Below, one piece after another: positions 1-64,000 of a stretch of DNA of 64,000 bases. The notes beneath the pieces are model-generated. The model ran no database searches, was not told the DNA's origin, and saw only the letters and a list, made by a program, of their open reading frames with translations. Within the stretch, counting starts at the first letter, position 1; every line of letters starts with the position of its first letter. The translations under genes and the position numbers were made by a program. The DNA is from Candidatus Omnitrophota bacterium (GTDB lineage: Bacteria > Omnitrophota > Gorgyraeia > Duberdicusellales > 4484-171): NCBI GenBank assembly GCA_037146775.1, contig JBAWWL010000007.1, positions 65,536-129,535 of the forward strand, given 5' to 3'.

Positions 1-85
1 TAACGGTGACGATAGAATAAAAATGTGGAAGTTGTATTTTGAATATTGTAGTGATTTATTTCTATGAAGTGAGGCAATCCTCAGT

Positions 86-448
86 ATGGGGGGTTGCTAT
101 TTTAGGTGTTTAATGCCGGTTCATGAAAAAAGATTGGAAACATTATTTAAAGGCAAACATATAAATGAAGCAACTCTTAAAAAATATAAATGGTTTGACC
201 AGGGGTCTGATAATTACCATTTTGGATTTCCAAGAAAAGAAGGATTATGGCTAATTAGGCTCGAAACAGAAGTGGGTTGTTGCTCATGGCCCATATTGTT
301 TTTGATGACTAAGAATAGGGTGATAAAAAAGATATTTACTATGGTATGTGAAAATCATAATGATGGCTCGTATGACGAAATAGAAGTACCGTTTTTTGAT
401 GTTCATATAGAACAGGCAAAATCTTTAATAGAGAAGGTTATTAAATAA
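86..448 (+). CDS. hypothetical protein
   Basis: 120-aa ORF from the track; no recognisable motifs. Confidence 0.35.
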   Translation: MGGCYFRCLMPVHEKRLETLFKGKHINEATLKKYKWFDQGSDNYHFGFPRKEGLWLIRLETEVGCCSWPILFLMTKNRVIKKIFTMVCENHNDGSYDEIEVPFFDVHIEQAKSLIEKVIK

Positions 449-532
449 GAGATAATCAGATATCGGGATTAAACACCAATTGATAAAACAAAAGGAATAA
501 TGGAACCAGACCCCAAAATTAAAAATTAACCG

Positions 533-620
533 ATGCCCGACGATTTCTTTAATTTTATGATGGAAAACGGGACATTTCGGTTAGATAAGGACGTAGTAAA
601 ATGCCTAAATTTGTTGTAAT
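533..620 (+). pseudogene. degraded copy of the dispersed zinc-ribbon mini-gene (MPDDFFNFMME...DVVKC)
   Basis: preceded by the conserved 'ccaaaattaaaaattaacc' context and an MPDD start, like the full-length copies at 6619 and 46671; diverged and truncated (28-aa ORF). Confidence 0.45.
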
Positions 621-652
621 TTCACCGACTCATATACCCGGCAAGAAAAGAT

Positions 653-1129
653 ATGCATGGGAAAATTTTAAAAAATGGTGGATATATTGCTACTTTCAGT
701 AAAATAAAAGAAGACTTATCGAATAAATCAATGAATGAAATATCAGAAATGCTTAAAAATGTTATCCCAGATAATCGAAAATCACGTGCTCAGAGGCTAA
801 AAGATTATGAAGCGTTTTTGTCACTTAATCACGGTGACTGCATTGCTGTAAATAACACAAACGATGGCTTATTTGGAATTGGAGTAATAGCTGGTAATTA
901 CTATTTCCGAAAAGACGGTCACAATACTGGCTCAACCAATCCCGAGGATTTCTACTGCCATTTTTATCCAGTCAAATGGCTTGTTACCACTTATTTAAAG
1001 AGAAATGAAATTGTAAGACAGGGCGAAAAAGGTTGGAAGCCTTATGGCATCATTGCTCCTTATTCTGATCTTCCTGGCTATATTAAAAGAATTCTTGATA
1101 AAAACGCAATAACGCTTAATGAAAAATAG
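653..1129 (+). CDS. hypothetical protein
   Basis: 158-aa ORF; no recognisable motifs. Confidence 0.45.
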   Translation: MHGKILKNGGYIATFSKIKEDLSNKSMNEISEMLKNVIPDNRKSRAQRLKDYEAFLSLNHGDCIAVNNTNDGLFGIGVIAGNYYFRKDGHNTGSTNPEDFYCHFYPVKWLVTTYLKRNEIVRQGEKGWKPYGIIAPYSDLPGYIKRILDKNAITLNEK

Positions 1130-1163
1130 TTGGTTCCGACCTCAAAATTAAAAATTAACCTAA

Positions 1164-1332
1164 TGTCCGACGATCCACTTGATGAATTCTTGGAATGCGA
1201 TTTGCAATGGGGGCAGATAGTATAAAGTGCTCGCATTGCGGCGCCAGCATCTCGCGTAGCTTGTTTTTCGACGACGATGACGAAGAAGTCGAATATCCAA
1301 AATGCAGCAAGAAAGTAGAAAATAATGACTAA
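1164..1332 (+). pseudogene. frameshifted copy of the 56-aa zinc-ribbon mini-gene
   Basis: nucleotide-level homologue of 6619..6789 and 46671..46841 (MSDDPLDEF...CSHCG...CSKK); an indel near 'gatttgcaatggggg' breaks the frame and stops translation after about 20 codons. Confidence 0.6.
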
Positions 1333-1406
1333 ATGCTTCAAGGCCCAGGTTTATAAAAAATATATGGTTTGCATTATTATATATCCATAAAAAGGAGATT
1401 TTTAAA

Positions 1407-3392
1407 ATGCTTATTAAGAAGCTTTCGAATGATGAAATATTGAAGCGTAAAATTGTGCGATTGTTAAAGAAACTAAAGCTTGAGTCTTGTCGTAATAAGA
1501 AGATTAATGTTTATGTAAATAAGGTATGTGAGATTTTTAAATTATATGATGGAGAAAAGTTAGGCTTAGAAAAACTTTACGATTATGATGATATTGTAAA
1601 CTTTGCTGATTATTTAGAATCAATTTCAGGAGATTTATTGGGCATAACTAGAGGAAAAAAGAATAGGCCTGGTAATATTGGTAAAATGCTAATTTATTTA
1701 TTCGTCTTATTATACTCTAAAAAGGTTAGCAAAGGATTTAGTATATATATGGGAATGGTTTTTCCGGAACTTGCTCAAGTTCCAAAATTAAAACAGAATC
1801 AAATAAAGCATGCTATTGAATTAATTTTGGTGCTGAGTGAATTTCAAATAGAACTTAATGAGAAATATAAAAAAATAGATAACTTTTCAGTGGAGTTGTT
1901 TAGCGAGATGGCTGGGAAAAGTTTACGCTTTATCATCGAATATTTTATCCAAAACAACAGCTTTGAAGATTGGAAAAAGTATTTTACGATTAAAGAGAAA
2001 AACTGTATTTGCGAAAAAAACTTTCGAAGGTTGAAATTTATTTTGAATTTGCTTGCAACGGGAGCGCTATTGCAACAGAAGCATTATGGTTTACTTGGTT
2101 CAGAAGCTCAGAAGCCAGTCGAGTATTTTTCCAATGTTGCTTTATTGGCAAGAAGTATTTTAGAACTCAAGGACATTAATAGCGCAAGCATACTATATCA
2201 TTCCGTTCATGACGCTATAGCGAATCATAGGGTTTCAGTGGAAAATATAGCCGAATTAGCCACGCTGTGCATCGGTGGACCAGAAAGAGAACCCGTTAGG
2301 CAAATACTACGGATTTATTTTAATTCCAAGGAAAAAACTTTTCTTAGCCAAGTTTTCATGCCAGTTGTTAGCGGAGAACTTAAGATGGATGTTTTTTTAA
2401 ATTTCTTTGGTGATACGCTACTATGCCACTCAATATTAAAAGCAGAAGTTTTGCAGGATTTGCTGAGCTATCTCGAAGAGAAGGGGATATGTAACGAGTA
2501 TTATGATTATTTGTGCAATCTTCTAGGTAAGCAACCAAAGAGTTTATCTAATAATATTGGAATGATTCTGAAGGATTCTTGCAGCGATGAAGAGAAAAAC
2601 CGTAAATTATTTATGATAAAAGGTAATAGAAATATCATGAATTTTCTCGCTATATTTCAAGAGAGCGAATGTAAGAATTATGATGACCATTTTAGCAATA
2701 CCTATTTAGTGAGATGGTTGGCTAATCAACTGCTTAATGATTTTATCGAACCCTCTAGCGATTTCAAAAATTTGATTTTAGATAAAAATATCTTGAAAGT
2801 ATTCAAAGAAACTATAAAGATCAAAAGTATGGAAGCGACAGAACTGATTAAGGCCAATATACAAAAAGACACGGAAGTTCAAGATAAAAGCAGAACTATC
2901 GGATGTTTATCTAAAGAATTGGAAGCCTTAAAATTTAAAAATAATGAAATTTCTAAGGAAAATAACAATTATGTTGAACTTTTAAAACAATTCGAAGAAA
3001 AGTTAAATATGCAGGAAAATAGATATAGGGAAGATTTAGAAGCGCTGAAGAAAAGTTATCGTATAAACGAAAATAGAAATAGCGAAGCAGCCAGACATGC
3101 CTTATTGATGCGTCTAATAAGAATCTCAGATAGGTTTAATGCGATGAAGAATGATAAGGCGAATATAAATTTAAGTTCTATTATGGTTTTGCTTGATGAG
3201 GAACTTGCTAATGAAAATATAGAATCATTTGGCGAAATAGGAGAAGAAATAGTATTTGATGAAAAAATTCATACTCCGGTTGAGGTATCTCGTTCGGAAT
3301 ACTATCTAGGGAAGTATGTGGTTATCCTTGAAAGAGGTTACATACTTAAGAGTGGAGAAGTAATTAAAAAAGCTATTGTTAAGCCGTTATAG
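1407..3392 (+). CDS. large alpha-helical protein with a C-terminal GrpE-like nucleotide-exchange-factor domain
   Basis: C-terminal approx. 150 aa has a coiled-coil helix (ARHALLMRLIRISDRFNAMK) followed by 'GEEIVFDEKIHTPVEV...GKYVVILERGYILKSGEVIKKAIVKP', which matches the GrpE beta-domain signature (F-D-P/E..H.AV...V..v..GY.l...viR.A.V); approx. 500-aa N-terminal extension of unknown function; stop is 2 nt before the next gene start. Confidence 0.6.
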   Translation: MLIKKLSNDEILKRKIVRLLKKLKLESCRNKKINVYVNKVCEIFKLYDGEKLGLEKLYDYDDIVNFADYLESISGDLLGITRGKKNRPGNIGKMLIYLFVLLYSKKVSKGFSIYMGMVFPELAQVPKLKQNQIKHAIELILVLSEFQIELNEKYKKIDNFSVELFSEMAGKSLRFIIEYFIQNNSFEDWKKYFTIKEKNCICEKNFRRLKFILNLLATGALLQQKHYGLLGSEAQKPVEYFSNVALLARSILELKDINSASILYHSVHDAIANHRVSVENIAELATLCIGGPEREPVRQILRIYFNSKEKTFLSQVFMPVVSGELKMDVFLNFFGDTLLCHSILKAEVLQDLLSYLEEKGICNEYYDYLCNLLGKQPKSLSNNIGMILKDSCSDEEKNRKLFMIKGNRNIMNFLAIFQESECKNYDDHFSNTYLVRWLANQLLNDFIEPSSDFKNLILDKNILKVFKETIKIKSMEATELIKANIQKDTEVQDKSRTIGCLSKELEALKFKNNEISKENNNYVELLKQFEEKLNMQENRYREDLEALKKSYRINENRNSEAARHALLMRLIRISDRFNAMKNDKANINLSSIMVLLDEELANENIESFGEIGEEIVFDEKIHTPVEVSRSEYYLGKYVVILERGYILKSGEVIKKAIVKPL

Positions 3393-3394
3393 GT

Positions 3395-5377
3395 GTGATG
3401 TTGATGAAAAATATTTTCCTAGAATTATTGAAATGGGTAAAGAGTTTCTTAGATGGGGTGATAAAGTATCTAGAGAAACCCGCGGCAAATGCTGTTAGAT
3501 ATAATAATGATAGAATGAAGAAGGATTCGTTTCGGAAGGTAACGAACGAAAACGATATTGGTAGCGAGATTAATTCGGAGGTGGTAACGATGAGTTATCA
3601 TGAAAATAGAACAGAAGATATTGTTGGATTGAAAACTAATTTTGACCACGTCACGAAATATCCAGAAGCATCGAAAGTAAACACAAGTGTTTTAGAAAAT
3701 GAGAAAATATATAAAGCAATCGACTATGAGAATTATCTTTTTGGAATAGATCTCGGAACATCAAGTACCAAGATATCTTATAATAAGGGGAGAGGTGGAG
3801 AGCATACCGTGATTAAAATTGGTAAGAATGGTTTTGATTTCCAAATGCCATCGCTAGTATATTCTAAAAACGGGGAGATAAAAGTTGGTGAGGACATAGA
3901 GTTTTTTGAAGAGACAGAACGTAGTCGCCACATCAAGTTGAAGCTAGGGATGATAAATAAACTTTCCGAGCAAGAAAAGAGGGAAGTCTCAGATGTGCTC
4001 ACTGAAATATTTAAGGAGGTTATAAAAAGAGTATCCAACTCGAGAGAGTTTAGTGGTTTGGAACCAGGGAAAATGAGCGTTAATATAAGCACTTCCTCAA
4101 CTTTTGACCTTGAAGCGAGACAGTTGTTTCTTGCTTCTGCTCAAAGTGCAGGGCTAACTAAAGTTAGTTTTGACAACGTTGTAGAGGAACCTATCGCCGC
4201 AGGATTGGCATATATAGAGACATATAATCCCACCAGAGAGCCATTATATATTCTAGTTTGTGATTATGGAGGAGGAACATTCGATTGTAGCCTTATTTCT
4301 ATAAGGACAAGAGTTAAAGGGGAAAACGAAGTAAAGGAAGTGAATGTGTTGGCTACCGCAGGAGTATTAAACTGCGGAGGAGTCGCGATTGACTCTTTAT
4401 TATATAAGTATTTTTTGGCGCAACTCAATTTAGAAGAAAAATCGATAGATACATATAAGCGGTTGCGTTTATTAAAAGAGACAGAAGAAATAAAAAAGGC
4501 CCTTTCAACGAAGGAAATTGTCGAAAAGAATGTATCCGATATTATCAATAGTGATAATAAAAAAATAGTTTGCGAGAGGGCTGTTCTTGATAGAATAATT
4601 GACGAAACGCAAATCCTAAATAATTCATTAAAGGCTATCGAGTGGGTTATAAGAGTTGGCGTAAGTTCAAACAATCTGGAAATAGCAGATTATGATGTTT
4701 TTCATCCGAGTCTAGAAGAAAAGATTCCGTCTAACATCAAGATCTTATTTGTGGGCGGTACGAGCAATATACCATACATAAAGGAAATTATTCAAAGAAA
4801 ACTTAACTTGGCAGATAATAAAGTGATTACTAAAGATGAATTTCCTCGAGATCCTATAGAGGCAGTTGTATTAGGGGATTCATACAGCCGTGCCTTCGGG
4901 GGTATTAACTTGAATCGACCGCCATATCGAATTATATTAGAAATAAACGATAAAATGTATCAAATCCAGGAATGTTTCGAAGGGTTTCTTACTTACAAAA
5001 TGGGTCAGTCAAACAATAATTTTGCTAATTTAGCTATTAAAAGATGGCAAGATTATTTTAGTGGAAAAATAAGTGTTAGGGTTTATTTTTGTGATCATGC
5101 GAATCGACGTTATAAATTTTTTAAAGAACAAGGTGCTTATTGGCAATCAAAAGAGGAAGATAAATTTGATATACTAGAAGATAGGCAATGTAGAATAGAA
5201 ATAGTGCGGAGTATTGATGGTAAAATCATAGTTCGGGTAATTCCGCAAGACGGAGCGTCACGTAACATATGTAGTTATGCTTCTCCTTGGTGTACTGATA
5301 ACGACTTGTCTAATCTATCTACATGGTTTTTTTCGTATAATATTAATTGGCAAGGGAGAAATGATGAACCGGGATAA
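3395..5377 (+). CDS. divergent Hsp70-family (actin-like) ATPase lacking a canonical substrate-binding domain
   Basis: Hsp70 NBD motifs: FGIDLGTSSTKISY (phosphate 1), LVCDYGGGTFDCSLISI (phosphate 2), ILFVGGTSNIPYIKEII (adenosine/connect 2); non-Hsp70 N-terminal approx. 110 aa and C-terminal approx. 170 aa. Confidence 0.75.
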   Translation: MMLMKNIFLELLKWVKSFLDGVIKYLEKPAANAVRYNNDRMKKDSFRKVTNENDIGSEINSEVVTMSYHENRTEDIVGLKTNFDHVTKYPEASKVNTSVLENEKIYKAIDYENYLFGIDLGTSSTKISYNKGRGGEHTVIKIGKNGFDFQMPSLVYSKNGEIKVGEDIEFFEETERSRHIKLKLGMINKLSEQEKREVSDVLTEIFKEVIKRVSNSREFSGLEPGKMSVNISTSSTFDLEARQLFLASAQSAGLTKVSFDNVVEEPIAAGLAYIETYNPTREPLYILVCDYGGGTFDCSLISIRTRVKGENEVKEVNVLATAGVLNCGGVAIDSLLYKYFLAQLNLEEKSIDTYKRLRLLKETEEIKKALSTKEIVEKNVSDIINSDNKKIVCERAVLDRIIDETQILNNSLKAIEWVIRVGVSSNNLEIADYDVFHPSLEEKIPSNIKILFVGGTSNIPYIKEIIQRKLNLADNKVITKDEFPRDPIEAVVLGDSYSRAFGGINLNRPPYRIILEINDKMYQIQECFEGFLTYKMGQSNNNFANLAIKRWQDYFSGKISVRVYFCDHANRRYKFFKEQGAYWQSKEEDKFDILEDRQCRIEIVRSIDGKIIVRVIPQDGASRNICSYASPWCTDNDLSNLSTWFFSYNINWQGRNDEPG

Positions 5378-5675
5378 ATAAAATAACGGGGTTCAGGCTT
5401 TGAATATTGAATTTAATTGACAATAGGGAAAAAACGGGTCCTATTGAAGGTGGAAAAGAGGGGTATTCGAAATGGAAGATTAGACTGACAAAAGGATCAA
5501 GGCCAGAGCAAATATAAAATTAATTAGCTGCAATTATAAATATGAGAGAAACGGTGTCGCAAACTAAATGGCAGTCGTGATTATGTGGCCGGAAAGCAAG
5601 TGGAAAGGATAGGAAATATTTTAGTGTTAGCGTAATGAGATAAATTTTTAAATTATTAATTTCTAAATTACTTTT

Positions 5676-6575
5676 ATGGATTATCAGAGAATATTGAAGA
5701 AAGAATTGCTTGAAAAATTAAAAAGATATTTTGAATTAGGGGACCAGCTTTGTCGAATTCAGGCCGAAGATGGGTTTATAGCGTCTTTATCCCTCGAAGA
5801 AAAAGAAGTATTCTTCGATCCGCCCGAAGTAGAATGTTCTGATGAGGCCTTGCCGGGTGATAGGGAGGAAATACCGGAAGAAATAGAAAAGCAGTTTGAA
5901 GAGAGTAAGAAGACGCTCAATTTTACATTTTTAGGTATCCCTAATCAACATAAAAAGTTGCTTGATGAATTTCTTATTCTTCAGAATGAAATTAGTTGCT
6001 TGATGGTTGAATGTAAATATTATCCTCTCACAGGAATTGACGATAAAAGTTTTGAATTATTAAGGAGAAAAACTCCTGCCCAAGAGATTAACATTAGTGA
6101 AGCAATACCGTCAGAGGATAGTATAGAAAAGTTTCTCGAAGAGAGAATGATTACGGAAGCTGAAGAAGTAAAAAAGCGCATAAAAAGTATTGCTCCTTTA
6201 TTTTTAGATTTTCAAATAGATCCAACAACGCTTTATTTCTATCAACAAGTTTTACGGTGTTATACCTATGGAATGTTTGAAGCCAGTTGCGTTTTAGGTC
6301 GAGCGATCACGGAAACTATCGCAAAGAAGTATATTAGGTATAAAGATTATGGTCATTTACTGGTGGATAAGGATAAGGAAAATAAGACCATGTCTGTGCA
6401 GGCTATACTTAAAAATATTTTGGCCATCGACACAGATATTGTCTCACTGTACAGTAAAATTGGGAATATAGCCGATAATATATTACACAGAAAAGATATG
6501 GTTAATGAAGAGAGGACTTTTGAGGTAATAAAATTATTGCAAGAATTTTTGAAACAATTTCCAAAGTCAATATAA
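5676..6575 (+). CDS. hypothetical protein (third gene of the Hsp70-like/GrpE-like cassette)
   Basis: 299-aa ORF, acidic and helical; no known motifs. Confidence 0.5.
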   Translation: MDYQRILKKELLEKLKRYFELGDQLCRIQAEDGFIASLSLEEKEVFFDPPEVECSDEALPGDREEIPEEIEKQFEESKKTLNFTFLGIPNQHKKLLDEFLILQNEISCLMVECKYYPLTGIDDKSFELLRRKTPAQEINISEAIPSEDSIEKFLEERMITEAEEVKKRIKSIAPLFLDFQIDPTTLYFYQQVLRCYTYGMFEASCVLGRAITETIAKKYIRYKDYGHLLVDKDKENKTMSVQAILKNILAIDTDIVSLYSKIGNIADNILHRKDMVNEERTFEVIKLLQEFLKQFPKSI

Positions 6576-6618
6576 GCAACGGGAAAATGGATTAAGGCCT
6601 CGAAATTAGAAATTACCA

Positions 6619-6789
6619 ATGCCCGACGATCCGCTTGATGATTTTTTAGGATACGATTTCGCGATGGGGACAGATAGCGTAAAGTGCCCGCATTGCGGTC
6701 ATAGTATATCGCGCAGCCTCTTTTTCGACAACGATGACGACGAAATCACATGCCCCAAGTGCGGCAAGAAAGTAGAAGGTAATGAATAA
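6619..6789 (+). CDS. 56-aa zinc-ribbon mini-protein (MPDDPLDDFLGYDFAMGTDSVKCPHCGHSISRSLFFDNDDDEITCPKCGKKVEGNE)
   Basis: two CxxCG pairs; conserved upstream 'gaaattagaaattacca' context; paralogue intact at 46671..46841; below the 60-aa cutoff of the ORF track. Confidence 0.6.
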   Translation: MPDDPLDDFLGYDFAMGTDSVKCPHCGHSISRSLFFDNDDDEITCPKCGKKVEGNE

Positions 6790-7009
6790 GAACCAATTAA
6801 TAATTAGCTGCCTGGTTACACTAATTTTTACTTATACCGCTTTTGCCCAACAGTCAAGTCCTCCAGAAAGCTCACAGTCGGAGAAAGTATCTATCCGAAC
6901 ATACCAATTATAAGGCATTCTTTATTCTGAAACCAATCCTTCCGTAATCATCGGTGGAGCAATCTATGAACCTAACGATAGTGTAGAAGGGTATACTATT
7001 ATAAATATT

Positions 7010-7690
7010 TTGCCTACCAAAGTTATAATTAAATCTCAAGAAGGATTGAAAAGCTATGTAGTAGGAGAAACTATATTTAAGAGGGCTGAAAAAGTTCCTC
7101 CAGAAAAGTTAAAGGTAAATAAAGCCAGCGCAAAAACGAATGAAAATCAAAAAGAAGTTTTGCAGAAAGAAACTATTCGTACGGGAGACTCCAAAGACCG
7201 CGCCAAGCATTACATTCAAGCAAAAGAATATGTTTCTTCTGCTAACGTAAGTATTCAACAAGCAGAATTATTTTCTTCTTTCGTGAATATCAGATTTCAA
7301 GGATTAAATGATTATTTCCTTTGGGCGCTTAATCATCTTAGTAAAGTAAAGCAAATTGATTCTCGCAATAATCATTATCTCAGTGATGCCAAAGAAGATG
7401 TCTTGAAGAGTTTCAAAGAATTAGAAACTTTGGTAGAGGAACAAATGGAAAATGTAGTAAAAGAATTTCGGTTATCTCGCGATTCTTATCAAAAGGCAGT
7501 ACTTGAGGCTCAGTATTCCAGAGAAACAGATCTTTTAGACGCAAACGAGAATAACGAGATGCTTTATGTCATTACTAAAGGCAGAGAAATGGAATTATTC
7601 GTCGACGGCAAGAAGAATGAATATGGACGTAAAATAGATAGTATGCATGAAGATATTAAGCAGATGTTACATCGATTGGAATATCCATAG
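7010..7690 (+). CDS. hypothetical protein; the frame stays open upstream to approx. 6914
   Basis: 226-aa ORF (TTG start at 7010); the in-frame upstream stretch '...VIIGGAIYEPNDSVEGYTIINILPTK' looks like genuine coding sequence but has no ATG, so the true start is uncertain. Confidence 0.45.
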   Translation: MPTKVIIKSQEGLKSYVVGETIFKRAEKVPPEKLKVNKASAKTNENQKEVLQKETIRTGDSKDRAKHYIQAKEYVSSANVSIQQAELFSSFVNIRFQGLNDYFLWALNHLSKVKQIDSRNNHYLSDAKEDVLKSFKELETLVEEQMENVVKEFRLSRDSYQKAVLEAQYSRETDLLDANENNEMLYVITKGREMELFVDGKKNEYGRKIDSMHEDIKQMLHRLEYP

Positions 7691-8606
7691 AGATTTTATG
7701 GTCTTCCCCCTAAACAATGAACATAACGGAGAGTTGATACCTGTAGAGCAATTGGTAACTCTATCCCCGAGCCAAAAACGATTGTATTTACTGCCAATTT
7801 GCTAGAAATCCAAGCCTGTCAAAAGACTAAATTCAGAATACCCTAATAAAATCTCCTAGAACTATTATCTGTCCTCAAAATATCTTCATTTCCAAGTACT
7901 TTTTTATCTTTTTAAACCTTCCAAGAAAATAATTTTTTTTCTCTCTATTCCTAACCCCTTGTGCATAAAGAGATTGTAAATTTTCGGATAATTCAAGGTA
8001 AATAAGAATTTCATTTGATGGCTACCATAAACCTTTGCGTAAGAATGAATTATAAAAATTTTAATTTTTTTTCTGAAAATGGTCAAAAAGTTTATATAAC
8101 GTAATTGAGGGGACATGAATTGTCTATTTACAAAATTTACTGTCTTAAAATTAAAAAAATCCTTATTTTTCAATGGTTTTTTAAATAAAATAATTAAAAA
8201 GCATTGAAAAATATAGCTTTTATATTTTTATTGGCCTGAAAATTGCTAATTTTTAAAAAAATAATCATGCAAAAATGCAGTAAAATCAATGGTTTTCAAC
8301 TTTCTTTGAAAGGGGTATACCTTTTTTTCAAAGATAAACTTATATATATTATAGATGGGGCAGATTCTCTAAAAAATGGGCGTCTGCAAAAATTAACCAA
8401 AAACACATTTAATTGCAATAAAGGAGGTAAGGCATGTAAAACTATCAAGTATTAAGGGGGATTATGTCCTATTAACCGGGCTCAGAATACTTTAAGGGGG
8501 TGGTAAAGGTGTATTAAAATTGCAACAAGTACGATGGGGAGCAGATTAATAACAACTTTTCTATGTCTGGTGGCTAAAAAATATTATCAAACGAGGAGGT
8601 TAATTT

Positions 8607-8966
8607 ATGAAAGTTACCAAGAAGATAACCGAGAGTGGTATTCGTTTATGGCTTTTATGCTTTACAAAAAAAGAGGTTAATTACGATGGGTATAAAAGAA
8701 TAGCTATCTTTTTGAAAGTTGTTGAGAATATTTTTACTAAAGAATTACTTAAAAGAACCAAAGAAAAAATAGTCCTGCCCGGTTTTGAATTTTATCCTTT
8801 CAGTATTGATTATGACATGCTTAAGAAGCGTGATAGTGGCGGATTATGCTTACACATAGCAACAATAAGCTATCAGAACGAAATTTATAGCGTAACTGGG
8901 AAGATTGCGACTGAGAAAGGTGATTTGATGGGGGATATTAGATTAGGGTATGTGCCAAAGCATTAA
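8607..8966 (+). CDS. hypothetical protein
   Basis: 119-aa ORF, the first after an approx. 900-bp AT-rich gap; RBS 'gaggagg' upstream. Confidence 0.4.
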   Translation: MKVTKKITESGIRLWLLCFTKKEVNYDGYKRIAIFLKVVENIFTKELLKRTKEKIVLPGFEFYPFSIDYDMLKKRDSGGLCLHIATISYQNEIYSVTGKIATEKGDLMGDIRLGYVPKH

Positions 8967-8992
8967 TAAAAATTAAACTGTAGGAGGAAAAA

Positions 8993-10243
8993 ATGAAAGT
9001 AGAAAAAATCAAAATTAATCAAATCAATCCAGCACCATATAATCCAAGGGTTATGGAGAGTGTGGAATTCGAGAAACTTAAACAAAGCATAGTTACCTTT
9101 GGTTTTCAGGACCCGATAATATGGAATCAGGAAACTGGATACGCGGTTGGCGGAAACATGAGATTAAGAGCCTTGATTGACTTAGGCTTTAAAGAGGTAG
9201 ATGTAGTCGTAGTTAATTTATCGCTAGCAAAAGAAAAATTATTTAATATCGCTCTGAACAAAATCTCCGGGAAGTTTGATTTAGAAAAGCTAGCTCCTCT
9301 GCTAGAAGAGCTATCGAAAATGCCGGATATCAATTTTGAATTAAGCGGGTTCGACGTCCCCGAATTGTCAGAGATTCTCGATCGTTACAATGAAGCAAAA
9401 GAAGATGATTTTGATACAGAGAAAGTAGTTGAGTCAATTGTTGAGCCGGTCACTAGAAGAGGAGATATCATTGAGTTAGGGAATCACATCGTTCTCTGCG
9501 GTGATGCTTCTAACCCTGAAGATTTAAATCTGCTAATGGGTACTCATTCGGCAGACATGTTGGATGTAGATGTACCCTACAATGTTTCGTACATGGGAGG
9601 AGACCGCCCAAATTCGAATACCCGTCCGAAGAAATCGCGGCAATGGGAAAAAATCTATTCTGATGATATGCCACAGCCGGAATATGAAGCCTGGATGCGT
9701 AAAGTATTTGGAAACGTTAAAGAGCATCTTAAGCTAGGTGCCGCGGCATATTTTTGGCAAGGTCACCGCCAGATATCTCCAATGTATCAGATTTTGCTTG
9801 AGCTTGGGTTTCACATCTCTTCGATCATATGTTGGCTGAAGGAATCAGCGGCCATCTCATATGGCGACTACTCATTTAGGAGCGAGCATGCGCTGTATGG
9901 CTGGTTAGAGGGTGCGCCGCATTACTTCGCGGGAAAACCCGGCTGTAGCAATGTCTGGGAAGTCAATCGCGATCCGACTAAGCAATATATTCATCCAACC
10001 CAGAAACCAGTAGAATTAGCAGCCATAGCCATACGTAACAGTTCTAAAATAGGAGGCATTGTCTTAGATTGTTGTATCGGCGGAGGCGGTGTATTGATAG
10101 CCGCAGAAAGCCTTAATCGCAGATGTTTCGGTATGGAGATCTCCCCTAAGTATTGCGATGCTCTCACACTCCGCTATATCGCCTATGTGGGGCAAGATAA
10201 GGTTTCCGAGGAGATTAAGCGTAAATACTCGAAGGGGGTATAG
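8993..10243 (+). CDS. ParB-like nuclease domain fused to an N6-adenine/N4-cytosine DNA methyltransferase (phage or plasmid type)
   Basis: N-terminus 'INPAPYNPR...VGGNMRLRAL' (ParB/Srx fold); 'DVDVPYNVSY' (DPPY-like motif IV); 'HPTQKPVELAAIAI...VLDCCIGGGG' (MTase motif I/X). Confidence 0.85.
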   Translation: MKVEKIKINQINPAPYNPRVMESVEFEKLKQSIVTFGFQDPIIWNQETGYAVGGNMRLRALIDLGFKEVDVVVVNLSLAKEKLFNIALNKISGKFDLEKLAPLLEELSKMPDINFELSGFDVPELSEILDRYNEAKEDDFDTEKVVESIVEPVTRRGDIIELGNHIVLCGDASNPEDLNLLMGTHSADMLDVDVPYNVSYMGGDRPNSNTRPKKSRQWEKIYSDDMPQPEYEAWMRKVFGNVKEHLKLGAAAYFWQGHRQISPMYQILLELGFHISSIICWLKESAAISYGDYSFRSEHALYGWLEGAPHYFAGKPGCSNVWEVNRDPTKQYIHPTQKPVELAAIAIRNSSKIGGIVLDCCIGGGGVLIAAESLNRRCFGMEISPKYCDALTLRYIAYVGQDKVSEEIKRKYSKGV

Positions 10244-10245
10244 TC

Positions 10246-10914
10246 ATGGAAGATAAGCATATTAAAGATAATGAGATTTCAGTTCATGATGTGTTAAATA
10301 AAATCAAAGACGGTATGCTTGACCCGCGGATTCTTTCCAAGGATGATCGCCAAGCATGCGTAGAAACGTTGACGCTTGAGGGCTTACAGGCATCAGCCAT
10401 AGCGCAGCTTCTTAAGAAAAGTGATAAGACTATTGCCAGGGATATTAAGGAGATAAATGCTAAGAATGCTCTATCGCCTAATGTGGACTTTGTTAAAGAA
10501 ACTGTAGGCCGATTCCTTAAGATGTCGCTAAACCATCACAGCTACCTCATGCGTCTTGCGCGCAACAAGGAGGCAACGATTTCAGAGCGGGCGCTTTCCG
10601 AAGCATCCGCATGGAAGGTTTTGGAAGGCACTATTCAGCGGTTTCAGGCTCTAGGGTATTTGCCTTCCCAGCCAGCACAGGTGGTTGGGAGCTTTTTTCA
10701 TCACATGGATACAGGTAGTGAAGTAAGTGCAAATGATATGAGAAAGACGCTTGCAAGCATTGAAGCCGCAGCCAAGGAAGCAGGTATTTTAGATGCCGAA
10801 ACAGCAAAGAGAATAGATTCTCTTAATGCCAGAATCGAAAAAACAGAAATTGCACAGGAAATAAAGCAGCTTGAAGAAAAACCTACCGAACAGAAGGAGA
10901 AAAGCCATGAATAA
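10246..10914 (+). CDS. putative terminase small subunit / HTH DNA-binding protein
   Basis: position immediately upstream of and overlapping the large terminase; helix-turn-helix-like segment (LQASAIAQLLKKSDKTIARDIKEI). Confidence 0.4.
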   Translation: MEDKHIKDNEISVHDVLNKIKDGMLDPRILSKDDRQACVETLTLEGLQASAIAQLLKKSDKTIARDIKEINAKNALSPNVDFVKETVGRFLKMSLNHHSYLMRLARNKEATISERALSEASAWKVLEGTIQRFQALGYLPSQPAQVVGSFFHHMDTGSEVSANDMRKTLASIEAAAKEAGILDAETAKRIDSLNARIEKTEIAQEIKQLEEKPTEQKEKSHE

Positions 10915-12562
10915 TAATATTAGTAATGACGTTGGAGGGTTACGGAGAAATTTATCAAAAAAGAGCTTAAAATTCTTTGCGGGAACATATTTTAAACATT
11001 ATTGCAAGGTTGGCTTTGCGCCATTTCATCTGGAGTTCTTTGACTATCTTCAGGGCGTTACATTAAAGCGTAACATAAAGTCTGCGGTTGCAGCCCCTCG
11101 AGGTTATGCGAAGAGTACAGTTGTGAGTCTCATTTATGCATTGTGGTGTATTTGTTTCAAATGGGAGAGCTGCATGGTGATTTTTTCATGCACCAAAGAT
11201 CAGTCGCAAAAACTTTTATCCCACATTAAGGATGAACTTAGCACGAACGAAGTATTGCGGGCGGATTTTCCCGATGTATGCGAAATGCCCAATCCCCGGT
11301 GGAGGGTAGATGAGATTATTACCAAAAACAACGTTAACGTAATAGTCTCAAGTGTTGGAAATCGGATACGTGGTGTGCGCTATAAGGAAGAAAGGCCTGG
11401 GCTTGTAATCTTAGATGACGTTGAGACTCGCGAAAATACATGGACTGCTGAGCAAAGAGAAAATATTCTTGATTGGTTCACCAAGGTTGTGCTTAATCTG
11501 GGTGATGAGCGCACTAATTTTATTGTTTGCGGCACCGTGTTGCACTTTGACAGCCTGCTAGCCAAGCTTTTAAGCGGAGAGGAGCTTGCTGGCTGGGACC
11601 ATGAAATTTATAAAGCTATCCTCAATGAAGCAGATTGCAATGACCTTTGGGCTGAGTGGTCTAATCTTTATCGCAGTAGGAATATTTATAAAGGGCAGAC
11701 AGGCCCGGATGCAGCCAGCCTATTTTATAAGGACAATGAATATGACATGCTTAAAGGTGTGCAGGTCCTTTGGAAGGATAAGGAAAGCTATCTTGACCTT
11801 ATGGTTATGCGGGAGCAAAAAGGAATTCCCAGTTTTGAATCAGAAAAGATGAACGAACCCAAAGACTGTAGGGTAAACAGTTTTAACATAAAAACAGTAA
11901 TTTTCTGGGATGATGATTCGCGGCATCCGACTGTAGAGGATTTAAGGCGGTTTTTAGGCACCCGCATTGCCGTCATCGGGGCATGCGATTCGGCAGTGAC
12001 TGTTTCAAGTAGGAGCGACTATTCGGCGATAGTGACGGCTTTTGTAAATCTGTCCAGCAAGGAAAAGGAACTTTATGTGGTTGACGCCGATGCGGGAAGA
12101 TGGAATGTTAACATTCTCATAGAGAGAATCTGCATTTACCATAAAACAAGGGTATATACCACGTTTATCTATGAGGCAAATGCTGCCCAATCTTGGCTTG
12201 GTGAGATGCTAAAGAAGCAGCCAGCTTATATCCCAATAAAACCCATAACGAACACAGAGCCTAAAGAGGTGCGTATAATGAAGATTATGCTTCTTATTCA
12301 GCAAGGAAAAGTAAAGATTTCAAAAAGGCTGGCTGAACTTACACGGCAGCTTTCCCAGTATCCTTACTGTGCGCATGATGATATTATAGATGCCTTATCG
12401 ATGTTGATTGATGCTGCCGAGAAATATGCTAGTATGAATCCCGGTGAAATGAAGATATTTTTTGAGAAAATCAGGAATGGATCTGCTGGCGATAAAGGGA
12501 AAAAGATTATTCTTTACGGCGATAGGCCATTTAATGATTATGGTGGACTATTAGGAATTTAG
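10871..12562 (+). CDS. phage terminase large subunit
   Basis: Walker A-like 'AAPRGYAKSTVVS'; Walker B 'LVILDDVETRE'; C-terminal RNaseH-like nuclease acidic residues (GACDSAV, CAHDDIIDALSMLID); the start may be the internal Met near 10907. Confidence 0.8.
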   Translation: MKKNLPNRRRKAMNNNISNDVGGLRRNLSKKSLKFFAGTYFKHYCKVGFAPFHLEFFDYLQGVTLKRNIKSAVAAPRGYAKSTVVSLIYALWCICFKWESCMVIFSCTKDQSQKLLSHIKDELSTNEVLRADFPDVCEMPNPRWRVDEIITKNNVNVIVSSVGNRIRGVRYKEERPGLVILDDVETRENTWTAEQRENILDWFTKVVLNLGDERTNFIVCGTVLHFDSLLAKLLSGEELAGWDHEIYKAILNEADCNDLWAEWSNLYRSRNIYKGQTGPDAASLFYKDNEYDMLKGVQVLWKDKESYLDLMVMREQKGIPSFESEKMNEPKDCRVNSFNIKTVIFWDDDSRHPTVEDLRRFLGTRIAVIGACDSAVTVSSRSDYSAIVTAFVNLSSKEKELYVVDADAGRWNVNILIERICIYHKTRVYTTFIYEANAAQSWLGEMLKKQPAYIPIKPITNTEPKEVRIMKIMLLIQQGKVKISKRLAELTRQLSQYPYCAHDDIIDALSMLIDAAEKYASMNPGEMKIFFEKIRNGSAGDKGKKIILYGDRPFNDYGGLLGI

Positions 12563-12580
12563 AAGTAATTATGAAGTAAT

Positions 12581-12796
12581 TTAGAAATCTAAAAGTTTTG
12601 AAGGTTTAGTTTTAAGTGCTTTCGCAAGCCTCCCAATAGTTTCAAGCCTTATATTGGGAGGCTTTTTACTTTCAATCCGCTGAATATACTTATAGTCAAT
12701 ACCCGTTTCTTCAGACAACTTTTCCTGCGTCAAACCCCGTATTTCGCGTAATTTTTTCAGTCTTTTACCCAGTTTTACCCTTATTGACTCTTCCAT
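12581..12796 (-). CDS. XRE-family (Cro/CI-type) HTH transcriptional regulator
   Basis: 'LGKRLKKLREIRGLTQEKLSEETGIDYKYIQRIE' is a classic HTH_3 motif; the only convincing minus-strand gene in the window. Confidence 0.8.
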   Translation of the reverse strand: MEESIRVKLGKRLKKLREIRGLTQEKLSEETGIDYKYIQRIESKKPPNIRLETIGRLAKALKTKPSKLLDF

Positions 12797-13005
12797 AGCA
12801 CCGTATTATGGCACGGTGTTATAGTTGTTGACACCTAACGATATTACGGTGTAACATAGCGATTATCCAAGCAACAAAATATTTTTTAAACGACATGATG
12901 TTGTCGACTGCATTCGTATAATTGATCCATAAGATTTCAGCGACTTATAACAATTTTATGGCCAACTAATTATTAACTTTTATAACCAAAGGCGGAGGGT
13001 AAAAA

Positions 13006-13587
13006 ATGAAAAGAACACCAGAAGAGTGGCTTAAAAAAGTAAAAGAATTGCTTATGGAAAAGTTTGCTGACAAAACCAAAAAATTTTTTACTGAGCGAGA
13101 TATTGTTTATTCGTTACAAGAAGACATAAGAAAGGATATTAAAAACAACAATTTACCATATAAGGTTTTTAATGATTGTCCAATATTGCCAGGCAAGGCC
13201 AAAAGGCCCCTTTGCGCTGACTTGGTTATTATAAGTGAAGATAATTTTGGAGAGTTGAAAAAAAACCCCAAGAATATTCTCAAGAAAATTTGCGCAGAGA
13301 TTGCATTTGAATTCAAGTATGAACCTGATCATGGCAATAAGAGGAAAGATGACTTTCAGCCGAAGAAATTTTTTTCAGATTCAAGAGTCGTTTCTTGGAA
13401 TGGTGTGGAGAAGGACAGAGATCGTATAACAGACTTTGTGAAGAAAAATAAGGCTAAAATAGGATGTTCAGTTTTTATAGATGAAGGTGGGGTATTTCAG
13501 GGCAAATACAGTCCCGAAGAGCATGCCCCATATATAATTTATAAATGTAAAATGGTATCTGGAAAACCTATGCTCGAACCATTTTAG
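13006..13587 (+). CDS. hypothetical protein
   Basis: 193-aa ORF with RBS 'aaaggcggagggt'. Confidence 0.45.
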   Translation: MKRTPEEWLKKVKELLMEKFADKTKKFFTERDIVYSLQEDIRKDIKNNNLPYKVFNDCPILPGKAKRPLCADLVIISEDNFGELKKNPKNILKKICAEIAFEFKYEPDHGNKRKDDFQPKKFFSDSRVVSWNGVEKDRDRITDFVKKNKAKIGCSVFIDEGGVFQGKYSPEEHAPYIIYKCKMVSGKPMLEPF

Positions 13588-13608
13588 ACATAAAAGCAGG
13601 AGGTAGTA

Positions 13609-14076
13609 ATGAAAGGATTGTCGTGGGTTTCTGTCGCAATATTATTAATGATTTGTGGATGCGGTCCAAATCAGCAACAATACATGGGGGGCTTAGAACA
13701 ATCAGTAAAGCCGTTGATCCAGAAAGACCTAACTGAGGCAATTAAATACTTTGGTTTGTCCGAAGATACGGCTACGGTCTCTGAAGTTAAACTTACTAAG
13801 TTTAGTAAGGATAGGAATTATTATGTTGGAAAAGCTAAGATTAATTTTAAACCCCTTGAGATTAATGGTAAAAGAGTTGAAACGAAAGCGACCGTTGACC
13901 AGCTTGGTGCAAGGGAAGTTCCTGTTACATACGAGTATCTTATTGATGTTCAAGTAGCGACTGAAAAGCCGAATGACGATATGTTCAACTATAAATACGA
14001 TTCAGAACAGCTTAGTTTAGCGATTGGTGAATATGTGGATTTGATAATGCAAGTGGCAAGAGCGACTGCAAGATGA
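13609..14076 (+). CDS. putative lipoprotein
   Basis: signal peptide ending in 'LLMICGCG' (lipobox-like); RBS 'aggaggt'. Confidence 0.5.
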   Translation: MKGLSWVSVAILLMICGCGPNQQQYMGGLEQSVKPLIQKDLTEAIKYFGLSEDTATVSEVKLTKFSKDRNYYVGKAKINFKPLEINGKRVETKATVDQLGAREVPVTYEYLIDVQVATEKPNDDMFNYKYDSEQLSLAIGEYVDLIMQVARATAR

Positions 14077-14156
14077 TGGTAAAAAGAATATTTTTCCCTG
14101 CAATAATATATAGAGGTAGAATAAAATGAATCAAACCATTTTTAGGAGGTAATATT

Positions 14157-14252
14157 ATGAAAAAAGTAATTATTGGTGTCGCGTTAACTATCTTGATTGT
14201 TGTTATATTTTGGATGTTGGGTCGATTTCTTGGAGGAAATGTTCGATTTTAA
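14157..14252 (+). CDS. 31-aa single-TM peptide (MKKVIIGVALTILIVVIFWMLGRFLGGNVRF)
   Basis: strong RBS 'ttaggaggtaatatt-ATG'; hydrophobic core; not in the ORF track (<60 aa). Confidence 0.3.
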   Translation: MKKVIIGVALTILIVVIFWMLGRFLGGNVRF

Positions 14253-14437
14253 ATAGGATATTCTATGGTCGCGCACGGCCCATCCATTTTCAGTCTTCTA
14301 CAGACACATTAGCTAAAAAGAGATTGGATACTTTTTAGGTTGGATTGGGTTGAAAAGTAGCTATAATGATAGCCGATATAAGGGAATAAAAGAAATATTA
14401 CGTAAGTATTTGGAGCATTAGCCCTAGCTGGTTTTCT

Positions 14438-15928
14438 ATGAGAGACAAGACTAAAACCTTTCTTTCCAAGAGCAAGTACATGGAAGGGTTGCAATGTAAA
14501 AAACTCCTCTGGTATGAGTATAACCGGAAGGAATTGATTCCGCCGCCTGACCCAGCCAAACAAGCGATTTTTGATGAAGGTACAAAGATTGGAGAAATAG
14601 CCCGTACGCTTTTTCCTGGTGGCATGAAGCTTGAGCGTAATAAATTCCCCGAAGGCCACGATAAACAATCCCGCGAAGCATTAAAAGAACGCCGGCCGCT
14701 GTTTGAGGCCGGTTTTATTGCAAACAGGGGATATGCGTTGGCTGATGTTTTACTTCCGGTAGGCCGCAGCGCATGGGATCTCATTGAAGTTAAAAGCTCA
14801 GCCAGCGTTAAGGAAGAGCATATGCCGGATGTAGCATTCCAGCTTTATACTTATCGTAATGCCGGACTTGACGTGCGTTCCTGCTCTCTTATGTATATTA
14901 ACAACCAATATCTACGTAAAGGTAAGATTGATGCGGGTAAGCTTTTTGCAAAAGAAGATATCAGCGCGCAAGTTGAGGAGTTATTAGGTTATACCAAAAC
15001 CATGCTCCCAAAACTTCTAAGTATTATTGCTCAGTCGGATGAGCCGAAAGTAGAGATTGGCCCGCAGTGCGATAGTCCTTATGAATGCCCGCTTAAGGGG
15101 CATTGTTGGAAGCATTTACCTTTGCATAATAGCGTTTTTACTTTGTATCGCGGGAAAAAACTTGCATTTGAGCTGATGAAGAAGGGAGCCAAAGATTTAT
15201 TCGCAATTCCCAAAGGTACCATGCTTAATGATAAGCAGCAGATTCAACTTGCCTGTTGCGTAAAGAACGATTCTTATGTGGATCGGGATGGTTTGGCCGC
15301 ATTTCTTGAGAAGCTTGAGTATCCGCTGTATTTTCTTGATTTTGAAACGGTTTCTAACGCTGTGCCGTTATATGATCTGTCTCGGCCGTATGAGCAGATA
15401 CCGTTTCAATATTCGCTCCATGTGGTGGAGAAGATAGGTGCTAAGCCGAAGCATTATTCATTTATCGCTCCGGATACGACGGATCCTCGGCCACAGATTC
15501 TAAAGCAGTTAAAAGATTTATTGAAAGACAAAGGTTCAATTATTGCCTATAGCGCGCCGTTTGAAATTGGAGCTCTCGTGCGTTCGGCAGGAATTTATAC
15601 CGATTATATGGATTGGGTGGAAGGCATTAAGGAACGAGTGGTCGATCTGCTTACGCCATTTCGGGCATTTCATTATTATCATCCCAAGCAGGAGGGAAAT
15701 AATTCTTTAAAGGCAGTATTACCGGCTTTAACCGGAATCTCTTATAAAGAAATGGAAATTGCTGAAGGTGAGGTGGCAAGTAAAGAATATGCTCGGGTTA
15801 CTTTCTCGCAAGGTGTAAGTCCGGAAGAGCGCAAGAGGGTATATGAGGCGCTTGAGAAGTATTGCGGCCTTGATACCAGCGGGATGATTGATATATTGCA
15901 GGCGCTTAGGAAGGAAGCAGGGGGATAG
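14438..15928 (+). CDS. DUF2779 domain protein (predicted RecB-family / PD-(D/E)xK nuclease-like)
   Basis: N-terminus 'LSKSKYMEGLQCKKLLWYEY' matches the hallmark DUF2779 start (LSKS+F..GLQC.K+LW); conserved Cys residues in the C-terminal half. Confidence 0.65.
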   Translation: MRDKTKTFLSKSKYMEGLQCKKLLWYEYNRKELIPPPDPAKQAIFDEGTKIGEIARTLFPGGMKLERNKFPEGHDKQSREALKERRPLFEAGFIANRGYALADVLLPVGRSAWDLIEVKSSASVKEEHMPDVAFQLYTYRNAGLDVRSCSLMYINNQYLRKGKIDAGKLFAKEDISAQVEELLGYTKTMLPKLLSIIAQSDEPKVEIGPQCDSPYECPLKGHCWKHLPLHNSVFTLYRGKKLAFELMKKGAKDLFAIPKGTMLNDKQQIQLACCVKNDSYVDRDGLAAFLEKLEYPLYFLDFETVSNAVPLYDLSRPYEQIPFQYSLHVVEKIGAKPKHYSFIAPDTTDPRPQILKQLKDLLKDKGSIIAYSAPFEIGALVRSAGIYTDYMDWVEGIKERVVDLLTPFRAFHYYHPKQEGNNSLKAVLPALTGISYKEMEIAEGEVASKEYARVTFSQGVSPEERKRVYEALEKYCGLDTSGMIDILQALRKEAGG

Positions 15929-16065
15929 TTTAGTTGGAAGTTTTTTTGGGGTTCATGTTTTCCTAATACGCGCAAACTCAATCGCCAAAAAAAGCGGTGC
16001 GTTGAATTGTGTGAGTTGGAATATAGTGAAATTAACTTTAGGGTATTATAGATGGGGGAAGGTCA

Positions 16066-16449
16066 ATGCTATCTAGTAAAGTTGGAATAATTTTAAATAC
16101 GCTTAAGAGTAAGATCGATTCTAGTAAAGGACTCCCAATCTTTTACGATAAAAATGCTAAGTTTGAAAATTGGTTACAAGTGGAATTGTGTGGTATTTTG
16201 TCTGAAAAATGCCAGGCTGAGATTATTCCAGAGCAGTATTCGGAGGCTAATCAATGTTCGTATGATATCTCTGGCGAAAAGGTATTGATTGAGCTTAAAA
16301 TTCATACTACAAAAAAGTCAGCTTCGCATAATATAAAAGGAATTATCAAGGATATCGAAAAATTAAAAAGAGCACCTGATTCAAAAGAAAAAGCAATAAT
16401 TTTTGTAGCTTTCCCGCTAAAGTATAATGATAAGGAATGGGTAACCTAA
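16066..16449 (+). CDS. hypothetical protein
   Basis: 127-aa ORF. Confidence 0.4.
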   Translation: MLSSKVGIILNTLKSKIDSSKGLPIFYDKNAKFENWLQVELCGILSEKCQAEIIPEQYSEANQCSYDISGEKVLIELKIHTTKKSASHNIKGIIKDIEKLKRAPDSKEKAIIFVAFPLKYNDKEWVT

Positions 16450-16582
16450 TTGGAAAATATAGCTCCAAAAGAGAGTTTTATTCGATACTATAGATCATTA
16501 AAGTTTAAGGGTGCCGGTAGAGAAGGTGTTGTGTATTTTATCCAACCGTTGCATAAACTTGAGTCGGTGATATTATAAAAAT

Positions 16583-17524
16583 ATGGCACTTCCTCCTAAG
16601 AGTAACTACGATCATAAGTTTTTTCGCCTGCTGTTTATTTTGAATAAACTTGACCGTGGTGAAAAGGTTTCTACGCTTTCTCTTGCCAAGGAGTTTAACG
16701 TTAAAATCCGCACCGTTCAGCGCGACATAGCCTTGTTATGCGGTACTGGGTTCCTGATTGAATCTCTTGAAAAAGGCACCTACTGTTTTGAAAAAGGTTT
16801 TTCTCTGCGTAAGATCCATCTAAGCGGCGAAGAGGCATCTTTGCTTTCCTTCATGTTTGAAATCGCAAAGTCTTTGGGTTCAAATTTTGAAGGGACTTTT
16901 CGGAGCGTACTGGCTAAGGTAATCCAGAAGGAATATGAATATCCTTATTACGCCAAGATCCCGTCTTCTGAAACATCTTTTAAGGAATTGCCATTCATCA
17001 AGGATCTTGAAAATGCAGTCAGCGATAGCTGTAAGATAAACTTAAAATATAAAAAAGATGACAATTTAAAAGAGTATCACCTGTGCCCCCTTAAGATAAT
17101 CTTTTTTGACGGGTTCTGGTATCTTCTGGCTCAGGGCGATAAAGAGAAGCAGATAGTTAAATTCCGGCTCGACAGGATCAAGCATGTCGCTCTTCTCGAT
17201 GAATATTTTACCCCGCCCGGAAACATAAAAAAGATTCTCGACCAAAGCGCGAATATCTGGTTTTCAGGAAAGAATAAATATAAAGCTATTCTGCATGTCG
17301 ACAAGCAGATATCCGATTATTTCAAGCAGAGAAAATACTTTCCTTCTCAGAAGATAACAAAAAAGAATAAGGATGGTTCGCTTATTATCGAGAGCAGTTA
17401 TTCAGACATGGCAGAAGTAAGCCACACCATAATGCACTGGCTGCCGCATATAGTTGTTACAGGACCAGAAGATTTAAAGAATGAAATCAAGGCTAAGATA
17501 GAAGAATACCGCAAAAGGCTGTAA
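16583..17524 (+). CDS. WYL-domain transcriptional regulator (HTH + WYL; YafY/BrxR/CapW-like)
   Basis: N-terminal HTH 'KVSTLSLAKEFNVKIRTVQRDIALL'; WYL motif 'FFDGFWYLLAQGDKEKQIVKFRLDRI'. Confidence 0.8.
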   Translation: MALPPKSNYDHKFFRLLFILNKLDRGEKVSTLSLAKEFNVKIRTVQRDIALLCGTGFLIESLEKGTYCFEKGFSLRKIHLSGEEASLLSFMFEIAKSLGSNFEGTFRSVLAKVIQKEYEYPYYAKIPSSETSFKELPFIKDLENAVSDSCKINLKYKKDDNLKEYHLCPLKIIFFDGFWYLLAQGDKEKQIVKFRLDRIKHVALLDEYFTPPGNIKKILDQSANIWFSGKNKYKAILHVDKQISDYFKQRKYFPSQKITKKNKDGSLIIESSYSDMAEVSHTIMHWLPHIVVTGPEDLKNEIKAKIEEYRKRL

Positions 17525-17690
17525 AAAGCCTGCTTTCAAGCGATACAACCTTGCCACTACCTCGTGTGGCGCACTTTCTTATTCCGCAAAAATCTTTTTC
17601 AAAGCGACATAACCTTGTCGCATGCCTATGTTACATTTAGAACTATCCTATTGAATATTATATAAACTAACTTGATAATAGCCGGTTTCT

Positions 17691-19190
17691 ATGGCTATAT
17701 ATGCAAAAAGGAGGTGTGTTATGGAACAAACTTTTTCAGCCCAAAGCTTAAATAGTAATACGCTAATAAAGGATGATATCAGCCTTCAGCCTCAAAAAGA
17801 GGCGGTTATTTTGGCTAATGACAAGGAGTATCTCGATGATTATTTTGAGATTTATCGTCTTTATCTACTCAAGCGCACTATTCTGAACAAAATTCAAAAT
17901 AAGCGCTCTAAGTGTGAGTTGTCCGGAAAGGGAAGGTTTAACGGCCGCATTGTCATACTTAATAACCGGATACTAAAGCAGGAGACGATATTCTGGCAGA
18001 AGGTACAAGAGGGTCAAACGCGCGGAATAAAGTTCGCCATTGAGGAAATCGCGGCCAAATTCAATCTGGATTTGTTTGAAAAGAAATTACTGCTTTTTTT
18101 TCTTTACCTTGAATATTTTGCCGTTGAGAAAAATATCTGTATGGAAGACGAATTGCTTTGTATCTTTGATACCGAAAACTCCGTATTGTCCAGAATGCGA
18201 AATAATAAGTATTTTAAGAAGGATTCAGTCCTGCTTAAGAATGGACTGCTTGTCAAGGATTTTAGAGCGAATTCTGCCAGCGCAAGAGCTGAAATTACGC
18301 TTAGTTCCAAGGCGCTGGATATTATTTCAACAGTTTTAAATGGCGGAGAATACCTGGAAGTTGAATCCAAGAAAGCCACTTCCAGCGGAACGATAGGCTA
18401 TGTCAAGGAGCCGGAGTATAAACTTGAGGATATTTTTTTAAATGAAGATATTAAAGGGAAAATTACATTATTTCTGGATGCTTATAGGGATAATAAATTT
18501 GAGGCCTTAGGGGTTACGCAGAGAATAAAGAAAGGTTTAGGCGCGGCGTTTCTTTTTTCTGGCCCTCCCGGAACAGGAAAAAGTATGCTTGCTGAGGCAG
18601 TCGCGGCATACGTCGGGAAGAAGGTGTTGATGGTAGAGTACCCAAAGATAATGGATCACTGGGTTGGTGCGACCGATAAGAATATATCAACAATCTTTAA
18701 AAGCGCTGAAGAGGAGAATCTTGTGGTTATTCTTGATGAAGCAGATACTCTTTTTTATAACAGATCATTTGCTCTTGAAGAACACGATATAAGGTTTGTA
18801 AACGAAATGTTGCAGGAACTGGAGAAGTTTAAAGGCATAATTATCCTTACGACAAATATGGATATTTTACTTGATCCGGCGCTCGAAAGAAGGCTTTCTT
18901 TGAAGGTGAAGTTCGAGCTTCCTCCCAAGGATACACGCTCTCAGATATGGCAGTTCCACATTCCAGACAAAGTCAGGCTGGCAGAAGGGGTTAATTTTGA
19001 GATGCTGGCGGCAAAGTATGATTTCTCGGGAGGCAATATCAAGAATGCGGTTTTAAACGCATTCAGGAAAATGGCCTCAAGAAACAGCGATACGCTTACT
19101 TTGGAAGACTTGATTTTCGGAGCGAACTTAGAGAAAGACGGCATGTTTAATTCCAAGGCCCAAAGAAACGTTGTTGGCTTTTCCTCTTAA
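17691..19190 (+). CDS. AAA+ ATPase with an approx. 260-aa N-terminal domain of unknown function
   Basis: Walker A 'FSGPPGTGKSMLAEAVA'; Walker B 'VVILDEADTLF'; sensor/arginine finger 'ILTTNMDILLDPALERRL'. Confidence 0.8.
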   Translation: MAIYAKRRCVMEQTFSAQSLNSNTLIKDDISLQPQKEAVILANDKEYLDDYFEIYRLYLLKRTILNKIQNKRSKCELSGKGRFNGRIVILNNRILKQETIFWQKVQEGQTRGIKFAIEEIAAKFNLDLFEKKLLLFFLYLEYFAVEKNICMEDELLCIFDTENSVLSRMRNNKYFKKDSVLLKNGLLVKDFRANSASARAEITLSSKALDIISTVLNGGEYLEVESKKATSSGTIGYVKEPEYKLEDIFLNEDIKGKITLFLDAYRDNKFEALGVTQRIKKGLGAAFLFSGPPGTGKSMLAEAVAAYVGKKVLMVEYPKIMDHWVGATDKNISTIFKSAEEENLVVILDEADTLFYNRSFALEEHDIRFVNEMLQELEKFKGIIILTTNMDILLDPALERRLSLKVKFELPPKDTRSQIWQFHIPDKVRLAEGVNFEMLAAKYDFSGGNIKNAVLNAFRKMASRNSDTLTLEDLIFGANLEKDGMFNSKAQRNVVGFSS

Positions 19191-19377
19191 CAAAGAAGGC
19201 ATTATGAAATACAAAGAATGGATGAAGTTGATTCGTAAGCATCCGCATAAGGATCTCAACGGAAAAGTTATCTTTTATGATATCGATGGCACAGCGCTGG
19301 GTGAGGTTGTTTATAAAAAGGGTAAAGTGGTCTCAGGAAGAGAATACGTGATTAGAAAAAAAATGGATAAGTCATAG
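19171..19377 (+). CDS. hypothetical small protein
   Basis: 68-aa ORF overlapping the stop of the AAA+ gene. Confidence 0.3.
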   Translation: MLAFPLNKEGIMKYKEWMKLIRKHPHKDLNGKVIFYDIDGTALGEVVYKKGKVVSGREYVIRKKMDKS

Positions 19378-19394
19378 CCAGGGAGGAGGTAAAG

Positions 19395-19688
19395 ATGATA
19401 AAACGACAGGGGGATTTACTGATTGTTAAGGTGGAGAAAATTCCCGAGGATGCGCAAACGCAGAAAAGCCGTATATTGGCCGAAGGAGAGGCAACCGGCC
19501 ATATGCACGAACTAGACTCGGGGGAAGTTTATGAAAAAGACGGAACACTGTACTTTAAAGTAGCAGAGGGCGGGAATGTGACTTTGAAACATCCGGAACA
19601 CGGTCCGCTTCAATTCGATGAGGGAGTTTACCAAGTAATCCGTCAGCGTGAATATATTCCAGAGGGTTGGCGCCGTGTCGAGGATTGA
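19395..19688 (+). CDS. hypothetical small protein
   Basis: 97-aa ORF with RBS 'ggaggaggt'. Confidence 0.4.
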   Translation: MIKRQGDLLIVKVEKIPEDAQTQKSRILAEGEATGHMHELDSGEVYEKDGTLYFKVAEGGNVTLKHPEHGPLQFDEGVYQVIRQREYIPEGWRRVED

Positions 19689-20391
19689 CCGGCAGATAAA
19701 GTTTACCTGGCTTGACGGAAGGCTTGTGTATCATAAATATATAGGTGATAGGGAATTTGCTGTTGCAGCCGGATATTTTCCTAATGGGAGGCCGCAATTT
19801 CATTTCCCTATGCGCAAGGGTCGGTTCCACGGTATTTGTCGGTTTTGGCGGGAGTCCGGTCTGCTAGAATCAGAGGAAGAATATCGTGACGGCGTCTTGG
19901 AAGGTTTTGTGCACAGGTGGTATCCCAACGGGATATTGGGAGCTAAGCTTCTTTATTCCCGCGGTCTTCGGAACGGCCCTTCCAGGCATTGGGATGAGCA
20001 TGGGGAGCTTGTTTCTGCCAAGGTCTATCTTCGCGGCAGAGAGGTGCCCGAAGAAATCTCCGGGCGTATCTTGGATAAGAAACTGAACGCAAGCTATATA
20101 CTTGAAATAAAAAATGCTGAATTGCGTCGTTTTTGTCTTGAAGAGTTTGGCTATGAGCGGTTTGCTTCGCAAATGCAGCATCGGGTTATTGATAAGAATG
20201 GAGAGCAGGAACTTGTATGCATTACCTGGATAAATCGCGAGGAACCAATTTATCTTGTAAAAGTAAAATGCCCTTCAACAGGCGTGTTTTACACCCTACG
20301 TGTTCCGCCGGACATGAATACTGTTAAACAAGCCATAGCTTGGACATTTAACATGAAAGAGGATGAATATCTCGCTAGCCAGGAAACTTAA
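19648..20391 (+). CDS. MORN-repeat / YwqK-like protein
   Basis: repeats of the G-x-x-x-G-x-W-x-x-Y/W type (GRFHGICRFWRESG, GVLEGFVHRWYPNG, GLRNGPSRHWDEHG). Confidence 0.5.
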   Translation: MNIFQRVGAVSRIDRQIKFTWLDGRLVYHKYIGDREFAVAAGYFPNGRPQFHFPMRKGRFHGICRFWRESGLLESEEEYRDGVLEGFVHRWYPNGILGAKLLYSRGLRNGPSRHWDEHGELVSAKVYLRGREVPEEISGRILDKKLNASYILEIKNAELRRFCLEEFGYERFASQMQHRVIDKNGEQELVCITWINREEPIYLVKVKCPSTGVFYTLRVPPDMNTVKQAIAWTFNMKEDEYLASQET

Positions 20392-20615
20392 TAATCTTGA
20401 GGTGAGCTATAATTTATTATGGTTGAAATTATACCGGCCGGTATTCTTTACGATAAGTCACATTACTTGACAGAGTTTAAATTTATGGCATACTTTTTAT
20501 GGTTACCCGCGTCCCGAGTTAGAAGGATTAAATCCCGGACGTTAAAAAAGCAAAACCTTCGTTGGTCAAGTTATGGCCGATGAGGGTTTTTTTATTTTAA
20601 GTTGAGAGGATAGGT

Positions 20616-21881
20616 ATGGAAACTAAATTAGTCATCGAGGGTGGTCGAAAAATTAAAGGAGAAGTAGAGATCTCCGGCTCAAAGAACGCTTGTTTGCCTA
20701 TATTCGCCGCAACTCTTTTGACGGATGAGCCATGTCGAATTATAGGGGTACCGGGGCTGCGAGATATCAAAACAATGGGCGAGATCCTGGAGCTGCTAGG
20801 AAAAAAGGTGCAGACAGATAGGAACGCTGTAACCATTACCTCAACCACTAAGCGCAGCTTTATAGCAAACTATGAACAGGTTAAAACAATGCGGGCTTCG
20901 TTCTGTGTACTGGGGCCGCTTCTTGCAAAAGCAAAGAGAGCCGAGGTGTCTTATCCCGGAGGTTGCGCAATAGGCGATAGGCCCGTAGATATACATCTAA
21001 GAGGCCTTAAAGAGCTGGGTGCAAGAATAGCTATTGATTCAGGATATGTGGTTGCAAAAGCTCATAAGTTAAAAGGAAGCTATATATATTTAAGTGGGCA
21101 TTTCGGTTCTTCGGTAACGGGTACAGCTAATGTTATGATGGCCGCAACGCTGGCGCAAGGCAAGACAGTGATTGAGGGAGCGGCTTGTGAGCCCGAGGTA
21201 GTGGATTTAGCGAACTTTCTTATTAAGATGGGTGCCCATATCAAAGGGCACGGCACATCAGTCATAGAGGTAAATGGTGTAAAAAAACTACACGGGGTAG
21301 ATTACAGGGTTATTCCTGACAGGATCGAAGCGGGTACTTTTATCCTTGCTGCTTTAATAACTAAGGGAGATATTATCATAAGGAATATCGACTACCGTCA
21401 TTTAGGTGTTGTGGTAGATTGTCTAAGGAAAATAGGAGCGCATATTGATGTGGGGAATAATAAGCTACATGTGGCTTTTAAGAATATATTAAAACCTACA
21501 AACGTGACCACTCTTCCGTATCCCGGTTTTCCGACTGATATGCAGGCGCAATTTGCGAGTTTAATGTGCGTAACTCCGGGGGTAAGCATTATTACTGAAA
21601 AGGTATTTCCCGACAGGTTTATGCATATCGCGGAACTAAGCAGGATGGGGGCGCATATTCATAGGGAGGGTGCAAGCGCTATTGTGGAGGGGGTAAAGAG
21701 TTTATCTGGGGCACCGGTTATGGCATCAGATTTACGAGCCTCGGCTTCTTTGGTGTTAGCTGGTCTTGCCGCAAGGGGCAAGACGTCGATTTCAAGAATC
21801 TATCATCTAGAGCGTGGCTATGAAAATCTGGATAAAAAAATGATTAAATTAGGCGCAAAAATTTGGAAAGAGAAGGATTAA
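20616..21881 (+). CDS. murA: UDP-N-acetylglucosamine 1-carboxyvinyltransferase
   Basis: full-length match to MurA (GSKNACLPIFAATLL..., KTMRASF..LGPLLA, catalytic region 'YPGGCAIGDRPVD', C-terminal 'DLRASASLVLAGLAA.G.T.I.RIYHL.RGYE'). Confidence 0.95.
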   Translation: METKLVIEGGRKIKGEVEISGSKNACLPIFAATLLTDEPCRIIGVPGLRDIKTMGEILELLGKKVQTDRNAVTITSTTKRSFIANYEQVKTMRASFCVLGPLLAKAKRAEVSYPGGCAIGDRPVDIHLRGLKELGARIAIDSGYVVAKAHKLKGSYIYLSGHFGSSVTGTANVMMAATLAQGKTVIEGAACEPEVVDLANFLIKMGAHIKGHGTSVIEVNGVKKLHGVDYRVIPDRIEAGTFILAALITKGDIIIRNIDYRHLGVVVDCLRKIGAHIDVGNNKLHVAFKNILKPTNVTTLPYPGFPTDMQAQFASLMCVTPGVSIITEKVFPDRFMHIAELSRMGAHIHREGASAIVEGVKSLSGAPVMASDLRASASLVLAGLAARGKTSISRIYHLERGYENLDKKMIKLGAKIWKEKD

Positions 21882-21901
21882 GCATGAAGAAAAACATCAG
21901 T

Positions 21902-22029
21902 GTAGAGAAAAATGGTTTTTAATTTAAGGATTTACTTTTTATAGCACTGCGTGATGCACATCACTTGAATAGCCACCTAAAGAATGATTGATTTAGCTTA
22001 TCGTATATCTAGATGTAATATTTGTATCG
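21902..22029. repeat. 128-bp direct repeat, copy A (promoter/operator region; contains palindrome GTGATGCACATCAC)
   Basis: 126/128 identical to 23835..23962; sits immediately upstream of the GmrSD-like gene. Confidence 0.85.
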
Positions 22030-22089
22030 CGCGTATAATAGTTTAATAAGTTTTATAATTTCGAGTCTAAATAATTAATAAGGAGAGAC

Positions 22090-23799
22090 ATGAAAGAATA
22101 CAAAAGAGAAACCATCCAAAAGACAGTAGAAGAAATTAATAAGAACATGTTTTTACCGGATATCCAGAGGCCGTTTGTCTGGGAGGAAGAAAAAATTTAC
22201 AAGTTGTTTGATTCTTTAATGCGGGGTTATCCGATAAGTACTTTTCTTTATTGGGATCTAGCCAGAGAGCAGATTGAGGCGTCCAACATTAAAATGTACA
22301 AATTTGTAGATTCGAATGATGAAGATAGCGCTCAAGTGATGAACGTAGATAAAGATAAGTATTCTTTAGTATTGGATGGGCAGCAGCGATTAACTTCTTT
22401 ATATATATCTTTAAAGGGCTCATGGGTTGAAAAGGTACGTAAAAATACTTTGATAAAAGAGCTTTATTTCAATGTGCTTAGCGGTGGGAACGAAAACGAA
22501 GAAGGTATTCTGTATGAGTTTTGTTTCTTGCCTAAACAATATGGTCCTTTTTATGCAGAAAAGAAGGATGAAGCTTCTGGAGCTAAGGCGTGGGTTAATA
22601 TTAAAAAAGTATATGAAGCGGACCTCGGAAAAAGCGATAAACGTAAATTATTCGTGAAGAAGATTATTGAAACTAATTCCGATCTGAAAACTTATGAAGA
22701 TGCGATAGATGATAATATCGATAAGTTCGATGAAGTCCTTAAGGACCAAGGGATGATTAATTATTTCCCTGAAGATGAAGATAGTTATGATAAGGTTTTA
22801 GATATTTTTGTTCGAACAAATGCCGGTGGAACAAAACTTAGTTATTCAGACCTTCTTTTTTCAAGAATAAAACTTCATTGGGATCAGGCAAGGGAAGAAT
22901 TTAAGGATCTCACTGATGAAATTAATAAGAGGAACTTTGAGTTTGATACAGACTTTATTTTAAAAACAGGTCTAGTATTTTTCTGCACTAAGACAGAAGA
23001 AATAAGATTTAACAACATAAATAATTTGAATAAAAATCTGATTTCTTCAATAAGAAAAAATTGGCTAGAGATAGCTAATGCTATTAAGCTGACAGCTGAT
23101 TTATTGGACAGGTTCATGATAAGGGACAAAAAAATGCTCCCCAGTTACAATGCTTTGATTCCAGTAATATATTGGGTATTTAAAAATAAGAAGGGACGAT
23201 ATTATGACGATAACGACGCCGATAGAAATGAGCTCACAAAAGTAAGAATTTGGTTAACTAAAGCTTTGCTCAGTGGTGTGTTTGGCGGACAATCAGATAC
23301 AGCACTGTATAAATGTAAAGAGGCGATGGATGCCAGTCCGCTGTCTTCTGTTTTTCCGGCAGAGAAAATTCAAGAAAAGATACTTGAGATGAAAAGCAAA
23401 AGTATGGAAATTAGAGAAGATAAATTTGATCAATTTCGCTATCAATCAAAAGAGAGCCATTTATTTTTATCGCTATGCTACAGGTTTGCAATTAATTTTA
23501 ATCCTATAATGAAAGGTAATCTACCGGAACAAGATCATATATTTTCTAAGCATGAATTAGAATTAGCTGGCGTTAGCGAAGATAAAATTAATAGCATATA
23601 TAATATTAGGTACGTTACACAAGCAGATAATAGAAAGAAATCAAAAACGCCATTTTCAGATTGGGTAAGAGATTTAGAAAAAAATAAAGATTTGGTGTTT
23701 AAAATACATAATATACCAGACCGAGATTGGAAGGTTGTTGATTTCGATGTATTCTTGCAAGAAAGAAAAAAACTGTTATTGGCAAACTTACAATATTAG
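22090..23799 (+). CDS. GmrSD/BrxU-like DUF262-DUF1524 protein (type IV modification-dependent restriction endonuclease family)
   Basis: DUF262 signature 'LVLDGQQRLTSLYI' plus N-terminal 'FLPDIQRPFVWEEEKIYKLFDSLMRGYPI'; C-terminal His-Me/HNH-like DUF1524 region 'DHIFSKHEL...NIRYVTQADNRKKSKTPFSDW'. Confidence 0.75.
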   Translation: MKEYKRETIQKTVEEINKNMFLPDIQRPFVWEEEKIYKLFDSLMRGYPISTFLYWDLAREQIEASNIKMYKFVDSNDEDSAQVMNVDKDKYSLVLDGQQRLTSLYISLKGSWVEKVRKNTLIKELYFNVLSGGNENEEGILYEFCFLPKQYGPFYAEKKDEASGAKAWVNIKKVYEADLGKSDKRKLFVKKIIETNSDLKTYEDAIDDNIDKFDEVLKDQGMINYFPEDEDSYDKVLDIFVRTNAGGTKLSYSDLLFSRIKLHWDQAREEFKDLTDEINKRNFEFDTDFILKTGLVFFCTKTEEIRFNNINNLNKNLISSIRKNWLEIANAIKLTADLLDRFMIRDKKMLPSYNALIPVIYWVFKNKKGRYYDDNDADRNELTKVRIWLTKALLSGVFGGQSDTALYKCKEAMDASPLSSVFPAEKIQEKILEMKSKSMEIREDKFDQFRYQSKESHLFLSLCYRFAINFNPIMKGNLPEQDHIFSKHELELAGVSEDKINSIYNIRYVTQADNRKKSKTPFSDWVRDLEKNKDLVFKIHNIPDRDWKVVDFDVFLQERKKLLLANLQY

Positions 23800-23834
23800 C
23801 ACACGATGCAAAAATTATATATACATTCTAAAGC

Positions 23835-23962
23835 GTAGAGAAAAATGGTTTTTAATTTAAGGATTTACTTTTTATAGTACTGCGTGATGCACATCACTTG
23901 AATAGCCACCTAAAGAATGATTGATTTAGCTTATCGTATATCTAAATGTAATATTTGTATCG
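23835..23962. repeat. 128-bp direct repeat, copy B
   Basis: near-identical to 21902..22029; upstream of the TPR gene at 23981; a third partial copy (approx. 38 nt) at approx. 54640..54680. Confidence 0.85.
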
Positions 23963-23980
23963 TATGGAGGTGTATCTAAT

Positions 23981-24703
23981 ATGATAAATCGCATAAAGGA
24001 AGTAGATTTTAATTCGGAGAAGGGAAGATTGTTAGATCGTGCATTGGCTCACTCAAAATTGAGGCTGTATAAAGAAGCAATTGCTGATTGTGAGAATCTT
24101 GTAGCACTGGATAAAGATGATCCAAATTCTTACAGAGAGCTGGGGGTTTCGTATGCAGAAAACAATCAAATTGATAAAGCTATAGAGTGCTATCGTTTTG
24201 CTATAAAGCGTTTCCCTGATTACCATGCAGCCTATACAAGCTTAGGGCATCTATTTCAGGAATACAAAAAACGATTGGATATTGCTCTGGTGTGTTATGA
24301 AAAGGCGTTAAAGCTTAACCCTGAAGATTTTTGGGCATTGCATAATATTGGTACTGTTTTAAAGAAAGAACAAAAAATAAAAGAAGCCTTTTATTATTTT
24401 CAAGAGGCGTTCCAAATAGCACAAGCTAAGGGAATCTTTGAGCGGAAAATAATTCATAATTTGGCGTGGGCCTTATATCGGTGTAAGGAATACCAAGCCG
24501 CACTTTATTTGTATACGCAACTTGATGATCCATATAGTACCGATGGTTCTATCCATTTTGAACTCGGTTGTGTTAATTATAGAATAGGTAGATTCCAAGA
24601 CGCTGTTTTACAATTTGCAGAAGCGTTAGCTTGTCAGCCAGGCAATAAGTTTTATCAGCGTGCACAGAACATAGTAATTTGTAAATCCGGCATTTATAAT
24701 TGA
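23981..24703 (+). CDS. TPR-repeat protein
   Basis: multiple TPR-like A..Y.....A...DP motifs (AIECYRFAIKRFPDYHAAYTSLG, ALVCYEKALKLNPEDFWALHNIG). Confidence 0.7.
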   Translation: MINRIKEVDFNSEKGRLLDRALAHSKLRLYKEAIADCENLVALDKDDPNSYRELGVSYAENNQIDKAIECYRFAIKRFPDYHAAYTSLGHLFQEYKKRLDIALVCYEKALKLNPEDFWALHNIGTVLKKEQKIKEAFYYFQEAFQIAQAKGIFERKIIHNLAWALYRCKEYQAALYLYTQLDDPYSTDGSIHFELGCVNYRIGRFQDAVLQFAEALACQPGNKFYQRAQNIVICKSGIYN

Positions 24704-24715
24704 AAGTATATACAG

Positions 24716-25516
24716 ATGATTGGCGCTATTGCAGGAGATATAATTGGTTCTATCTACGAATTTACGAATGTTAAAAGGACAGATTTTGATTTGTTCAGCA
24801 AGCACTCTCATTTTACCGACGATACTGTCCTGACCATCGCCGTAGCTGATTGTATTTTAAATGGAAAAGATTATGCAAAAACCATCAAAGAATATGGTAG
24901 GAGATATCCTGATAGAGGTTATGGCATTCGTTTTAAAGGATGGCTTTTGTTAGAGGAATCAGCGCCATACAATAGTTTCGGCAATGGTTCAGCGATGCGT
25001 GTAAGCCCTGTAGGATTTGCTTTTGATGATATTAACAAAGTGATGGAAGAGGCAAAAAAGAGCGCCGAGGTTACCCATAATCATCCGGAAGGCATAAAAG
25101 GCGCACAAGCGATAGCCATTGCGATATTTCTTGCTAAGAACGGTGAAAGAAAAGAGAATATCAAAGAGCATATTGAAAACACCTTTAATTATAATTTAAG
25201 GCAAACTTTAGAAGAAATTCGTTCAAGTTACCATTTTGACGAAACATGCCAGGGTACGGTCCCGCAGGCCATAACCGCATTCCTTGAATCCAATAGCTAC
25301 GAAGATGCTATACGAAAAGCAATCTCTATCGGCGGAGATAGCGATACAATTGCCTGTATTACCGGAGGTATCGCTGAGGCTTATTACAAAAACATTCCTG
25401 ATTATATTGCAAGAGAGTCGATGAAGCGCCTATCGCCAGAATTATTAAATACTGTGAATTTGTTTACTAAGACGTATAATTTTTCTAAGGTATCATTGTT
25501 GAATAGGTGGGGATGA
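24716..25516 (+). CDS. ADP-ribosylglycohydrolase family protein (DraG/ARH-like)
   Basis: 'MIGAIAGDIIGSIYEF', 'HFTDDTVLTIAVADCIL', 'GNGSAMRVSPVG', 'IGGDSDTIACITGGIAEAYY' are conserved ARH motifs. Confidence 0.85.
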   Translation: MIGAIAGDIIGSIYEFTNVKRTDFDLFSKHSHFTDDTVLTIAVADCILNGKDYAKTIKEYGRRYPDRGYGIRFKGWLLLEESAPYNSFGNGSAMRVSPVGFAFDDINKVMEEAKKSAEVTHNHPEGIKGAQAIAIAIFLAKNGERKENIKEHIENTFNYNLRQTLEEIRSSYHFDETCQGTVPQAITAFLESNSYEDAIRKAISIGGDSDTIACITGGIAEAYYKNIPDYIARESMKRLSPELLNTVNLFTKTYNFSKVSLLNRWG

Positions 25517-25523
25517 CGGTGGT

Positions 25524-25676
25524 ATGGCTAGTAATGAGTATTGTCGGGTAACGTTCGGGAAGAATATTGAAGAAAAAGAACGCCAACGTGTACGGGCAGC
25601 ACTCGAGAAATATTGCGATTTAGATACAAAGGGGATGATGGAAATATTGGAGGAATTAAAAAAAGTTTGCAGATAG
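25524..25676 (+). pseudogene. relic of a DUF2779-protein C-terminus (MASNEYCRVTFGKNIEEKERQRVRAALEKYCDLDTKGMMEILEELKKVCR)
   Basis: clear homology to the last approx. 45 aa of the 14438..15928 product (ARVTFSQGVSPEERKRVYEALEKYCGLDTSGMIDILQALRKE). Confidence 0.55.
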
Positions 25677-25695
25677 ATGCCTGTATAATGGAGAT

Positions 25696-26397
25696 ATGCG
25701 AGGAGGTAGCAAAATGAACGGAAATAGTTTTAAAAAACAGTTGTTTGATTATCAAAATAAAGTGAATGATTGGATTAAATTCAGAAAAAATAAAAAAGGG
25801 ACCCAGTTTAATAAAGAAGAAAATACAAAAATAAAATTTGTCGTTTCTCTTTTGGATATTTTAGGATGGAATCCTTTAAAAGGGTATGATGTAGAATTTG
25901 AGCATCACATTCCGAAAGTCAAAGGTAGAGACGCCGCCGATATCGCGCTTTATATCTCTTCGGAGAAGCATTCCAAACCAGTAATTTTGATTGAAGTCAA
26001 ACCTATTCAAATGCCGTTTAAAAAAGAGTATCCTACAAAAATTCTCGAATATATGAGTAGAAGTAAAGTAAGATTTGGAATTAATACTAACGGAAGAGAA
26101 TTGGTACTTTTCCATAGCTATGGGGTAAGGCATGATGCAAAGTCAGGCTGTAAGCTATTTAGTTTAGAGCTAAAAGATTTCATTGTTTATAAGGATGTTT
26201 TATTGATGCTGTCAAAGCGAAAGGTTCAAGAAGGCGTATTGGATGGATTTGCCGATGAATTCCATCATGGGAAAAAGTATGGAAAGAAATTTTCTGATTG
26301 GAGAAGACCCGAAAAGAAATATCGGGACCCGAGATATAATAAATATATACTTCGTTTAAAGTTCGCAAAAGAATTCTTAAAACATAACAACCAATAG
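25696..26397 (+). CDS. HsdR_N-like PD-(D/E)xK nuclease-fold protein
   Basis: 'ENTKIKFVVSLLDILGWNP...EFEHHIP...RDAADIALYI...KPVILIEVKP' resembles the N-terminal domain of type I restriction R subunits (D...D/E-x-K core). Confidence 0.5.
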   Translation: MRGGSKMNGNSFKKQLFDYQNKVNDWIKFRKNKKGTQFNKEENTKIKFVVSLLDILGWNPLKGYDVEFEHHIPKVKGRDAADIALYISSEKHSKPVILIEVKPIQMPFKKEYPTKILEYMSRSKVRFGINTNGRELVLFHSYGVRHDAKSGCKLFSLELKDFIVYKDVLLMLSKRKVQEGVLDGFADEFHHGKKYGKKFSDWRRPEKKYRDPRYNKYILRLKFAKEFLKHNNQ

Positions 26398-26590
26398 CTG
26401 TAAAATGCTTGTTCTATCTACCGCTCGGAAGTCCAAAAACCAGCCGGATAATGCTGCTGGTTTGCAGAAGGAGGGAGTTTAATAACCAAGTTTAAAAACT
26501 CTATAGCTTTTCATAAAAAGAATTAAATTAGTAGATTGTCTAGTTCAAAAAAAAGAAGTTAGAAAATTGCTAAAAAGTTAAAGAAATAAT

Positions 26591-27145
26591 ATGACCCCAA
26601 ACATCGAAAAAGCTATCGAAGTTGCAATAAGGATCCATGGCGGGCAAATGAGAAAAGGAGACGGTATTACTCCGTATGTCGTTCATCCCATTTCTGTTGC
26701 TATGATTCTTTCACGTTATACTGATGATGAAGGTCTTCTTATCGCTGCATTACTACATGATGCCCTGGAGGACACATCATATGGAGAACAAAATTTAGAA
26801 AAGGATTTTGGATCAAAAGTACTATCTATGGTCAAAGATGTTTCTGATAAAAGACCGCAAGACCCGTGGTCTAAACGAAAAGATGCTTATTTAAAGCACC
26901 TAAAAAGTGCGTCAAAAGAAGCGTGCCTTATCGCTTGTGCTGATAAGATTAATAATTTAGCATCTATATGCGAAGCCTATGAAAAGTACGGTGATAAGAT
27001 CTGGAAGAATTTTCACGCCTCCAAGGAAGCAAAGATCGGATTTTACGAAGCTATACATAAAGAAATAAGCAAGCGACTATCTCATCCAATTGTGAAAGAT
27101 TTGGGCTATAAATTAAAGGAAGCTAAAAAAGTGCTTGGATTATAA
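26591..27145 (+). CDS. HD-domain protein, RelA/SpoT-type (p)ppGpp hydrolase-like (small alarmone hydrolase)
   Basis: 'RIHGGQMRKGDGITPYVVHPISVAMIL' and 'IAALLHDALEDT' match the SpoT/Rel HD hydrolase motifs. Confidence 0.75.
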   Translation: MTPNIEKAIEVAIRIHGGQMRKGDGITPYVVHPISVAMILSRYTDDEGLLIAALLHDALEDTSYGEQNLEKDFGSKVLSMVKDVSDKRPQDPWSKRKDAYLKHLKSASKEACLIACADKINNLASICEAYEKYGDKIWKNFHASKEAKIGFYEAIHKEISKRLSHPIVKDLGYKLKEAKKVLGL

Positions 27146-27662
27146 TTGCAGAAATAAAGGTCAGATTATCTTTGGAGAAACAATGAAAGAATCTATTAAT
27201 TGGCATGAATCAGCAGAGATTTACAGTAAGGCAGAAATGTACGAAGATGCCGTTTCTTGCTATAATCGCGCTATAGAGCTAAATCCATTCGATGACGTGG
27301 CCTGGTTTCGTAAGGGGTTTGCTTTATTTTTCCTTGATAAAGCTGGCGATGAGCTAAAGTGCTATAATAAAGCATTGGAGATAAACCCTGAGAATATAGA
27401 TGCCCTGGAAAATAAGGGCGCGTATTTATTAAGATCGAATAGAGATCAAGAAGCGATGGAATGTTTTGACGAAGCACTTAAGATAACCCAACACAATGTA
27501 TGTATTTGGTTTAACAGAGGTATGATTTTTAAAAAGCAAAGAAAATATTGGGATGCATTGCTTTCTTTTGATAAAGGGCTTGAGCTTTGTCCAGATGACG
27601 AAGATGCTCTGCGATGCGTGGACGAGATAGTGAAAAAATTGGTCGAGTTTGGTGATCAATGA
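27135..27662 (+). CDS. TPR-repeat protein
   Basis: TPR motifs (AVSCYNRAIELNPFDDVAWFRKG, ELKCYNKALEINPENIDALENKG). Confidence 0.7.
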   Translation: MDYNCRNKGQIIFGETMKESINWHESAEIYSKAEMYEDAVSCYNRAIELNPFDDVAWFRKGFALFFLDKAGDELKCYNKALEINPENIDALENKGAYLLRSNRDQEAMECFDEALKITQHNVCIWFNRGMIFKKQRKYWDALLSFDKGLELCPDDEDALRCVDEIVKKLVEFGDQ

Positions 27663-28629
27663 GAATGGGGGTACAAGAATGATATTTCGTAAACTAGAAA
27701 AAGAATTCTTCGAGCAACTAAAGAATAAAAATAATCCCCTACGATACATTTTGGATTTTGAACGCGAGCATCGAAAATCATTCATGGTAGAGATCAGAAA
27801 GAATTTTTTAGACCTTTACTTTTTAGGACACACGATTGAAGTTAGATCGCGCGGAAACGGGTATTATCTCATCGCTTCAAAGGAATTCAATCCGGAGAAG
27901 CTACTTATCAAGACACCAAAAAGTATGATCAAGCCATATGGCAAAAACAAATGGCAGATACGTTTCGACGATATCGAAAATTATGGGTGGTTCAAAGATA
28001 TTATGAGTGCGGCGATTGCGCAGATAGTGCGGCATAAAGGAGGAAATATTTCAGAAGGCGTGAGTGAAGTTAATCACTTTATTGATAACCGGGCGATCGG
28101 CAAAAATGGCATACTGGTTATTGATAGGCAAGTCGTATATCCCCGTAGCGGAAAAGGCAGGATAGACCTCTTGGGGCTTAAGAGACTTCCTGGAGGAAAA
28201 TTCACTTTCTCAATAATCGAGTTAAAGAATAAAAATAATAAAGAGATAGAGGACGTATTTACTCGACAGATTAAAAGATACATCGACCTCGTTTACGATA
28301 AATATGATGACTTCGTTGAGACATACGAAGAAGTCCTAAGGCAGAAGGTTAAGCTCAGACTTTTAAAGCCGATTGACTGCAAATTGGCTCGAAAACATGA
28401 AATTTCAAAAAAAGACATTGAGGGTATCGCGATATTGGATAATTACAATATCAAAGGCGATCTAAAGGCGAACGGACTCCTTGAGAGGGCTATTCGTGAT
28501 TGGGCGAAGATCGGTAGCGAATATACAGCTAGATTATTTTTGAAGACAAATGTTTTAGATGATACATTTATGCTCGACTTAGATAGCGCAAAAAACCATT
28601 TGAATAAATATAAAACATGCAACTTATAG
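27649..28629 (+). CDS. hypothetical protein with a PD-(D/E)xK-like core
   Basis: 'GRIDLLGL...FSIIELKN' is a D..(D/E)xK arrangement typical of restriction-endonuclease-fold proteins. Confidence 0.4.
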   Translation: MVINENGGTRMIFRKLEKEFFEQLKNKNNPLRYILDFEREHRKSFMVEIRKNFLDLYFLGHTIEVRSRGNGYYLIASKEFNPEKLLIKTPKSMIKPYGKNKWQIRFDDIENYGWFKDIMSAAIAQIVRHKGGNISEGVSEVNHFIDNRAIGKNGILVIDRQVVYPRSGKGRIDLLGLKRLPGGKFTFSIIELKNKNNKEIEDVFTRQIKRYIDLVYDKYDDFVETYEEVLRQKVKLRLLKPIDCKLARKHEISKKDIEGIAILDNYNIKGDLKANGLLERAIRDWAKIGSEYTARLFLKTNVLDDTFMLDLDSAKNHLNKYKTCNL

Positions 28630-29909
28630 TCCATCGCGGCACAAAAGAAATAGGCGGTAGTTGTGTTGAGCTTATCTCAAAGAATTCCCGTATTCTGATA
28701 GATTTCGGGATGCCGCTGGTTAATTCTTCCCAGGAACCATTCGATTCAAAAGCTCTTTATGGTAAATCTATAGATGAGCTAAAAACTTTAAAGATTCTTC
28801 CGGACATTAAAGGCCTTTATGAAGGTGAGAAGCAAAAGATTGAGGCGATTTTACTTTCCCATTCCCATCTAGATCATTATGGCTTTATGCGCTATATCAA
28901 TAAAGATATACCGGTATATCTAAGTCGTGGCGCGCAGGAATTAATCCAAGTATCCAATATTTTTACACCCAACAGCATAGGAAGCTTTAATGCTCAAATC
29001 ATAGGCCATCTTAAAACCTTCCAAATAGGCAATTTCACAATAACTCCGTATCTTGTGGATCATTCTGCCTTTGACGCTTATGCTTTTCTAATCGAATCAG
29101 AAGGAAAAAGGCTATTTTATTCGGGAGATTTCCGAGCCCACGGCAGGAAGAATATTTTATTTAAACGAATGCTCAAAAATCCGCCAAAAGATATAGATTG
29201 CCTGCTTATGGAAGGCACAATGATGGGTAGGGGAAACCAACTCTATGAAAATGAAACAGCTGTAGAGAATAAAATAAAAGATGTCTTAGAAGAGCATAAA
29301 AATATTACTTTTCTTTTCGCCTCTTCGCAAAACATAGATAGAATCGTTTCAGCCTATCGAGCATGTCTAAAGACAGATTCTATTTTTGTCATTAATCTTT
29401 ATACAGCCTTTATTTTAGATAAACTGAAAGCTGTATCTACTGGTATTCCCCAATTTGACTGGAAAAATATCAGAGTGTATTTTTTGCATGCACATGCTAA
29501 TAAAATAGCTGAATTTGTATCAGTTAAATTACTTTATAAATATAACCAGCAAAGAATTAAATTTCCTGAAATAAACCAAAAGAAAAACAATATCTTGATG
29601 CTTACCGGAAAGAATTCATTTTTCCCGATTATCCTAAAAAATATCAATAATTTCAAAGGAGCCAAAATTATATACTCTATGTGGGAAGGCTATTTGGATG
29701 ATAAGTTTAGGCAGTATTGTAAAGAGCAAGGTCTTACGATAGAGCAAATTCATACCAGTGGTCACGCTACGGTAGAGGATTTAAAAGTTTTCGCCAAAGC
29801 CTTAAATCCAAAGACACTAATTCCAATTCATACCTTTGAGTCTAAAAAGTACCCGGCCATATTTAAAAATGTTAAAGTATTGAAAGACGGCGAAGAATTT
29901 AAGATATAA
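28617..29909 (+). CDS. metallo-beta-lactamase fold / beta-CASP family hydrolase (RNA-metabolising type)
   Basis: 'LLSHSHLDHYG' (HxHxDH); Asp 'YSGDF'; C-terminal beta-CASP motifs 'HTSGHATVEDL' and 'LIPIHTFE'. Confidence 0.75.
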   Translation: MQLIVHRGTKEIGGSCVELISKNSRILIDFGMPLVNSSQEPFDSKALYGKSIDELKTLKILPDIKGLYEGEKQKIEAILLSHSHLDHYGFMRYINKDIPVYLSRGAQELIQVSNIFTPNSIGSFNAQIIGHLKTFQIGNFTITPYLVDHSAFDAYAFLIESEGKRLFYSGDFRAHGRKNILFKRMLKNPPKDIDCLLMEGTMMGRGNQLYENETAVENKIKDVLEEHKNITFLFASSQNIDRIVSAYRACLKTDSIFVINLYTAFILDKLKAVSTGIPQFDWKNIRVYFLHAHANKIAEFVSVKLLYKYNQQRIKFPEINQKKNNILMLTGKNSFFPIILKNINNFKGAKIIYSMWEGYLDDKFRQYCKEQGLTIEQIHTSGHATVEDLKVFAKALNPKTLIPIHTFESKKYPAIFKNVKVLKDGEEFKI

Positions 29910-29966
29910 TTGATAAGATAGTAGACCAGGTTCTGAAATTATATAACTGTCATTACCAAAATTATA

Positions 29967-30518
29967 ATGAATAAAAAACAAGTAGTAGTAATGTGTCTTT
30001 TTATCTCTCTTACTTCTTTTTGCACCACCGCATATCCAATCACCAATCCTACCATTAATTCTCAATCAAGCTATTACACCGACGAGCAATTACTGAACTT
30101 AGCAATCACCAAAGGTATTATTCCTAAAAACCGAGGCACAGATTACTTTGAGCAGGAATTAAAGAAAAAGAATTCTATAGCTATCTGGATTGTTTGGCCG
30201 AGAGAAGGCAAGATTGCTCTCGTAGACAGTCTTAAGAAAATTTTCTTAGAGAAAGAAGGGACTAAGATAAATAACCCTTCAGAATACTATGTGGATATAA
30301 TCAATACCGCACTTTATAACAGTATTTGCGAAAATAAATTGAAGAATACAAAAGGGATAAAAGCATTATTTGTGACAACAGTCTTAATGGAGGGTGATTT
30401 TGATAACGGTGAAGATAAGGTAGAGTTGCTTAAAAACCATTTAGGCGAAAAGCTATTTGAGGCTTACAAGAAAGAGTATCCTGAAAAATACCAATATTTA
30501 GTAGAAATGGCAAAATAG
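29967..30518 (+). CDS. secreted hypothetical protein
   Basis: N-terminal signal peptide (VVVMCLFISLTSFCTTAYP). Confidence 0.45.
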   Translation: MNKKQVVVMCLFISLTSFCTTAYPITNPTINSQSSYYTDEQLLNLAITKGIIPKNRGTDYFEQELKKKNSIAIWIVWPREGKIALVDSLKKIFLEKEGTKINNPSEYYVDIINTALYNSICENKLKNTKGIKALFVTTVLMEGDFDNGEDKVELLKNHLGEKLFEAYKKEYPEKYQYLVEMAK

Positions 30519-30595
30519 AATAACTTTTGTGGTGAAGAATGGGAACGCGAAAGAAGATTTATGATACGTTAGTAAGGTTAATATAAGAAAAGTAT

Positions 30596-31258
30596 ATGTC
30601 AAAAACCGATTTTCATAAAAAAAGCGAAGAAATCAAAGATACCATTTTACACAAAATAAAAGACTTTAATAGGGTTTACAGAAGTGGTCCGGATGTGTAT
30701 TTCTATAAAAGAGTGCTTAGTCTTAACAAACAAGCAGAAAAGCTAAGTGATTTTATAAATGATGACTATAATCTTGAGATTATCTATGCTACTTTGGTGG
30801 CTTGGGATATGAATTCCCGTGGTGCTAGAATGAAGTATTTCGATGATTTTAAAGAAAATATTTTGTACTTAACTAGCCAATTTCAAAAGCTATGGAAGAA
30901 AAATCTAGGTGAAGTGGTTGATTTTGAAGCCATACTAAATGTAGTAAGTGATGTATATGACAAGCTGCATATAATGAAAACAAATGGAAAATTAGTGTCT
31001 AATTCAAAATTACTTCATTTTTTATTTCCCCATCTATTGATGCCTATGGATAGAAGTAATACACTTATGTATTTTTATCGACATACCAATGAGTCAAAAG
31101 AGAAATATTTTGATTTAATAAGATGGTCTTATGATATGACAAAGAAAAGAGGTATAATCTGGTCTAGACACTTGGATGATCATTGGAATTCTACTATCCC
31201 GAAAATATTGGACAACGCCATAATTATCAAAAATAATAAATTTATTGGAGGTGTCTAA
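30596..31258 (+). CDS. hypothetical protein
   Basis: 220-aa ORF. Confidence 0.45.
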   Translation: MSKTDFHKKSEEIKDTILHKIKDFNRVYRSGPDVYFYKRVLSLNKQAEKLSDFINDDYNLEIIYATLVAWDMNSRGARMKYFDDFKENILYLTSQFQKLWKKNLGEVVDFEAILNVVSDVYDKLHIMKTNGKLVSNSKLLHFLFPHLLMPMDRSNTLMYFYRHTNESKEKYFDLIRWSYDMTKKRGIIWSRHLDDHWNSTIPKILDNAIIIKNNKFIGGV

Positions 31259-31845
31259 TGCCTGTTTTACATAAATATAGCGAAAGGTTGGGATATTACG
31301 TTTTAGCGAATATCAAGGGGAATATCGTTACTTTCCAGACGACCGAAGCCGGAGTATCGCGTCTTAAGGAAGCAGGATATAAGAGTGAGCAGAAATTTCC
31401 TCTCCAGATTCTCGTAGACCTAGTAAGATCCGGAGATGTTTTTACTTACGGATCTGGGGCGGTAAAAGTTTCCGATCCAAAACAACTAAAGTTTGAAGAT
31501 CTTGCCCCCGCTCCGGAAGTAGAAAAACTTTTTCCTCAATGCGATAAATGCGGATCGTTTGACGATCTTAGGTTGATTGTTGTAGGGCCTTCTAAGGAAA
31601 AAGAGTCAAAAATGCTCTGTGAAGTTTGTGCGTTGAAATTGGATTTAAAAGTACAGGCCAATATTCCCGTTTCAATATTAACACATACCTCACTCAATCT
31701 ATTGATAGAACAGCAAAGCTTAAATATCGAAGATAAAAGTATCAAGGCGCTCAAAGACTGGTTTGCAGCCGAGATGTCAAAGTTTTGGAAGGAGCATTCG
31801 AAGAAAAGAAAAAGTCAGCAAACCTCTTTTGATTTTAAGGTTTAA
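31258..31845 (+). CDS. hypothetical protein with a zinc-ribbon-like Cys4 (CDKCGS...CEVC)
   Basis: start overlaps the stop of the previous gene. Confidence 0.45.
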   Translation: MPVLHKYSERLGYYVLANIKGNIVTFQTTEAGVSRLKEAGYKSEQKFPLQILVDLVRSGDVFTYGSGAVKVSDPKQLKFEDLAPAPEVEKLFPQCDKCGSFDDLRLIVVGPSKEKESKMLCEVCALKLDLKVQANIPVSILTHTSLNLLIEQQSLNIEDKSIKALKDWFAAEMSKFWKEHSKKRKSQQTSFDFKV

Positions 31846-31935
31846 CACAGCAGATTGCGGGTAGTTCTATGAAAACAATTGATTACAAGAATTAGTAATT
31901 CCAGCGACATGGTAATTAATTAAGGAGGCGTTAAG

Positions 31936-32421
31936 ATGAAAAACATAATTCTGCTTTTATCTGTTTCGGTAATATTAACGATCAGCCCAGTTATTTCTTA
32001 TGTTTATAGCGAAGACGAGGGAGAGGGCGAATATCTCGGTGAATATAGCCAGAATTCTTTAGACCCGGATTCAACAAGTAACTCTATCGGGCAATACGGC
32101 AGCAAAATATCACCGAAGAGCATAAATAACCCTATAGGCGAATATGGAAGCTCAATCAGCTCTCATAGCGTAAATAATTCTCTTGCTACAGATACGCCGA
32201 AACTATATAGCCAAGACGGAAAGTATCTTGGGAAGGTAAGTAGCAATACGTTGGATCCTGATTCAATAAGTAATCCTATCGGAAGATACGGCAGTTCCAT
32301 ATCGCCTGACAGCGTGAATAATCCTATCGGCCGTTATGGAAGTAAGATTAGCCCGGAAAGCGCAAATAATCCTTTGGCTACTAAAGCGCCAAGAATAATT
32401 TATGATGGAGATAATGACTAA
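31936..32421 (+). CDS. secreted protein with five internal 'S.SNPIG.YGS.ISP.S.NNP' repeats
   Basis: signal peptide; approx. 20-aa repeat, five copies. Confidence 0.5.
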   Translation: MKNIILLLSVSVILTISPVISYVYSEDEGEGEYLGEYSQNSLDPDSTSNSIGQYGSKISPKSINNPIGEYGSSISSHSVNNSLATDTPKLYSQDGKYLGKVSSNTLDPDSISNPIGRYGSSISPDSVNNPIGRYGSKISPESANNPLATKAPRIIYDGDND

Positions 32422-33365
32422 TGAAAAAAACATTTATTTTCCTTACTTTTATTTTTATTGCTCACCTTTCTTTTGCCTATGAAGATAGTTACTATTCAAC
32501 GCTTTACGAAAAGGCGTCTCAAGCCATACAAAAAGGTAACGAAGAGGATGCTGATTTTTACCTAGCGCGATATATGGGGACGAGTTTCTTAGATAAAGAA
32601 TCCAAAAAAGATATTACCGATCTTTCCCCCCTATTTAATTCATATAAGGTTTCGAAACCCACTGCTTTTATTTCTGGAAGATATTCAGCTGATTTTATTG
32701 ATTGGTTCATCCAGAGTTCTATTGCCCAGTGGGGAGGTGACGATGACGAAGATATAGACCCGAAAACCCATTCTTTTGGTATAGTTTCAAGTGAAAGTAA
32801 CGTATATTTTGCCACAGTTATAGGAAGTCCTTATCTTGAGGGATGGAGTATTATCAAAGATAAAGATATGAAAAAAACAGTTCTTGTCTTAATAGATTAT
32901 AGGCAGAAACCATATCTTGTTGTTGGGAAACATGAAAAAGGTATCCCAAAGAAACTTCTTGAGAAGAAAGAATTTGATTTAGATGAATTTCATCTACAGT
33001 ATGTGTGGCCCCCAGAGTTCCATGATTTAGACAAGGATGGAAAAGATGAATTGTGGGTACGATACAATAAAGCATGGGCGGATGGTTTCTCGCAGGAGTT
33101 AGTTATTTATAAGATAAAAGACAATGGATTGGAGTTGATCAAGAAGTTTGAAGGCGAGGCCGAAGGCATAGCAAGAAGATTGGATGGTAATAAAGTAGAA
33201 GTGGGTCGCGGATTTACTGATAAGAACGCTGGTCATCTAGAATTTGATCAGCATCATCTAGAAACCTGGGAATATAAAAATGGTAATTTTGTAAAGACTT
33301 CCGAAAGGAATGTTCCGCATCTTCTTTGGTCGGATGAATGGAAAAAGTACTACTTTAATAAATAA
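32421..33365 (+). CDS. secreted hypothetical protein
   Basis: signal peptide (FIFLTFIFIAHLSFA). Confidence 0.5.
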   Translation: MKKTFIFLTFIFIAHLSFAYEDSYYSTLYEKASQAIQKGNEEDADFYLARYMGTSFLDKESKKDITDLSPLFNSYKVSKPTAFISGRYSADFIDWFIQSSIAQWGGDDDEDIDPKTHSFGIVSSESNVYFATVIGSPYLEGWSIIKDKDMKKTVLVLIDYRQKPYLVVGKHEKGIPKKLLEKKEFDLDEFHLQYVWPPEFHDLDKDGKDELWVRYNKAWADGFSQELVIYKIKDNGLELIKKFEGEAEGIARRLDGNKVEVGRGFTDKNAGHLEFDQHHLETWEYKNGNFVKTSERNVPHLLWSDEWKKYYFNK

Positions 33366-34791
33366 CTTCGGAGGATCTATGAAAAAGTTAGCAATTATAT
33401 CGCTATTAGTTTTATTACCTTTTGGATTATTTGCATATTCTATGTCAACAACCTATGAGGCAGTTGAGCAACTTGGCTATTTGGATAAACAGCTCCGTGC
33501 AATTATGACTGATGTAGAATTGTGGCTTGGGTGGGGGTTTGAAGAAAAAGATTTGGGTAAAAAAGTTATGGAATCAGCCCTTAAAGATTTATCTGATTTA
33601 AAGAAAGAAATCTCAGCCTTTGAGGTTACGGGAGAGTTAACCAGTATCAAGGATTTGGAATTGGGAGCAATAAATCGTCTTGAGAAAATTTATAGTGATA
33701 TTTATAAGAAAGACGAAAAGCAGATAGGTGAAGAGTTTAAGACATTCCATGAGTTTAGCAAGAAGTACCTTGTTGATTTTGAAGCAGCCGTAAAAAAATA
33801 TGCCCGTCAACCCAAGTTTCCCAAAGACTTTAATCCTATTTCGGAAGAGCTAGCCCTTGCGGGAAGTTCGCAGGATAAGGAAGCTTACCAAAAAGCTATT
33901 GATAAAATGCAACAAAGAAAGTTTAAGGACGCAGCTCTATTATTAAAGGATTTATTATCAAAATATCACGAAACTGCTTTTGGAGATTGCATTAAGGTCA
34001 GATTGTCTGATTGTTGGCTGAACGAAGACAATGACTCTAAGGACATATTCACAACAGAAGAGCAAGACAAAGGGGTCAAATTTCTTAAAGACATTATAGA
34101 CAGCAACAGATATTCACCAGTTCTATATAATACATTTCTTCGCTGGCGTACAAAAGAACAAGAAATGAATCACGGAATGTCTAATATGTCTGATATACCT
34201 AACAAGGAATACAATAAGAAGCGATGGTTGCTAGTTCAAGTTATACGGCGCTACTTAAAGAGTAATCCTAGTGATAAGTGGGCCATGAATCAGATCAATC
34301 TACTCATTAGCATCCCTAATATTGAACGCGGTGGTACTTACGGTAACTATAATCTCAATTACTACGGAATGTTGTATATGGATTTAGAAAAGGAAGAGAA
34401 AAAACCTTCCGCAGAATCGCGATTTAAGAAAGTGGTTGATTCTCAAGGTAATGCTTATGAGGTTGCTGAGAATGGGGATATTTACTCTGAAGGAGCACCC
34501 AAGCCAGGTCGCCAGCCTGCTTCAGTAGAGAATATTGACTATTATTTTAATGAGTCATTACAGTTGGAAGTGAATGGTCATATCCCTGAAGCATTTACGA
34601 TGTATGCGGAAATCCTATCTCTGCCCGAGGCAAATGAATCAGTTAAAACTTTGCAACGTGGAATTAGGCTAAGGATAGAAAGATTATATAATAGTGATGG
34701 TCAGATGAAGAAAAAGCTTTTAATGTACTTTGATATAAAAGAATTGAAAGATGGTAGCCTTAAAATTAACCCGAAATCTAATCCTAAATAA
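33310..34791 (+). CDS. secreted hypothetical protein (likely true start approx. 33379, MKKLAIISLL...)
   Basis: signal peptide follows the internal Met with RBS 'ggagg'. Confidence 0.5.
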   Translation: MFRIFFGRMNGKSTTLINNFGGSMKKLAIISLLVLLPFGLFAYSMSTTYEAVEQLGYLDKQLRAIMTDVELWLGWGFEEKDLGKKVMESALKDLSDLKKEISAFEVTGELTSIKDLELGAINRLEKIYSDIYKKDEKQIGEEFKTFHEFSKKYLVDFEAAVKKYARQPKFPKDFNPISEELALAGSSQDKEAYQKAIDKMQQRKFKDAALLLKDLLSKYHETAFGDCIKVRLSDCWLNEDNDSKDIFTTEEQDKGVKFLKDIIDSNRYSPVLYNTFLRWRTKEQEMNHGMSNMSDIPNKEYNKKRWLLVQVIRRYLKSNPSDKWAMNQINLLISIPNIERGGTYGNYNLNYYGMLYMDLEKEEKKPSAESRFKKVVDSQGNAYEVAENGDIYSEGAPKPGRQPASVENIDYYFNESLQLEVNGHIPEAFTMYAEILSLPEANESVKTLQRGIRLRIERLYNSDGQMKKKLLMYFDIKELKDGSLKINPKSNPK

Positions 34792-34810
34792 AAGTATGAA
34801 GCGCTCGGTA

Positions 34811-35240
34811 CAAAATTGAAGCTGAAGCCCGATGTCCACCTAAAAGAGGCGGACATGCCTTATCTATCTCTGCTATAATGAATTACACCAATTTATCTCC
34901 AGAAATAGCGGACATTTTGGACAAATATCGCCGATAAGCCAACCTCTAAAGTCTACAATTTCCTTGTTATTTGCCAGAATCGTACCTATAATAATGATTA
35001 CACAGTAAGAGATTCTCTTATTCCTGTGCCATCTAAGCGGAGTTTTGCTTAATACCCTCCATCGTTTAATGGAGGGTATTTTTTTGTAAAAACTCCCCGG
35101 GTAGGGCGAAGAATCCCGAGGAGCTTCTTGTAAATTTAATTTGTAAATTTACAAGATATATATGGGCGAGTCGGGAGAGAGCCAGCGTTTGCAGCTTTTG
35201 ACTTTATAACCCTCTGTGATAGTATATTGCAGAGGGTTTT
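34811..35240. repeat. approx. 330-bp structured intergenic element, copy 1 (5' hairpin ATGTCCACCTaaaagAGGCGGACAT + core + extra terminator-like hairpins + short CTCTGTGATA..CAGAGGG palindrome)
   Basis: core approx. 85-90 % identical to 39235..39572, 49904..50217 and 57313..57568. Confidence 0.8.
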
Positions 35241-35273
35241 ATATTGATTGAATAATAAGAAAAAAAGGGGTGT

Positions 35274-36506
35274 ATGAATAAAAAAATAAGTGTTATTTTG
35301 CCGTTGATGTTTTTGTTTATTTCTTCATCAATCTTTGCCGAAACTACCATTCTTAAATCAGGCAAAACTATAGAAGGCAAGATACTTGATAAAACAGATA
35401 AATACATCAAGGTAGATACCGAAGGTGTACCTATAACCTACTATCTTGAAGATATTGCAAGTATTGATGGGAAAGCCATAAACACATTCAAACAGCATTC
35501 TCCCGACCAAACATTTGTTCCTTTAACTGCCAATAGTGCCGAAGAATATGTTAAAAACGGCGTTGCCCAATACAAACAAGGTAACATTCCTCGAGCCATA
35601 TCCGATTTTAGCAAAGCTATCGAAATTAACCCCAACCTTATAGGCGCTTATTGTGGGCGCGGTATCGCTTATGCCTCGCAAGGCAATTTTTCCACAGCCA
35701 TTTCAAATTATAATAAAGCTATTGAGATAGATCCTAAATATCCCAGAGCTTATAACTATCGCGGTTCTGCCTATGCTCTGCAAGGCGATTTTGCCAAAGC
35801 TATCTCTGATCTAAATAAAGCCATTGAGATAGACCCTAGCTATGCACAGGCATATTGTGAGCGTGGGCTTGCTTATAAAGGACAAAACAATTTTGCCCAA
35901 GCCATATCAGATTACACCAAAACTATTGAAATAGATCCTAAGTATGTAGAAGCTTATAATTATCGTGGGCTTATTTATTTCGCAGAAGGCAATTTCACTC
36001 AAGCTATTTCAGACTATACCAAGGCTATCGAGGTAGATCCTAACTATGCAGAGGCCTATTACGACCGTGGTCTTGCCTACAAAGAACAAAACAATTTTGT
36101 CCAAGCCATCTCTGATTTTAACAAAGCCATTGAAGTAAATCCTAAATATGTAAATGCTTATTGTGGGCGTGCTCTTGCCTATGGTTTGCAAGGCAATTAT
36201 ACTAAAGCCGTTTTTGATTTTGATAAAGCGATTGAAATAGATCCTAACTATGCAGGTGCCTATGAGTATCGTGGGCTTCTCTATGCCAGACAAGGCAATT
36301 TTGCCAAAGCTATCTCTGACCTAAATAAAGCCATTGAGATAGATCCTAAATATGTAAATACCTATAAAGATCGTAGTATCGTCTATTTTAAGCAGAAAGA
36401 TTTTGCTAAAGCCTGGGAAGATGTACACAAGGTTGAGAGTTTAGGGGATAAGGTTGACCCTGGGTTTATTGAAATGCTTAAAAAAGCCTCTGGTAGGGAA
36501 AAATAG
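35274..36506 (+). CDS. TPR-repeat protein with signal peptide
   Basis: at least 9 tandem TPRs (AISD..KAIEIDP.Y..AY..RG.AY). Confidence 0.8.
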   Translation: MNKKISVILPLMFLFISSSIFAETTILKSGKTIEGKILDKTDKYIKVDTEGVPITYYLEDIASIDGKAINTFKQHSPDQTFVPLTANSAEEYVKNGVAQYKQGNIPRAISDFSKAIEINPNLIGAYCGRGIAYASQGNFSTAISNYNKAIEIDPKYPRAYNYRGSAYALQGDFAKAISDLNKAIEIDPSYAQAYCERGLAYKGQNNFAQAISDYTKTIEIDPKYVEAYNYRGLIYFAEGNFTQAISDYTKAIEVDPNYAEAYYDRGLAYKEQNNFVQAISDFNKAIEVNPKYVNAYCGRALAYGLQGNYTKAVFDFDKAIEIDPNYAGAYEYRGLLYARQGNFAKAISDLNKAIEIDPKYVNTYKDRSIVYFKQKDFAKAWEDVHKVESLGDKVDPGFIEMLKKASGREK

Positions 36507-36612
36507 ACTTACTTTATCGACAAAACTAATAATTTCTTATCAATCTTTTCCGCTTCTTCTAGCATTAACCAGTTACAAAATTCGTCCAACCCGGGGAGCC
36601 ATAAAAAAATTA

Positions 36613-36645
36613 CCCCACCCATTTCGGGTGGGGTTTATTTTTTAT
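36613..36645 (+). terminator. rho-independent terminator
   Basis: 'ccccacccatttcgggtggggtttatttttt'. Confidence 0.7.
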
Positions 36646-36771
36646 GTTTCTTTAGATTGGTTCGAACCTCTGTGAGAGTCTAAACGAAACTTAGGGTTTT
36701 GAAGCGAAGCACACAAAATTCCTTAGTTGAGTTATCCTCTGTGAGGGCTATCTGGGTAGCTATTGCCTTCT

Positions 36772-36862
36772 TAACCCTCTGTGATAATATAGTGCCAGTT
36801 TCACCGCAAAGTGATTGACTAGGCTAACAGGTCACCCTGTTGAGTAGACAGCCAGAGGGATT
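36772..36862 (+). promoter_or_regulatory. long version of the palindromic promoter-associated motif (AACCCTCTGTGATAATATAgtGCC...CAGAGGG) upstream of 36900
   Basis: same motif as at 39484..39572 and 50127..50217; contains the extended -10-like 'TGTGATAAT'. Confidence 0.5.
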
Positions 36863-36899
36863 TTTATTTAGGGTAAAATAATAAAAACGGAGGTGCGTT

Positions 36900-37313
36900 A
36901 TGAAGATAGAAAAAATAATTATTACGGCACTGGCGGTTTCGCTGTTCGGTGCGATTTTTTCAGGCGTTACCTGTGGATGGTTGTTTAATTGGGTATATAA
37001 ACTTGAGCCGACAAATGTTTGGAAGCCGATGGATGGCCCGCCTGACTTAATATTTTACATAGGAAGTTTCTTGCTCAACATAGTTCTCGCAGTTGTTTAT
37101 GCGTTACTCCGCAATGGTATTCCTGGGAAAAATAAATTAACCAAAGGCCTCATTTTCGGATTATGTGTTTGGGCTGTTGGTATGTTACCCGGGATGTTTT
37201 CAACCTATTCTTTTATGACAGTGGCTATTGGCACTGTCATTTATTGGACTATTTTAGGTTTGGTTGAAATACCGATTAAAGGTCTAATAATCGCTGCCAT
37301 ATACGGCGAATAA
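36900..37313 (+). CDS. small integral membrane protein
   Basis: four predicted hydrophobic helices; RBS 'aacggaggtg'. Confidence 0.5.
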   Translation: MKIEKIIITALAVSLFGAIFSGVTCGWLFNWVYKLEPTNVWKPMDGPPDLIFYIGSFLLNIVLAVVYALLRNGIPGKNKLTKGLIFGLCVWAVGMLPGMFSTYSFMTVAIGTVIYWTILGLVEIPIKGLIIAAIYGE

Positions 37314-37443
37314 TGGATTATTATGCAGTTTTTCCATTTCCCCAAACATCAACCAGTTGCGAAATTTGTCCCTGCCTACCGACAGGCAGACAATCAGGGG
37401 AGCCATGTCTTTTTACTATCCGAAATTTTCGGATATATAAAAA

Positions 37444-37476
37444 AACCCTCAAACCGGAAAGATTGAGGGTTTTTTA
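37444..37476 (+). terminator. rho-independent terminator
   Basis: 'aaccctcaaaccggaaagattgagggtttttt'. Confidence 0.7.
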
Positions 37477-37611
37477 ATTTTTGACCTAGAAAATAATCGC
37501 AATAAATACCTCCGTAAATATAGCTTGAAAAGGTACCAGTTTCGATATATATAATATGGTAGAATAATCGTAAGATTATAAATTTTCTATTCTTTAGAAA
37601 GGAGAATTGAT

Positions 37612-39153
37612 ATGTTACGTAAAATCATAATTATAAGTTTAGCTGTTTTAGCCGTGACGAATTGTATAGCTTCCCTTAAAACATATGCCGCTGTCCCAAA
37701 AGACATACTTAAAGTTCAAGATCCTAAAATAAAACCGATCAAGGATGGGCAAGACAAAAAGCCTCCATTGCCGGATCTGGTTGCCGCATATGTCGATCTC
37801 AGACCTTGGGGTGGAGGCGGCGAGCGTCCGATCTCTACCGGTGCCAACTGTGGCATCACCGGCTCTATCCGCAATAACGGCGCCGAAATGGCGCGTAATG
37901 TTAATTACGAGCTATTGCTGGATGGGCGAGTTATCCACAGTGGCCGGGTAGACATTATGGGCGGCGCGAGCGTACAGGTGAATAGTGAATTTAATCTTGC
38001 GTTCAATGAGCCCGGCAATCCGGAAGTCACGCTGGTAGTGGATGGACGAGGCGATATTGCCGAGAGCAATGAATCGAACAATAGAGTGAGCCGGCGAGCT
38101 ACGGTGCAGAATTTAGATGATCTTGTGGAGGTGACCGGGGTTGAATTTATGGTTAATGGACGGGCAGTTGAAGAAACTATTGTTGGTCAGAGCGGCACGC
38201 TTAGGGTTCGGGTGCGTAACAACAGCCGCCAGGCGCTGAGTAATGTGAGTGTTTCAGGAAGACTGCAAGATACGCAGGATCAGTTCCAAAGGCTTGATCT
38301 GGCGCCTAACCAGGAACAGCAAATAGAGTTTTCTAATTTAAGTTTCCGGAGTCCGGGCGATAAACTCATAACCGGCAGAGCTTCGCTGTCGAACAACCGC
38401 GAGGACGCTAATCCCCGCAATGATTGGATGCAGCGGGGGATGACCGTACGGATGAACGAGAATAGGGAGCCGGATCTGGTTGCCGCATATGTCGATCTCA
38501 GACCTTGGGGTGGAGGCGGCGAGCGTCCGATCTCTACCGGTGCCAACTGTGGCATCACCGGCTCTATCCGCAATAACGGCGCCGAAATGGCGCGTAATGT
38601 TAATTACGAGCTATTGCTGGATGGGCGAGTTATCCACAGTGGCCGGGTAGACATTATGGGCGGCGCGAGCGTACAGGTGAATAGTGAATTTAATCTTGCG
38701 TTCAATGAGCCCGGCAATCCGGAAGTCACGCTGGTAGTGGATGGACGAGGCGATATTGCCGAGAGCAATGAATCGAACAATAGAGTGAGCCGGCGAGCTA
38801 CGGTGCAGAATTTAGATGATCTTGTGGAGGTGACCGGGGTTGAATTTATGGTTAATGGACGGGCAGTTGAAGAAACTATTGTTGGTCAGAGCGGCACGCT
38901 TAGGGTTCGGGTGCGTAACAACAGCCGCCAGGCGCTGAGTAATGTGAGTGTTTCAGGAAGACTGCAAGATACGCAGGATCAGTTCCAAAGGCTTGATCTG
39001 GCGCCTAACCAGGAACAGCAAATAGAGTTTTCTAATTTAAGTTTCCGGAGTCCGGGCGATAAACTCATAACCGGCAGAGCTTCGCTGTCGAACAACCGCG
39101 AGGACGCTAATCCCCGCAATGATTGGATGCAGCGGGGGATGACCGTACGCTAA
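37612..39153 (+). CDS. secreted CARDB-domain protein containing a perfect 699-bp (233-aa) tandem duplication
   Basis: signal peptide; 'PDLVAAYVDLRP...VVDGRGDIAESNESNN' is the CARDB end-motif; 37771..38469 is identical to 38470..39153; GC approx. 55 % against approx. 36 % in the flanks. Confidence 0.65.
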   Translation: MLRKIIIISLAVLAVTNCIASLKTYAAVPKDILKVQDPKIKPIKDGQDKKPPLPDLVAAYVDLRPWGGGGERPISTGANCGITGSIRNNGAEMARNVNYELLLDGRVIHSGRVDIMGGASVQVNSEFNLAFNEPGNPEVTLVVDGRGDIAESNESNNRVSRRATVQNLDDLVEVTGVEFMVNGRAVEETIVGQSGTLRVRVRNNSRQALSNVSVSGRLQDTQDQFQRLDLAPNQEQQIEFSNLSFRSPGDKLITGRASLSNNREDANPRNDWMQRGMTVRMNENREPDLVAAYVDLRPWGGGGERPISTGANCGITGSIRNNGAEMARNVNYELLLDGRVIHSGRVDIMGGASVQVNSEFNLAFNEPGNPEVTLVVDGRGDIAESNESNNRVSRRATVQNLDDLVEVTGVEFMVNGRAVEETIVGQSGTLRVRVRNNSRQALSNVSVSGRLQDTQDQFQRLDLAPNQEQQIEFSNLSFRSPGDKLITGRASLSNNREDANPRNDWMQRGMTVR

Positions 39154-39234
39154 AGGCAAATGGAATATAGGAGAAAATATAGAGTAAGGGGCACATAGAA
39201 CGGTATAGCTGGGTTAGACCTTGCCCTGGCCGTT

Positions 39235-39572
39235 ACAAAAATTGAAACTTGAAGCCAAATGTCCACCTAAAAGAGGCGGACATGCCTTATCTATCTCTGC
39301 TGTAACGAATTACGCCGATTTATCTCTAGGAATGACGGACATTTTGGACAAACATTGACCATAAGTCAACCTCTAAAGCCTACAATTTCTTTGTTATTTG
39401 CCCAAATTATACCTATAATAATAGCTGTAGCAGTAAGAGATTTTCTTATTCCTGTGCCACCCAAGCGGAGTTTGTCTTTTTAACCCTCTGTGATAATATA
39501 TTGCCAGCCTTGCTGCAAAGTGATTGGCTATGCCAACAGGCCACCCTGTTGGTAGGCGGGCAGAGGGTTTTG
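39235..39572. repeat. approx. 330-bp structured intergenic element, copy 2
   Basis: see 34811..35240; ends with the long palindromic promoter-like module. Confidence 0.8.
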
Positions 39573-39617
39573 TTATTTTAGAACGGAAGAGGTAGAATTA
39601 AAAAAAAGGAGTTACGA

Positions 39618-39971
39618 GTGTGGGATAGAATTGATCGGAGAGAGTACCAAAGATTAATAGGCGAATATTTTGTTTACTATAAAATTAAAGATTCATCAGG
39701 AAGCTATAATCTCACTCGTACCAAAAATATCAGCAAAGGAGGTATGTTGCTTTCAGTGAATGAGCCTTTTGAAAAAGGAAAGAGTATGGCACTCATCATA
39801 AAAGGCCCTTTTGTCTTGGGAGCTGCCATAGAGACGACGGGGGTAGTTATTGAATCCAGAAAAATTGACAGAGGTTCTATTTATGAAACAAGAATTAAAT
39901 TTTCTAATATCAACGCAAAATTTCTCGACAAATTAGATGAATTTATCAAACGAAATTCCAAAGGTCGTTAG
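39618..39971 (+). CDS. PilZ-domain protein (putative c-di-GMP binding)
   Basis: 'RREYQR' (RxxxR) and 'TKNISKGGMLL' (D/NxSxxG) motifs. Confidence 0.55.
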   Translation: MWDRIDRREYQRLIGEYFVYYKIKDSSGSYNLTRTKNISKGGMLLSVNEPFEKGKSMALIIKGPFVLGAAIETTGVVIESRKIDRGSIYETRIKFSNINAKFLDKLDEFIKRNSKGR

Positions 39972-39973
39972 AG

Positions 39974-40067
39974 AAAAAAGAGATAGCGGGGTCAGACCTT
40001 CAGATGTCAGATAGATTGACAAAAAAGAGATAGCGGGGTCAGACCTTCAGATGTCAGATAGATTGAC
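39974..40067. repeat. 47-nt tandem direct repeat x2 (aaaaaagagatagcggggtcagaccttcagatgtcagatagattgac)
   Basis: two perfect units; the 'ggggtcagaccttcagatgtcagatagattg' core recurs at 42737, 44372 and, inverted, at 57105. Confidence 0.85.
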
Positions 40068-40070
40068 AAA

Positions 40071-40165
40071 GACCAAAAAATAAAATAGGGTCAGAGTCGT
40101 TTTGCTAAAGAGAGTGGAATAAATATCAGCTTCTAATTTTTGAAAATATAATTTCAATTTTCGCT
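40071..40165. repeat. approx. 95-nt dispersed repeat (gaccaaaaaataaaatagggtcagag...aatataatttcaa)
   Basis: approx. 90 % identical to 57015..57105. Confidence 0.75.
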
Positions 40166-40197
40166 TCGCGGCAACCCAAGGAAAAAACTTAAATATA

Positions 40198-42735
40198 ATG
40201 GTTGGCAAGACCTGGCCCCATTATTTCATATTGACAGGTTTTTTCCCTCAAGAAAAGGAGACAAAAGCTATGAAACAAACTGTCGCAGCATTTTTAGGAG
40301 TCATCCTTGTTTGTTTTTATCTCTTGCCATTGAACGGGCAAGAGATCGCAGATTCAAACTCTAACAAATATGAAAAGTTTCCGGAACGCGTGCGTAAGAT
40401 CGCTGAGGGAATGGAAAAACTAGGACTTAGTCCGAAAATTGATTTATCTCCGAAAATCGGAGAAGGAAGCGAAGGATATATTATTAATGCGAAAATTGGA
40501 GAAGAAAAGCCCGGAGAAAAATTTACTAATATCACTGTTTATGTCGCGACTGAAGATAGTATTCAACAATTTCTTGTTTTTCCGTTGGTGGGTTTCGTTG
40601 TTGAACCGCGTGAGGAGTTGACGCCTGCGCCGCTCTGGACAGGGAAGATAGCTGATCGTTTTAAAGGTGATGGACTGGGCACAACTTATGGTGCGTATAT
40701 CACTCCCGGAGTAGGCGGCCACATAATCGGAGTGGCCAATGCGTACGCCATGAAAAACGATGTAATAGTGAGTGTCAGAATGGAGCGGTGCGATACCAAA
40801 CCACGTTCATATTACTCAGGTATCTCAGAATTTGACGGAGAGAAGAGAGCCATTGAACTTTCGGCCGGGTTAAAAGATGACAGCAGAAACTGGATAGATG
40901 CTTTAGTTAAGATCATTGATGGTTTAGGCGGGGTGAAAATTTCTGTTTTTGATGCCAATCCGCAGTACAATGACAAGTTTGATTTTACTGACAAAGCGGT
41001 GCTTAAGGATTTCCCCAGTAAGGAAGCATATTTGCAGAAGGCTGCTTACGTTGTATCTGTTGCAAACACGAAAAGGTCCGGCGCTGCCGCGGATGGTGTC
41101 AGCCTGCTCCTCTTACTTGCATCTGTCGACTACGAAGGTATAGCCACTTTCACGCTGGAGGGGGATGATTCGCCGGGCACCATCCATCCAATCGGTACTG
41201 ATTTTGACATGAAATTGCGCGAGAAGAAAATTAGAACTCCTACGCTCGTGTTAGAGAGAGGACCGGATTCAAAGCAGTATTGGGCCGCTGTTCTCTATCG
41301 TCCGCCGGACAATTTTGGCCGCGGGGACGGTACAAGAGAAGTTCGTGTGACGCTCTTATTGGAGAATACAGGGGGCAAAAAAATAGAGGACAATAAAGAT
41401 TCTAGTTCAAAACGAGGGGAGTGCATGATACGGCTCATACGTCCGCCGGTTGTCCTTGTCCATGGCACGTTTGATGCGCCGATACCGTGTTGGGACACCC
41501 CGGATCAACATAGCAGCTTTACAATGAAAAAACGGCTGGAACAGGAAGGATTCAGACCGTTTATGGTGGACTGGGTGGAAACGAACGGATATAAAGATCC
41601 AAGCGCGTTTATCTCAAACTGCGAGACTGTGTGGAAAAATAATGGAGGGATCCACGAGGCACTGGAGACTTTTCGTAAGGACAACTTTGCGGCCACACAG
41701 GCGGATCTTGTCTGTCACAGCCAGGGCGGTGTGATCGCACGCAGGTACGTGAAGGGGACGGTATCGGAGACGAAGCTTGCCGACGACGATTACCATTATA
41801 CTAATCCGCGCGAGTGCTCACGCGGCGCGTGCTACTATCATCGTCTTAATAACTTCGCGAAAGGCGACATCCACCGTCTTATTACGATCAGTGCTACGCA
41901 TATGGGAAGCGACATTTGCTCTCTGTTAAATGTCTTTATCCAGCTTCGCAGTGAGGGGATGAAGTTAGCATCATGGGACTCGCTTTGCGCAAAACTTGCC
42001 CTTTTAGGCGGCGGTTATCAGGGAAACTGCACGAGTGATTGGATGGTTGTCAATTTTGCCTATTATACGAAAGAGTTTATCAGGCGGATGGGAAATGGTG
42101 AGCTTACAGGCGCGTATAAGGATCAGATCCCTGGTAGTCCGGCACTTCAGGCCATCGGAAAAACACTAGTTCCTTCGCATGCCATCGCGTGTACCGCTGA
42201 GGATAAAGATTTGATGGATTTTGATGGATCATACGAGGACCGAATGGAAACGATCTGGGAAGGTTCCAGTCGCGGCCTCTTGCTGGAGGCGTTTCGCAAG
42301 CTTGGGCAGAATGAAGATGCTGATGACCTTGCGCGAAGAGTGGACGAACAGGAGAGGGCGGAAGGCCTTGCGGCGGAAATTGTCAAGCTTAAGGTTATGC
42401 GGACGCATAGGATGGCGAATGCCAGAAGATTTCGTGCGGCAGTTTTTGGCAACAACCCGAATGACTGCACTGTCAGGAGGGAAAGCTCGCTGGGAGGGTT
42501 ACCAGAGCAATATACGACAACGATCCCCAACATCCTTCATGGTTACGCGCCGTGGTATAGCGCTGTGCAAGAACGCGTTGTACAGCTCCTTAAAGATGAC
42601 GGCGGCAAGTTTTGTTCAGCCGGGTTTCCGCAGGCCGGTGTGATGCCGCGCAATATCCAGTATATAGGACCATCTGTCATTGGCCCGGAGCTTGAAAAAG
42701 GTGTTGATCAAGGTTCTTTGCCTGTGGGACAGTAA
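40198..42735 (+). CDS. large secreted protein with a C-terminal alpha/beta-hydrolase (lipase/esterase-like) domain
   Basis: signal peptide after the internal Met (MKQTVAAFLGVILVCFYLLPLNG, RBS 'aaggag'); 'PPVVLVHGTFD' and nucleophile elbow 'LVCHSQGGVIARRY' (GxSxG); GC approx. 50 %. Confidence 0.6.
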   Translation: MVGKTWPHYFILTGFFPQEKETKAMKQTVAAFLGVILVCFYLLPLNGQEIADSNSNKYEKFPERVRKIAEGMEKLGLSPKIDLSPKIGEGSEGYIINAKIGEEKPGEKFTNITVYVATEDSIQQFLVFPLVGFVVEPREELTPAPLWTGKIADRFKGDGLGTTYGAYITPGVGGHIIGVANAYAMKNDVIVSVRMERCDTKPRSYYSGISEFDGEKRAIELSAGLKDDSRNWIDALVKIIDGLGGVKISVFDANPQYNDKFDFTDKAVLKDFPSKEAYLQKAAYVVSVANTKRSGAAADGVSLLLLLASVDYEGIATFTLEGDDSPGTIHPIGTDFDMKLREKKIRTPTLVLERGPDSKQYWAAVLYRPPDNFGRGDGTREVRVTLLLENTGGKKIEDNKDSSSKRGECMIRLIRPPVVLVHGTFDAPIPCWDTPDQHSSFTMKKRLEQEGFRPFMVDWVETNGYKDPSAFISNCETVWKNNGGIHEALETFRKDNFAATQADLVCHSQGGVIARRYVKGTVSETKLADDDYHYTNPRECSRGACYYHRLNNFAKGDIHRLITISATHMGSDICSLLNVFIQLRSEGMKLASWDSLCAKLALLGGGYQGNCTSDWMVVNFAYYTKEFIRRMGNGELTGAYKDQIPGSPALQAIGKTLVPSHAIACTAEDKDLMDFDGSYEDRMETIWEGSSRGLLLEAFRKLGQNEDADDLARRVDEQERAEGLAAEIVKLKVMRTHRMANARRFRAAVFGNNPNDCTVRRESSLGGLPEQYTTTIPNILHGYAPWYSAVQERVVQLLKDDGGKFCSAGFPQAGVMPRNIQYIGPSVIGPELEKGVDQGSLPVGQ

Positions 42736-42736
42736 C

Positions 42737-42886
42737 GGGGTTAGGCCTTCAGATGTCAGATAGATTGCAAAAACGTAATTATTTATAAACCAAATCCCAC
42801 CCCGGAGGTGGGCTTTGGTTTTAAGACAATATATTAAATAAAATTAAAAACTAATCCCAATGGCGATGATCCTCTTGATGAATTTT
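42737..42886. repeat. composite approx. 150-bp repeat, copy I (ggggtTaggccttcagatgtcagatagattgcaaaaacgtaatt... + hairpin aaccaaatcccaccccggaggtgggctttggtt + frameshifted 5' fragment of the Zn-ribbon mini-gene)
   Basis: approx. 90 % identical to 44372..44521. Confidence 0.8.
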
Positions 42887-42922
42887 GAAAATTCCGAGGA
42901 CACAATGTACGATTAAGAAGAT

Positions 42923-43678
42923 ATGTCTAAATATTATACCGGCAGAAGAACTCGAAATTTGTTTGACCCACAGAGCAAGGCGCCCTTCAGGCTAAGTCGT
43001 TCTAAAATTGAACTATTCATAAACTGCCCAAGGTGCTTTTACCTGGATAGAAGGCTAGGTGTAGGCCAGCCACCCGGGTATCCTTTTGCTTTAAACTCCG
43101 CAGTGGATAAGCTATTGAAGAAAGAATTTGATATCCATAGAGATAGGCAGACAAGACACCCTCTTATGGTAGCCAAGAGTATTAACGCTGTACCTTTTAA
43201 ACACGAAAAAATAAATTATTGGCGGGATGCTCTTCGTGGTGGAATGGAGCATTTACACGGACCGACCAATCTTTTGCTTACGGGCGCTGTGGATGATGTT
43301 TGGGTTGGGAGTGACGGCCGACTATTTATCGTTGATTACAAGAGTACGTCAAAGGAAGAAGAGGTAAACATAGACGCGGATTGGCAGGTTTCTTATAAAA
43401 GACAGATGGAGATATACCAATGGTTATTCAGGAAGAATGGGTTTAACGTATCATCTACGGGTTATTTTGTTTACTGTAACGGACTTACAGACAGAGATAC
43501 CTTTAGCGCAAAATTAGATTTTCATATTAAAATAATACCTTACGAAGGTAATGATTCCTGGATCGAAGCTAAGATTATTGATATGCATAAATGCCTAATG
43601 AGTTCTGAAATTCCCGAGCATGGCGCGGATTGCGATTTCTGTATTTATCGAAAGGCATTAAAAGAAGTAAATGGATAG
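42923..43678 (+). CDS. PD-(D/E)xK nuclease-like protein with Cas4/RecB-like cysteines
   Basis: 'GAVDDVWVGSDGRLFIVDYKS' (D...D-x-K core); N-terminal 'CPRCF' and C-terminal 'CDFCIY' Cys pairs. Confidence 0.5.
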   Translation: MSKYYTGRRTRNLFDPQSKAPFRLSRSKIELFINCPRCFYLDRRLGVGQPPGYPFALNSAVDKLLKKEFDIHRDRQTRHPLMVAKSINAVPFKHEKINYWRDALRGGMEHLHGPTNLLLTGAVDDVWVGSDGRLFIVDYKSTSKEEEVNIDADWQVSYKRQMEIYQWLFRKNGFNVSSTGYFVYCNGLTDRDTFSAKLDFHIKIIPYEGNDSWIEAKIIDMHKCLMSSEIPEHGADCDFCIYRKALKEVNG

Positions 43679-44211
43679 ATAATAGTAAATTTACTAATTG
43701 TCTAAACTTCATGGTTGGTAAAAGGGTAACGGGGGTAGACCTTAAAATGTGTCCCCCACGCTTTCAGCTTTGGGATAATTCAACTAGAGTCTCAACATTG
43801 TTTCGGCTAACTTTCATTAAAATAATTCCGGTCCAACAAATAATGATCAAGAAGCAATTGATATTTATCTTAGTGGTGTTATTCTTGGCTGCTTGTGCGG
43901 ACAATACTCCCGTAATCGGTCCATATCCTAAAACAGGAATGGCTTCCTGGTATTCGGCTAAAATCACTGCAACAGGCGAGAGGTTTGATGGCAATGATCT
44001 GACTTGCGCCATGCGTAGAACAGACTTTGGTAAACGTTACAAGGTTTGCAATACAGCGGACAATAAATGCGTAATAGTCAGGCATAATAATTTTGGGCCT
44101 GCCAAACGCTTTTATGGTAAAGGCAGAATAATTGATTTAAGCAGGGCAGCGTTTTCCCGGATAGCAGATTTGAAAGAAGGTATAGTCGGAGTTACGATAG
44201 AAGAAGAATAA
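43630..44211 (+). CDS. RlpA-like lipoprotein (double-psi beta-barrel); true start probably approx. 43834 (MIKKQLIFILVVLFLAAC)
   Basis: 'GMASWYSAKITATGERFDGNDLTCAMRR...NNFGPAKRFYGKGRIIDLSRAAFSRIA' matches the RlpA DPBB consensus (ASWYG..TA.GE.....ltaAH...N.RGP....R.iDLS..A). Confidence 0.75.
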   Translation: MRFLYLSKGIKRSKWIDNSKFTNCLNFMVGKRVTGVDLKMCPPRFQLWDNSTRVSTLFRLTFIKIIPVQQIMIKKQLIFILVVLFLAACADNTPVIGPYPKTGMASWYSAKITATGERFDGNDLTCAMRRTDFGKRYKVCNTADNKCVIVRHNNFGPAKRFYGKGRIIDLSRAAFSRIADLKEGIVGVTIEEE

Positions 44212-44264
44212 AAGAGCCGGAATTATGATCAAACTTTATAAAAATATTTAAGATTAGAGGACGA

Positions 44265-44370
44265 GATGAAAAAAATATTAGTCTTAACCTTCCTGTTGTT
44301 AATTCCTATTATTATCCATGCTGAAACCATAAAATTCAAATCAGGTAAAACAGTTGAGGGGAAAAGATAG
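44265..44370 (+). pseudogene. truncated N-terminus of a TPR-lipoprotein paralogue (MKKILVLTFLLLIPIIIHAETIKFKSGKTVEGKR*)
   Basis: homologous to the N-terminus of 35274..36506 (AETTILKSGKTIEGK); reading frame ends exactly at the start of repeat copy II. Confidence 0.45.
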
Positions 44371-44371
44371 T

Positions 44372-44521
44372 GGGGTCAGACCTTCAGATGTCAGATAGAT
44401 TACAAAAACGTAATTATTTATAAACCAAAGCCCACCTCCGGGGTGGGATTTGGTTTAAAGCCATAGAGTAAACAAAATTAAAAATTAACCCATGCCCGAC
44501 GATCCGTTTGATGAATTTTAA
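44372..44521. repeat. composite approx. 150-bp repeat, copy II (includes the 9-codon 5' fragment MPDDPFDEF* of the Zn-ribbon mini-gene)
   Basis: see 42737..42886. Confidence 0.8.
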
Positions 44522-44589
44522 CCAAATCTTACATACTAGTTCGGATTTAGTTTGTAAAATACTCCCCGGAGGCTTTATCTCCTGCTATA

Positions 44590-44672
44590 ATACCTACCAG
44601 TGAAAAAGAAATTTATACGAACGGGTAATTTCTGTGTTTATATTTTGAATAACCCGAATCCGACCGCCTAAA
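44590..44672 (+). pseudogene. truncated GIY-YIG N-terminal fragment (KKFIRTGNFCVYILNNPNPTA*)
   Basis: homologous to the N-terminus of 44740..45045 (KRAFIRRGKFCVYILQCQDG). Confidence 0.4.
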
Positions 44673-44739
44673 TATCGGGGTAAATCTTGCTTTACAACAT
44701 TTACCCCGAAGCGGTTCGGATATGGCATTGTAAAATACT

Positions 44740-45045
44740 ATGACGAAAAGAGCGTTTATAAGGCGAGGTAAGTTTTGTGTTTATATTTTACAATGCCAAG
44801 ATGGCAGCTATTATACTGGTCACACTAATGATTTAGAGAGGCGGTTGAAACAACATAATAGCGGTAAAGGTGCTTGGTATACAAAACTTAAGGGATACGT
44901 AGAGCTTGTCTGGCATAAAGAGTACCGGTGTTTTAAGCCAGCCTTTTTGATGGAGAAGAGGATTAAGACATTAACGAGGAAGCAGAAGGAAATATTAGTT
45001 AAAGGGAAGAGATTAGACAGAGTATTAGCAAGCGCTGGTAAGTAA
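44740..45045 (+). CDS. GIY-YIG nuclease family protein (UPF0213/YhbQ-like)
   Basis: 'FCVYILQCQDGSYYTGHTNDLERRLKQHNSGKGAWYTK...VELVWHKEY' is the GIY-YIG core. Confidence 0.85.
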   Translation: MTKRAFIRRGKFCVYILQCQDGSYYTGHTNDLERRLKQHNSGKGAWYTKLKGYVELVWHKEYRCFKPAFLMEKRIKTLTRKQKEILVKGKRLDRVLASAGK

Positions 45046-45069
45046 TTATAGAGTCCGGTCGCCTAGGTA

Positions 45070-45160
45070 CTGAGAAATTTTCTACGAAAATTTCTCAGAG
45101 CGGCACGAACATGGCCGCAAGCGGCCGAGAACAGCACGGACATGGCCGGACGCGGTCGAG
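45070..45160. promoter_or_regulatory. structured GC-rich element: perfect 13-nt-arm palindrome CTGAGAAATTTTCtacGAAAATTTCTCAG followed by two 26-nt GC-rich direct repeats (CACGaACATGGCCGcAaGCGGcCGAG)
   Basis: read directly; GC-rich island in an AT-rich genome; overlaps the annotated N-terminus of the next ORF. Confidence 0.5.
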
Positions 45161-46533
45161 AAATGAAAATAAAAAAATTATCCCGGAAGCAAAAAGAAGC
45201 ATTAACTAGAGAGGAGAATCAAACAATGCGTCGCCGTAATCGTATTCGTGGATATCATGCCGGGAAGAAACAGGTTCAGGGGCCGCGCGTATCCGCCCGC
45301 GTCTTTTCATTCGGGATTTTTATAGCGGACATGATCTATCGTCAGAAACAGGCAAGCGCTTTACCGGAGGAGTTTCTGGGCATAAAGAGGCAGCGGGGCG
45401 ATAATGCGATGATGGTGGTTCCGGAAGAATGGATAACGCAGGCAAAGGAAGCGTTAGAGAGTCTTAAGGTTCCTATTGATACCAATTTTGGCGGCTTAGC
45501 CAATGCCATGGTTTCTATCTTAGCCGCGCTTACACCTGAAGGAAAAATTGTTCTCATCGCACTATGTGGTAATGACCAGGCAGGCCGGGCAAATATTGCC
45601 TATTTAGAAAGATTGAGCATCGATACGCGTATTTTAAAAAAAGTGTTGAAAACAAGCAAAGTCTCTGCCTGTAATTTAATCCGAAACCTGGAAGTTGCAG
45701 GAGACGCCAAAAATAAGGCAGTAACTTACTGCAAAGATTTTGCCTTTTATTTAGCACCTACCGAAGGGTTCTCTTATTCTAAATGGATGCCTAAAGATTT
45801 GAGGCGGCAAGATATTGTACATATAGGAGGAGTAGACCTTATCCTTTGCCCTAAAGATTGGTCTAAAGAGCGAAAACAGGTAAAATATAAAAGAAATATA
45901 AATGAGATGGTCAAGCTAGCCCATGCGGCCCACAACAAAGGCGCAATAGTAGTGGCGGATTTCTGCATGGGAGATCCGGATTTCTGGGAGATAGTCCCGG
46001 ACAGCTTTTTTAGAAATATTGATGTCGCTAAACCCGGAATTGCGCAGGCATTGCCTATTTATAACAGCCGCCACAAGAGTAATCCTATAGAGTTGGATAT
46101 TAGAAATCCTCACCAACTAACGAAGGATCATATACCGGAACTCTTAGAGATTCAGAATTTTCTCTTAAAGCTGGAGTTTGGGGCAATATTTATGACTTTG
46201 GATACAGGCGGGACGATTATTTCCGCCCGGAAGAGCAGTATTTTTGGCAAGGTTTCTGCCAGGCACATTCCGATAATTCCTGCCAGAAAATTCGTAGACG
46301 GCACTGGATGCGGAGACGCTTTTGTGGCCGGTATCATCAATGGCATACGCGAAGGCTGGGATATGTTTACTACTGCCTGTTTTGCTGCGACTATAGGCAG
46401 CCTGATTGCTGAGCGCGCCGGAGTTTTTCTTGAGGAAAAATATATAGGCAAAGGAAAGTGGTTGCCAGTAGTCCAGAAGAGATTAAAAGAATGCAGGAAT
46501 ACTTTTGGGGAATTCCGGCAACATCTGTTATAG
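45142..46533 (+). CDS. PfkB-family carbohydrate/ribokinase-like kinase (true start probably downstream, e.g. approx. 45226 after RBS 'agaggag')
   Basis: PfkB signature 2 'VDGTGCGDAFVAGIINGI' (DTxGAGDxF) near the C-terminus; the first approx. 28 codons lie in the GC-rich repeat. Confidence 0.65.
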   Translation: MAGRGREMKIKKLSRKQKEALTREENQTMRRRNRIRGYHAGKKQVQGPRVSARVFSFGIFIADMIYRQKQASALPEEFLGIKRQRGDNAMMVVPEEWITQAKEALESLKVPIDTNFGGLANAMVSILAALTPEGKIVLIALCGNDQAGRANIAYLERLSIDTRILKKVLKTSKVSACNLIRNLEVAGDAKNKAVTYCKDFAFYLAPTEGFSYSKWMPKDLRRQDIVHIGGVDLILCPKDWSKERKQVKYKRNINEMVKLAHAAHNKGAIVVADFCMGDPDFWEIVPDSFFRNIDVAKPGIAQALPIYNSRHKSNPIELDIRNPHQLTKDHIPELLEIQNFLLKLEFGAIFMTLDTGGTIISARKSSIFGKVSARHIPIIPARKFVDGTGCGDAFVAGIINGIREGWDMFTTACFAATIGSLIAERAGVFLEEKYIGKGKWLPVVQKRLKECRNTFGEFRQHLL

Positions 46534-46670
46534 TTATTATTAAGCAGTCAGATAACAGGTTCAGGTGTTGCCTGCCGCAAAGCGGCGAGGTCTCGCTCGC
46601 TCGCCTCACGGCGAAGCCGTGGGCCTCTCGGCGAAGCCGAGGGTCTTCGGCGGAAAAGCTGAAATTATTT

Positions 46671-46841
46671 ATGTCCGACGATCCGATTGATGAATTTTTA
46701 GGATACGATTTTGCGATGGGGGCAGATAGTATAAAGTGCCCGCATCGCGGTCATGCTATATCACGCAGTTTGTTTTTCGACAACGATGCCGAAGCAATCG
46801 AATGCCCTAAATGTGGTGGAAAAGTAGAAAATAATGAATAA
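46671..46841 (+). CDS. 56-aa zinc-ribbon mini-protein (MSDDPIDEFLGYDFAMGADSIKCPHRGHAISRSLFFDNDAEAIECPKCGGKVENNE)
   Basis: paralogue of 6619..6789 (approx. 85 % nt identity); the 127-aa track ORF 46458..46841 is an unsupported N-terminal extension through a GC-rich repeat. Confidence 0.6.
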   Translation: MSDDPIDEFLGYDFAMGADSIKCPHRGHAISRSLFFDNDAEAIECPKCGGKVENNE

Positions 46842-46896
46842 AAAGCAATTAATGGTTGTTTAGTATAGATAAGAAGAGAATAACCAGGGACTGAAA

Positions 46897-48141
46897 ATGA
46901 AAAACTTTTTTAAAGTATTCCTAGCCATTTTCCTTATGGCGGCATTTTCATACACAAGCTACGAAATTTCCAGATTATCCAATCGTCTTCAAAGGATAGA
47001 AAATAAACTTGGCGGTTCCAAGAGGATATCTTGTAACGAAAAAGATACTGTAAAAAGAGTACGCCAATCAGTGGTTCGCATCGTCGGCGGTGACGGTGAA
47101 GGATCGGGTTTTGCGATCAAAAAGGATGGTTTCATCTTAACTAATTTTCACGTCATTAGTACCGAGCCGAGTCCGAAGGTTATATTACCGGATGATACTT
47201 TCGAAACAGCCCAGGTTATCATGGCAGATAAGGAAGCAGACCTTGCTATTCTTAAGATCCGAAGAGACCTTCCGGTGGTGAGGTTTGTGCGTCTTAACGA
47301 GTTAAGCGCCGCAGAAGAACTCTTAGCTATAGGATATCCACTCGGGGGCGACTTGCCTGGTGAATCATTCGTTGTCCGTGGATCATTTTCAAGGCCTACC
47401 ACAAACAAGAAAGATGGTATGCGGTATGTTTTAACTGATATGACCATGGTTTCTGGGCTAAGCGGTGGTCCGATGGTAAATATCTGCGGAGAAGTGGTTG
47501 GAATTAACACCGCAGGGTTATCACCAGGAGGGATAGGTATAGCCATAGCATCTGATTCGATATTTGAGAGGTGCCGCCAGATGTTTGCCTCAAAAAACCC
47601 ACTCAAAGACGTAACGAAAATAGTTTTTGAACCTAATAAGAACGCACTTGAGGCTGTCAGGGCTTTTTATAATTATCTTAAAGTTCGGAGTATGGAAAAA
47701 GCTTTTGAGCTTTTGTCCGATAACTTTGTCATGGGATATAGCTTTGAGCATTGGGTGCGTGGATACCGGCCACTTCTCGATAATACACTTATCTTGATTA
47801 AGCCTGACAAAGAAATAGCTAACAGAATAAACATTAAGCTATCTACCAAAGACTTGATTGATGATGAGATTGTATGTAAATATTTCGAAGGTTATTGGGA
47901 TGTCCGGCAGGTAAGCGGAAAATGGCTGCTCTGGGAACCAAGTATCAGGGAAGTTAAAGAGCCTGGCGAGGACTGGTTTGTAGACCAGGATCGTAAAAAA
48001 GAAATAGAGGAATTTATAAAAACCCACGAAGATTTTAAGGAATATTGGCCTACGATGTATGAAATATGGCAGAAACCTGGTAACGAAAGCCTAAGCCTGC
48101 AGGAACTTTATGATAAAGCCAAAGAAAGAGAAAATAAGTAA
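46897..48141 (+). CDS. trypsin-like serine protease (S1 family) with N-terminal membrane anchor/signal and a C-terminal extra domain
   Basis: 'VVRIVGGDGEGSGFAI...ILTNFHVI' (His); 'ADLAILKI' (Asp); 'GLSGGPMVN' (GDSGGP-like Ser). Confidence 0.8.
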   Translation: MKNFFKVFLAIFLMAAFSYTSYEISRLSNRLQRIENKLGGSKRISCNEKDTVKRVRQSVVRIVGGDGEGSGFAIKKDGFILTNFHVISTEPSPKVILPDDTFETAQVIMADKEADLAILKIRRDLPVVRFVRLNELSAAEELLAIGYPLGGDLPGESFVVRGSFSRPTTNKKDGMRYVLTDMTMVSGLSGGPMVNICGEVVGINTAGLSPGGIGIAIASDSIFERCRQMFASKNPLKDVTKIVFEPNKNALEAVRAFYNYLKVRSMEKAFELLSDNFVMGYSFEHWVRGYRPLLDNTLILIKPDKEIANRINIKLSTKDLIDDEIVCKYFEGYWDVRQVSGKWLLWEPSIREVKEPGEDWFVDQDRKKEIEEFIKTHEDFKEYWPTMYEIWQKPGNESLSLQELYDKAKERENK

Positions 48142-48199
48142 TAATCAAAACTTTAATACTCAATGGGTTTTACTTTTAACGTTTTAGCAATTTGAAACA

Positions 48200-48403
48200 A
48201 TGAGAAAACTGATAGGTATAAAAGAACTTTCTGGACAGCTTGGTATCCCCGTAGGCACTATCTACTCATGGACTTCTATGAAGGTAATCCCACATTATAA
48301 GATAGGGCGCCTTGTAAAGTTTGAAGAAGTAGAAATCGAAAAGTGGCTTGAAGAAAGAAAGCAGCAAGTATCTAAGTTTGCCGATGAATATTGGGATAAA
48401 TAG
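48200..48403 (+). CDS. excisionase/AlpA-like HTH DNA-binding protein
   Basis: 'IGIKELSGQLGIPVGTIYSWTSMKVIPHYKIGRLVKFEEVEIEKWL' fits the Xis/HTH_17 family. Confidence 0.7.
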   Translation: MRKLIGIKELSGQLGIPVGTIYSWTSMKVIPHYKIGRLVKFEEVEIEKWLEERKQQVSKFADEYWDK

Positions 48404-48424
48404 GTTTATTATGGTTTTTTATTC

Positions 48425-48901
48425 TTGGAGCTCGATAAAAAGCTTTACAATGGGAACGAAAAGTGTAATATAAAAACAAACCACAAAGGAGGAATTATGC
48501 AAAAAATATGTTGTTTTATGCTGAGTGTTTTGTGTTTATTAGGATGTTCAACCGCCGGTTCTCATCTAAAATCGGTCCAGTCAGATGCTGGGGACAGGGT
48601 GACTGTAGGAAAAGTTCAGCGAGAAATTCGCATCGGTATGTCCTCTGCTCAGGTTATTGAAGTATTAGGTTCGCCTAACATCGTTTCTACAGATGAAAAT
48701 AGGTTAGAGGTGTGGGTTTATGATAAAATTGCTACTGATATATCTTATTCAAATAGCAACGGCGGTGTCTGGTTGATACTTGGAAGTGTTGGTGGAAATT
48801 CGGGGGCGACTTCAACTTCACAGAGAACGCTGACCATTGTTATTAAGTTTGATGCGGACAAAAAAGTTCGTGATTTTGCGTATCATTCTTCTAGTTTCTA
48901 A
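48425..48901 (+). CDS. putative lipoprotein (likely start at Met approx. 48497, MQKICCFMLSVLCLLGCS)
   Basis: lipobox 'LLGCS'. Confidence 0.5.
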   Translation: MELDKKLYNGNEKCNIKTNHKGGIMQKICCFMLSVLCLLGCSTAGSHLKSVQSDAGDRVTVGKVQREIRIGMSSAQVIEVLGSPNIVSTDENRLEVWVYDKIATDISYSNSNGGVWLILGSVGGNSGATSTSQRTLTIVIKFDADKKVRDFAYHSSSF

Positions 48902-48910
48902 AATAATAGA

Positions 48911-49447
48911 ATGAAAAAAATACCCAGACTTTTAAAATCACTTTTTTTCATGTTTGTATGTTTAGGTATATCAGGTTGTGTCACTGTCCCAACTGGATTC
49001 TTGAAACCCAATAAAGATTATCTAGAAAAGAGACAATTACAGATAAGACAATATGATACAACCGATCAGGAAAAGATTATAACTTCCGTTGCCGGGGTTT
49101 TACAAGATTTGGGTTTTACTTTGGATGCAAGTGAAACGCAAGTCGGTTTTATCGCAGCTTCAAAAAAAGCTGATGCAACAAACTTGGGCCAAGTTTTCTT
49201 TGTAGCATTGCTGGGTGGTGCTAACGCTGTTGGAAGCTGCGATAAGTCCCAAATTATTAAAGCTTCAGTTATTACTAAGCCTGGCTTAGATGGCAAGAAA
49301 ACAGTTGTCCGGGTTACATTCCAACGAGTTGTATGGAATATGCGAGGTGAAATTAGTAGGGTGGAAACTCTTAAAGAACCAGTACTGTATCAAAATTTTT
49401 ACGATAGCTTATCTAAGGCAATATTTTTGGAGGCCCAGCAAATATGA
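48911..49447 (+). CDS. lipoprotein, paralogue 1
   Basis: lipobox 'GISGCV'; paralogous to the next gene (shared '...RQYDTTD...YQNFYDSLSKAIFLEAQQ'). Confidence 0.55.
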   Translation: MKKIPRLLKSLFFMFVCLGISGCVTVPTGFLKPNKDYLEKRQLQIRQYDTTDQEKIITSVAGVLQDLGFTLDASETQVGFIAASKKADATNLGQVFFVALLGGANAVGSCDKSQIIKASVITKPGLDGKKTVVRVTFQRVVWNMRGEISRVETLKEPVLYQNFYDSLSKAIFLEAQQI

Positions 49448-49878
49448 AGAAATTAAGAAATTATTTTGGCACCATTTTTGTTTTATTAATGATTGTTATA
49501 TTGTCTGGATGCGCAACTACTGCCGCAAATGCGCTTATGAGTAAAGAAAGCCAGGTAAAACTAAGAAGTATTCAGACAAGAGCCTTTGATACAACTGATA
49601 AGAAGAAAATGATGCAAACGGTAATAAGTACAATGCAAGACTTAGATTTTGTTATTGATAAAGCCGATTTTATGCTCGGGTCTGTTACTGGTTCAAAGTT
49701 TCTCGGATATGAGGTTGTTGCTATGACTGTAACTGTAAGACCTAAAGGCGAAAAACAATTGTTAGTAAGAGCAAACGCGCAATATGGGATTAAATCCGTA
49801 GAAGATCCTGTAACCTACCAAGATTTCTTTACTGCTTTAGAAAAAGCCATATTTTTAACAGCCCAACAAGTTGACTAG
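49444..49878 (+). CDS. lipoprotein, paralogue 2
   Basis: lipobox 'ILSGCA'; its 3' 160 nt are duplicated at 57127..57290. Confidence 0.55.
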   Translation: MKKLRNYFGTIFVLLMIVILSGCATTAANALMSKESQVKLRSIQTRAFDTTDKKKMMQTVISTMQDLDFVIDKADFMLGSVTGSKFLGYEVVAMTVTVRPKGEKQLLVRANAQYGIKSVEDPVTYQDFFTALEKAIFLTAQQVD

Positions 49879-49903
49879 TAATAAATTTCCCTTAAGAATG
49901 GCA

Positions 49904-50217
49904 AATATCCACCCAAAAGAGGCGGACATGCCTTATCTATCTCTGCTATAACTAATTACGCCAATTTATCTCTTAAAATTACGGACATTCTGGACAAATA
50001 TCGCCGATAAGTAAATCTTTTAAGGCCGCAATTTCCTTGTTATTTACTCAAATTATGTCTATATTAATAGCTGTAGCAGCAAGAGATTTTTTTGGTACTG
50101 TGTCATTCAAGCGGAGTTTGCCTTTTTAGTCCTCTGTGATAATATATTGCCAGCCTCGTCGCAAGGTGTCGGCTAGGCCAACAGGCCACCCTGCTGGGTA
50201 GAGGTGGCAGAGGGTTT
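49904..50217. repeat. approx. 330-bp structured intergenic element, copy 3
   Basis: see 34811..35240. Confidence 0.8.
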
Positions 50218-50253
50218 TATTTTTTTGGATATAAAGCAAAAAGGAGGTTAGGT

Positions 50254-50511
50254 ATGCAAGAGCAAGAGATCGGAGCCGTTGACCATTTCTTTAGTAAGAT
50301 TTCTGTCGGCATAATCAAGCTAAGCGGCGTGCTTAAGCTGGGAGATACTATTCATATCAAGGGTAAACAGGCGGATTTTTCTCAAAAGGTCGAGTCGATG
50401 CGGATAGAGTTCAATAACGTGACCGAGGCAAAAGAGGGCGATAAGGTAGGTATAAAAGTCATACAGCCTCTTCACGCCAACGATAAAGTATACAAGGTGC
50501 TTGACGCATAG
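50254..50511 (+). CDS. hypothetical small protein; an in-frame TAG is followed by 84 further sense codons
   Basis: RBS 'aaaggaggt'; beta-barrel-like 'GVLKLGDTIHIKGK'; the frame remains open from 50512 to 50757 in a GC-rich stretch. Confidence 0.4.
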   Translation: MQEQEIGAVDHFFSKISVGIIKLSGVLKLGDTIHIKGKQADFSQKVESMRIEFNNVTEAKEGDKVGIKVIQPLHANDKVYKVLDA

Positions 50512-50742
50512 AAACTACCAGGGGCCAGTCCCGCTGCGGCAACTGCGGCTTCTGCCAGTAGTGAGCAAGACGCAACAATCCAAGGCCTGGCAAGCGGTCT
50601 GACCGACTCCCATGGTTCGCTGGACGCCGATTTGCTTAAAAAAGCCGTGGATGCAATTTGTGCCCAGCAGGGTTTTAAAAACCATACCCTGGTAACGCAA
50701 ATTAGAACCTCTTCAGATGAAATCGTAGCAGAACTGTGGCCA

Positions 50743-50931
50743 TCAGAACCGAGGCAATAGAGAACCGCTATATAATTTCTCGGTATCTTCAAGCATCAAC
50801 CAGTTGTAAAATTCGTAATGAGACTTGGATTTTTTTACAAAAAAATCTTTAGTCGAATTATCCTCGAAGAGGATCCAGCCTATACGAGCAAGGGGGTAGT
50901 CAATTTTTTGCACTTGACCAATATTTACCAT
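50743..50931 (-). CDS. hypothetical small protein (62 aa) carrying the conserved 'EFYNWLM..EKL' segment
   Basis: same segment (KFRNWLMFGEMEKL) is encoded on the minus strand at 37290..37407 and as a relic at 36563..36602; conservation is at the protein rather than the nucleotide level. Confidence 0.35.
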   Translation of the reverse strand: MVNIGQVQKIDYPLARIGWILFEDNSTKDFFVKKSKSHYEFYNWLMLEDTEKLYSGSLLPRF

Positions 50932-51083
50932 GGCAGTATCATTTTATTTCACTAGCTATAAAGACGTGGTTGATAGATGGGGATAGGGTGGTGAAGCGTG
51001 AGGTAGATAAAATAATGTCTATTGCCAAGGCTTGACCCGTTATCGCCTCCACGTTTTTCAAGCTAAGCGAATAATCAGAAAAT

Positions 51084-52499
51084 ATGATGCGTAAAAAATA
51101 TTACCTATTTTTTGCCGGTATGGCCATAAGTTTATTGACGATTTCCGGCCAGGCTTTGGCTTGGGAAAGTAGCTCAACCGGCTGGTGCACTGACGCTAAT
51201 GGCCGTAACTTTCGTTGTTCAGACGCTCCTTCAGGGGGCGGAGGGGGCAGCGGCGCAAGCGATGGAGCAAGCTTAGCCCCCTTACAAGGCGCAGTCCAGG
51301 GCGCGGTAAATTCTATGGTTAATGTCTGGGTGGCTGAACAGCAGCGTAGGGCTAATGAGGCGTTTAATACCAACGAAACAGCGAACCAGTATTATGCGGA
51401 CGGAGATTTTGTCACTGCTATCCAATATTACGAAAGGGCAGCAAGTCTCAACCCTAACGACGCAGTTATCAGGAATAACTTAAAAAATGCGCGGGCAGCC
51501 AGGGCGCGCCAAATTTACGAATTAGCTTATAGGGAGGATGATGAGCAGGCACGGCTGAAATATTATGAGGAAGCGGTAAGGCTTGACCCTTTGCCGGAAT
51601 ACACGCAAAGCCTAAATGTTTTACGGGAGTCCCTGGAACGAAAACGAATGTGGCAGAAAGAAAAAGACGAATTTACTTCAGCGCGCGCGAAGGCGGGCAA
51701 CGTGCTTGACGGTATAGTGTCTAAGCTCGGTGAACAATCTAAGCCGATGCACGCTCCCGGTTCAACGGCTGAGCTTGAATTTATCACCGAGAAAGAGCCG
51801 GTTATTTCTAAGGGTAGTATAACTTCTGCACCGGTCGAGCTTCCCGAAAAAGCAGTACCTCTGGATTTAAAAGCAGGTCAGCCGGAAAAAGGGCTGGTAA
51901 CTAAAGATGTACCTATACCTGAAGTAATACCGCAATGGGATCCTCTAAGCGCTAAAACCCCGGGTGAAATTGTTTTAAGAGCCCTTGAGAAAGGAAAAAT
52001 CGATGGCAAAATGGGTCCCAGCAATCTCGATGCCAGCATTAACTATTTGGAGAATTATCTTAAGACGGGAAATCCCAATAACATTAAGGTTAAGCAAGCA
52101 GTAAGCTATCTGGAGGGGATGCGGGAAAGGGCAAAGCTGGATGAGCCGGATAAAAAGCCAAATCCCTTTGAACCTAGCCCGGATGACTCCCGTTATTTAT
52201 TGGAAGCAATCACCGGAAAAAAAATTCCAGAATGGCCGGGTGAAAAAAATCCTCAAGCTAAGCCTTTTGGTCGCAACCCGTTAGATTGGCGTAAACAAAG
52301 AAACCAGGCCTTGCTTGAGGCTTTAAAAACAAATCAAGGGGATTGGGATAAAACCGCGCTTTATTTAGAAAAAAAGATTGCCGCGGACGCTATCGGTGTT
52401 GATGATGCCAGTCGTAACGCCCTGCAATATCTGCAGGCTTACAGCAGTTACGAAGATTTTTCTTTAAAGCAAAGTAAGCCCCAACAAATTAAAAAATAA
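51084..52499 (+). CDS. secreted protein with Gly-rich linker and TPR-like helical region
   Basis: signal peptide (LFFAGMAISLLTISGQALA); 'SGGGGGSGASDGAS'; TPR-like 'AIQYYERAASLNPNDAV'. Confidence 0.55.
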   Translation: MMRKKYYLFFAGMAISLLTISGQALAWESSSTGWCTDANGRNFRCSDAPSGGGGGSGASDGASLAPLQGAVQGAVNSMVNVWVAEQQRRANEAFNTNETANQYYADGDFVTAIQYYERAASLNPNDAVIRNNLKNARAARARQIYELAYREDDEQARLKYYEEAVRLDPLPEYTQSLNVLRESLERKRMWQKEKDEFTSARAKAGNVLDGIVSKLGEQSKPMHAPGSTAELEFITEKEPVISKGSITSAPVELPEKAVPLDLKAGQPEKGLVTKDVPIPEVIPQWDPLSAKTPGEIVLRALEKGKIDGKMGPSNLDASINYLENYLKTGNPNNIKVKQAVSYLEGMRERAKLDEPDKKPNPFEPSPDDSRYLLEAITGKKIPEWPGEKNPQAKPFGRNPLDWRKQRNQALLEALKTNQGDWDKTALYLEKKIAADAIGVDDASRNALQYLQAYSSYEDFSLKQSKPQQIKK

Positions 52500-52500
52500 T

Positions 52501-54519
52501 ATGAAAAAGTTTTTTGTATGCGTGGCGGTTTTTTTATTCGCGGTTGTTCTCGCAAAGAGCCTGCCAGCCCAGAGCAATGATTCCGTCTTATCCAAAGAGG
52601 CAAAGGAGCATTTTGACGCGGGCTTAAACGCAGCTCAGAATAAGCAATGGCCTCAGGCAATTACCCATTTTGGCCAGGCGCAGAAGCTTGCGCCGTTATC
52701 TTCGGAGGTATTATTTAATCTGGCACTTGCCTATGATAAATCCGGAAATTGCGAATTAGTAGCAATTCCCTGGTATAAGGCATATCTTGTTTTAGCCAAA
52801 GATGCTTCGCGTACGGAGGCGGTACGTACAAGAATAAAAGAACTAGAGGCTAAAGTAGCTACGGATATTCGCGGGATACTTGCCTGGAGTATTCAGGTAG
52901 TTGACGGGTATGTAGGGGAATATAAAGATAATCCTCAGTTTGCCTCTTATTCAGAAATATCCAAGGTCCAGGCCCAGGTCGGCGATATAGAAGGTGCTTG
53001 TAAGACCGCCTCTATGCTGCCGCCGTCATATAAGAAGACAATGAAACCGCGTTTTGATAATTTACTAGCCATAGCGCTTGATAATGATGATTTAGAAAAA
53101 GCGCAGGCAATATATGCGCGTATGACCGGCGATGATTCTATAAAATTCAGCGCAAACTTTCAGATGTATGATTTTTATCTTAAAAAGCAGGATACCCAAC
53201 GTTCCAATGAATTCTTAGTCAAAGCGGAAAATTTGGCCCCGCGTGTTACGCCTGCCACCAATAAATACAGCGTCTATACCAACTTGGCAAAGATTAAGAC
53301 CCAATCGGGTGATGTGGCTGCTTGCAGCCGTTATCTTTCGCTAGCCAGAGAGATTATCCCAAAGTTAGAATTTCCTTATTTTCCAGAAAGCACCCAAGAA
53401 AGCCGGGCACTTTATTACGCTATGTTTTTAGATGAGCAAATTGCAGATAAAGATATTGCGGGTATCGCCCAAACTACAGAAGAGGCAATCGCCAAGACAC
53501 AAAGTATAACCGGTGATAGTTCTAAAGATAGACAAAGAGTGAATATGTTTTGTAAGATTGTGCGGTCTCTGGCAAATTCAGGGAATATGGAGGAGGCAAA
53601 AAGAGTATTTGCTTTGGCCGATAAGCAGAAGTTTTGGGTTACCGATGAGCTAAGGCAGCGTAAAAAAAAGTTGTCCGAAACTCAAGGTCTTGAAAATTTT
53701 GACGAAGAAAAAAAGCTGATTGAAGAAATAGGTGCAAAAAATAGTATTGTCGGCCCTTTTGCCGCGGCCGAAGCAAGCATGGGCGATATAAAGGCTGCCC
53801 GCTCAACCATTGCCAACATGCCGACATTCGATGTAACTAAAGATGAATTATTCCAGCCCCAAGCCTGCCTAGGAGTCGTTGAAGCTTTAACACAAAAAGG
53901 CGATATCGCAAATAGTTGGGAATTTGCCGCTTTGACAAACAGCGAATATTACAAGATGACCGCCTATAAATTAATTGCCTTGGCAGCGATTAAAGCGGGA
54001 GATTTTAATACTGCCCAAAAGGCAATAAACTTAATGAATCCCGTTGAAGAAAAAGATCAGGCAAAAAAATATTTTCTCCTTGAGCACATTAATAGGGAAC
54101 GGGATATAGCCTTAAAAGAACTTGTCTTAGCGCAAAATGCTAAAAGTGATTTTACCGCCAGTCGTCAAACGTGCCATGGCATCAATAGCTTCGGGGATAG
54201 GTTTGCTACCTACAAAAAAATTGCCGTTTTGCAGTTAAAAGATGCGCGCCCCCTAACTGTTGCAGGTTCTCTTAAAAATGACGAGTTAGAGGCAAAATTT
54301 TGGTCAGAAATCGCACTTCGTAACAGCCAGATACCGTTTTTTATTGATATGCCGGGTTTTTTAAAAACGCTCAAAGAACGTGTCCCGAATGAAATTATGC
54401 AATATCAAAACCCTACCGATGTCGTCACCGGCCTTACCAGCGCAGTCAGTGCTACGGATTACGCCTTAAGGGAAAAACGGATAATGGAGCAATATTGGGA
54501 TAGCCGTAAAAAAGATTAA
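52501..54519 (+). CDS. large secreted TPR-like repeat protein
   Basis: signal peptide; repeated alpha-helical TPR-like segments. Confidence 0.6.
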   Translation: MKKFFVCVAVFLFAVVLAKSLPAQSNDSVLSKEAKEHFDAGLNAAQNKQWPQAITHFGQAQKLAPLSSEVLFNLALAYDKSGNCELVAIPWYKAYLVLAKDASRTEAVRTRIKELEAKVATDIRGILAWSIQVVDGYVGEYKDNPQFASYSEISKVQAQVGDIEGACKTASMLPPSYKKTMKPRFDNLLAIALDNDDLEKAQAIYARMTGDDSIKFSANFQMYDFYLKKQDTQRSNEFLVKAENLAPRVTPATNKYSVYTNLAKIKTQSGDVAACSRYLSLAREIIPKLEFPYFPESTQESRALYYAMFLDEQIADKDIAGIAQTTEEAIAKTQSITGDSSKDRQRVNMFCKIVRSLANSGNMEEAKRVFALADKQKFWVTDELRQRKKKLSETQGLENFDEEKKLIEEIGAKNSIVGPFAAAEASMGDIKAARSTIANMPTFDVTKDELFQPQACLGVVEALTQKGDIANSWEFAALTNSEYYKMTAYKLIALAAIKAGDFNTAQKAINLMNPVEEKDQAKKYFLLEHINRERDIALKELVLAQNAKSDFTASRQTCHGINSFGDRFATYKKIAVLQLKDARPLTVAGSLKNDELEAKFWSEIALRNSQIPFFIDMPGFLKTLKERVPNEIMQYQNPTDVVTGLTSAVSATDYALREKRIMEQYWDSRKKD

Positions 54520-54570
54520 GAGAAAAGAATTATGAAAAATTCCGAGAATGAGGATACCGGAGCCAGACTC

Positions 54571-54620
54571 CAAAATTAAAAATTAGCCTAATGTTCGATA
54601 ATCCACTTGACGAATTTTAA
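54571..54620. repeat. 5' fragment of the Zn-ribbon mini-gene with conserved upstream context (caaaattaaaaattagcc-ATGTTCGATAATCCACTTGACGAATTTTAA)
   Basis: encodes only MFDNPLDEF*. Confidence 0.7.
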
Positions 54621-54959
54621 TAAGATGAAGGGGCCGGCGCAAAAATTATATAAAACATTCTAAAGCGTAGAGAACATTGTTTCTCTGCCAACGATTTAGC
54701 TTCTTATACCGCTGATCGTTTTGTCAAACTTCAAGTATCCACAAAAAAATAGATATTTAAACATCTAGGAGTATAATATCGACAGAACAGTTATTGAAGG
54801 ATCGTTGTTTTAACTCACCATATACCCGGATATAATATTTGTACCGTGCGGGTTTCGTGTGGCGGTAAAACAAAAGCAAGAGGCGGGGTAGGCTATTAAG
54901 TATCGGAGAATTAGTTACGAGTTGCAAGCTTGTAAGGGGCAAAAAAAGGAGGAATTGAA

Positions 54960-55133
54960 ATGAATAGCTGTATGAGATGCGGAGAGAAATTATCACACAA
55001 TTATTTGGTAACAGTATTTACGATTGTAAATGAAAAAAGAAAAAGAGTCTTGGTATGTTTAAAATGTAAAGAAATTTTAGATAAAAAAGAAAAACCAAGT
55101 ATTCCCGCCCCAAAAAGTTGTGTCGGTTCTTAA
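54960..55133 (+). CDS. 57-aa zinc-ribbon small protein (MNSCMRCGEK...CLKCKEIL)
   Basis: strong RBS 'aaaggaggaattgaa-ATG'; CxxC...CxxC. Confidence 0.4.
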   Translation: MNSCMRCGEKLSHNYLVTVFTIVNEKRKRVLVCLKCKEILDKKEKPSIPAPKSCVGS

Positions 55134-55235
55134 GAGAGTTTTTCCTTCCGTTTTAATGATGAGGGTTCCCTCTGGATATAACATTTACGCCGTGTGACCT
55201 TTTATCCCGGGAATTAAAAAAAGAAATAAAAAATA

Positions 55236-55478
55236 ATGGCTGATATAAAGTCGAACGATCCGCTCCATGGTGTTACCTTAAAGATGATACTTACTGATTT
55301 GGAGCAGTGGTACGGCTGGAAGGAGTTGGGAGAAAATATCAATGTTAGATGCTTTACGAATGAACCAAGCCTTACCTCGAGCCTAAAGTTTTTAAGAAAA
55401 ACGCCTTGGGCGAGGAAAAAGGTAGAAGATTTTTACGTTAGAGCTTTAATGCACCACCATCCAAGAAGTAATATCTGA
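55236..55478 (+). CDS. VF530/DUF2132-family small DNA-binding protein
   Basis: '[25 protein letters not shown]...CF...[24 protein letters not shown]' matches the DUF2132 consensus. Confidence 0.65.
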
Positions 55479-55572
55479 ACAAAATAAGATCAAATATCCA
55501 CACGAAGGATCTAGGAGCCATCGATAGTAATCCGCAAGAAGCATGTTCCTCGGTTAATAGGAGTAGTATATA

Positions 55573-57027
55573 ATGTCACGGAAATCAAAAAGGCCAGTTT
55601 TTATTGATGAAGACGATTCGCCCAATATCTCTGCTCAAGGCTGCGCGATCGATATAACCAAGGATAAACTTTTCAATGAAGCCCATAGCTTACCGGAAAA
55701 TCTAGAGCTCAATGTTGAGTTTTTGTGTGCGTTTAATTTGCTAGAGAATACGCGTGATTCTGTTTTTGTGAGCGGTAAAGCCGGTACCGGCAAGTCCACC
55801 CTGCTTAAATATTTCCGTAAAAATACCTCAAAGAATGTGGTTGTGCTAGCTCCGACGGGAGTCGCGGCGATTAACGTTGGTGGGCAAACCATACATTCTT
55901 TTTTCAATTTTCCACCCAGACTTATTCAAAAAGATACCATTCGTAGACGGCGCAACAGCAAGCTTATTAAAAAACTTGATATGGTGATTATCGATGAGGT
56001 TTCTATGGTTCGCGCTGACCTTATGGATGGCATTGACTACGCATTAAGGATAAATAGGGATAAATTGGATGTACCCTTTGGTGGCGTTCAGGTAGTTTTT
56101 TTTGGAGATTTGTTTCAATTACCGCCCGTGGTGGAGAAGGACGCACGTATGATATTGTCTGTTGCCTATGAGAGTCCATATTTTTTTAATGCGAAGGTGT
56201 TTGAGCAGATAAAACTACGCTATGTCGAATTAACTAAAATATATCGTCAGTCAGACATAAAATTTATTAATATATTAAATCAACTACGTTGCAAAGAACA
56301 TACGGAAGGGGAACTTCAGGCATTAAACGAAAGAGTAAGAACGCGCACACCGCAGAACCTCGCTCATTGCGTTATCTTGACTACCACAAACAAACGTGCC
56401 AACGAGATTAATGAGCAACGATTAGAGGGCTTGAGCACAGAAGAGCTTGGTTATGAAGCTATCACGACCGGCACATTCGATACCTCAGCGTATCCTACGG
56501 AATTTTTTTTGAAGCTTAAAAGGGGAGCGCAGGTAATATTGATTAAAAATGATCCTGACAAACGGTGGGTTAACGGGACTATCGCTGAGATATCCGGTAT
56601 TTCCAGCGTTTGTATCCAGGTGCTTATTGGTGATAATATTTGCGAAGTTCCAAGGGTAACATGGGAAAAGATTCAGTATGAATACAACGAAGTTACAGAA
56701 AAGGTAGAAGAGAATGTCATTGGGACATTTGAACAATATCCGCTAAAGTTAGCCTGGGCGATCACCATTCACAAAAGTCAGGGCCAGACGTTTGATAATG
56801 TTGTCATTGATTTGGGATACGGTGCTTTCACGCATGGGCAGGTCTATGTGGCCTTGAGCCGCTGCAGGACGCTCGAAGGGATTCTTCTGAAAAGACCAGT
56901 TGTTGAGAGCGATATTATTTTCGATGAGCGGATTTATAATTTTAGAAATAGAATGATAGAGTCCGATCAGGCAGTAATGGGATCAGGCCTTCGGGTGACC
57001 GATAAATTGGCAAAGACCAAAAAATAA
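55573..57027 (+). CDS. PIF1/RecD-like (AAA_30) ATP-dependent DNA helicase
   Basis: Walker A 'VSGKAGTGKSTLL'; 'VLAPTGVAAINVGGQTIHSFF'; Walker B 'VIIDEVSMV'; C-terminal 'AITIHKSQGQTFDNVVID...VALSRC'. Confidence 0.85.
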   Translation: MSRKSKRPVFIDEDDSPNISAQGCAIDITKDKLFNEAHSLPENLELNVEFLCAFNLLENTRDSVFVSGKAGTGKSTLLKYFRKNTSKNVVVLAPTGVAAINVGGQTIHSFFNFPPRLIQKDTIRRRRNSKLIKKLDMVIIDEVSMVRADLMDGIDYALRINRDKLDVPFGGVQVVFFGDLFQLPPVVEKDARMILSVAYESPYFFNAKVFEQIKLRYVELTKIYRQSDIKFINILNQLRCKEHTEGELQALNERVRTRTPQNLAHCVILTTTNKRANEINEQRLEGLSTEELGYEAITTGTFDTSAYPTEFFLKLKRGAQVILIKNDPDKRWVNGTIAEISGISSVCIQVLIGDNICEVPRVTWEKIQYEYNEVTEKVEENVIGTFEQYPLKLAWAITIHKSQGQTFDNVVIDLGYGAFTHGQVYVALSRCRTLEGILLKRPVVESDIIFDERIYNFRNRMIESDQAVMGSGLRVTDKLAKTKK

Positions 57028-57122
57028 AATAGGGTTAGAGTTATTTTGTTAAAGAGAGTGGAATAAATCTTAGTTTCTAATTTTTGGAAATATAATTTCA
57101 ACATTCAAGGCCTGACCCCGTC
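57015..57122. repeat. approx. 95-nt dispersed repeat plus inverted 'gacggggtcaggcc' element
   Basis: approx. 90 % identical to 40071..40165; overlaps the last 4 codons of the helicase. Confidence 0.75.
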
Positions 57123-57126
57123 TTTT

Positions 57127-57290
57127 TTACTATGACTGTAACTGTAAGACCTAAAGGCGAAAAACAATTGTTAGTAAGAGCAAACGCGCAATATGGGATT
57201 AAATCCGTAGAAGATCCTGTAACCTACCAAGATTTCTTTACTGCTTTAGAAAAAGCCATATTTTTAACAGCCCAACAAGTTGATTGATAA
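57127..57290 (+). pseudogene. duplicated 3' fragment of lipoprotein gene 49444..49878 (MTVTVRPKGEKQLLVRANAQYGIKSVEDPVTYQDFFTALEKAIFLTAQQVD*)
   Basis: approx. 99 % nt identity to 49725..49880, immediately upstream of repeat copy 4, as at copy 3. Confidence 0.7.
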
Positions 57291-57312
57291 TGATGTTACC
57301 TCCCAAGAATAG

Positions 57313-57568
57313 CAATATCCATCTAAAAGAGGCGGACATGCCTTATCTATCTCTGTTATAACGAATTACGCCAATTAATCTCCGAGAATAACGGATAAAT
57401 ATCGCCTATAAACCAATCTCTAAAGCCTGTGTTTTCCTGTATAGGGTTCGAACCGTAAAGGGAGCTTGAGGGAAATAAATTTCCTTCAAGTCATCCGGGT
57501 TTCTCTGCAAGAAGGGGGAGTCGTTGCTTTTTTGACTCTTTGTGATACTATATATTTCAGAGGGTTTT
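57313..57568. repeat. approx. 330-bp structured intergenic element, copy 4 (divergent 3' half, ends with the short palindromic promoter-like module)
   Basis: see 34811..35240. Confidence 0.75.
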
Positions 57569-57602
57569 TTGGATTAATAAATAAGGTAAGCGGGGGGTTG
57601 CA

Positions 57603-57953
57603 ATGCCAAAAGGTTATGGTTGGATGATTTCATCAAAAAGTGTTGTAAAACACCGAATTGGTATAAAACAGTATAAGCTTGATAAACATATGGGAGTGGA
57701 TCTTCCCGACCAGTGTACATGGATGGTTTATCCTACAGTTCAGAAAACAGTAGTGTTGATGCTTAATGATGGTCCAAAAAGAAGCAAGCGCCCATGTTTT
57801 ACGCCAGTCAATAGTAGTTTAACCTGCAAAGAAGCTCTTAAGTTATCCGAACAGCTACGTAAAGCAGCTAAAGCTTCAAAAGAATGCCCAGCTGGAGAAA
57901 AGAAAAGAATGGAAAATGTATTGAAAGATATACGGAAAAATACTAAAAAGTAA
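57603..57953 (+). CDS. hypothetical basic protein
   Basis: 116-aa ORF downstream of the palindromic module; RBS 'gcgggggg'. Confidence 0.45.
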   Translation: MPKGYGWMISSKSVVKHRIGIKQYKLDKHMGVDLPDQCTWMVYPTVQKTVVLMLNDGPKRSKRPCFTPVNSSLTCKEALKLSEQLRKAAKASKECPAGEKKRMENVLKDIRKNTKK

Positions 57954-58039
57954 ACGGAGAATCTGTCCCTTAAGCCCTCTACGGTAATATATCGTAGAGG
58001 GTTTTTGTTTAGAGTAAAATAAAAATAGAAGGAGAGTGT

Positions 58040-58471
58040 ATGTATAAGCACACACAGACTGGCTGGGTGATGATTGTTTGTTTGGTAGCCGCGCTCCTAT
58101 TTATTCTGCCGGGAAGTTTGAATGCCGATTCTGTGGTAGGTATATTTTTGGCGTCCGCTATACTTATGTCGCTATTTATCTTTGTGTCACTTACCGTGAG
58201 TGTAACGGCAGGCCATATTAATGTTGTTTTTGGAATAGGCTTGATTCAAATGCGTATTAAAATAAGCGAAGTAGTTTCTCTCGGAATAGTAAAGAACAAA
58301 TGGTGGTATGGGTTTGGAATCCATGGGTGGTGGGGGAAAGGCTGGCTCCTTAATGTGTCAGGGCTTAGCGCTGTTGAATTAAAGATAAAAAATGGGATGG
58401 TTTATAGAATAGGGACTGACGAACCACAGAAATTAAATGACGCAATCCAGGAAAAAATAAATAAAGCTTAA
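58040..58471 (+). CDS. small integral membrane protein
   Basis: three hydrophobic helices; RBS 'aaggagag'; preceded by hairpin 'gccctctacggtaatatatcgtagagggttttt'. Confidence 0.5.
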   Translation: MYKHTQTGWVMIVCLVAALLFILPGSLNADSVVGIFLASAILMSLFIFVSLTVSVTAGHINVVFGIGLIQMRIKISEVVSLGIVKNKWWYGFGIHGWWGKGWLLNVSGLSAVELKIKNGMVYRIGTDEPQKLNDAIQEKINKA

Positions 58472-58490
58472 ATAAAAAAGGAGGTAAATT

Positions 58491-58982
58491 TTGAAGACAA
58501 TTTTTATTTTTTGGTTGTTTTTGTTTGCTTTAAGCGCGGTTGTCTATAGCGAACAGGTAAGCAGGATTGAATTAAATGATGGCAGCGTAATTAATGGCCA
58601 AATAGTTTCTTATATAAATGGAGTTTATACTATAAATACCGGTACCCTTGGAGAAATAAAAATAGAGGCAGCTAAGATTTCTAAGATTGAGACAGCAAGC
58701 GCTTCTTCGTCTAGTACGTCCGTGAATCCCGACGCCCAAATAGGTAATATCAGTAAATCGCAAGTCGATAGCTACCGGCAGACAATAATGAGCAATCCGG
58801 AAAACGCGTCTATCGTTACGGGGTTAGCAACAGATCCTGAAATCCAAGAGTTAGCCAAAGATCCGCAGATTATAGATGCGGCAAAAACAGGCGATATTCA
58901 GGCTTTGATGAAAAACGAAAAATTCATGAGTATCATCAACAGCTCTAAAATGAAAGAAGCCATCAAAAAACTCAAGCAATAG
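58491..58982 (+). CDS. secreted hypothetical protein
   Basis: signal peptide (IFIFWLFLFALSAVVYS); RBS 'aaggaggt'. Confidence 0.5.
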   Translation: MKTIFIFWLFLFALSAVVYSEQVSRIELNDGSVINGQIVSYINGVYTINTGTLGEIKIEAAKISKIETASASSSSTSVNPDAQIGNISKSQVDSYRQTIMSNPENASIVTGLATDPEIQELAKDPQIIDAAKTGDIQALMKNEKFMSIINSSKMKEAIKKLKQ

Positions 58983-59137
58983 CTTTTTTTAATCCTCTGC
59001 GATACCGCATTGTCATCTATCCAAACGCTTCGCGGCAAGGCCTTGGGGGTTGGATGAGACTGCCAAAGGTTTTAATTTTCTGCTAATATTTTAAATGATT
59101 TCATGATTACTCAAATGTGTTTAGGTGCGTTTGATAG

Positions 59138-59153
59138 AGTGAAAAATTTCACT
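59138..59153. promoter_or_regulatory. Rex operator box 1 (aGTGAAaaatTTCACt)
   Basis: matches the Rex consensus TTGTGAA-N4-TTCACAA in its half-sites GTGAA/TTCAC; upstream of rex. Confidence 0.6.
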
Positions 59154-59275
59154 GATTATTGAAATATAAAAGTATTCATAAACCATTCATTTATATATGG
59201 TAGTGCATTTTTAGCTAAAATTCATATAAAAGCCGATAATAAAATACTTGACAGAAAGGAAAAAATGTGTTAAAA

Positions 59276-59292
59276 AGTGAAAAAATTCACTG
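59276..59292. promoter_or_regulatory. Rex operator box 2 (aGTGAAaaaaTTCACtg)
   Basis: second GTGAA-N4-TTCAC palindrome 13 nt upstream of the rex start; consistent with autoregulation. Confidence 0.6.
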
Positions 59293-59304
59293 ATAAAGAG
59301 GTCT

Positions 59305-59937
59305 TTGGGATTTATGAAACTATCAAATCCAACAATTGAGAGAATTTGTAAGATTTTTGGCTATCTTGACCTTTTAGACAAAAAAGGAATTGAGTTTGTT
59401 TCTTCGCGCGAACTTGCTAAGGCTAGCGGTGCTACTGAGTATACAGTACGCAAAGACATAAGTCTTTTAGGAGCTAGCCGTCACGATCGCAAGGGTTATA
59501 AGGTAAAAATTTTGAAAACAGAATTAGGAGAAACTTTCCATTTAAATAAGAAACGCAAAGCTTGTATTGTCGGCTTGGGCAGGCTAGGTACGGCTCTTCT
59601 TGATTATGAAAAATTTCAGGAAGATGGATTTGAAATCGTAGCGGGATTCGATAGAAGTATAAACAAAATTGAGCGCTTATGTACGCATATTGACGTTTTT
59701 CCCGTAAGCTCACTTGCGGAGGTCATTGCGCAGCGCGGTATTGAGCTGGGTATTATCGCGGTGCCGCAAGAATCCGCTCAAGAAGTTGCCGATAAATTGA
59801 TTGAGGCAGGGGTTAAGGGAATTTTAAGTTTTTCTCCGGAAAAAATTAATGTACCCAAGGATATTATGTATTTGGACATAGATTTTACCAGTTCGTTGAG
59901 GTTTATCGCGGTTAAATTTTCGATGGGGGAAGGATAA
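59305..59937 (+). CDS. rex: redox-sensing transcriptional repressor Rex
   Basis: N-terminal winged helix 'SSRELAKASGATEYTVRKDISLLG'; Rossmann 'KACIVGLGRLGTALLDY'; 'GILSFSP' C-terminal region. Confidence 0.85.
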   Translation: MGFMKLSNPTIERICKIFGYLDLLDKKGIEFVSSRELAKASGATEYTVRKDISLLGASRHDRKGYKVKILKTELGETFHLNKKRKACIVGLGRLGTALLDYEKFQEDGFEIVAGFDRSINKIERLCTHIDVFPVSSLAEVIAQRGIELGIIAVPQESAQEVADKLIEAGVKGILSFSPEKINVPKDIMYLDIDFTSSLRFIAVKFSMGEG

Positions 59938-60078
59938 TTATTAACATAGATTCCGTTTCGTCCTTATGCGCCAAAATTATGTTTCATAATTTCGGCGGGC
60001 TTAACGGGATTAATTCGGCCAGGTAATTTTTCATCACCTACGGTTTGAAAAATTACGGCCTCATTAAGGAGGTGTGGT

Positions 60079-61161
60079 ATGGCGAGGGTTTATAATTTTA
60101 GCGCAGGCCCGGCAGTTTTACCGGAGGAAGTTTTAAAGAAAGCTGCCAGTGAAATGCTTGATTACAAGGGTAGTGGCATGTCGGTCATGGAAATGTCGCA
60201 CCGGGGAAAAGAGTTCACCGCGATCATTGAAAAAGCCGAGGCTAACTTGAGAGAGATCATGGGTATTCCCGCCAATTACAAGGTTCTTTTTATGCAGGGT
60301 GGGGCAAGTTTGCAGTTTGCGATGGTGCCATTGAATTTAATAGGAAAAAATAAGAAAGCAGACTATGTGCATACCGGAGAGTGGTCGAAAAAAGCAATTA
60401 GCGAAGCAAAAAAGTTTCTGCAAGTTAATATTATCGCTAGTTCTGAGAAAGAAAATTTCAGCTGTATCCCTAATCTTGACCCGGCTTCTTTTTCCAAAGA
60501 CGCCGATTATTTTTATATTGTGTCCAATAATACCATCGAAGGCACAGCCTACAAGCAGTTTCCCAATACCGGCAGTGTGCCTTTGGTGGCCGATATGTCA
60601 TCCAATATCTTATCCGAGCCCTTGGATGTTTCGAAATTCGGCCTGATTTTTGCGGGAGCGCAGAAAAATATCGGTCCGGCCGGTGTTACGATTGCGATCA
60701 TTCGAGATGATCTTGTGGGTAAAGCCGCCGCGAATGTACCCACGCTCCTTAATTATAAAACATACGCCGAAAATGCTTCATTGTACAATACACCGCCGAC
60801 TTACGCGATATATATTGCCGGTTTAGTTTTTGAATGGACAAAAGAAGTGGGCGGCGTCGCAGCCATGAAGAAACGTAACGAAGAAAAAGCAAAGTTACTC
60901 TATGATTTTATCGATCGTTCCAAACTTTTTAAGAGCCCGGTTAGAAAAGAAGACCGCTCGCTGATGAATATTCCTTTTAGCGCAGGGAGCGAGGAATTGG
61001 AAGCGAAATTTATTGAAGAGGCTTCAAAGAAAGGTTTTAAAACTCTAAAAGGGCATCGTAGCGTAGGTGGAATGCGAGCGAGCATTTATAATGCTATGCC
61101 TTTCGAGGGTGTGCGCGGGCTGGTAAATTTTATGGAAGAGTTTGAAAAGAAAAATGGGTAG
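60079..61161 (+). CDS. serC: phosphoserine aminotransferase
   Basis: '[19 protein letters not shown]', '[10 protein letters not shown]', '[12 protein letters not shown]', '[18 protein letters not shown]' are SerC hallmarks. Confidence 0.9.
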
Positions 61162-61308
61162 ACAATTAGTTTCATTAGGGGTGTTTCCGGGCGCCTTGTT
61201 ACCCGAAAAATCTCTTGCGATATTTTTCGGGAGCGTCTCGGAAGTTAATTCGACTATAACTTTTTTTGTTCGTCTTGCTCACAAAAAACTAAGTCTCATT
61301 AAGGAGGT

Positions 61309-62499
61309 GTGGCTATGTATAAGGTGATGAAACTTAATAATATTGCAGTGGAAGGTTTGGCGCTTTTACCGCTTGATCAATATGAAGTTGGAACTGAAAT
61401 TACGCATCCCGACGCGATTATCCTGCGTAGTTTTGATATGCAAAAAATGGATTTACCCGCTACGCTTCTTGCGGTAGGAAGAGCCGGTGCCGGCGTCAAC
61501 AATATTCCGGTCGAGAAGTGTTCAGAGCGGGGAATTGTTGTTTTTAATACGCCCGGCGCCAATGCGAATGCGGTTAAAGAGCTCACCATTACCGGGATGC
61601 TTCTTGCCTCTCGCGATATCTCGGGTGGCATAACTTTTGCCAAGTCTCTTCTGGGTAAGGGCGAAGCAGTCCCGGAGCTGGTTGAAAAAAATAAAAGTAA
61701 ATTCGCGGGAGTAGAGCTTTTAGGAAAAACCCTCGGCATTATTGGCCTTGGTAAAATCGGCGTGATGGTTGCAAATAGCGCGACAGATTTAGGTATGCAA
61801 GTTATGGGCTATGATCCATATATTTCTGTTGAATCAGCTTGGGGGCTCTCGCGCCAAGTCCAACGTGCGACGAGTCTAGATATGTTGGTTGCCGCAGCGG
61901 ATTATATTTCAATTCATACGCCTTTAACCGATGCAACGCGAGGAATTCTTAACACAGATAAATTTTCACGCATGAAGAAAGGAGTGCGTATACTTAATTT
62001 TTCACGCGGGGGTATTGTAAACAACGACGATTTAGCTTCTGCAATAAAAAATGGTATAGTAGCCTGTTATGTTACCGATTTTCCGGACGATGAACTGCTT
62101 CATATGGATAAGGTGATTGCTGTCCCACATCTCGGTGCTTCTACTGAGGAAGCGGAAACTAATTGTGCGATTATGGTAGTAAAACAGATGCGTGATTTTC
62201 TTGAAAACGGTATTATTAAGAATGCAGTGAATTTCCCTGATTGTAGGCTTGAACAAAATTCAAATGTGCGGTTGATTGTAATGAACAAGAATATACCAAA
62301 TATGGTGGGCCAGGTTTCAACAGTCCTTGCTAAATCCGGGATTAATATCATAGAAATGGTGAACAAGAGTAAGGGAAATTATGCCGCCACCATCATTGAT
62401 ATATCCAGCGAGCCCGATGAGAAGATGATAAAAAATATTTCCGATATTCCGGGGGTTGTAAAGGTGAGGCTTCTTAATTTAACAAAGGAACTATTATAA
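61309..62499 (+). CDS. serA: D-3-phosphoglycerate dehydrogenase (D-2-hydroxyacid dehydrogenase family with C-terminal ACT-like domain)
   Basis: NAD-binding 'LGIIGLGKIGVMVA'; catalytic 'ISIHTPLTDATRGIL'; C-terminal regulatory domain; same RBS context as serC (cattaaggaggtgtgg). Confidence 0.85.
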   Translation: MAMYKVMKLNNIAVEGLALLPLDQYEVGTEITHPDAIILRSFDMQKMDLPATLLAVGRAGAGVNNIPVEKCSERGIVVFNTPGANANAVKELTITGMLLASRDISGGITFAKSLLGKGEAVPELVEKNKSKFAGVELLGKTLGIIGLGKIGVMVANSATDLGMQVMGYDPYISVESAWGLSRQVQRATSLDMLVAAADYISIHTPLTDATRGILNTDKFSRMKKGVRILNFSRGGIVNNDDLASAIKNGIVACYVTDFPDDELLHMDKVIAVPHLGASTEEAETNCAIMVVKQMRDFLENGIIKNAVNFPDCRLEQNSNVRLIVMNKNIPNMVGQVSTVLAKSGINIIEMVNKSKGNYAATIIDISSEPDEKMIKNISDIPGVVKVRLLNLTKELL

Positions 62500-62514
62500 T
62501 AAAGAAAACGCAAT

Positions 62515-62559
62515 GGTTACCCGTCAGGCTTTCGGATGCCAGGTATCGTGAGGGTAACC
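62515..62559 (+). terminator. stem-loop after serA (GGTTACCC...GGGTAACC) without a clear U-tract
   Basis: 8-bp perfect inverted repeat with 29-nt loop. Confidence 0.3.
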
Positions 62560-62684
62560 AATAAAACTGTGATTATGCGGACACGATGTGTGTGGCGATC
62601 CGTTTTTTGCCAGCGGTATTTAAAAGTTACCGCTTCTATACTTTACTTTTAAATTTTTAATAGTATACTTACCAAGAAGGAGGT

Positions 62685-63032
62685 GTGTATATGCAGAAAA
62701 TATTTTTAGTAATGTGTTTTTTTGTATTTGTCGGCGGCGTATGCTTTGCTAAACAGTCCACGACATGTAAAACTGCTTCGCCAGCGGCTGCAAGCAAAAC
62801 TTTTACAGGCAAAGTTACTTTAATATCTTTGGGTGATGCCAAAAAAGCAGCAACGTCGGATATAGCTGTAGTGAATGATAAGGGGCAGGAGATGAGTTTT
62901 GCGGTCAAGAAAGGAACTCCTGTCTTTGGCAAAGACGGTAAATCAATTACTTTGGCTGCAGTAGTCAAGGGTAACAAGGTTATTATAAAGTACACAGTAG
63001 GTAAAATCGAGTCTATTACGGTAATTGAATAG
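62685..63032 (+). CDS. small secreted protein
   Basis: signal peptide (IFLVMCFFVFVGGVCFA); RBS 'aaggaggtg'. Confidence 0.5.
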   Translation: MYMQKIFLVMCFFVFVGGVCFAKQSTTCKTASPAAASKTFTGKVTLISLGDAKKAATSDIAVVNDKGQEMSFAVKKGTPVFGKDGKSITLAAVVKGNKVIIKYTVGKIESITVIE

Positions 63033-63224
63033 TAAACGAACTATTTTGTACGTTACGGCAGGCCAAATTATGACCTGCCGTTTTGTTGTAATATCTATCC
63101 AGCCGCTATTTTTTACGATCATCAATCAGTTTTTTAAATTGCTTACCATTTTGAAAGGGAAATTGTCTTTCTCTTCTTCTGTGATAATATATTATAGAGA
63201 ATTGTTGGCTGGCCAGTATGGAAT

Positions 63225-63806
63225 ATGCAAAGAGGAGGGGGTATGAATAGGAGATGGCGAGGATTAATTATTTTTGTTTCATTATTCTTTTTAAATGTAT
63301 GCAACTTGTACGCCGACGAAATGGAAAGTAAGTTTAAAGATATAATTACACAAATTGCAGCAGATCTCCAGGTTGAGTCTTCTGTGGGCAAAGGATTGGA
63401 GAAGGAGAAGGGCGCAGCCATTGAGAACAATCTTGTTGAGTGCCAAAGCAAATTAAAAAGTCTTATAAAAACTAATCCTCAAAGCATTTGGGCTGACGAT
63501 GCTCAGTACGTAATCGCTATCCTAAGTGCAACCAATCCCAAGCAAGAAGCGTTGGAATTAGAATATTTATTGAAAGAGTATCCCAGTATGCACATTGAAG
63601 ATTGGACGCGAGAAGCTTTCGCAATTGCTATGCCTAACCAGAAAATACCATTTGAAGTGATGGTGAGGCTGCAGTTGTGTATGGATTATAAAAAATGTGG
63701 AGATACTGAAAAGCTTAAGCATATCTGCGAAGAATCAATTAAAAAATATCCAGAGAAAGCAAAAATTTTTGAGAACCTTTTACAGGAAACCGATACTGCC
63801 TCATAA
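63225..63806 (+). CDS. secreted hypothetical protein
   Basis: signal peptide; preceded by a variant of the CTCTGTGATAATATATT palindromic module; RBS 'gaggaggggg'. Confidence 0.5.
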   Translation: MQRGGGMNRRWRGLIIFVSLFFLNVCNLYADEMESKFKDIITQIAADLQVESSVGKGLEKEKGAAIENNLVECQSKLKSLIKTNPQSIWADDAQYVIAILSATNPKQEALELEYLLKEYPSMHIEDWTREAFAIAMPNQKIPFEVMVRLQLCMDYKKCGDTEKLKHICEESIKKYPEKAKIFENLLQETDTAS

Positions 63807-64000
63807 TAAAGAGATGGCTAAAGCGCTATTTTTCGGTAAGTGATGTTATGGTGTGTATCGGTGTCTGAGTGTAGGAAGTCATCCGCCGGCCCAGATAAAG
63901 CCCAAACGGTGCAACAGTATTATAGGACGGAAAAGATATTTTCTTGTGTGAGAGGTTGAACTAATGATGAACGATAACTTAAAGGTAGTAATTCTGGCCG

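Follow-up and report, generated by a model that had tools for sequence, protein, structure and literature searches.

The window, meaning the whole 64,000-nucleotide stretch analysed, from an uncultivated Omnitrophota bacterium, holds within 23 kb four copies of a non-coding cassette of 260-430 bp, each placed between genes and all on the plus strand. Copy 1 (34811..35240) follows a 493-aa gene (stop 34791) and precedes a TPR gene (start 35274); copy 2 (39235..39572) separates a CARDB-domain gene (stop 39153) from a PilZ gene (start 39618); copy 3 (49904..50217) runs between the lipoprotein gene 49444-49878 and an 85-aa gene (start 50254); and copy 4 (57313..57568) lies between a 3' fragment of a lipoprotein gene and a 116-aa gene (start 57603). 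The downstream genes are mutually unrelated: TPR, PilZ and small genes of unknown function. A first-pass annotation had delimited these copies, and two independent measures agree with it: the exact 25-mer GGCGGACATGCCTTATCTATCTCTG matches the window four times, always on the plus strand (34848, 39275, 49921 and 57331), and matches none of 100 shuffled sequences, while profile search sets the bounds at 34826-35243, 39252-39576, 49899-50223 and 57311-57573. As had been said, a stop codon precedes each copy and the next ribosome-binding site follows it. The remainder of the window and the 9.3 kb upstream of it yielded no further copy of the cassette. That the repeat is non-coding was also upheld: minus-strand frames of the conserved block contain stops in all three, no frame is kept between copies, and its translation is in no predicted protein among 5.8 billion clusters.

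Public data contain very few instances of the element. Among 185,579 representative genomes none has the exact 25-mer, and 241 million JGI records yield only two matches. Just six full copies are known, the four of the window and two in other metagenomes (L003 and L004), representing at least three genomes; all six point at the downstream gene. Since the L003 and L004 copies sit at unrelated loci, beside an HNH gene and a truncated transposase gene (the latter directly adjoining the element in L003), the element is not merely a local duplication, in line with the earlier opinion. In four contigs the assembly breaks off within or close to the element, or in its flanking duplicate.

The copies are mosaics of three modules, A, B and C, found in differing combinations: A, B, an extra terminator insert and a short form of C in copy 1; A, B and a long C in copies 2 and 3; A, an unrelated middle and a short C in copy 4. 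The shared core described earlier, with longer sharing among copies 1-3, corresponds to about 267 nt of common sequence in these copies and to the first ~115 nt only in copy 4. Identity varies by module—92-98% in a 51-nt block of module A, 72-89% in A as a whole, 57-82% in B and 53-94% in C—and the left boundary of copies 1 and 2 is of a different type from that of copies 3 and 4.

Module C, the best supported of these reusable modules, is a plus-strand hairpin (AACCCTCTG...CAGAGGGTT) with a U-run, present in seven of nine copies, and it contains within its 5' arm and loop an extended -10 promoter-like sequence, P2, directed at the next gene. The alternation of a long and a short palindromic end module was correctly noted at first pass. 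In copy 1 the short form (35198..35238) comprises a hairpin at 35208-35238, then a U-run; promoter scan reads its P2 as TTGACT-16-(TG)TAGTAT, with the -35 at 35198 and the -10 at 35220-35225. That of copy 4 (57524..57566; P2 57524-57551) has the arms GACTCTTTG / CAGAGGGTT. In the long form the same arms stand 70 nt apart, a spacing that argues against a single dimer operator, and a Y-shaped fold of -32 kcal/mol is predicted: in copy 2 (39472..39569, then a U-run; P2 39472-39499) it is closed by arms 39482-39490 and 39561-39569, and in copy 3 (50118..50216; P2 50118-50145) the arms AGTCCTCTG / CAGAGGGTT include G-U pairs on the plus strand. Module C also stands alone on the plus strand, in long form at 36763..36861 upstream of a 137-aa gene (start 36900), as a hairpin of the same type with a compensated inner stem and a U-run at 57972..58004, between the 116-aa gene and a gene starting at 58040, and with diverged arms at 63163..63203, upstream of a gene starting at 63225; a degenerate trace occupies 58985-59076.

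Pairing in hairpin C favours the plus strand. The nine copies contain 86 Watson-Crick pairs, and the other cells divide into 17 G-U pairs and 8 mismatches on the plus strand, against 2 and 23 on the minus strand. Among the six short forms the paired fraction of cells is 91.7%, falling to 36-59% when the partners are slid, and three pairs are changed on both sides. Covariation is modest, the observed score being reached by 37 of 500 shuffles and the observed count of double changes by 63 of 500. The leading strand is strongly G-skewed at this locus, where all copies share one orientation on the skewed replichore, and C-to-T bias on that strand could be a partial cause of the plus-strand G-U excess. 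The P2 pattern TTGNCT-16-TGnTAnnAT has six matches in the window where 0.01 is expected. In another organism (L100) a homologue of the 116-aa gene with 67% identity is likewise preceded by module C and its P2. The element does carry promoter-like and terminator-like signals, as first described; support for a terminator falls on the 3' palindrome and not on the 5' hairpin, and the outward promoter-like sequence sits inside that same palindrome.

Module B consists of a sigma-70-type promoter-like sequence, P1, followed by a predicted transcribed stretch of 60-90 nt. Promoter scan places P1 (TTGTTA-17-TATAAT) on the plus strand at 34964..34992, 39391-39419 and 50037-50065 (here TATATT); copy 4 lacks it. 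Hexamers are kept in copies 1-3, L003 and L004 (TTGTTA, TTGATA or CTGGTA, then TATAAT, TATATT or TATAGT) across a 16-17-nt spacer of unconserved sequence. The predicted transcript of copy 1 (34999..35087, plus strand) comprises two small hairpins and its own terminator, detected by terminator scan at 35051-35080 with U7, and folds at -31.5 kcal/mol (z = -5.98); those of copy 2, copy 3 and L003 have ordinary stability (z -2.1, -0.2 and -1.8), and in L003 the module B stem-loop takes a different form and is not kept as such. Transcript identity is only 57-82%, the invariant AAGAGAT being the exception. The conservation of P1 hexamers over a free spacer, together with the fold and dedicated terminator of copy 1, makes a small-RNA gene within the element plausible; to this extent the paralogous small-RNA family proposed earlier survives, though the element has no match to any family in Rfam, even at lax thresholds.

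Module A comprises hairpin 1, the 51-nt block and two GGACA boxes. Hairpin 1 (ATGTCCACCT-AAAAG-AGGCGGACAT; 34832..34856, 39259-39283, 49905-49929 and 57315-57339, assigned to neither strand) is the 5' stem-loop already recognized as common to all copies, but its plus-strand form carries one to three A.C mismatches per window copy. Its pairing totals 68 Watson-Crick pairs on either strand, with 3 G-U pairs and 9 mismatches on the plus and 9 and 3 on the minus; in L004 compensating changes have made the stem perfect. Its designation as terminator-like was not sustained: element copies have no U-run after it, and it takes the form of a canonical terminator, a perfect stem with U-run, in the relative L093 alone, at the orthologous site. 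Overlapping the hairpin is the near-invariant 51-mer (34848..34898, 39275-39325, 49921-49971 and 57331-57381, plus strand), which in a six-copy alignment from at least three genomes retains 92-98% identity, with its first 25 nt invariant and each substitution private to a single copy; copies 3 and 4 differ at three positions. Situated 65-115 nt ahead of the P1 -35 box, it is the most conserved part of the element; its imperfect dyad, GGCGGACAT...AATTACGCC, is weakly symmetrical (6/9). Direct repeats GGACA-N4-GGACA follow on the plus strand at 34910..34923, 39337-39350 and 49983-49996, with one box kept in copy 4; the boxes recur in L003, L004 and L093. Between them and the P1 -35, window copies have about 10 nt (one helical turn) more than L003 and L004 do. 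Folding disclosed no RNA structure in module A (z -0.7 to -1.7).

Copies 3 and 4 are each preceded by the same end of a lipoprotein gene. The duplicate first seen as an identical 160 nt is real, its perfect identity extending over 154 nt: 49721..49874, the 3' end of the gene, equals 57130..57283, an orphan set of C-terminal 53 codons, both on the plus strand. This tract is embedded in about 178 nt of homology, identity falling sharply where the 154 nt end, and the two versions differ in a synonymous last sense codon (GAC to GAT) and in the stop (TAG to TGA). The tract and module A flank a 7.4-kb segment on both sides. The duplicate had been taken to mean that the element mobilises coding sequence; the abrupt end of perfect identity and the synonymous difference at the stop make a probable recombination junction, flanking the 7.4-kb segment, the better reading. 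In relatives an island that contains two large serine recombinases comes after the orthologous lipoprotein locus, and its junction in L085 and L093 falls outside the 51-mer.

We consider that there is about an even chance that the element is a composite terminator, small-RNA and promoter cassette, spread and reshuffled by recombination in the manner of the PeSLs of phages discussed below; the repeats appear to make up a new regulatory family, intergenic and lineage-restricted, and do not resemble a classical transposon. Taking the repeats, their module architecture, the plus-strand-G-U-biased pairing of hairpin C, the conserved promoter hexamers and the unrelated loci elsewhere as established, we infer the following about transcription, about the part played by module A and about how the cassettes spread. 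Hairpin C would act as an intrinsic terminator, halting transcription that runs in from the upstream gene and that begun at P1, and P2, of the sigma-70 extended -10 type, would restart it ~40-110 nt before the next start codon; since a transcript begun at P2 would hold only the 3' arm, it would not be terminated. The 60-90-nt P1 transcript would stop at hairpin C, or in copy 1 at the dedicated terminator, which makes it a candidate small-RNA gene. Module A may be a protein-bound upstream control region of P1, and hairpin 1 may descend from, or double as, the stem of the upstream gene's terminator. Cassettes would spread and re-assort through recombination between conserved blocks, with no need of a transposase. 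An ordinary upstream-region role does not account for the invariance of the 51-mer, nor does the cassette model explain the better minus-strand pairing of hairpin 1.

The MITE or Correia-like element suggested at first pass was set aside as unsupported: no terminal inverted repeats span any copy, reading of the copy flanks gave no consistent target-site duplication or motif, Rfam gave no match, and all six copies face the downstream gene. The same region does hold a small repeat family truly bounded by inverted repeats. It is unlikely that the element is a non-autonomous mobile element in a broader sense—MITE-, Correia- or BOX-like, or a hairpin-ended derivative of IS200/IS605 or IS91 type—with its signals as passengers or by-products. 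IS200/IS605- and IS91-type elements leave behind no inverted repeats or target duplications, and copies at unrelated loci in at least three genomes, assemblies broken at the element, the L003 transposase gene truncated right beside it, hairpins near both ends, a single orientation on a skewed replichore, as expected for single-stranded DNA insertion, and the inverted-repeat-bounded family nearby would all suit mobility. Yet the end hairpins are unrelated in sequence, unlike IS200/IS605 ends, terminal inverted repeats and a consistent flanking repeat or target motif are missing, left boundaries differ, modules occur apart and in different combinations, every copy has P2 facing a gene, module C is conserved ahead of the 67% homologue in L100, public data hold very few copies, and no transposase was found among the window proteins scanned against Pfam. 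The same scan revealed no recombinase or integrase, which counts against a DNA-level site whose 51-mer and GGACA boxes are recognized by a site-specific recombinase or another polar DNA-binding protein, making the copies exchange points for cassettes or islands; we judge this quite improbable, the more so as the island junction in L085 and L093 and the perfect tract of copies 3 and 4, which lies in the coding fragment, both miss the 51-mer (itself different at three positions between these copies) and the dyad is weak. It would nevertheless suit an extremely conserved, non-coding 51-mer devoid of RNA structure, the sharp change of identity at its borders with different flanks joined in different copies, the common polarity, the 7.4-kb segment bracketed by repeats, and the serine-recombinase island that follows the lipoprotein locus of relatives.

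Two further explanations assign the element to RNA. A cis-acting leader or attenuator, in which hairpin C ends a P1 leader and is read through on a signal (such as a protein, a ligand or the translation of a tiny leader ORF), so that the element would form a single long, regulated 5' UTR and P2 would be secondary or spurious, fits the order of promoter, 60-90-nt leader, terminator with U-run, ribosome-binding site and gene in copies 2, 3 and L003, and the invariant AAGAGAT within the leader; on our reading, an upstream CGGAG can pair with CUCUG of the terminator 5' arm as a possible antiterminator, and a short ORF ends at the terminator foot in copies 1-3. But this ORF has no usable start in L003 and poor ribosome-binding-site spacing, and its TAA is a consensus feature of module C also in places that lack module B; in copy 1 there is a separate strong terminator, with 110 nt dividing P1 from module C, copy 4 and three stand-alone module C copies precede genes without any P1, the downstream genes are mutually unrelated, and Rfam gives no match even at lax thresholds, all of which render a leader distinctly unlikely. 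Very improbable is a minus-strand small RNA, complementary to the 51-mer, that would start from a leftward promoter, terminate at hairpin 1 and form a divergent pair with the small RNA of P1. Promoter scan finds such a site in copy 2 (TTGACT-17-CAAAAT, 39369 to 39341), similar sequences being readable in copies 1 and 3, and on the minus strand hairpin 1 is a 10-bp stem with G-U pairs in which 59 of 60 cells pair over six copies, against the A.C mismatches of the plus strand; however, the promoter lies on an insertion of the window lineage absent from L003 and L004, no U-run follows the hairpin on this strand, the strand bias rests on some 4-5 independent substitutions mostly shared by descent, and the minus-strand fold is unremarkable (z -0.7 to -1.4).

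Among known systems, BOX elements of Streptococcus pneumoniae (boxA-boxB-boxC) and the BIMEs of enterobacteria are mosaic intergenic repeats present in tens to hundreds of dispersed copies in both orientations, BIMEs being built on REP palindromes linked to RAYT transposases. The cassette is likewise non-coding and intergenic, with modules in varying combinations, predicted hairpins and a possible effect on neighbouring gene expression; it differs in having no sequence relation to them, six full copies that all face a gene, and modules bearing canonical promoter hexamers. Correia elements and MITEs are also small, intergenic and repeated, and can likewise be a source of promoters and terminator-like hairpins; what defines them is the presence of terminal inverted repeats and of target-site duplications (TA in Correia), and the cassette has neither. 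Paralogous small-RNA families with conserved upstream activator sites, such as Qrr, csRNA and RsmX/Y/Z, resemble it in their several intergenic copies, own promoter, conserved upstream block, short transcript and terminator, the last features being predicted here; conservation peaks in the transcribed seed of those families, whereas here it peaks in the block upstream of P1, and Rfam offers no match. In T4-type phages the PeSL (promoter-early stem-loop) cassette combines a promoter with a stem-loop terminator and mediates both shuffling and the integration of mini-circles (Arbiol et al. 2010, PMC2839356; Comeau et al. 2014, PMC4122927). It belongs to a phage hyperplastic region, not a bacterial chromosome, has its stem-loop upstream of the promoter where the cassette has a promoter inside the hairpin, and shares no sequence similarity with the cassette, which is far longer (260-430 nt), has two modules more (one with the invariant 51-mer and the GGACA boxes, the other with a second promoter followed by a predicted short transcript), and is proposed to recombine. 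Both are nonetheless conserved composites of a stem-loop terminator and a sigma-70-like promoter, lying between genes just ahead of the Shine-Dalgarno of genes that are small and often orphans; both recur many times, in one orientation, and both are linked with insertions, replacements and duplicated junctions that recombination between copies, through mini-circle excision and integration, would explain.

The intergenic element that the first-pass annotation placed at 34811..35240, 39235..39572, 49904..50217 and 57313..57568 (copies c1 to c4) is a genuine four-copy repeat: a 25-mer, GGCGGACATGCCTTATCTATCTCTG, is found without mismatch at four sites of the + strand (34848, 39275, 49921 and 57331) and never in 100 shuffles, a repeat search of the window also recovers the family, and the limits that a profile of the copies gives agree with those positions (34826-35243, 39252-39576, 49899-50223, 57311-57573). 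As had been proposed, every window copy is intergenic, with a stop codon before it and the ribosome-binding site of the next gene after it. About 267 nt are common to c1-c3, of which c4 has just the initial ~115 nt, together with the end module. Counting two further copies on contigs L003 and L004, 6/6 point toward the downstream gene. The 77 kb of this genome scanned hold four copies, all on the + strand and inside 23 kb; the profile search found none in the prophage-like and defence-like first half of the window, nor in the 9.3 kb upstream of it. Foreign-looking stretches at 8993-12562 and 16583-23799 encode a ParB-methylase fusion, a terminase large subunit, a WYL regulator, an AAA ATPase and GmrSD, and the contig just upstream of the window (L101, 1-9045) has very large genes of helicase and defence type; none of the three contains an element or module C copy.

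The repeat is more than the local segmental duplication allowed for at the outset: the 25-mer is present on two JGI metagenome contigs, L003 and L004, and plain segmental duplication was rejected both for these copies in other genomes and because the genes flanking the copies are not paralogous, one 154-nt tract excepted. On L003 the element comes after a truncated transposase gene on the opposite strand (of rve type) and ahead of a gene for a secreted 214-aa protein, about 110 nt beyond which is a tRNA gene (1729-1809; 48 bits). On L004 it begins a few bases past the stop codon of an HNH endonuclease gene, and the contig end falls inside it. Two contigs of the window organism from other assemblies begin similarly, L001 exactly at the conserved block and L002 inside a duplicated lipoprotein tract; contig breaks at such places are the behaviour of a repeat.

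The family is rare. The 25-mer has no match in 185,579 representative genomes, two patterns have none in viral contigs, and the whole of c2 has none in phage and plasmid collections; SerC-anchored loci from representative genomes recovered the phylum (the best SerC relative, at 72%, is from Candidatus Aceula) with no element among them. A Candidatus Omnitrophota MAG encodes a protein identical to the product of the lipoprotein gene 49444-49878, and thousands of relatives at 75-90% identity carry the label Omnitrophota or Omnitrophica. The setting is a chromosome: serA/serC and rex are nearby, and the lipoprotein operon is conserved in Omnitrophota generally. The rex-like gene (59305-59937; domains Put_DNA-bind_N and CoA_binding, per L002) is preceded by two palindromes, GTGAAAAATTTCAC (59137-59160) and GTGAAAAAATTCAC (59274-59297), which resemble Rex operators and would mean autoregulation.

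Alignment of the six copies (c1-c4, L003, L004) resolves the element into modules A, B and C. Module A comprises hairpin 1 (ATGTCCRCCY, loop, RGGCGGACAT), a 51-nt block and GGACA-N4-GGACA direct repeats. Its identity between copies is just 72-89% overall; in the 51-mer it is 92-98% in all pairs, the first 25 nt being invariant and each substitution private to a single copy. In the closest lipoprotein locus, L093 (90% aa identity), hairpin 1 is perfect at the orthologous site and is followed by TTTTATTT, making it the operon terminator there; beyond the hairpin lies a sequence related to module A but diverged, with CCGGACAAAACGGACAAA retained, the only such relative among the orthologous lipoprotein loci examined. 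Because of this perfect hairpin and its TTTTATTT, hairpin 1 of the element probably descends from a terminator stem; in the element copies the 51-mer takes the place of its U-run. On L004 hairpin 1 is compensated to a perfect stem. A 10-11-nt insertion within module A, present in the window lineage only, makes GCCGATAA in c1 (34930-34937) and c3 (50003-50010), which we take to be the sigma-28 (FliA) -10 consensus; the same site reads GCCTATAA in c4 and GACCATAA in c2, and the insertion is absent from L003 and L004.

Module B opens with a predicted promoter, P1, which reads TTGTTA-17-TATAAT in c1 and c2 and differs slightly from this in c3, L003 and L004; its hexamers are conserved, the spacer sequence is free, and the spacing lies within the 16-18 nt of sigma-70-type promoters. 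A 60-90-nt segment with an invariant AAGAGAT follows. The module is 57-82% identical between copies and absent from c4, whose unrelated middle carries a palindrome, GGTTCGAACC (57444-57453), that recurs at 36661-36670 in the spacer preceding the solitary module C at 36763 and is perhaps another shared module. In c1 an additional strong terminator (35051-35087) lies between B and C, and the predicted P1 transcript is a three-hairpin RNA (z -5.98); folding of the predicted P1 transcripts of c2, c3 and L003 is not exceptional. The element could be assigned to no known ncRNA family: Rfam 15 gave no match to the window at the gathering threshold, and at lax thresholds (E up to 5, up to 1) nothing relevant overlapped the element. 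A concatenated translation of its two open frames, used as query, likewise returned no candidate proteins.

Module C is defined by a second predicted promoter, P2: the pattern TTGNCT-16-(TG)TAnnAT has six matches in the window against 0.01 expected, occurs also in L003 and in L100, a contig of another organism, and sits inside a palindrome, AACCCTCTG...CAGAGGGTT, followed by a T-run. Seven copies of the module lie in 29 kb of the window, in addition to those of L003 and L100; it stands alone at 36763-36861, 57972-58004 and 63163-63203, with a degenerate trace at 58985-59076. In its long form a conserved insert of ~57 nt puts the arms 70 nt apart, and the predicted fold is Y-shaped, closed by the same arms as a 9-10-bp stem and followed by a U-run (-32 kcal/mol). 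Module C thus has the G+C-rich stem and the U-run on the transcribed strand of an intrinsic terminator, the U-run being found 3' of the hairpin in 7/9 copies, and a terminator scan lists 35208-35238 and 57972-58004.

Pairing in this hairpin (hairpin C) was examined over the nine copies, which have 86 Watson-Crick pairs. Of the remaining cells, the + strand has 17 G-U and 8 mismatches and the - strand 2 and 23, a bias that the strong G-skew of the strand could confound by inflating C-to-T changes. Among the six short forms, pairing holds for 91.7% of cells, compared with 36-59% when the partners are slid; three pairs have substitutions in both partners, and at 57972 the inner stem has been rewritten. 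Shuffles reached the covariation score in 37/500 cases and the double-change count in 63/500, so that this control is only suggestive. From the U-runs, the pairing evidence and the complementarity of arms even 70 nt apart, we read module C as a putative plus-strand intrinsic terminator rather than a dimer operator. It is also a predicted promoter, since it has conserved hexamers within it and lies immediately ahead of the genes at 36900 and 63225, for which there is no other promoter candidate. On L100 module C lies 5' of a gene homologous, at 67% identity, to the 116-aa gene found downstream of c4, with one arm pair changed on both sides; conservation in this form indicates that the regulatory region is maintained.

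Some neighbouring genes have peculiarities of their own. Three minus-strand small ORFs or fragments (50743-50931, 36509-36622, 37284-37406) share F-x-N-W-L-M-L/F-x-E-x-E-K, and each lies just 3' of the gene following an element or module C copy; they are the sole minus-strand coding candidates, all other window genes being on the + strand, and the 62-aa one has no Pfam match. A CARDB-domain gene with a perfect 300-nt internal duplication (37770-38069 = 38469-38768, period 699 nt) and a TPR gene built of 102-nt repeats (35563-36372) both adjoin element copies.

How the element came to be repeated was considered from its ends. A search of each copy and its flanks revealed no inverted repeats end to end, only internal palindromes, and the flanks of all six copies show no consistent direct repeat or target motif; the left boundaries of c1 and c2 are of a different type from those of c3 and c4. 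The first-pass proposal of a MITE or Correia-like repeat is therefore not supported, for want of terminal inverted repeats and a consistent target duplication, while the promoter, terminator and possible sRNA signals it named stand as sequence predictions. Derivation from IS200/IS605 finds no support either: ends of that type have similar subterminal hairpins and a fixed tetra- or pentanucleotide target at the left end, whereas hairpin 1 (ATGTCC...GGACAT) and hairpin 2 of module C (CCCTCTG...CAGAGGG) are unrelated and the left flanks differ. A diversity-generating retroelement, in which a repeat at the 3' end of a gene would differ from its partner at adenines, was set aside because the two lipoprotein tracts are identical over 154 nt and no reverse transcriptase was found among the neighbouring proteins; integron attC, XerCD dif, Rex/CRP/Fur operators and sigma-54 or RpoE-type promoters were discarded on reading the sequence against their consensuses. 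The window has no tRNA or tmRNA attachment site. It does contain a second, unrelated family of small repeats with the motif GCGGGGTCAGACCTTCAGATGTC (56979-57119, 39962-40162, 42711-42850, 44346-44484). The copy at 56979-57119, exactly between the 3' end of a PIF1-helicase gene and an orphan lipoprotein fragment, has 13-nt inverted repeats at its ends (GGGATCAGGCCTT / AAGGCCTGACCCC), like a true MITE; at 39962-40055 the motif is in tandem duplicate, with a 47-nt unit.

The sharing of the lipoprotein 3' end by c3 and c4 was confirmed, its length being not the 160 nt first given but 154 nt of perfect identity (49721-49874 = 57130-57283) within ~178 nt of homology. Past the 154 nt identity falls off steeply, with synonymous differences (GAC TAG vs GAT TGA) in the stop region; in the module A that follows it is 94% in the 51-mer and ~76% overall. 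Tract and module A together bracket 7.4 kb containing orphan, TPR, VF530 and PIF1-helicase genes, an arrangement that single-crossover insertion (Campbell-type or of a mini-circle) or a tandem-duplication junction would leave. No strain without the segment was found among the relatives' lipoprotein and 116-aa-gene loci retrieved, and the 116-aa gene has one homologue only, so that no 'empty site' could be identified. Large serine recombinases are encoded in an island that comes after this lipoprotein locus in relatives, making the site a hotspot; the junction there is not in the 51-mer. In two close relatives (L085 7833-17780, L093 560-1930) the BamE-like/lipoprotein operon leads directly into the island, which holds small minus-strand genes, a response regulator, a Phage_rep_O protein and two large serine recombinases, and three short contigs end ~150-190 nt past the lipoprotein gene; island and contig ends mark an integration hotspot beside the c3/c4 site. 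Of the orthologous loci, L085 and L086 have a related hairpin terminator and then an island, L089-L092 and L094 have ordinary terminator/promoter spacers, and L096 and L097 have different downstream sequence with no profile match.

Since the modules occur in differing combinations and at differing levels of identity, recombination between conserved blocks would fit these data better than transposition. Our preferred explanation, on which we are evenly poised between belief and doubt, is that the element is a composite regulatory cassette spread by recombination. Its functional steps, all of which we infer, would be that module C insulates the downstream gene as a terminator and re-starts transcription from P2, that P1 makes a short terminated RNA, and that module A is a protein-bound region controlling P1. 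The distance from the GGACA boxes to the promoter, which differs by about one helical turn between lineages, would lend weak support to that role of module A.

Dependence on a transposase acting without inverted repeats would accommodate the bare ends and the truncated transposase gene on L003, and would sit poorly with the variable module combinations; we think it unlikely. Slightly less likely still is a leader or attenuator driven from P1: the order of promoter, 60-90-nt segment, terminator and ribosome-binding site in c2, c3 and L003 is what it would call for, the separate terminator of c1 and the lack of module B in c4 are not. As a main explanation, a leader peptide (ATT/GTG ... TAA at the foot of the terminator) was discarded because L003 has no start codon and the stop is module C consensus. 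An array of recombination or DNA-binding sites centred on the 51-mer is improbable in our estimate; it would address the invariance of the 51-mer, for which the role of an ordinary upstream region does not account, and module A is not unusually structured as RNA on either strand (z -0.7 to -1.7). That fold offers little to a minus-strand small RNA ending at hairpin 1, which would draw on the better pairing of hairpin 1 on the - strand in the element copies, a bias with few independent changes behind it, and which we regard as very improbable.

The regulatory cassette can be extended to a bolder reading, again an unlikely one: the 51-mer and GGACA boxes would be the platform for a dedicated DNA-binding or recombination protein, the cassettes a chromosomal gene-shuffling system resembling the promoter-early stem-loop (PeSL) cassettes of T4-type phages, and the P1 RNA a new multi-copy sRNA family under common control. 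Portable 'terminator, small RNA, promoter' units would then let orphan genes swap, already insulated and expressed. Omnitrophota are an uncultivated, partly host-dependent phylum, and to our knowledge nothing is known of their promoters, terminators or small RNAs. If the composite cassette model holds, the element would provide consensus sequences of a native promoter and terminator as the first concrete regulatory signals from this phylum, a candidate small-RNA family, and a bacterial analogue of the phage PeSL, with regulatory cassettes that also serve as recombination points moving orphan genes; if it fails, what remains is a small repeat family, specific to the lineage, at which metagenome assemblies break up.

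PeSLs are composite promoter/terminator cassettes of T4-type phages (PMC2839356, PMC4122927), in which a conserved stem-loop terminator and a sigma-70 promoter lie just upstream of a gene's Shine-Dalgarno sequence, intergenic and repeated (PMC4122927). Recombination between PeSL copies gives rise to indels or mini-circles, and the bracketed 7.4-kb segment may have a comparable origin. The element resembles them as a predicted composite of promoter and terminator ahead of the Shine-Dalgarno, repeated in intergenic spaces. It differs in being chromosomal, whereas PeSLs are found in hyperplastic regions of T4-type phage genomes; in having its promoter inside the hairpin, where the PeSL stem-loop is upstream of the promoter; and in having two extra modules. 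By analogy, then, the element would work like a PeSL without being a member of that class, and its sequence points to a new, lineage-restricted cassette.

Follow-up and report, generated by a model that had tools for sequence, protein, structure and literature searches.

A recurrent hairpin module upstream of envelope-protein genes in Candidatus Omnitrophota: a possible promoter laid over an intrinsic terminator

Copies of the module and their surroundings

Within a stretch of 64,000 nucleotides from a Candidatus Omnitrophota bacterium (GCA_037146775.1, JBAWWL010000007.1:65536-129535; below, the window) one palindromic module recurs upstream of a number of genes, and the question is what it does there. 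A sequence-only reading had seen in it a promoter preceding genes for secreted and membrane proteins, and had proposed a shared operator or a common RNA structure of the 5'-UTR. In the present analysis the promoter and the envelope bias were upheld; the operator is not our main reading, and for the short form a 5'-UTR structure found no support. The sequence-only reading had not included the terminator aspect, the outer promoter geometry of related copies or the context of a ~250-nt repeat. We put at somewhat better than even (about 0.55) the probability that this module of ~55 bases, in a clade of Candidatus Omnitrophota, is a promoter of the sigma-70 type superimposed on an intrinsic terminator.

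The core of the window copies is an inverted repeat, (A)ACCCTCTG...CAGAGGGTT, followed by a T-run. There are three long copies (~90 nt), two to three good short ones (~33 nt) and two decayed ones, all on the + strand and with a start codon 55-135 nt downstream, apart from the decayed relative at 58985, which has no close gene start. The five modules listed previously are present at 35206-35240, 57536-57568, 36772-36862, 39484-39572 and 50127-50217. The 23-mer given as their common motif has no exact match in the window, where the best matches carry one mismatch (at 35212) and three mismatches (at 63177; none expected), but in related genomes it is the exact consensus. CCTCTGTGATA is found four times in the window, in modules only, and all but one of the occurrences of ACCCTCTG (three) and CAGAGGGT (five) lie within modules. 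The arm 7-mers are not enriched outside the modules in the window. The motif is real and far beyond chance.

Exact-pattern scans covered 185,579 species representatives, a metagenome set and viral contigs. The two large scans gave few loci and matched elsewhere only assemblies of Candidatus Omnitrophota; the viral contigs contained no match, and a phage origin was rejected. Further sequence was gathered from orthologues of two downstream proteins. Conservation was counted in an alignment of 32 copies and distances to genes in 36 copies. With copies that are few in number and related to one another, recent spread instead of selection could account for much of the conservation. A DNA uptake signal (DUS/USS), a short motif over-represented as single copies in both orientations and within genes too, was also discarded, the arm motifs being few and nearly confined to the modules.

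None of the copies lies inside a gene, and 31 of 36 have a called gene on the same strand within 200 nt downstream, always with 55-180 nt to the start codon. These copies are intergenic and share the orientation of the close downstream gene. The bias towards secreted and membrane proteins was confirmed as well, a signal peptide or membrane segment being predicted downstream in 19 of 27 cases as against 26 of 118 (p 3e-6). This 70% share of envelope proteins suggests regulon-type specificity, which is unexpected for a generic promoter. Some cassettes start 21-55 nt past the stop codon of the upstream gene or directly after tRNA-Asn, and at these close-packed sites there is no room for another terminator or promoter. 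At an orthologous site the flanks have diverged to a mean identity of 53%, yet ~45 columns of the cassette show no change.

The copies in the window illustrate the range of forms. A short cassette at 35198-35240 (+ strand; module 35206-35240) precedes the TPR lipoprotein gene 35274. Its parts are a -35 hexamer TTGACT (35198-35203), a hairpin (35208-35238; -18.5 kcal/mol, z -6.2) with an extended -10, TGA-TAGTAT (35217-35225), in its loop, and a T-run (35237-35240). A generic scan flagged this copy both as promoter (TTGACT-16-TAGTAT with TG) and as terminator, and the block at 35206 is invariant across orthologous loci with divergent flanks. The long cassette at 36763-36865 (+; z -3.2), upstream of the gene for a 137-aa membrane protein (36900), comprises -35 TTGCCT (36763-36768), the 5' arm (36775-36781), -10 TAATAT (36785-36790), two inner hairpins, the 3' arm CAGAGGG (36853-36859) and a T-run (36861-36865). 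A second long cassette (39472-39571, +; -40.8 kcal/mol, z -3.8) lies upstream of gene 39618, which matches Pfam PilZ. Its -35 is TTGTCT (39472-39477), followed by the 5' arm (39484-39490), -10 TAATAT (39494-39499), inner hairpins, the 3' arm (39561-39567) and a T-run (39568-39571), and it is fused to the 3' end of the ~250-nt repeat. The third, also fused to this repeat, occupies 50118-50218 (+; z -1.2) upstream of the 85-aa gene 50254, with -35 TTGCCT (50118-50123), 5' arm TCCTCTG (50130-50136), -10 TAATAT (50140-50145), 3' arm (50208-50214) and T-run (50215-50218).

The remaining copies deviate more. A short variant upstream of gene 57603 (57514-57570, +; -10.6 kcal/mol, z -2.9) possesses a GGGGGAG box (57514-57520), -35 TTGCTT (57524-57529), a 16-nt spacer, the extended -10 TGA-TACTAT (TACTAT at 57546-57551) and the 3' arm CAGAGGG (57558-57564), then T6. 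The variant cassette at 57963-58020 (+) is located between genes 57603-57953 and 58040, the upstream stop codon lying 21 nt before the start of its 5' arm. A weak -35 (CTGTCC) is followed by the hairpin CCCTCTACGGTA/TATCGTAGAGGG, with TAATAT (57985-57990) in the loop but no TG, and T5; an outer -10, TAAAAT (58015-58020), lies 17 nt past TCGTAG. The hairpin (57975-58008) is a perfect 15-bp stem with compensatory pairs (-21 kcal/mol, z -7.1). Directly 3' of gene 58491-58982 is the decayed relative of the long form at 58985-59075 (+; E 0.077), with arms AATCCTCTG...CAAAGGTTTT, a degenerate -10 region (GATACC) and a fold no better than shuffles (z -0.5); its membership among the modules is doubtful. 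Finally, the copy at 63163-63203 (+) upstream of gene 63225/63243 appears to be promoter only: it shows TTGTCT, 16 nt and TGA-TAATAT (63185-63190), and a residual weak palindrome (-7.6 kcal/mol, z -2.2) without T-run.

A candidate promoter inside a candidate terminator

The conserved unit in the 32 aligned copies is larger than the palindrome and asymmetric. It consists of GGGGAG, TTGACT/TTGCCT, a 16-nt spacer, TGn and TAATAT, the last two sitting inside a hairpin of 12-14 bp with T4-7 behind it. Of the 32 copies 27 have the -35 hexamer in register and 28-30 its TTG; TG is present in 28 and TAnnAT in 27 with the spacer fixed at 16, two more being mis-anchored by 1-2 nt. It is this fixed distance from a hexamer outside the palindrome that supports a promoter. 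The extended -10-like sequence noticed earlier is likewise present, but the proper -10 is TAATAT with TGn upstream of it and not TGTGATAAT. The sequence agrees with extended -10 promoters of the sigma-70 type (TGn/TRTG), which have a TTGACA-type -35, a spacer of 16-18 bp, TG at -15/-14 and TAnnnT: in the cassette TTGACT, 16 nt and TGTGA-TAATAT match the -35, the spacing, TRTG/TGn and TAnnnT. In contrast to ordinary sigma-70 promoters, the spacer and the initial transcribed region are conserved too and are self-complementary. Independent promoters of like build are that of the 6S RNA at locus L014 (TTGAAA-17-TGT-TATACT) and that of rex in the window (TTGACA-17 with TGTG and TAAAAA). Against a promoter it counts that TAATAT agrees with TATAAT in just four of six positions and that the spacer has 16 instead of 17 nt. 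Other explanations of the same bases were rejected on inspection of the consensus: there is no GG at -24 as for sigma-54, and the second half-site of a CRP/FNR-type box fails to match. A mini-ORF TTG-ACT-TTA-TAA behind GGGGAG was also dismissed, as it occurs in ~60% of copies only and its SD spacing is too short.

As to the hairpin, pairing between the arms is kept in 93.7% of cells, a percentage reached by 0 of 500 shuffles, while slid controls are 36-60% paired. Five pairs show double changes, a count matched by 2 of 500 shuffles. In this analysis the arms covary, with compensatory changes that keep the stem (CCGTCTG/CAGACGG, CCCTTTG/CAAAGGG and CTCTACG/CGTAGAG are examples). Two conserved G.U pairs are valid only as RNA of the + strand. 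The best folds reach -18 to -21 kcal/mol (z -6 to -7) with a T-run of T4-7 next to them, so that a G+C-containing hairpin stands directly before a T-tract in the coding strand, as in intrinsic terminators. Taken together, the covariation of the arms, the strand-specific wobbles, arms that may be 70-78 bp apart and the T-run fit an intrinsic terminator. Two observations do not suit it: the arms keep not only their pairing but also their sequence across genomes and in either promoter geometry (see below), which counts against a plain terminator, and at L025:6568 the upstream gene is divergent, leaving nothing to terminate. Rfam gave no match at gathering level in the window or the related loci; at E<=5 nothing was found on the modules of region 34700-39700, where the sub-threshold matches to ylbH and PyrR lie off the modules. 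No tRNA or tmRNA was detected in the window.

How might the two functions be combined? The terminator would be the 12-14 bp hairpin AACCCTCTGTGATA/TATTGCAGAGGGTT with the T4-7 behind it, and the promoter would have its -35 (TTGACT/TTGCCT) just upstream of the stem and its TG and -10 in the upper stem and loop. Transcription coming in from upstream would copy both arms and the U-run and would terminate. A polymerase recruited to the embedded promoter would start ~7 nt past the -10, within the 3' arm; its RNA, lacking the 5' arm, could not form the hairpin and would read on through a leader of 45-70 nt to the RBS. The predicted leader of the short form is unstructured, and the leaders predicted for the window copies are not more stable than shuffled sequences. 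At L021:9908 the T-run is separated from the RBS by only 12 nt, so the promoter there must be the inner one. The combined terminator and promoter does not account for the GGGGAG box that precedes the -35, a point against it.

In the long forms additional G+C-rich hairpins, 50-58 nt in all, stand precisely between ..ATATTGC and CAGAGGG. The second hairpin described before, CCAACAGGCCACCCTGTTGG, was recovered in all three, and a further hairpin lies 5' of it. Folded as a whole, two of the three long modules are more stable than shuffles (z -3.2 and -3.8, as against -1.2 for the third). The insert coincides with the predicted start point, the TTG of the 3' arm is lost in the long forms, and the arms would still close the structure for incoming transcripts. 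These large multibranched structures would terminate more slowly and more weakly. At one orthologous site a short form is replaced by a long form exactly at the TTGC/AGAGGG junction, and the inserts behave as indels. A riboswitch or aptamer was ruled out for the long form, whose inner hairpins vary from genome to genome and from one orthologous site to another. From the sequence we infer where transcription starts, how efficiently it terminates and what the long inserts do. Three or four of the window modules form the 3' end of the ~250-nt repeat, within which TTGTTA-17-TATAAT is conserved ~65 nt upstream of three window copies. 6S RNA occupies the same position in L014, which raised the idea that the repeat is a diverged 6S RNA; it was rejected for want of sequence similarity, a strong consensus fold or an Rfam match.

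Relatives with an outer promoter and known systems

Promoter-coupled intrinsic terminators have been mapped in Acinetobacter baumannii, Escherichia coli and Bacillus subtilis (Fletcher, Forrest, ... Grainger, bioRxiv 10.64898/2026.08.19.745784). In their preferred geometry the DNA of the stem-loop serves as -35, the T-tract lies just upstream of the -10 and termination takes place ~10 bp upstream of the start; for the TTGNNN-17-TAnnnT arrangement the dual function was shown experimentally (Fletcher et al., bioRxiv 10.64898/2026.08.19.745784). The cassette looks like a compact variant of these elements, judged by its sequence. As in theirs, a single short intergenic DNA between tandem genes is a candidate terminator plus promoter, here recognised from sequence alone, and the DNA of stem-loop and T-tract doubles as promoter parts. 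Promoter elements overlap the terminator within 35 bp, with -35, TG and -10 in register in 27-30 of 32 copies.

The geometry of the window copies is different. Their promoter is nested: the -35 precedes the stem and the loop contains the -10, so that the predicted start falls ~10 nt upstream of the termination point and not ~10 bp downstream of it. Five of the 22 short copies with the inner promoter signals have TAnnnT 17-18 nt past TTGCAG, and among the window copies only the one at 57975 does; an outer promoter TTGCAG-17-TAnnnT was thus dropped as general promoter of the window copies. Nine of 11 relatives without inner promoter show TTGNNN in the 3' arm, 17 nt and TAnnnT. They would retain the hairpin frame with the promoter moved outward, TTGCAG of the 3' arm acting as -35 and the -10 following the T-tract, and the relatives in L020, L021, L024, L025, L026, L029 and L030 have exactly the published layout, with the T-tract in the 17-nt spacer. 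The two G.U wobbles may be tolerated in the 3' arm because TTG is needed there as -35. Another difference is that the published terminators have diverse stems, whereas the cassette reuses one stem sequence at many genes and in several genomes.

Alternative explanations and significance

This reuse of one sequence could mean that CCCTCTG-N13-CAGAGGG is the operator of a dimeric transcription factor lying over the -10 of an envelope regulon, with the hairpin as a by-product or with a site that doubles as terminator. There is a published precedent in the LexA site within the yobI terminator, which represses ruvA; as there, the palindrome of the cassette overlaps the next promoter and could also be a protein site. 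Conservation of the arms in both promoter geometries and the enrichment of secreted and membrane proteins downstream point the same way. We nevertheless consider an operator rather unlikely. Short forms, with 7-N13-7, fit such an operator, but long forms have N70-78, and their extra 50-58 nt, in contrast to the LexA case, break the half-site spacing while both arms are kept, which argues against a simple dimer operator. Moreover, the two forms interchange at an orthologous site, compensatory changes preserve pairing and not sequence, conserved differences set the half-sites apart at the two G.U positions, a T-run follows the palindrome (the 63163 copy, with its residual palindrome, lacks it), and no candidate regulator or binding protein was identified. 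The GGGGAG box together with the 5' arm might instead be a promoter GGGAGTT-N16-TCTGT of an envelope-stress ECF sigma factor, in keeping with the bias of the downstream genes, with the persistence of GGGGAG and CCCTCTGT even in relatives without TTGACT/TAATAT and with a spacing of 16-17 nt in several copies. An AAC motif in the -35 is the hallmark of most ECF promoters. It is missing here, the spacing drifts from 14 to 18 nt among copies and ~40% of them have no GGGGAG, which makes this explanation highly improbable.

Small intergenic repeats such as REP/BIME, the Correia elements of Neisseria and the pneumococcal BOX and RUP (for reviews see PMC3184786 and PMC2229807) carry promoters or terminators, and the cassettes resemble them in being short, palindromic and intergenic, in having short and long forms, and in being able to fold in RNA and to influence neighbouring genes. 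Conservation would then result from spread and gene conversion of a selfish or portable repeat (REP-, MITE- or BOX-like). Many near-identical copies within one genome and across few related ones, the modular build with inserts in either orientation (L017), and intergenic regions that are a mosaic of the GGGGAG box, the AACCAGTTGCGAAATTCGT motif and the ~250-nt repeat agree with this. It is unlikely, however, given that most copies are co-oriented with a gene at a narrow distance and none interrupts one. The arms might be terminal inverted repeats, as in MITEs, but the unit is asymmetric (-35 and GGGGAG on the upstream side only) and fixed in orientation; there is neither a terminal GTAG/CGTC tag as in REP/REPIN nor a clear target-site duplication around the cassettes, the arm 7-mers are not dispersed elsewhere, and cassettes persist at orthologous sites in several genomes while the flanks diverge. 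An integron was rejected, since the attC core sites RYYYAAC ... GTTRRRY are absent and GGGTT is followed by a T-run and not by purines. The housekeeping genes serC, serA-like and rex are interspersed in the window, which counts against a cassette array of that kind. It is very unlikely that the hairpin is an attenuator or stabiliser in the 5'-UTR, transcribed from further upstream with conditional read-through. Its constant position near the RBS, the covariation of its arms and the TTGTTA-17-TATAAT sequence upstream of three window copies would suit such a role. The sole conserved promoter, however, starts inside the 3' arm, and a transcript with the whole hairpin and U-run would end there, so the short form does not support it. 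No antiterminator pairing or upstream promoter is common to the copies, whose upstream sequences are unrelated; some begin 21-25 nt past a stop codon or right after a tRNA, Rfam offers no match, and orthologues do not share the inner hairpins of the long forms.

We therefore return to the promoter laid over a terminator. In a further-reaching version, which we regard as rather improbable, a dedicated system would read the invariant arms CCCTCTG/CAGAGGG and GGGGAG and co-switch upstream termination and the firing of the nested promoter for an envelope or secretome regulon, with the cassette and its interchangeable hairpin inserts spreading as a portable stop-and-restart module. The factor would be a protein, or the 3' end of 16S rRNA acting through the SD-like GAGG in the 3' arm.

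If confirmed, the cassette would be a naturally occurring part of 55 bp by which a gene is shielded from read-through of the unit before it and transcription begins anew in the same hairpin. The coupled layouts lately reported from model bacteria do not include this geometry, in which the -10 lies in the terminator loop and the start in the 3' arm. Two alternative overlaps would then have evolved on one hairpin frame, and the concept of coupled terminators and promoters would extend to an uncultured phylum of very small cells. The module would offer a handle for annotating promoters and the boundaries of transcription units in Omnitrophota, and it points to a possible regulon of envelope genes.

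Cassette copies and their promoter signals

The inverted repeats that the sequence-only reading had reported upstream of genes were all located: two short forms of about 33 nt (35206-35240 and 57536-57568) and three long forms of about 90 nt (36772-36862, 39484-39572 and 50127-50217) are seen on inspection of the sequence. A variant at 57975-58008 consists of a perfect hairpin and five Ts, the copy before gene 63225 retains the promoter-like half alone and the copy that follows 58982 is a long form that has decayed. The 23-nt sequence that headed this reading has no exact match in the window (the best matches have one mismatch at 35212 and three at 63177, with none expected from shuffles), but it is the exact consensus in related genomes. 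Folding energies are -18.5 kcal/mol (z -6.2) for the short hairpin at 35206 and -21 kcal/mol (z -7.1) for the one at 57975; of the three long modules, folded whole, two do better than all of their shuffles. A generic scan called 35208-35238 a terminator and 35198-35225 a promoter with TG; neither Rfam families nor tRNAs were found in the window. Since no cassette is present at 1-35000, despite several intergenic gaps of 180-1300 nt, it is not the general promoter of this genome.

Alignment of 32 copies on the 5' arm gave the consensus GGGGAG-TTT-TTGACT-TTnTAA-CCCTCTG-TGA-TAATAT-ATTG-CAGAGGG-TTTTT, in which the bases outside the palindrome are conserved in the register of a promoter. At the -35, 15 copies have TTGACT, 7 TTGCCT, 3 TTGCTT and 2 TTGTCT. 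This hexamer always lies 16 nt from the -10, which has the form TAnnAT in 27 of the 32 (TAATAT in 23; two further copies, mis-anchored by 1-2 nt, fit the pattern once shifted), and TG stands one base 5' of the -10 in 28. With -35, TG and -10 in fixed register, the earlier suggestion of a promoter is supported, and to judge by sequence these signals are those of a canonical sigma-70 extended -10 promoter. Independently of the cassette, the same build is found in the 6S RNA promoter of the related contig L014 (TTGAAA-17-TGT-TATACT) and in the rex promoter of the window (TTGACA-17 with TGTG and TAAAAA). Upstream of the rex-like gene 59305, within 59100-59300, the latter is flanked by the Rex-box-like palindromes GTGAAAAATTTCAC and GTGAAAAAATTCAC, probably reflecting autoregulation. 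The 6S RNA (L014 562-722, minus strand) lies about 180 nt upstream of the L014 cassette orthologous to that of the window's TPR lipoprotein gene, 35274.

About 18 of the 32 copies have a GGGGAG box 3-5 nt 5' of the -35, and so do relatives that have no inner promoter (-35 before the stem, -10 in the loop). GGGGAG or GCGGAG is found 5' of the -35 at 57514-57520, 39465-39470 and 50111-50116 and in most related copies; in the related contig L010 the box is the 3' end of tRNA-Asn.

Hairpin pairing and a second geometry

The hairpin is constrained as well: pairing holds in 93.7% of alignment cells, compared with 36-60% in slid controls, and in five pairs both bases have changed, with at least as many such pairs in 2 of 500 shuffles. 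Compensatory arm pairs are CCGTCTG/CAGACGG (L011), CCCTTTGTGATA/TATCACAAAGGG (L004) and CCCTCTACGGTA/TATCGTAGAGGG (window 57975). Two of the conserved pairs are G.U wobbles, which can form in plus-strand RNA only; a need for TTG in the 3' arm and TGTGA in the 5' arm accounts for both. A T-run follows the hairpin in nearly all copies. The inner hairpins of the long forms vary between genomes and between orthologous sites, and a conserved aptamer is therefore ruled out. Folded whole, the long modules exceed shuffles in stability; of the leaders predicted from the inner start, only that of L011 does so, and the short-form leader predicted from the embedded promoter is unstructured.

More distant Omnitrophota contigs retain the frame, in which GGGGAG is followed by A/T-rich sequence, a hairpin whose arms resemble CCCTCTG...TTGCRGAGGG and a T-tract, and lack TTGACT and TAATAT. 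In 9 of the 11 copies without an inner promoter the 3' arm gives TTGNNN and, after exactly 17 nt made up of the remainder of the arm and the T-tract, TAGAAT, TAAAAT, TATAAT or TAATAT follows. Such an outer -10 is present in only 5 of the 22 short copies with inner promoter signals, among window copies only in 57975, and an outer promoter is not possible in long forms.

A dual-function layout has been shown by experiment in A. baumannii, E. coli and B. subtilis, in which stem-loop DNA serves as -35, the T-tract enhances the -10 and the termination site precedes the start by about 10 bp (Fletcher et al., bioRxiv 10.64898/2026.08.19.745784). This promoter-coupled intrinsic terminator is the closest known kind. 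At the sequence level the Omnitrophota relatives match it feature by feature, whereas the window copies are nested rather than tandem-overlapping and reuse one conserved sequence at many genes.

In two outer-type cassettes (L020 10637-10720; L029 1700-1778, minus strand) an ATG stands 6-9 nt past the -10 (TATAATAAAACTATG, CATAATAATTTTATG), which suggests that some Omnitrophota may use leaderless mRNAs. In L011 a fluoride riboswitch (745-812) lies 27 nt past a cassette whose loop -10 is degenerate and whose stem is kept by compensatory change; its outer TTGCAG-17-TAAAAT would start transcripts just 5' of the aptamer.

Distribution and neighbouring sequences

Three collections were searched for the pattern CCTCTGTGATARTATANTGC. 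In the first, with a single genome for each of 185,579 species, only Candidatus Omnitrophota assemblies gave true matches, apart from an unclassified 'bacterium' MAG, which shares orthologous genes; a dozen contigs matched in the metagenome set and none among viral contigs. An Omnitrophota MAG encodes a protein, WCI77_06970, identical to that of window 36900-37313. With a profile search and a covariance model (R1), about 35 non-redundant copies were detected in the window and about 200 kb of related DNA, namely the surroundings of pattern matches and of orthologues of two proteins encoded downstream. Since the arm 7-mers are not dispersed, an uptake signal is ruled out. No paper on elements of this kind in Omnitrophota came to light.

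Of 36 listed copies, 31 have a called same-strand gene within 200 nt downstream, all 31 lying 55-180 nt from the start codon; on the upstream side the distance ranges from 21 to 640 nt. The bias towards secreted and membrane proteins is supported, with a crude predictor: a hydrophobic N-terminus occurs in 19 of 27 unique downstream families, compared with 26 of the 118 genes whose upstream intergenic DNA measures 100 nt or more (odds ratio 8.4, p 3e-6). At the orthologous site before the TPR lipoprotein gene an unbroken block of about 45 columns, from the -35 through the T-run, is invariant between the window, L014, L010, L006 and L011, and the flanks have diverged to a mean identity of 53%. 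L011 has the long form here, its 52-nt insert lying exactly between TTGC and AGAGGG.

Several other repeats were observed. A non-coding repeat of about 250 nt (34829-35095, 39256-39480, 49902-50126 and 57314-57420) has a nearly invariant first 80 nt or so (AATGTCCACCTAAAAGAGGCGGACATGCCTTATCTATCTCTGCT...), a TTGTTA-17-TATAAT conserved in three copies and a terminator hairpin at the end of each; two copies run into long cassettes and one ends in a different CCCTCC/GGAGGG terminator (35051-35080). It might encode a small RNA; its consensus fold is weak and it has no Rfam match. Positions 49715-49892 and 57124-57301 are 95% identical, and ORF 57132-57287 is a truncated copy of the 3' end of the lipoprotein gene 49444-49878, followed by the same repeat of about 250 nt, indicating segmental duplication. 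Two 300-nt stretches (37770-38069 and 38469-38768) are 100% identical within ORF 37612-39153 (513 aa, signal peptide), whose protein is a perfect tandem duplication of a unit of about 233 aa; the duplication may have arisen recently, or may be an artefact of assembly.

The motif ..CATYAACCAGTTGCGAAATTCGT.. recurs 3' of genes and 5' of cassettes in several genomes (window 36538-36585, 37322-37369 and 50769-50816; also L004, L006, L010, L011 and L021), and its minus strand resembles a short conserved N-terminus (MLEEAEK.., MFGEMEK.., MLEDTEK..). At 36515-36643 the minus strand matches the ylbH leader below threshold (E 6e-4). Upstream of the cassette at 36775 there are partial 5'-arm copies (CCTCTGTGAG) at 36659-36680 and 36734-36746, the first preceded by GGTTCGAACC, which resembles a tRNA T-arm and recurs at 57434-57445; ARAGORN found no tRNA. 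The gene-start region AAAATTAAAAATTAACCnATGCCCGACGATCCnCTTGATGAATT (514, 1138, 6600, 42834, 44467, 54566 and weakly 55223) is the conserved 5' UTR and N-terminus (MPDDPLDEF..) of a small-protein family scattered across the window. Another intergenic family, AGATAGCGGGGTCAGACCTTCAGATGTC followed by the bidirectional terminator-like hairpins CCCACCCCGGAGGTGGG, is found at 39962-40055, 42711-42757 and 44346-44392 (42737-42849 against 44372-44484).

Operator, portable repeat or terminator-promoter

It might be thought that the cassette is the shared operator-promoter of one regulon, as the sequence-only reading proposed, a portable repeat, or an ECF promoter. All three draw on the same observations: the arm sequence itself, beyond its pairing, is conserved across genomes and both geometries, the GGGGAG box lies upstream of the -35, and hydrophobic N-termini are enriched downstream. 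For the operator, the conserved arms keep the idea alive, but in the long forms the half-sites are 70-78 bp apart, which speaks against a simple dimer operator; the long forms argue for arm-to-arm pairing in RNA. The portable repeat likewise stays alive, and the case for an ECF promoter is weak.

The best-supported reading is that the cassette acts as a bifunctional terminator-promoter, with the promoter nested in the window's version. Transcripts from upstream contain both arms and the U-run and would terminate at the predicted stop point. Those from the embedded promoter, with a predicted start in the 3' arm, would lack the 5' arm and run through an unstructured leader to the RBS. At window 57975, L013:10971, L011:6246 and L020:11802 the upstream stop codon lies 21-55 nt before the cassette, in L010 the cassette directly follows tRNA-Asn (39-113), and at L021:9908 only 12 nt separate T-run and RBS. 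In these tightly spaced cases the cassette is the sole candidate both for the end of the upstream unit and for the start of the next.
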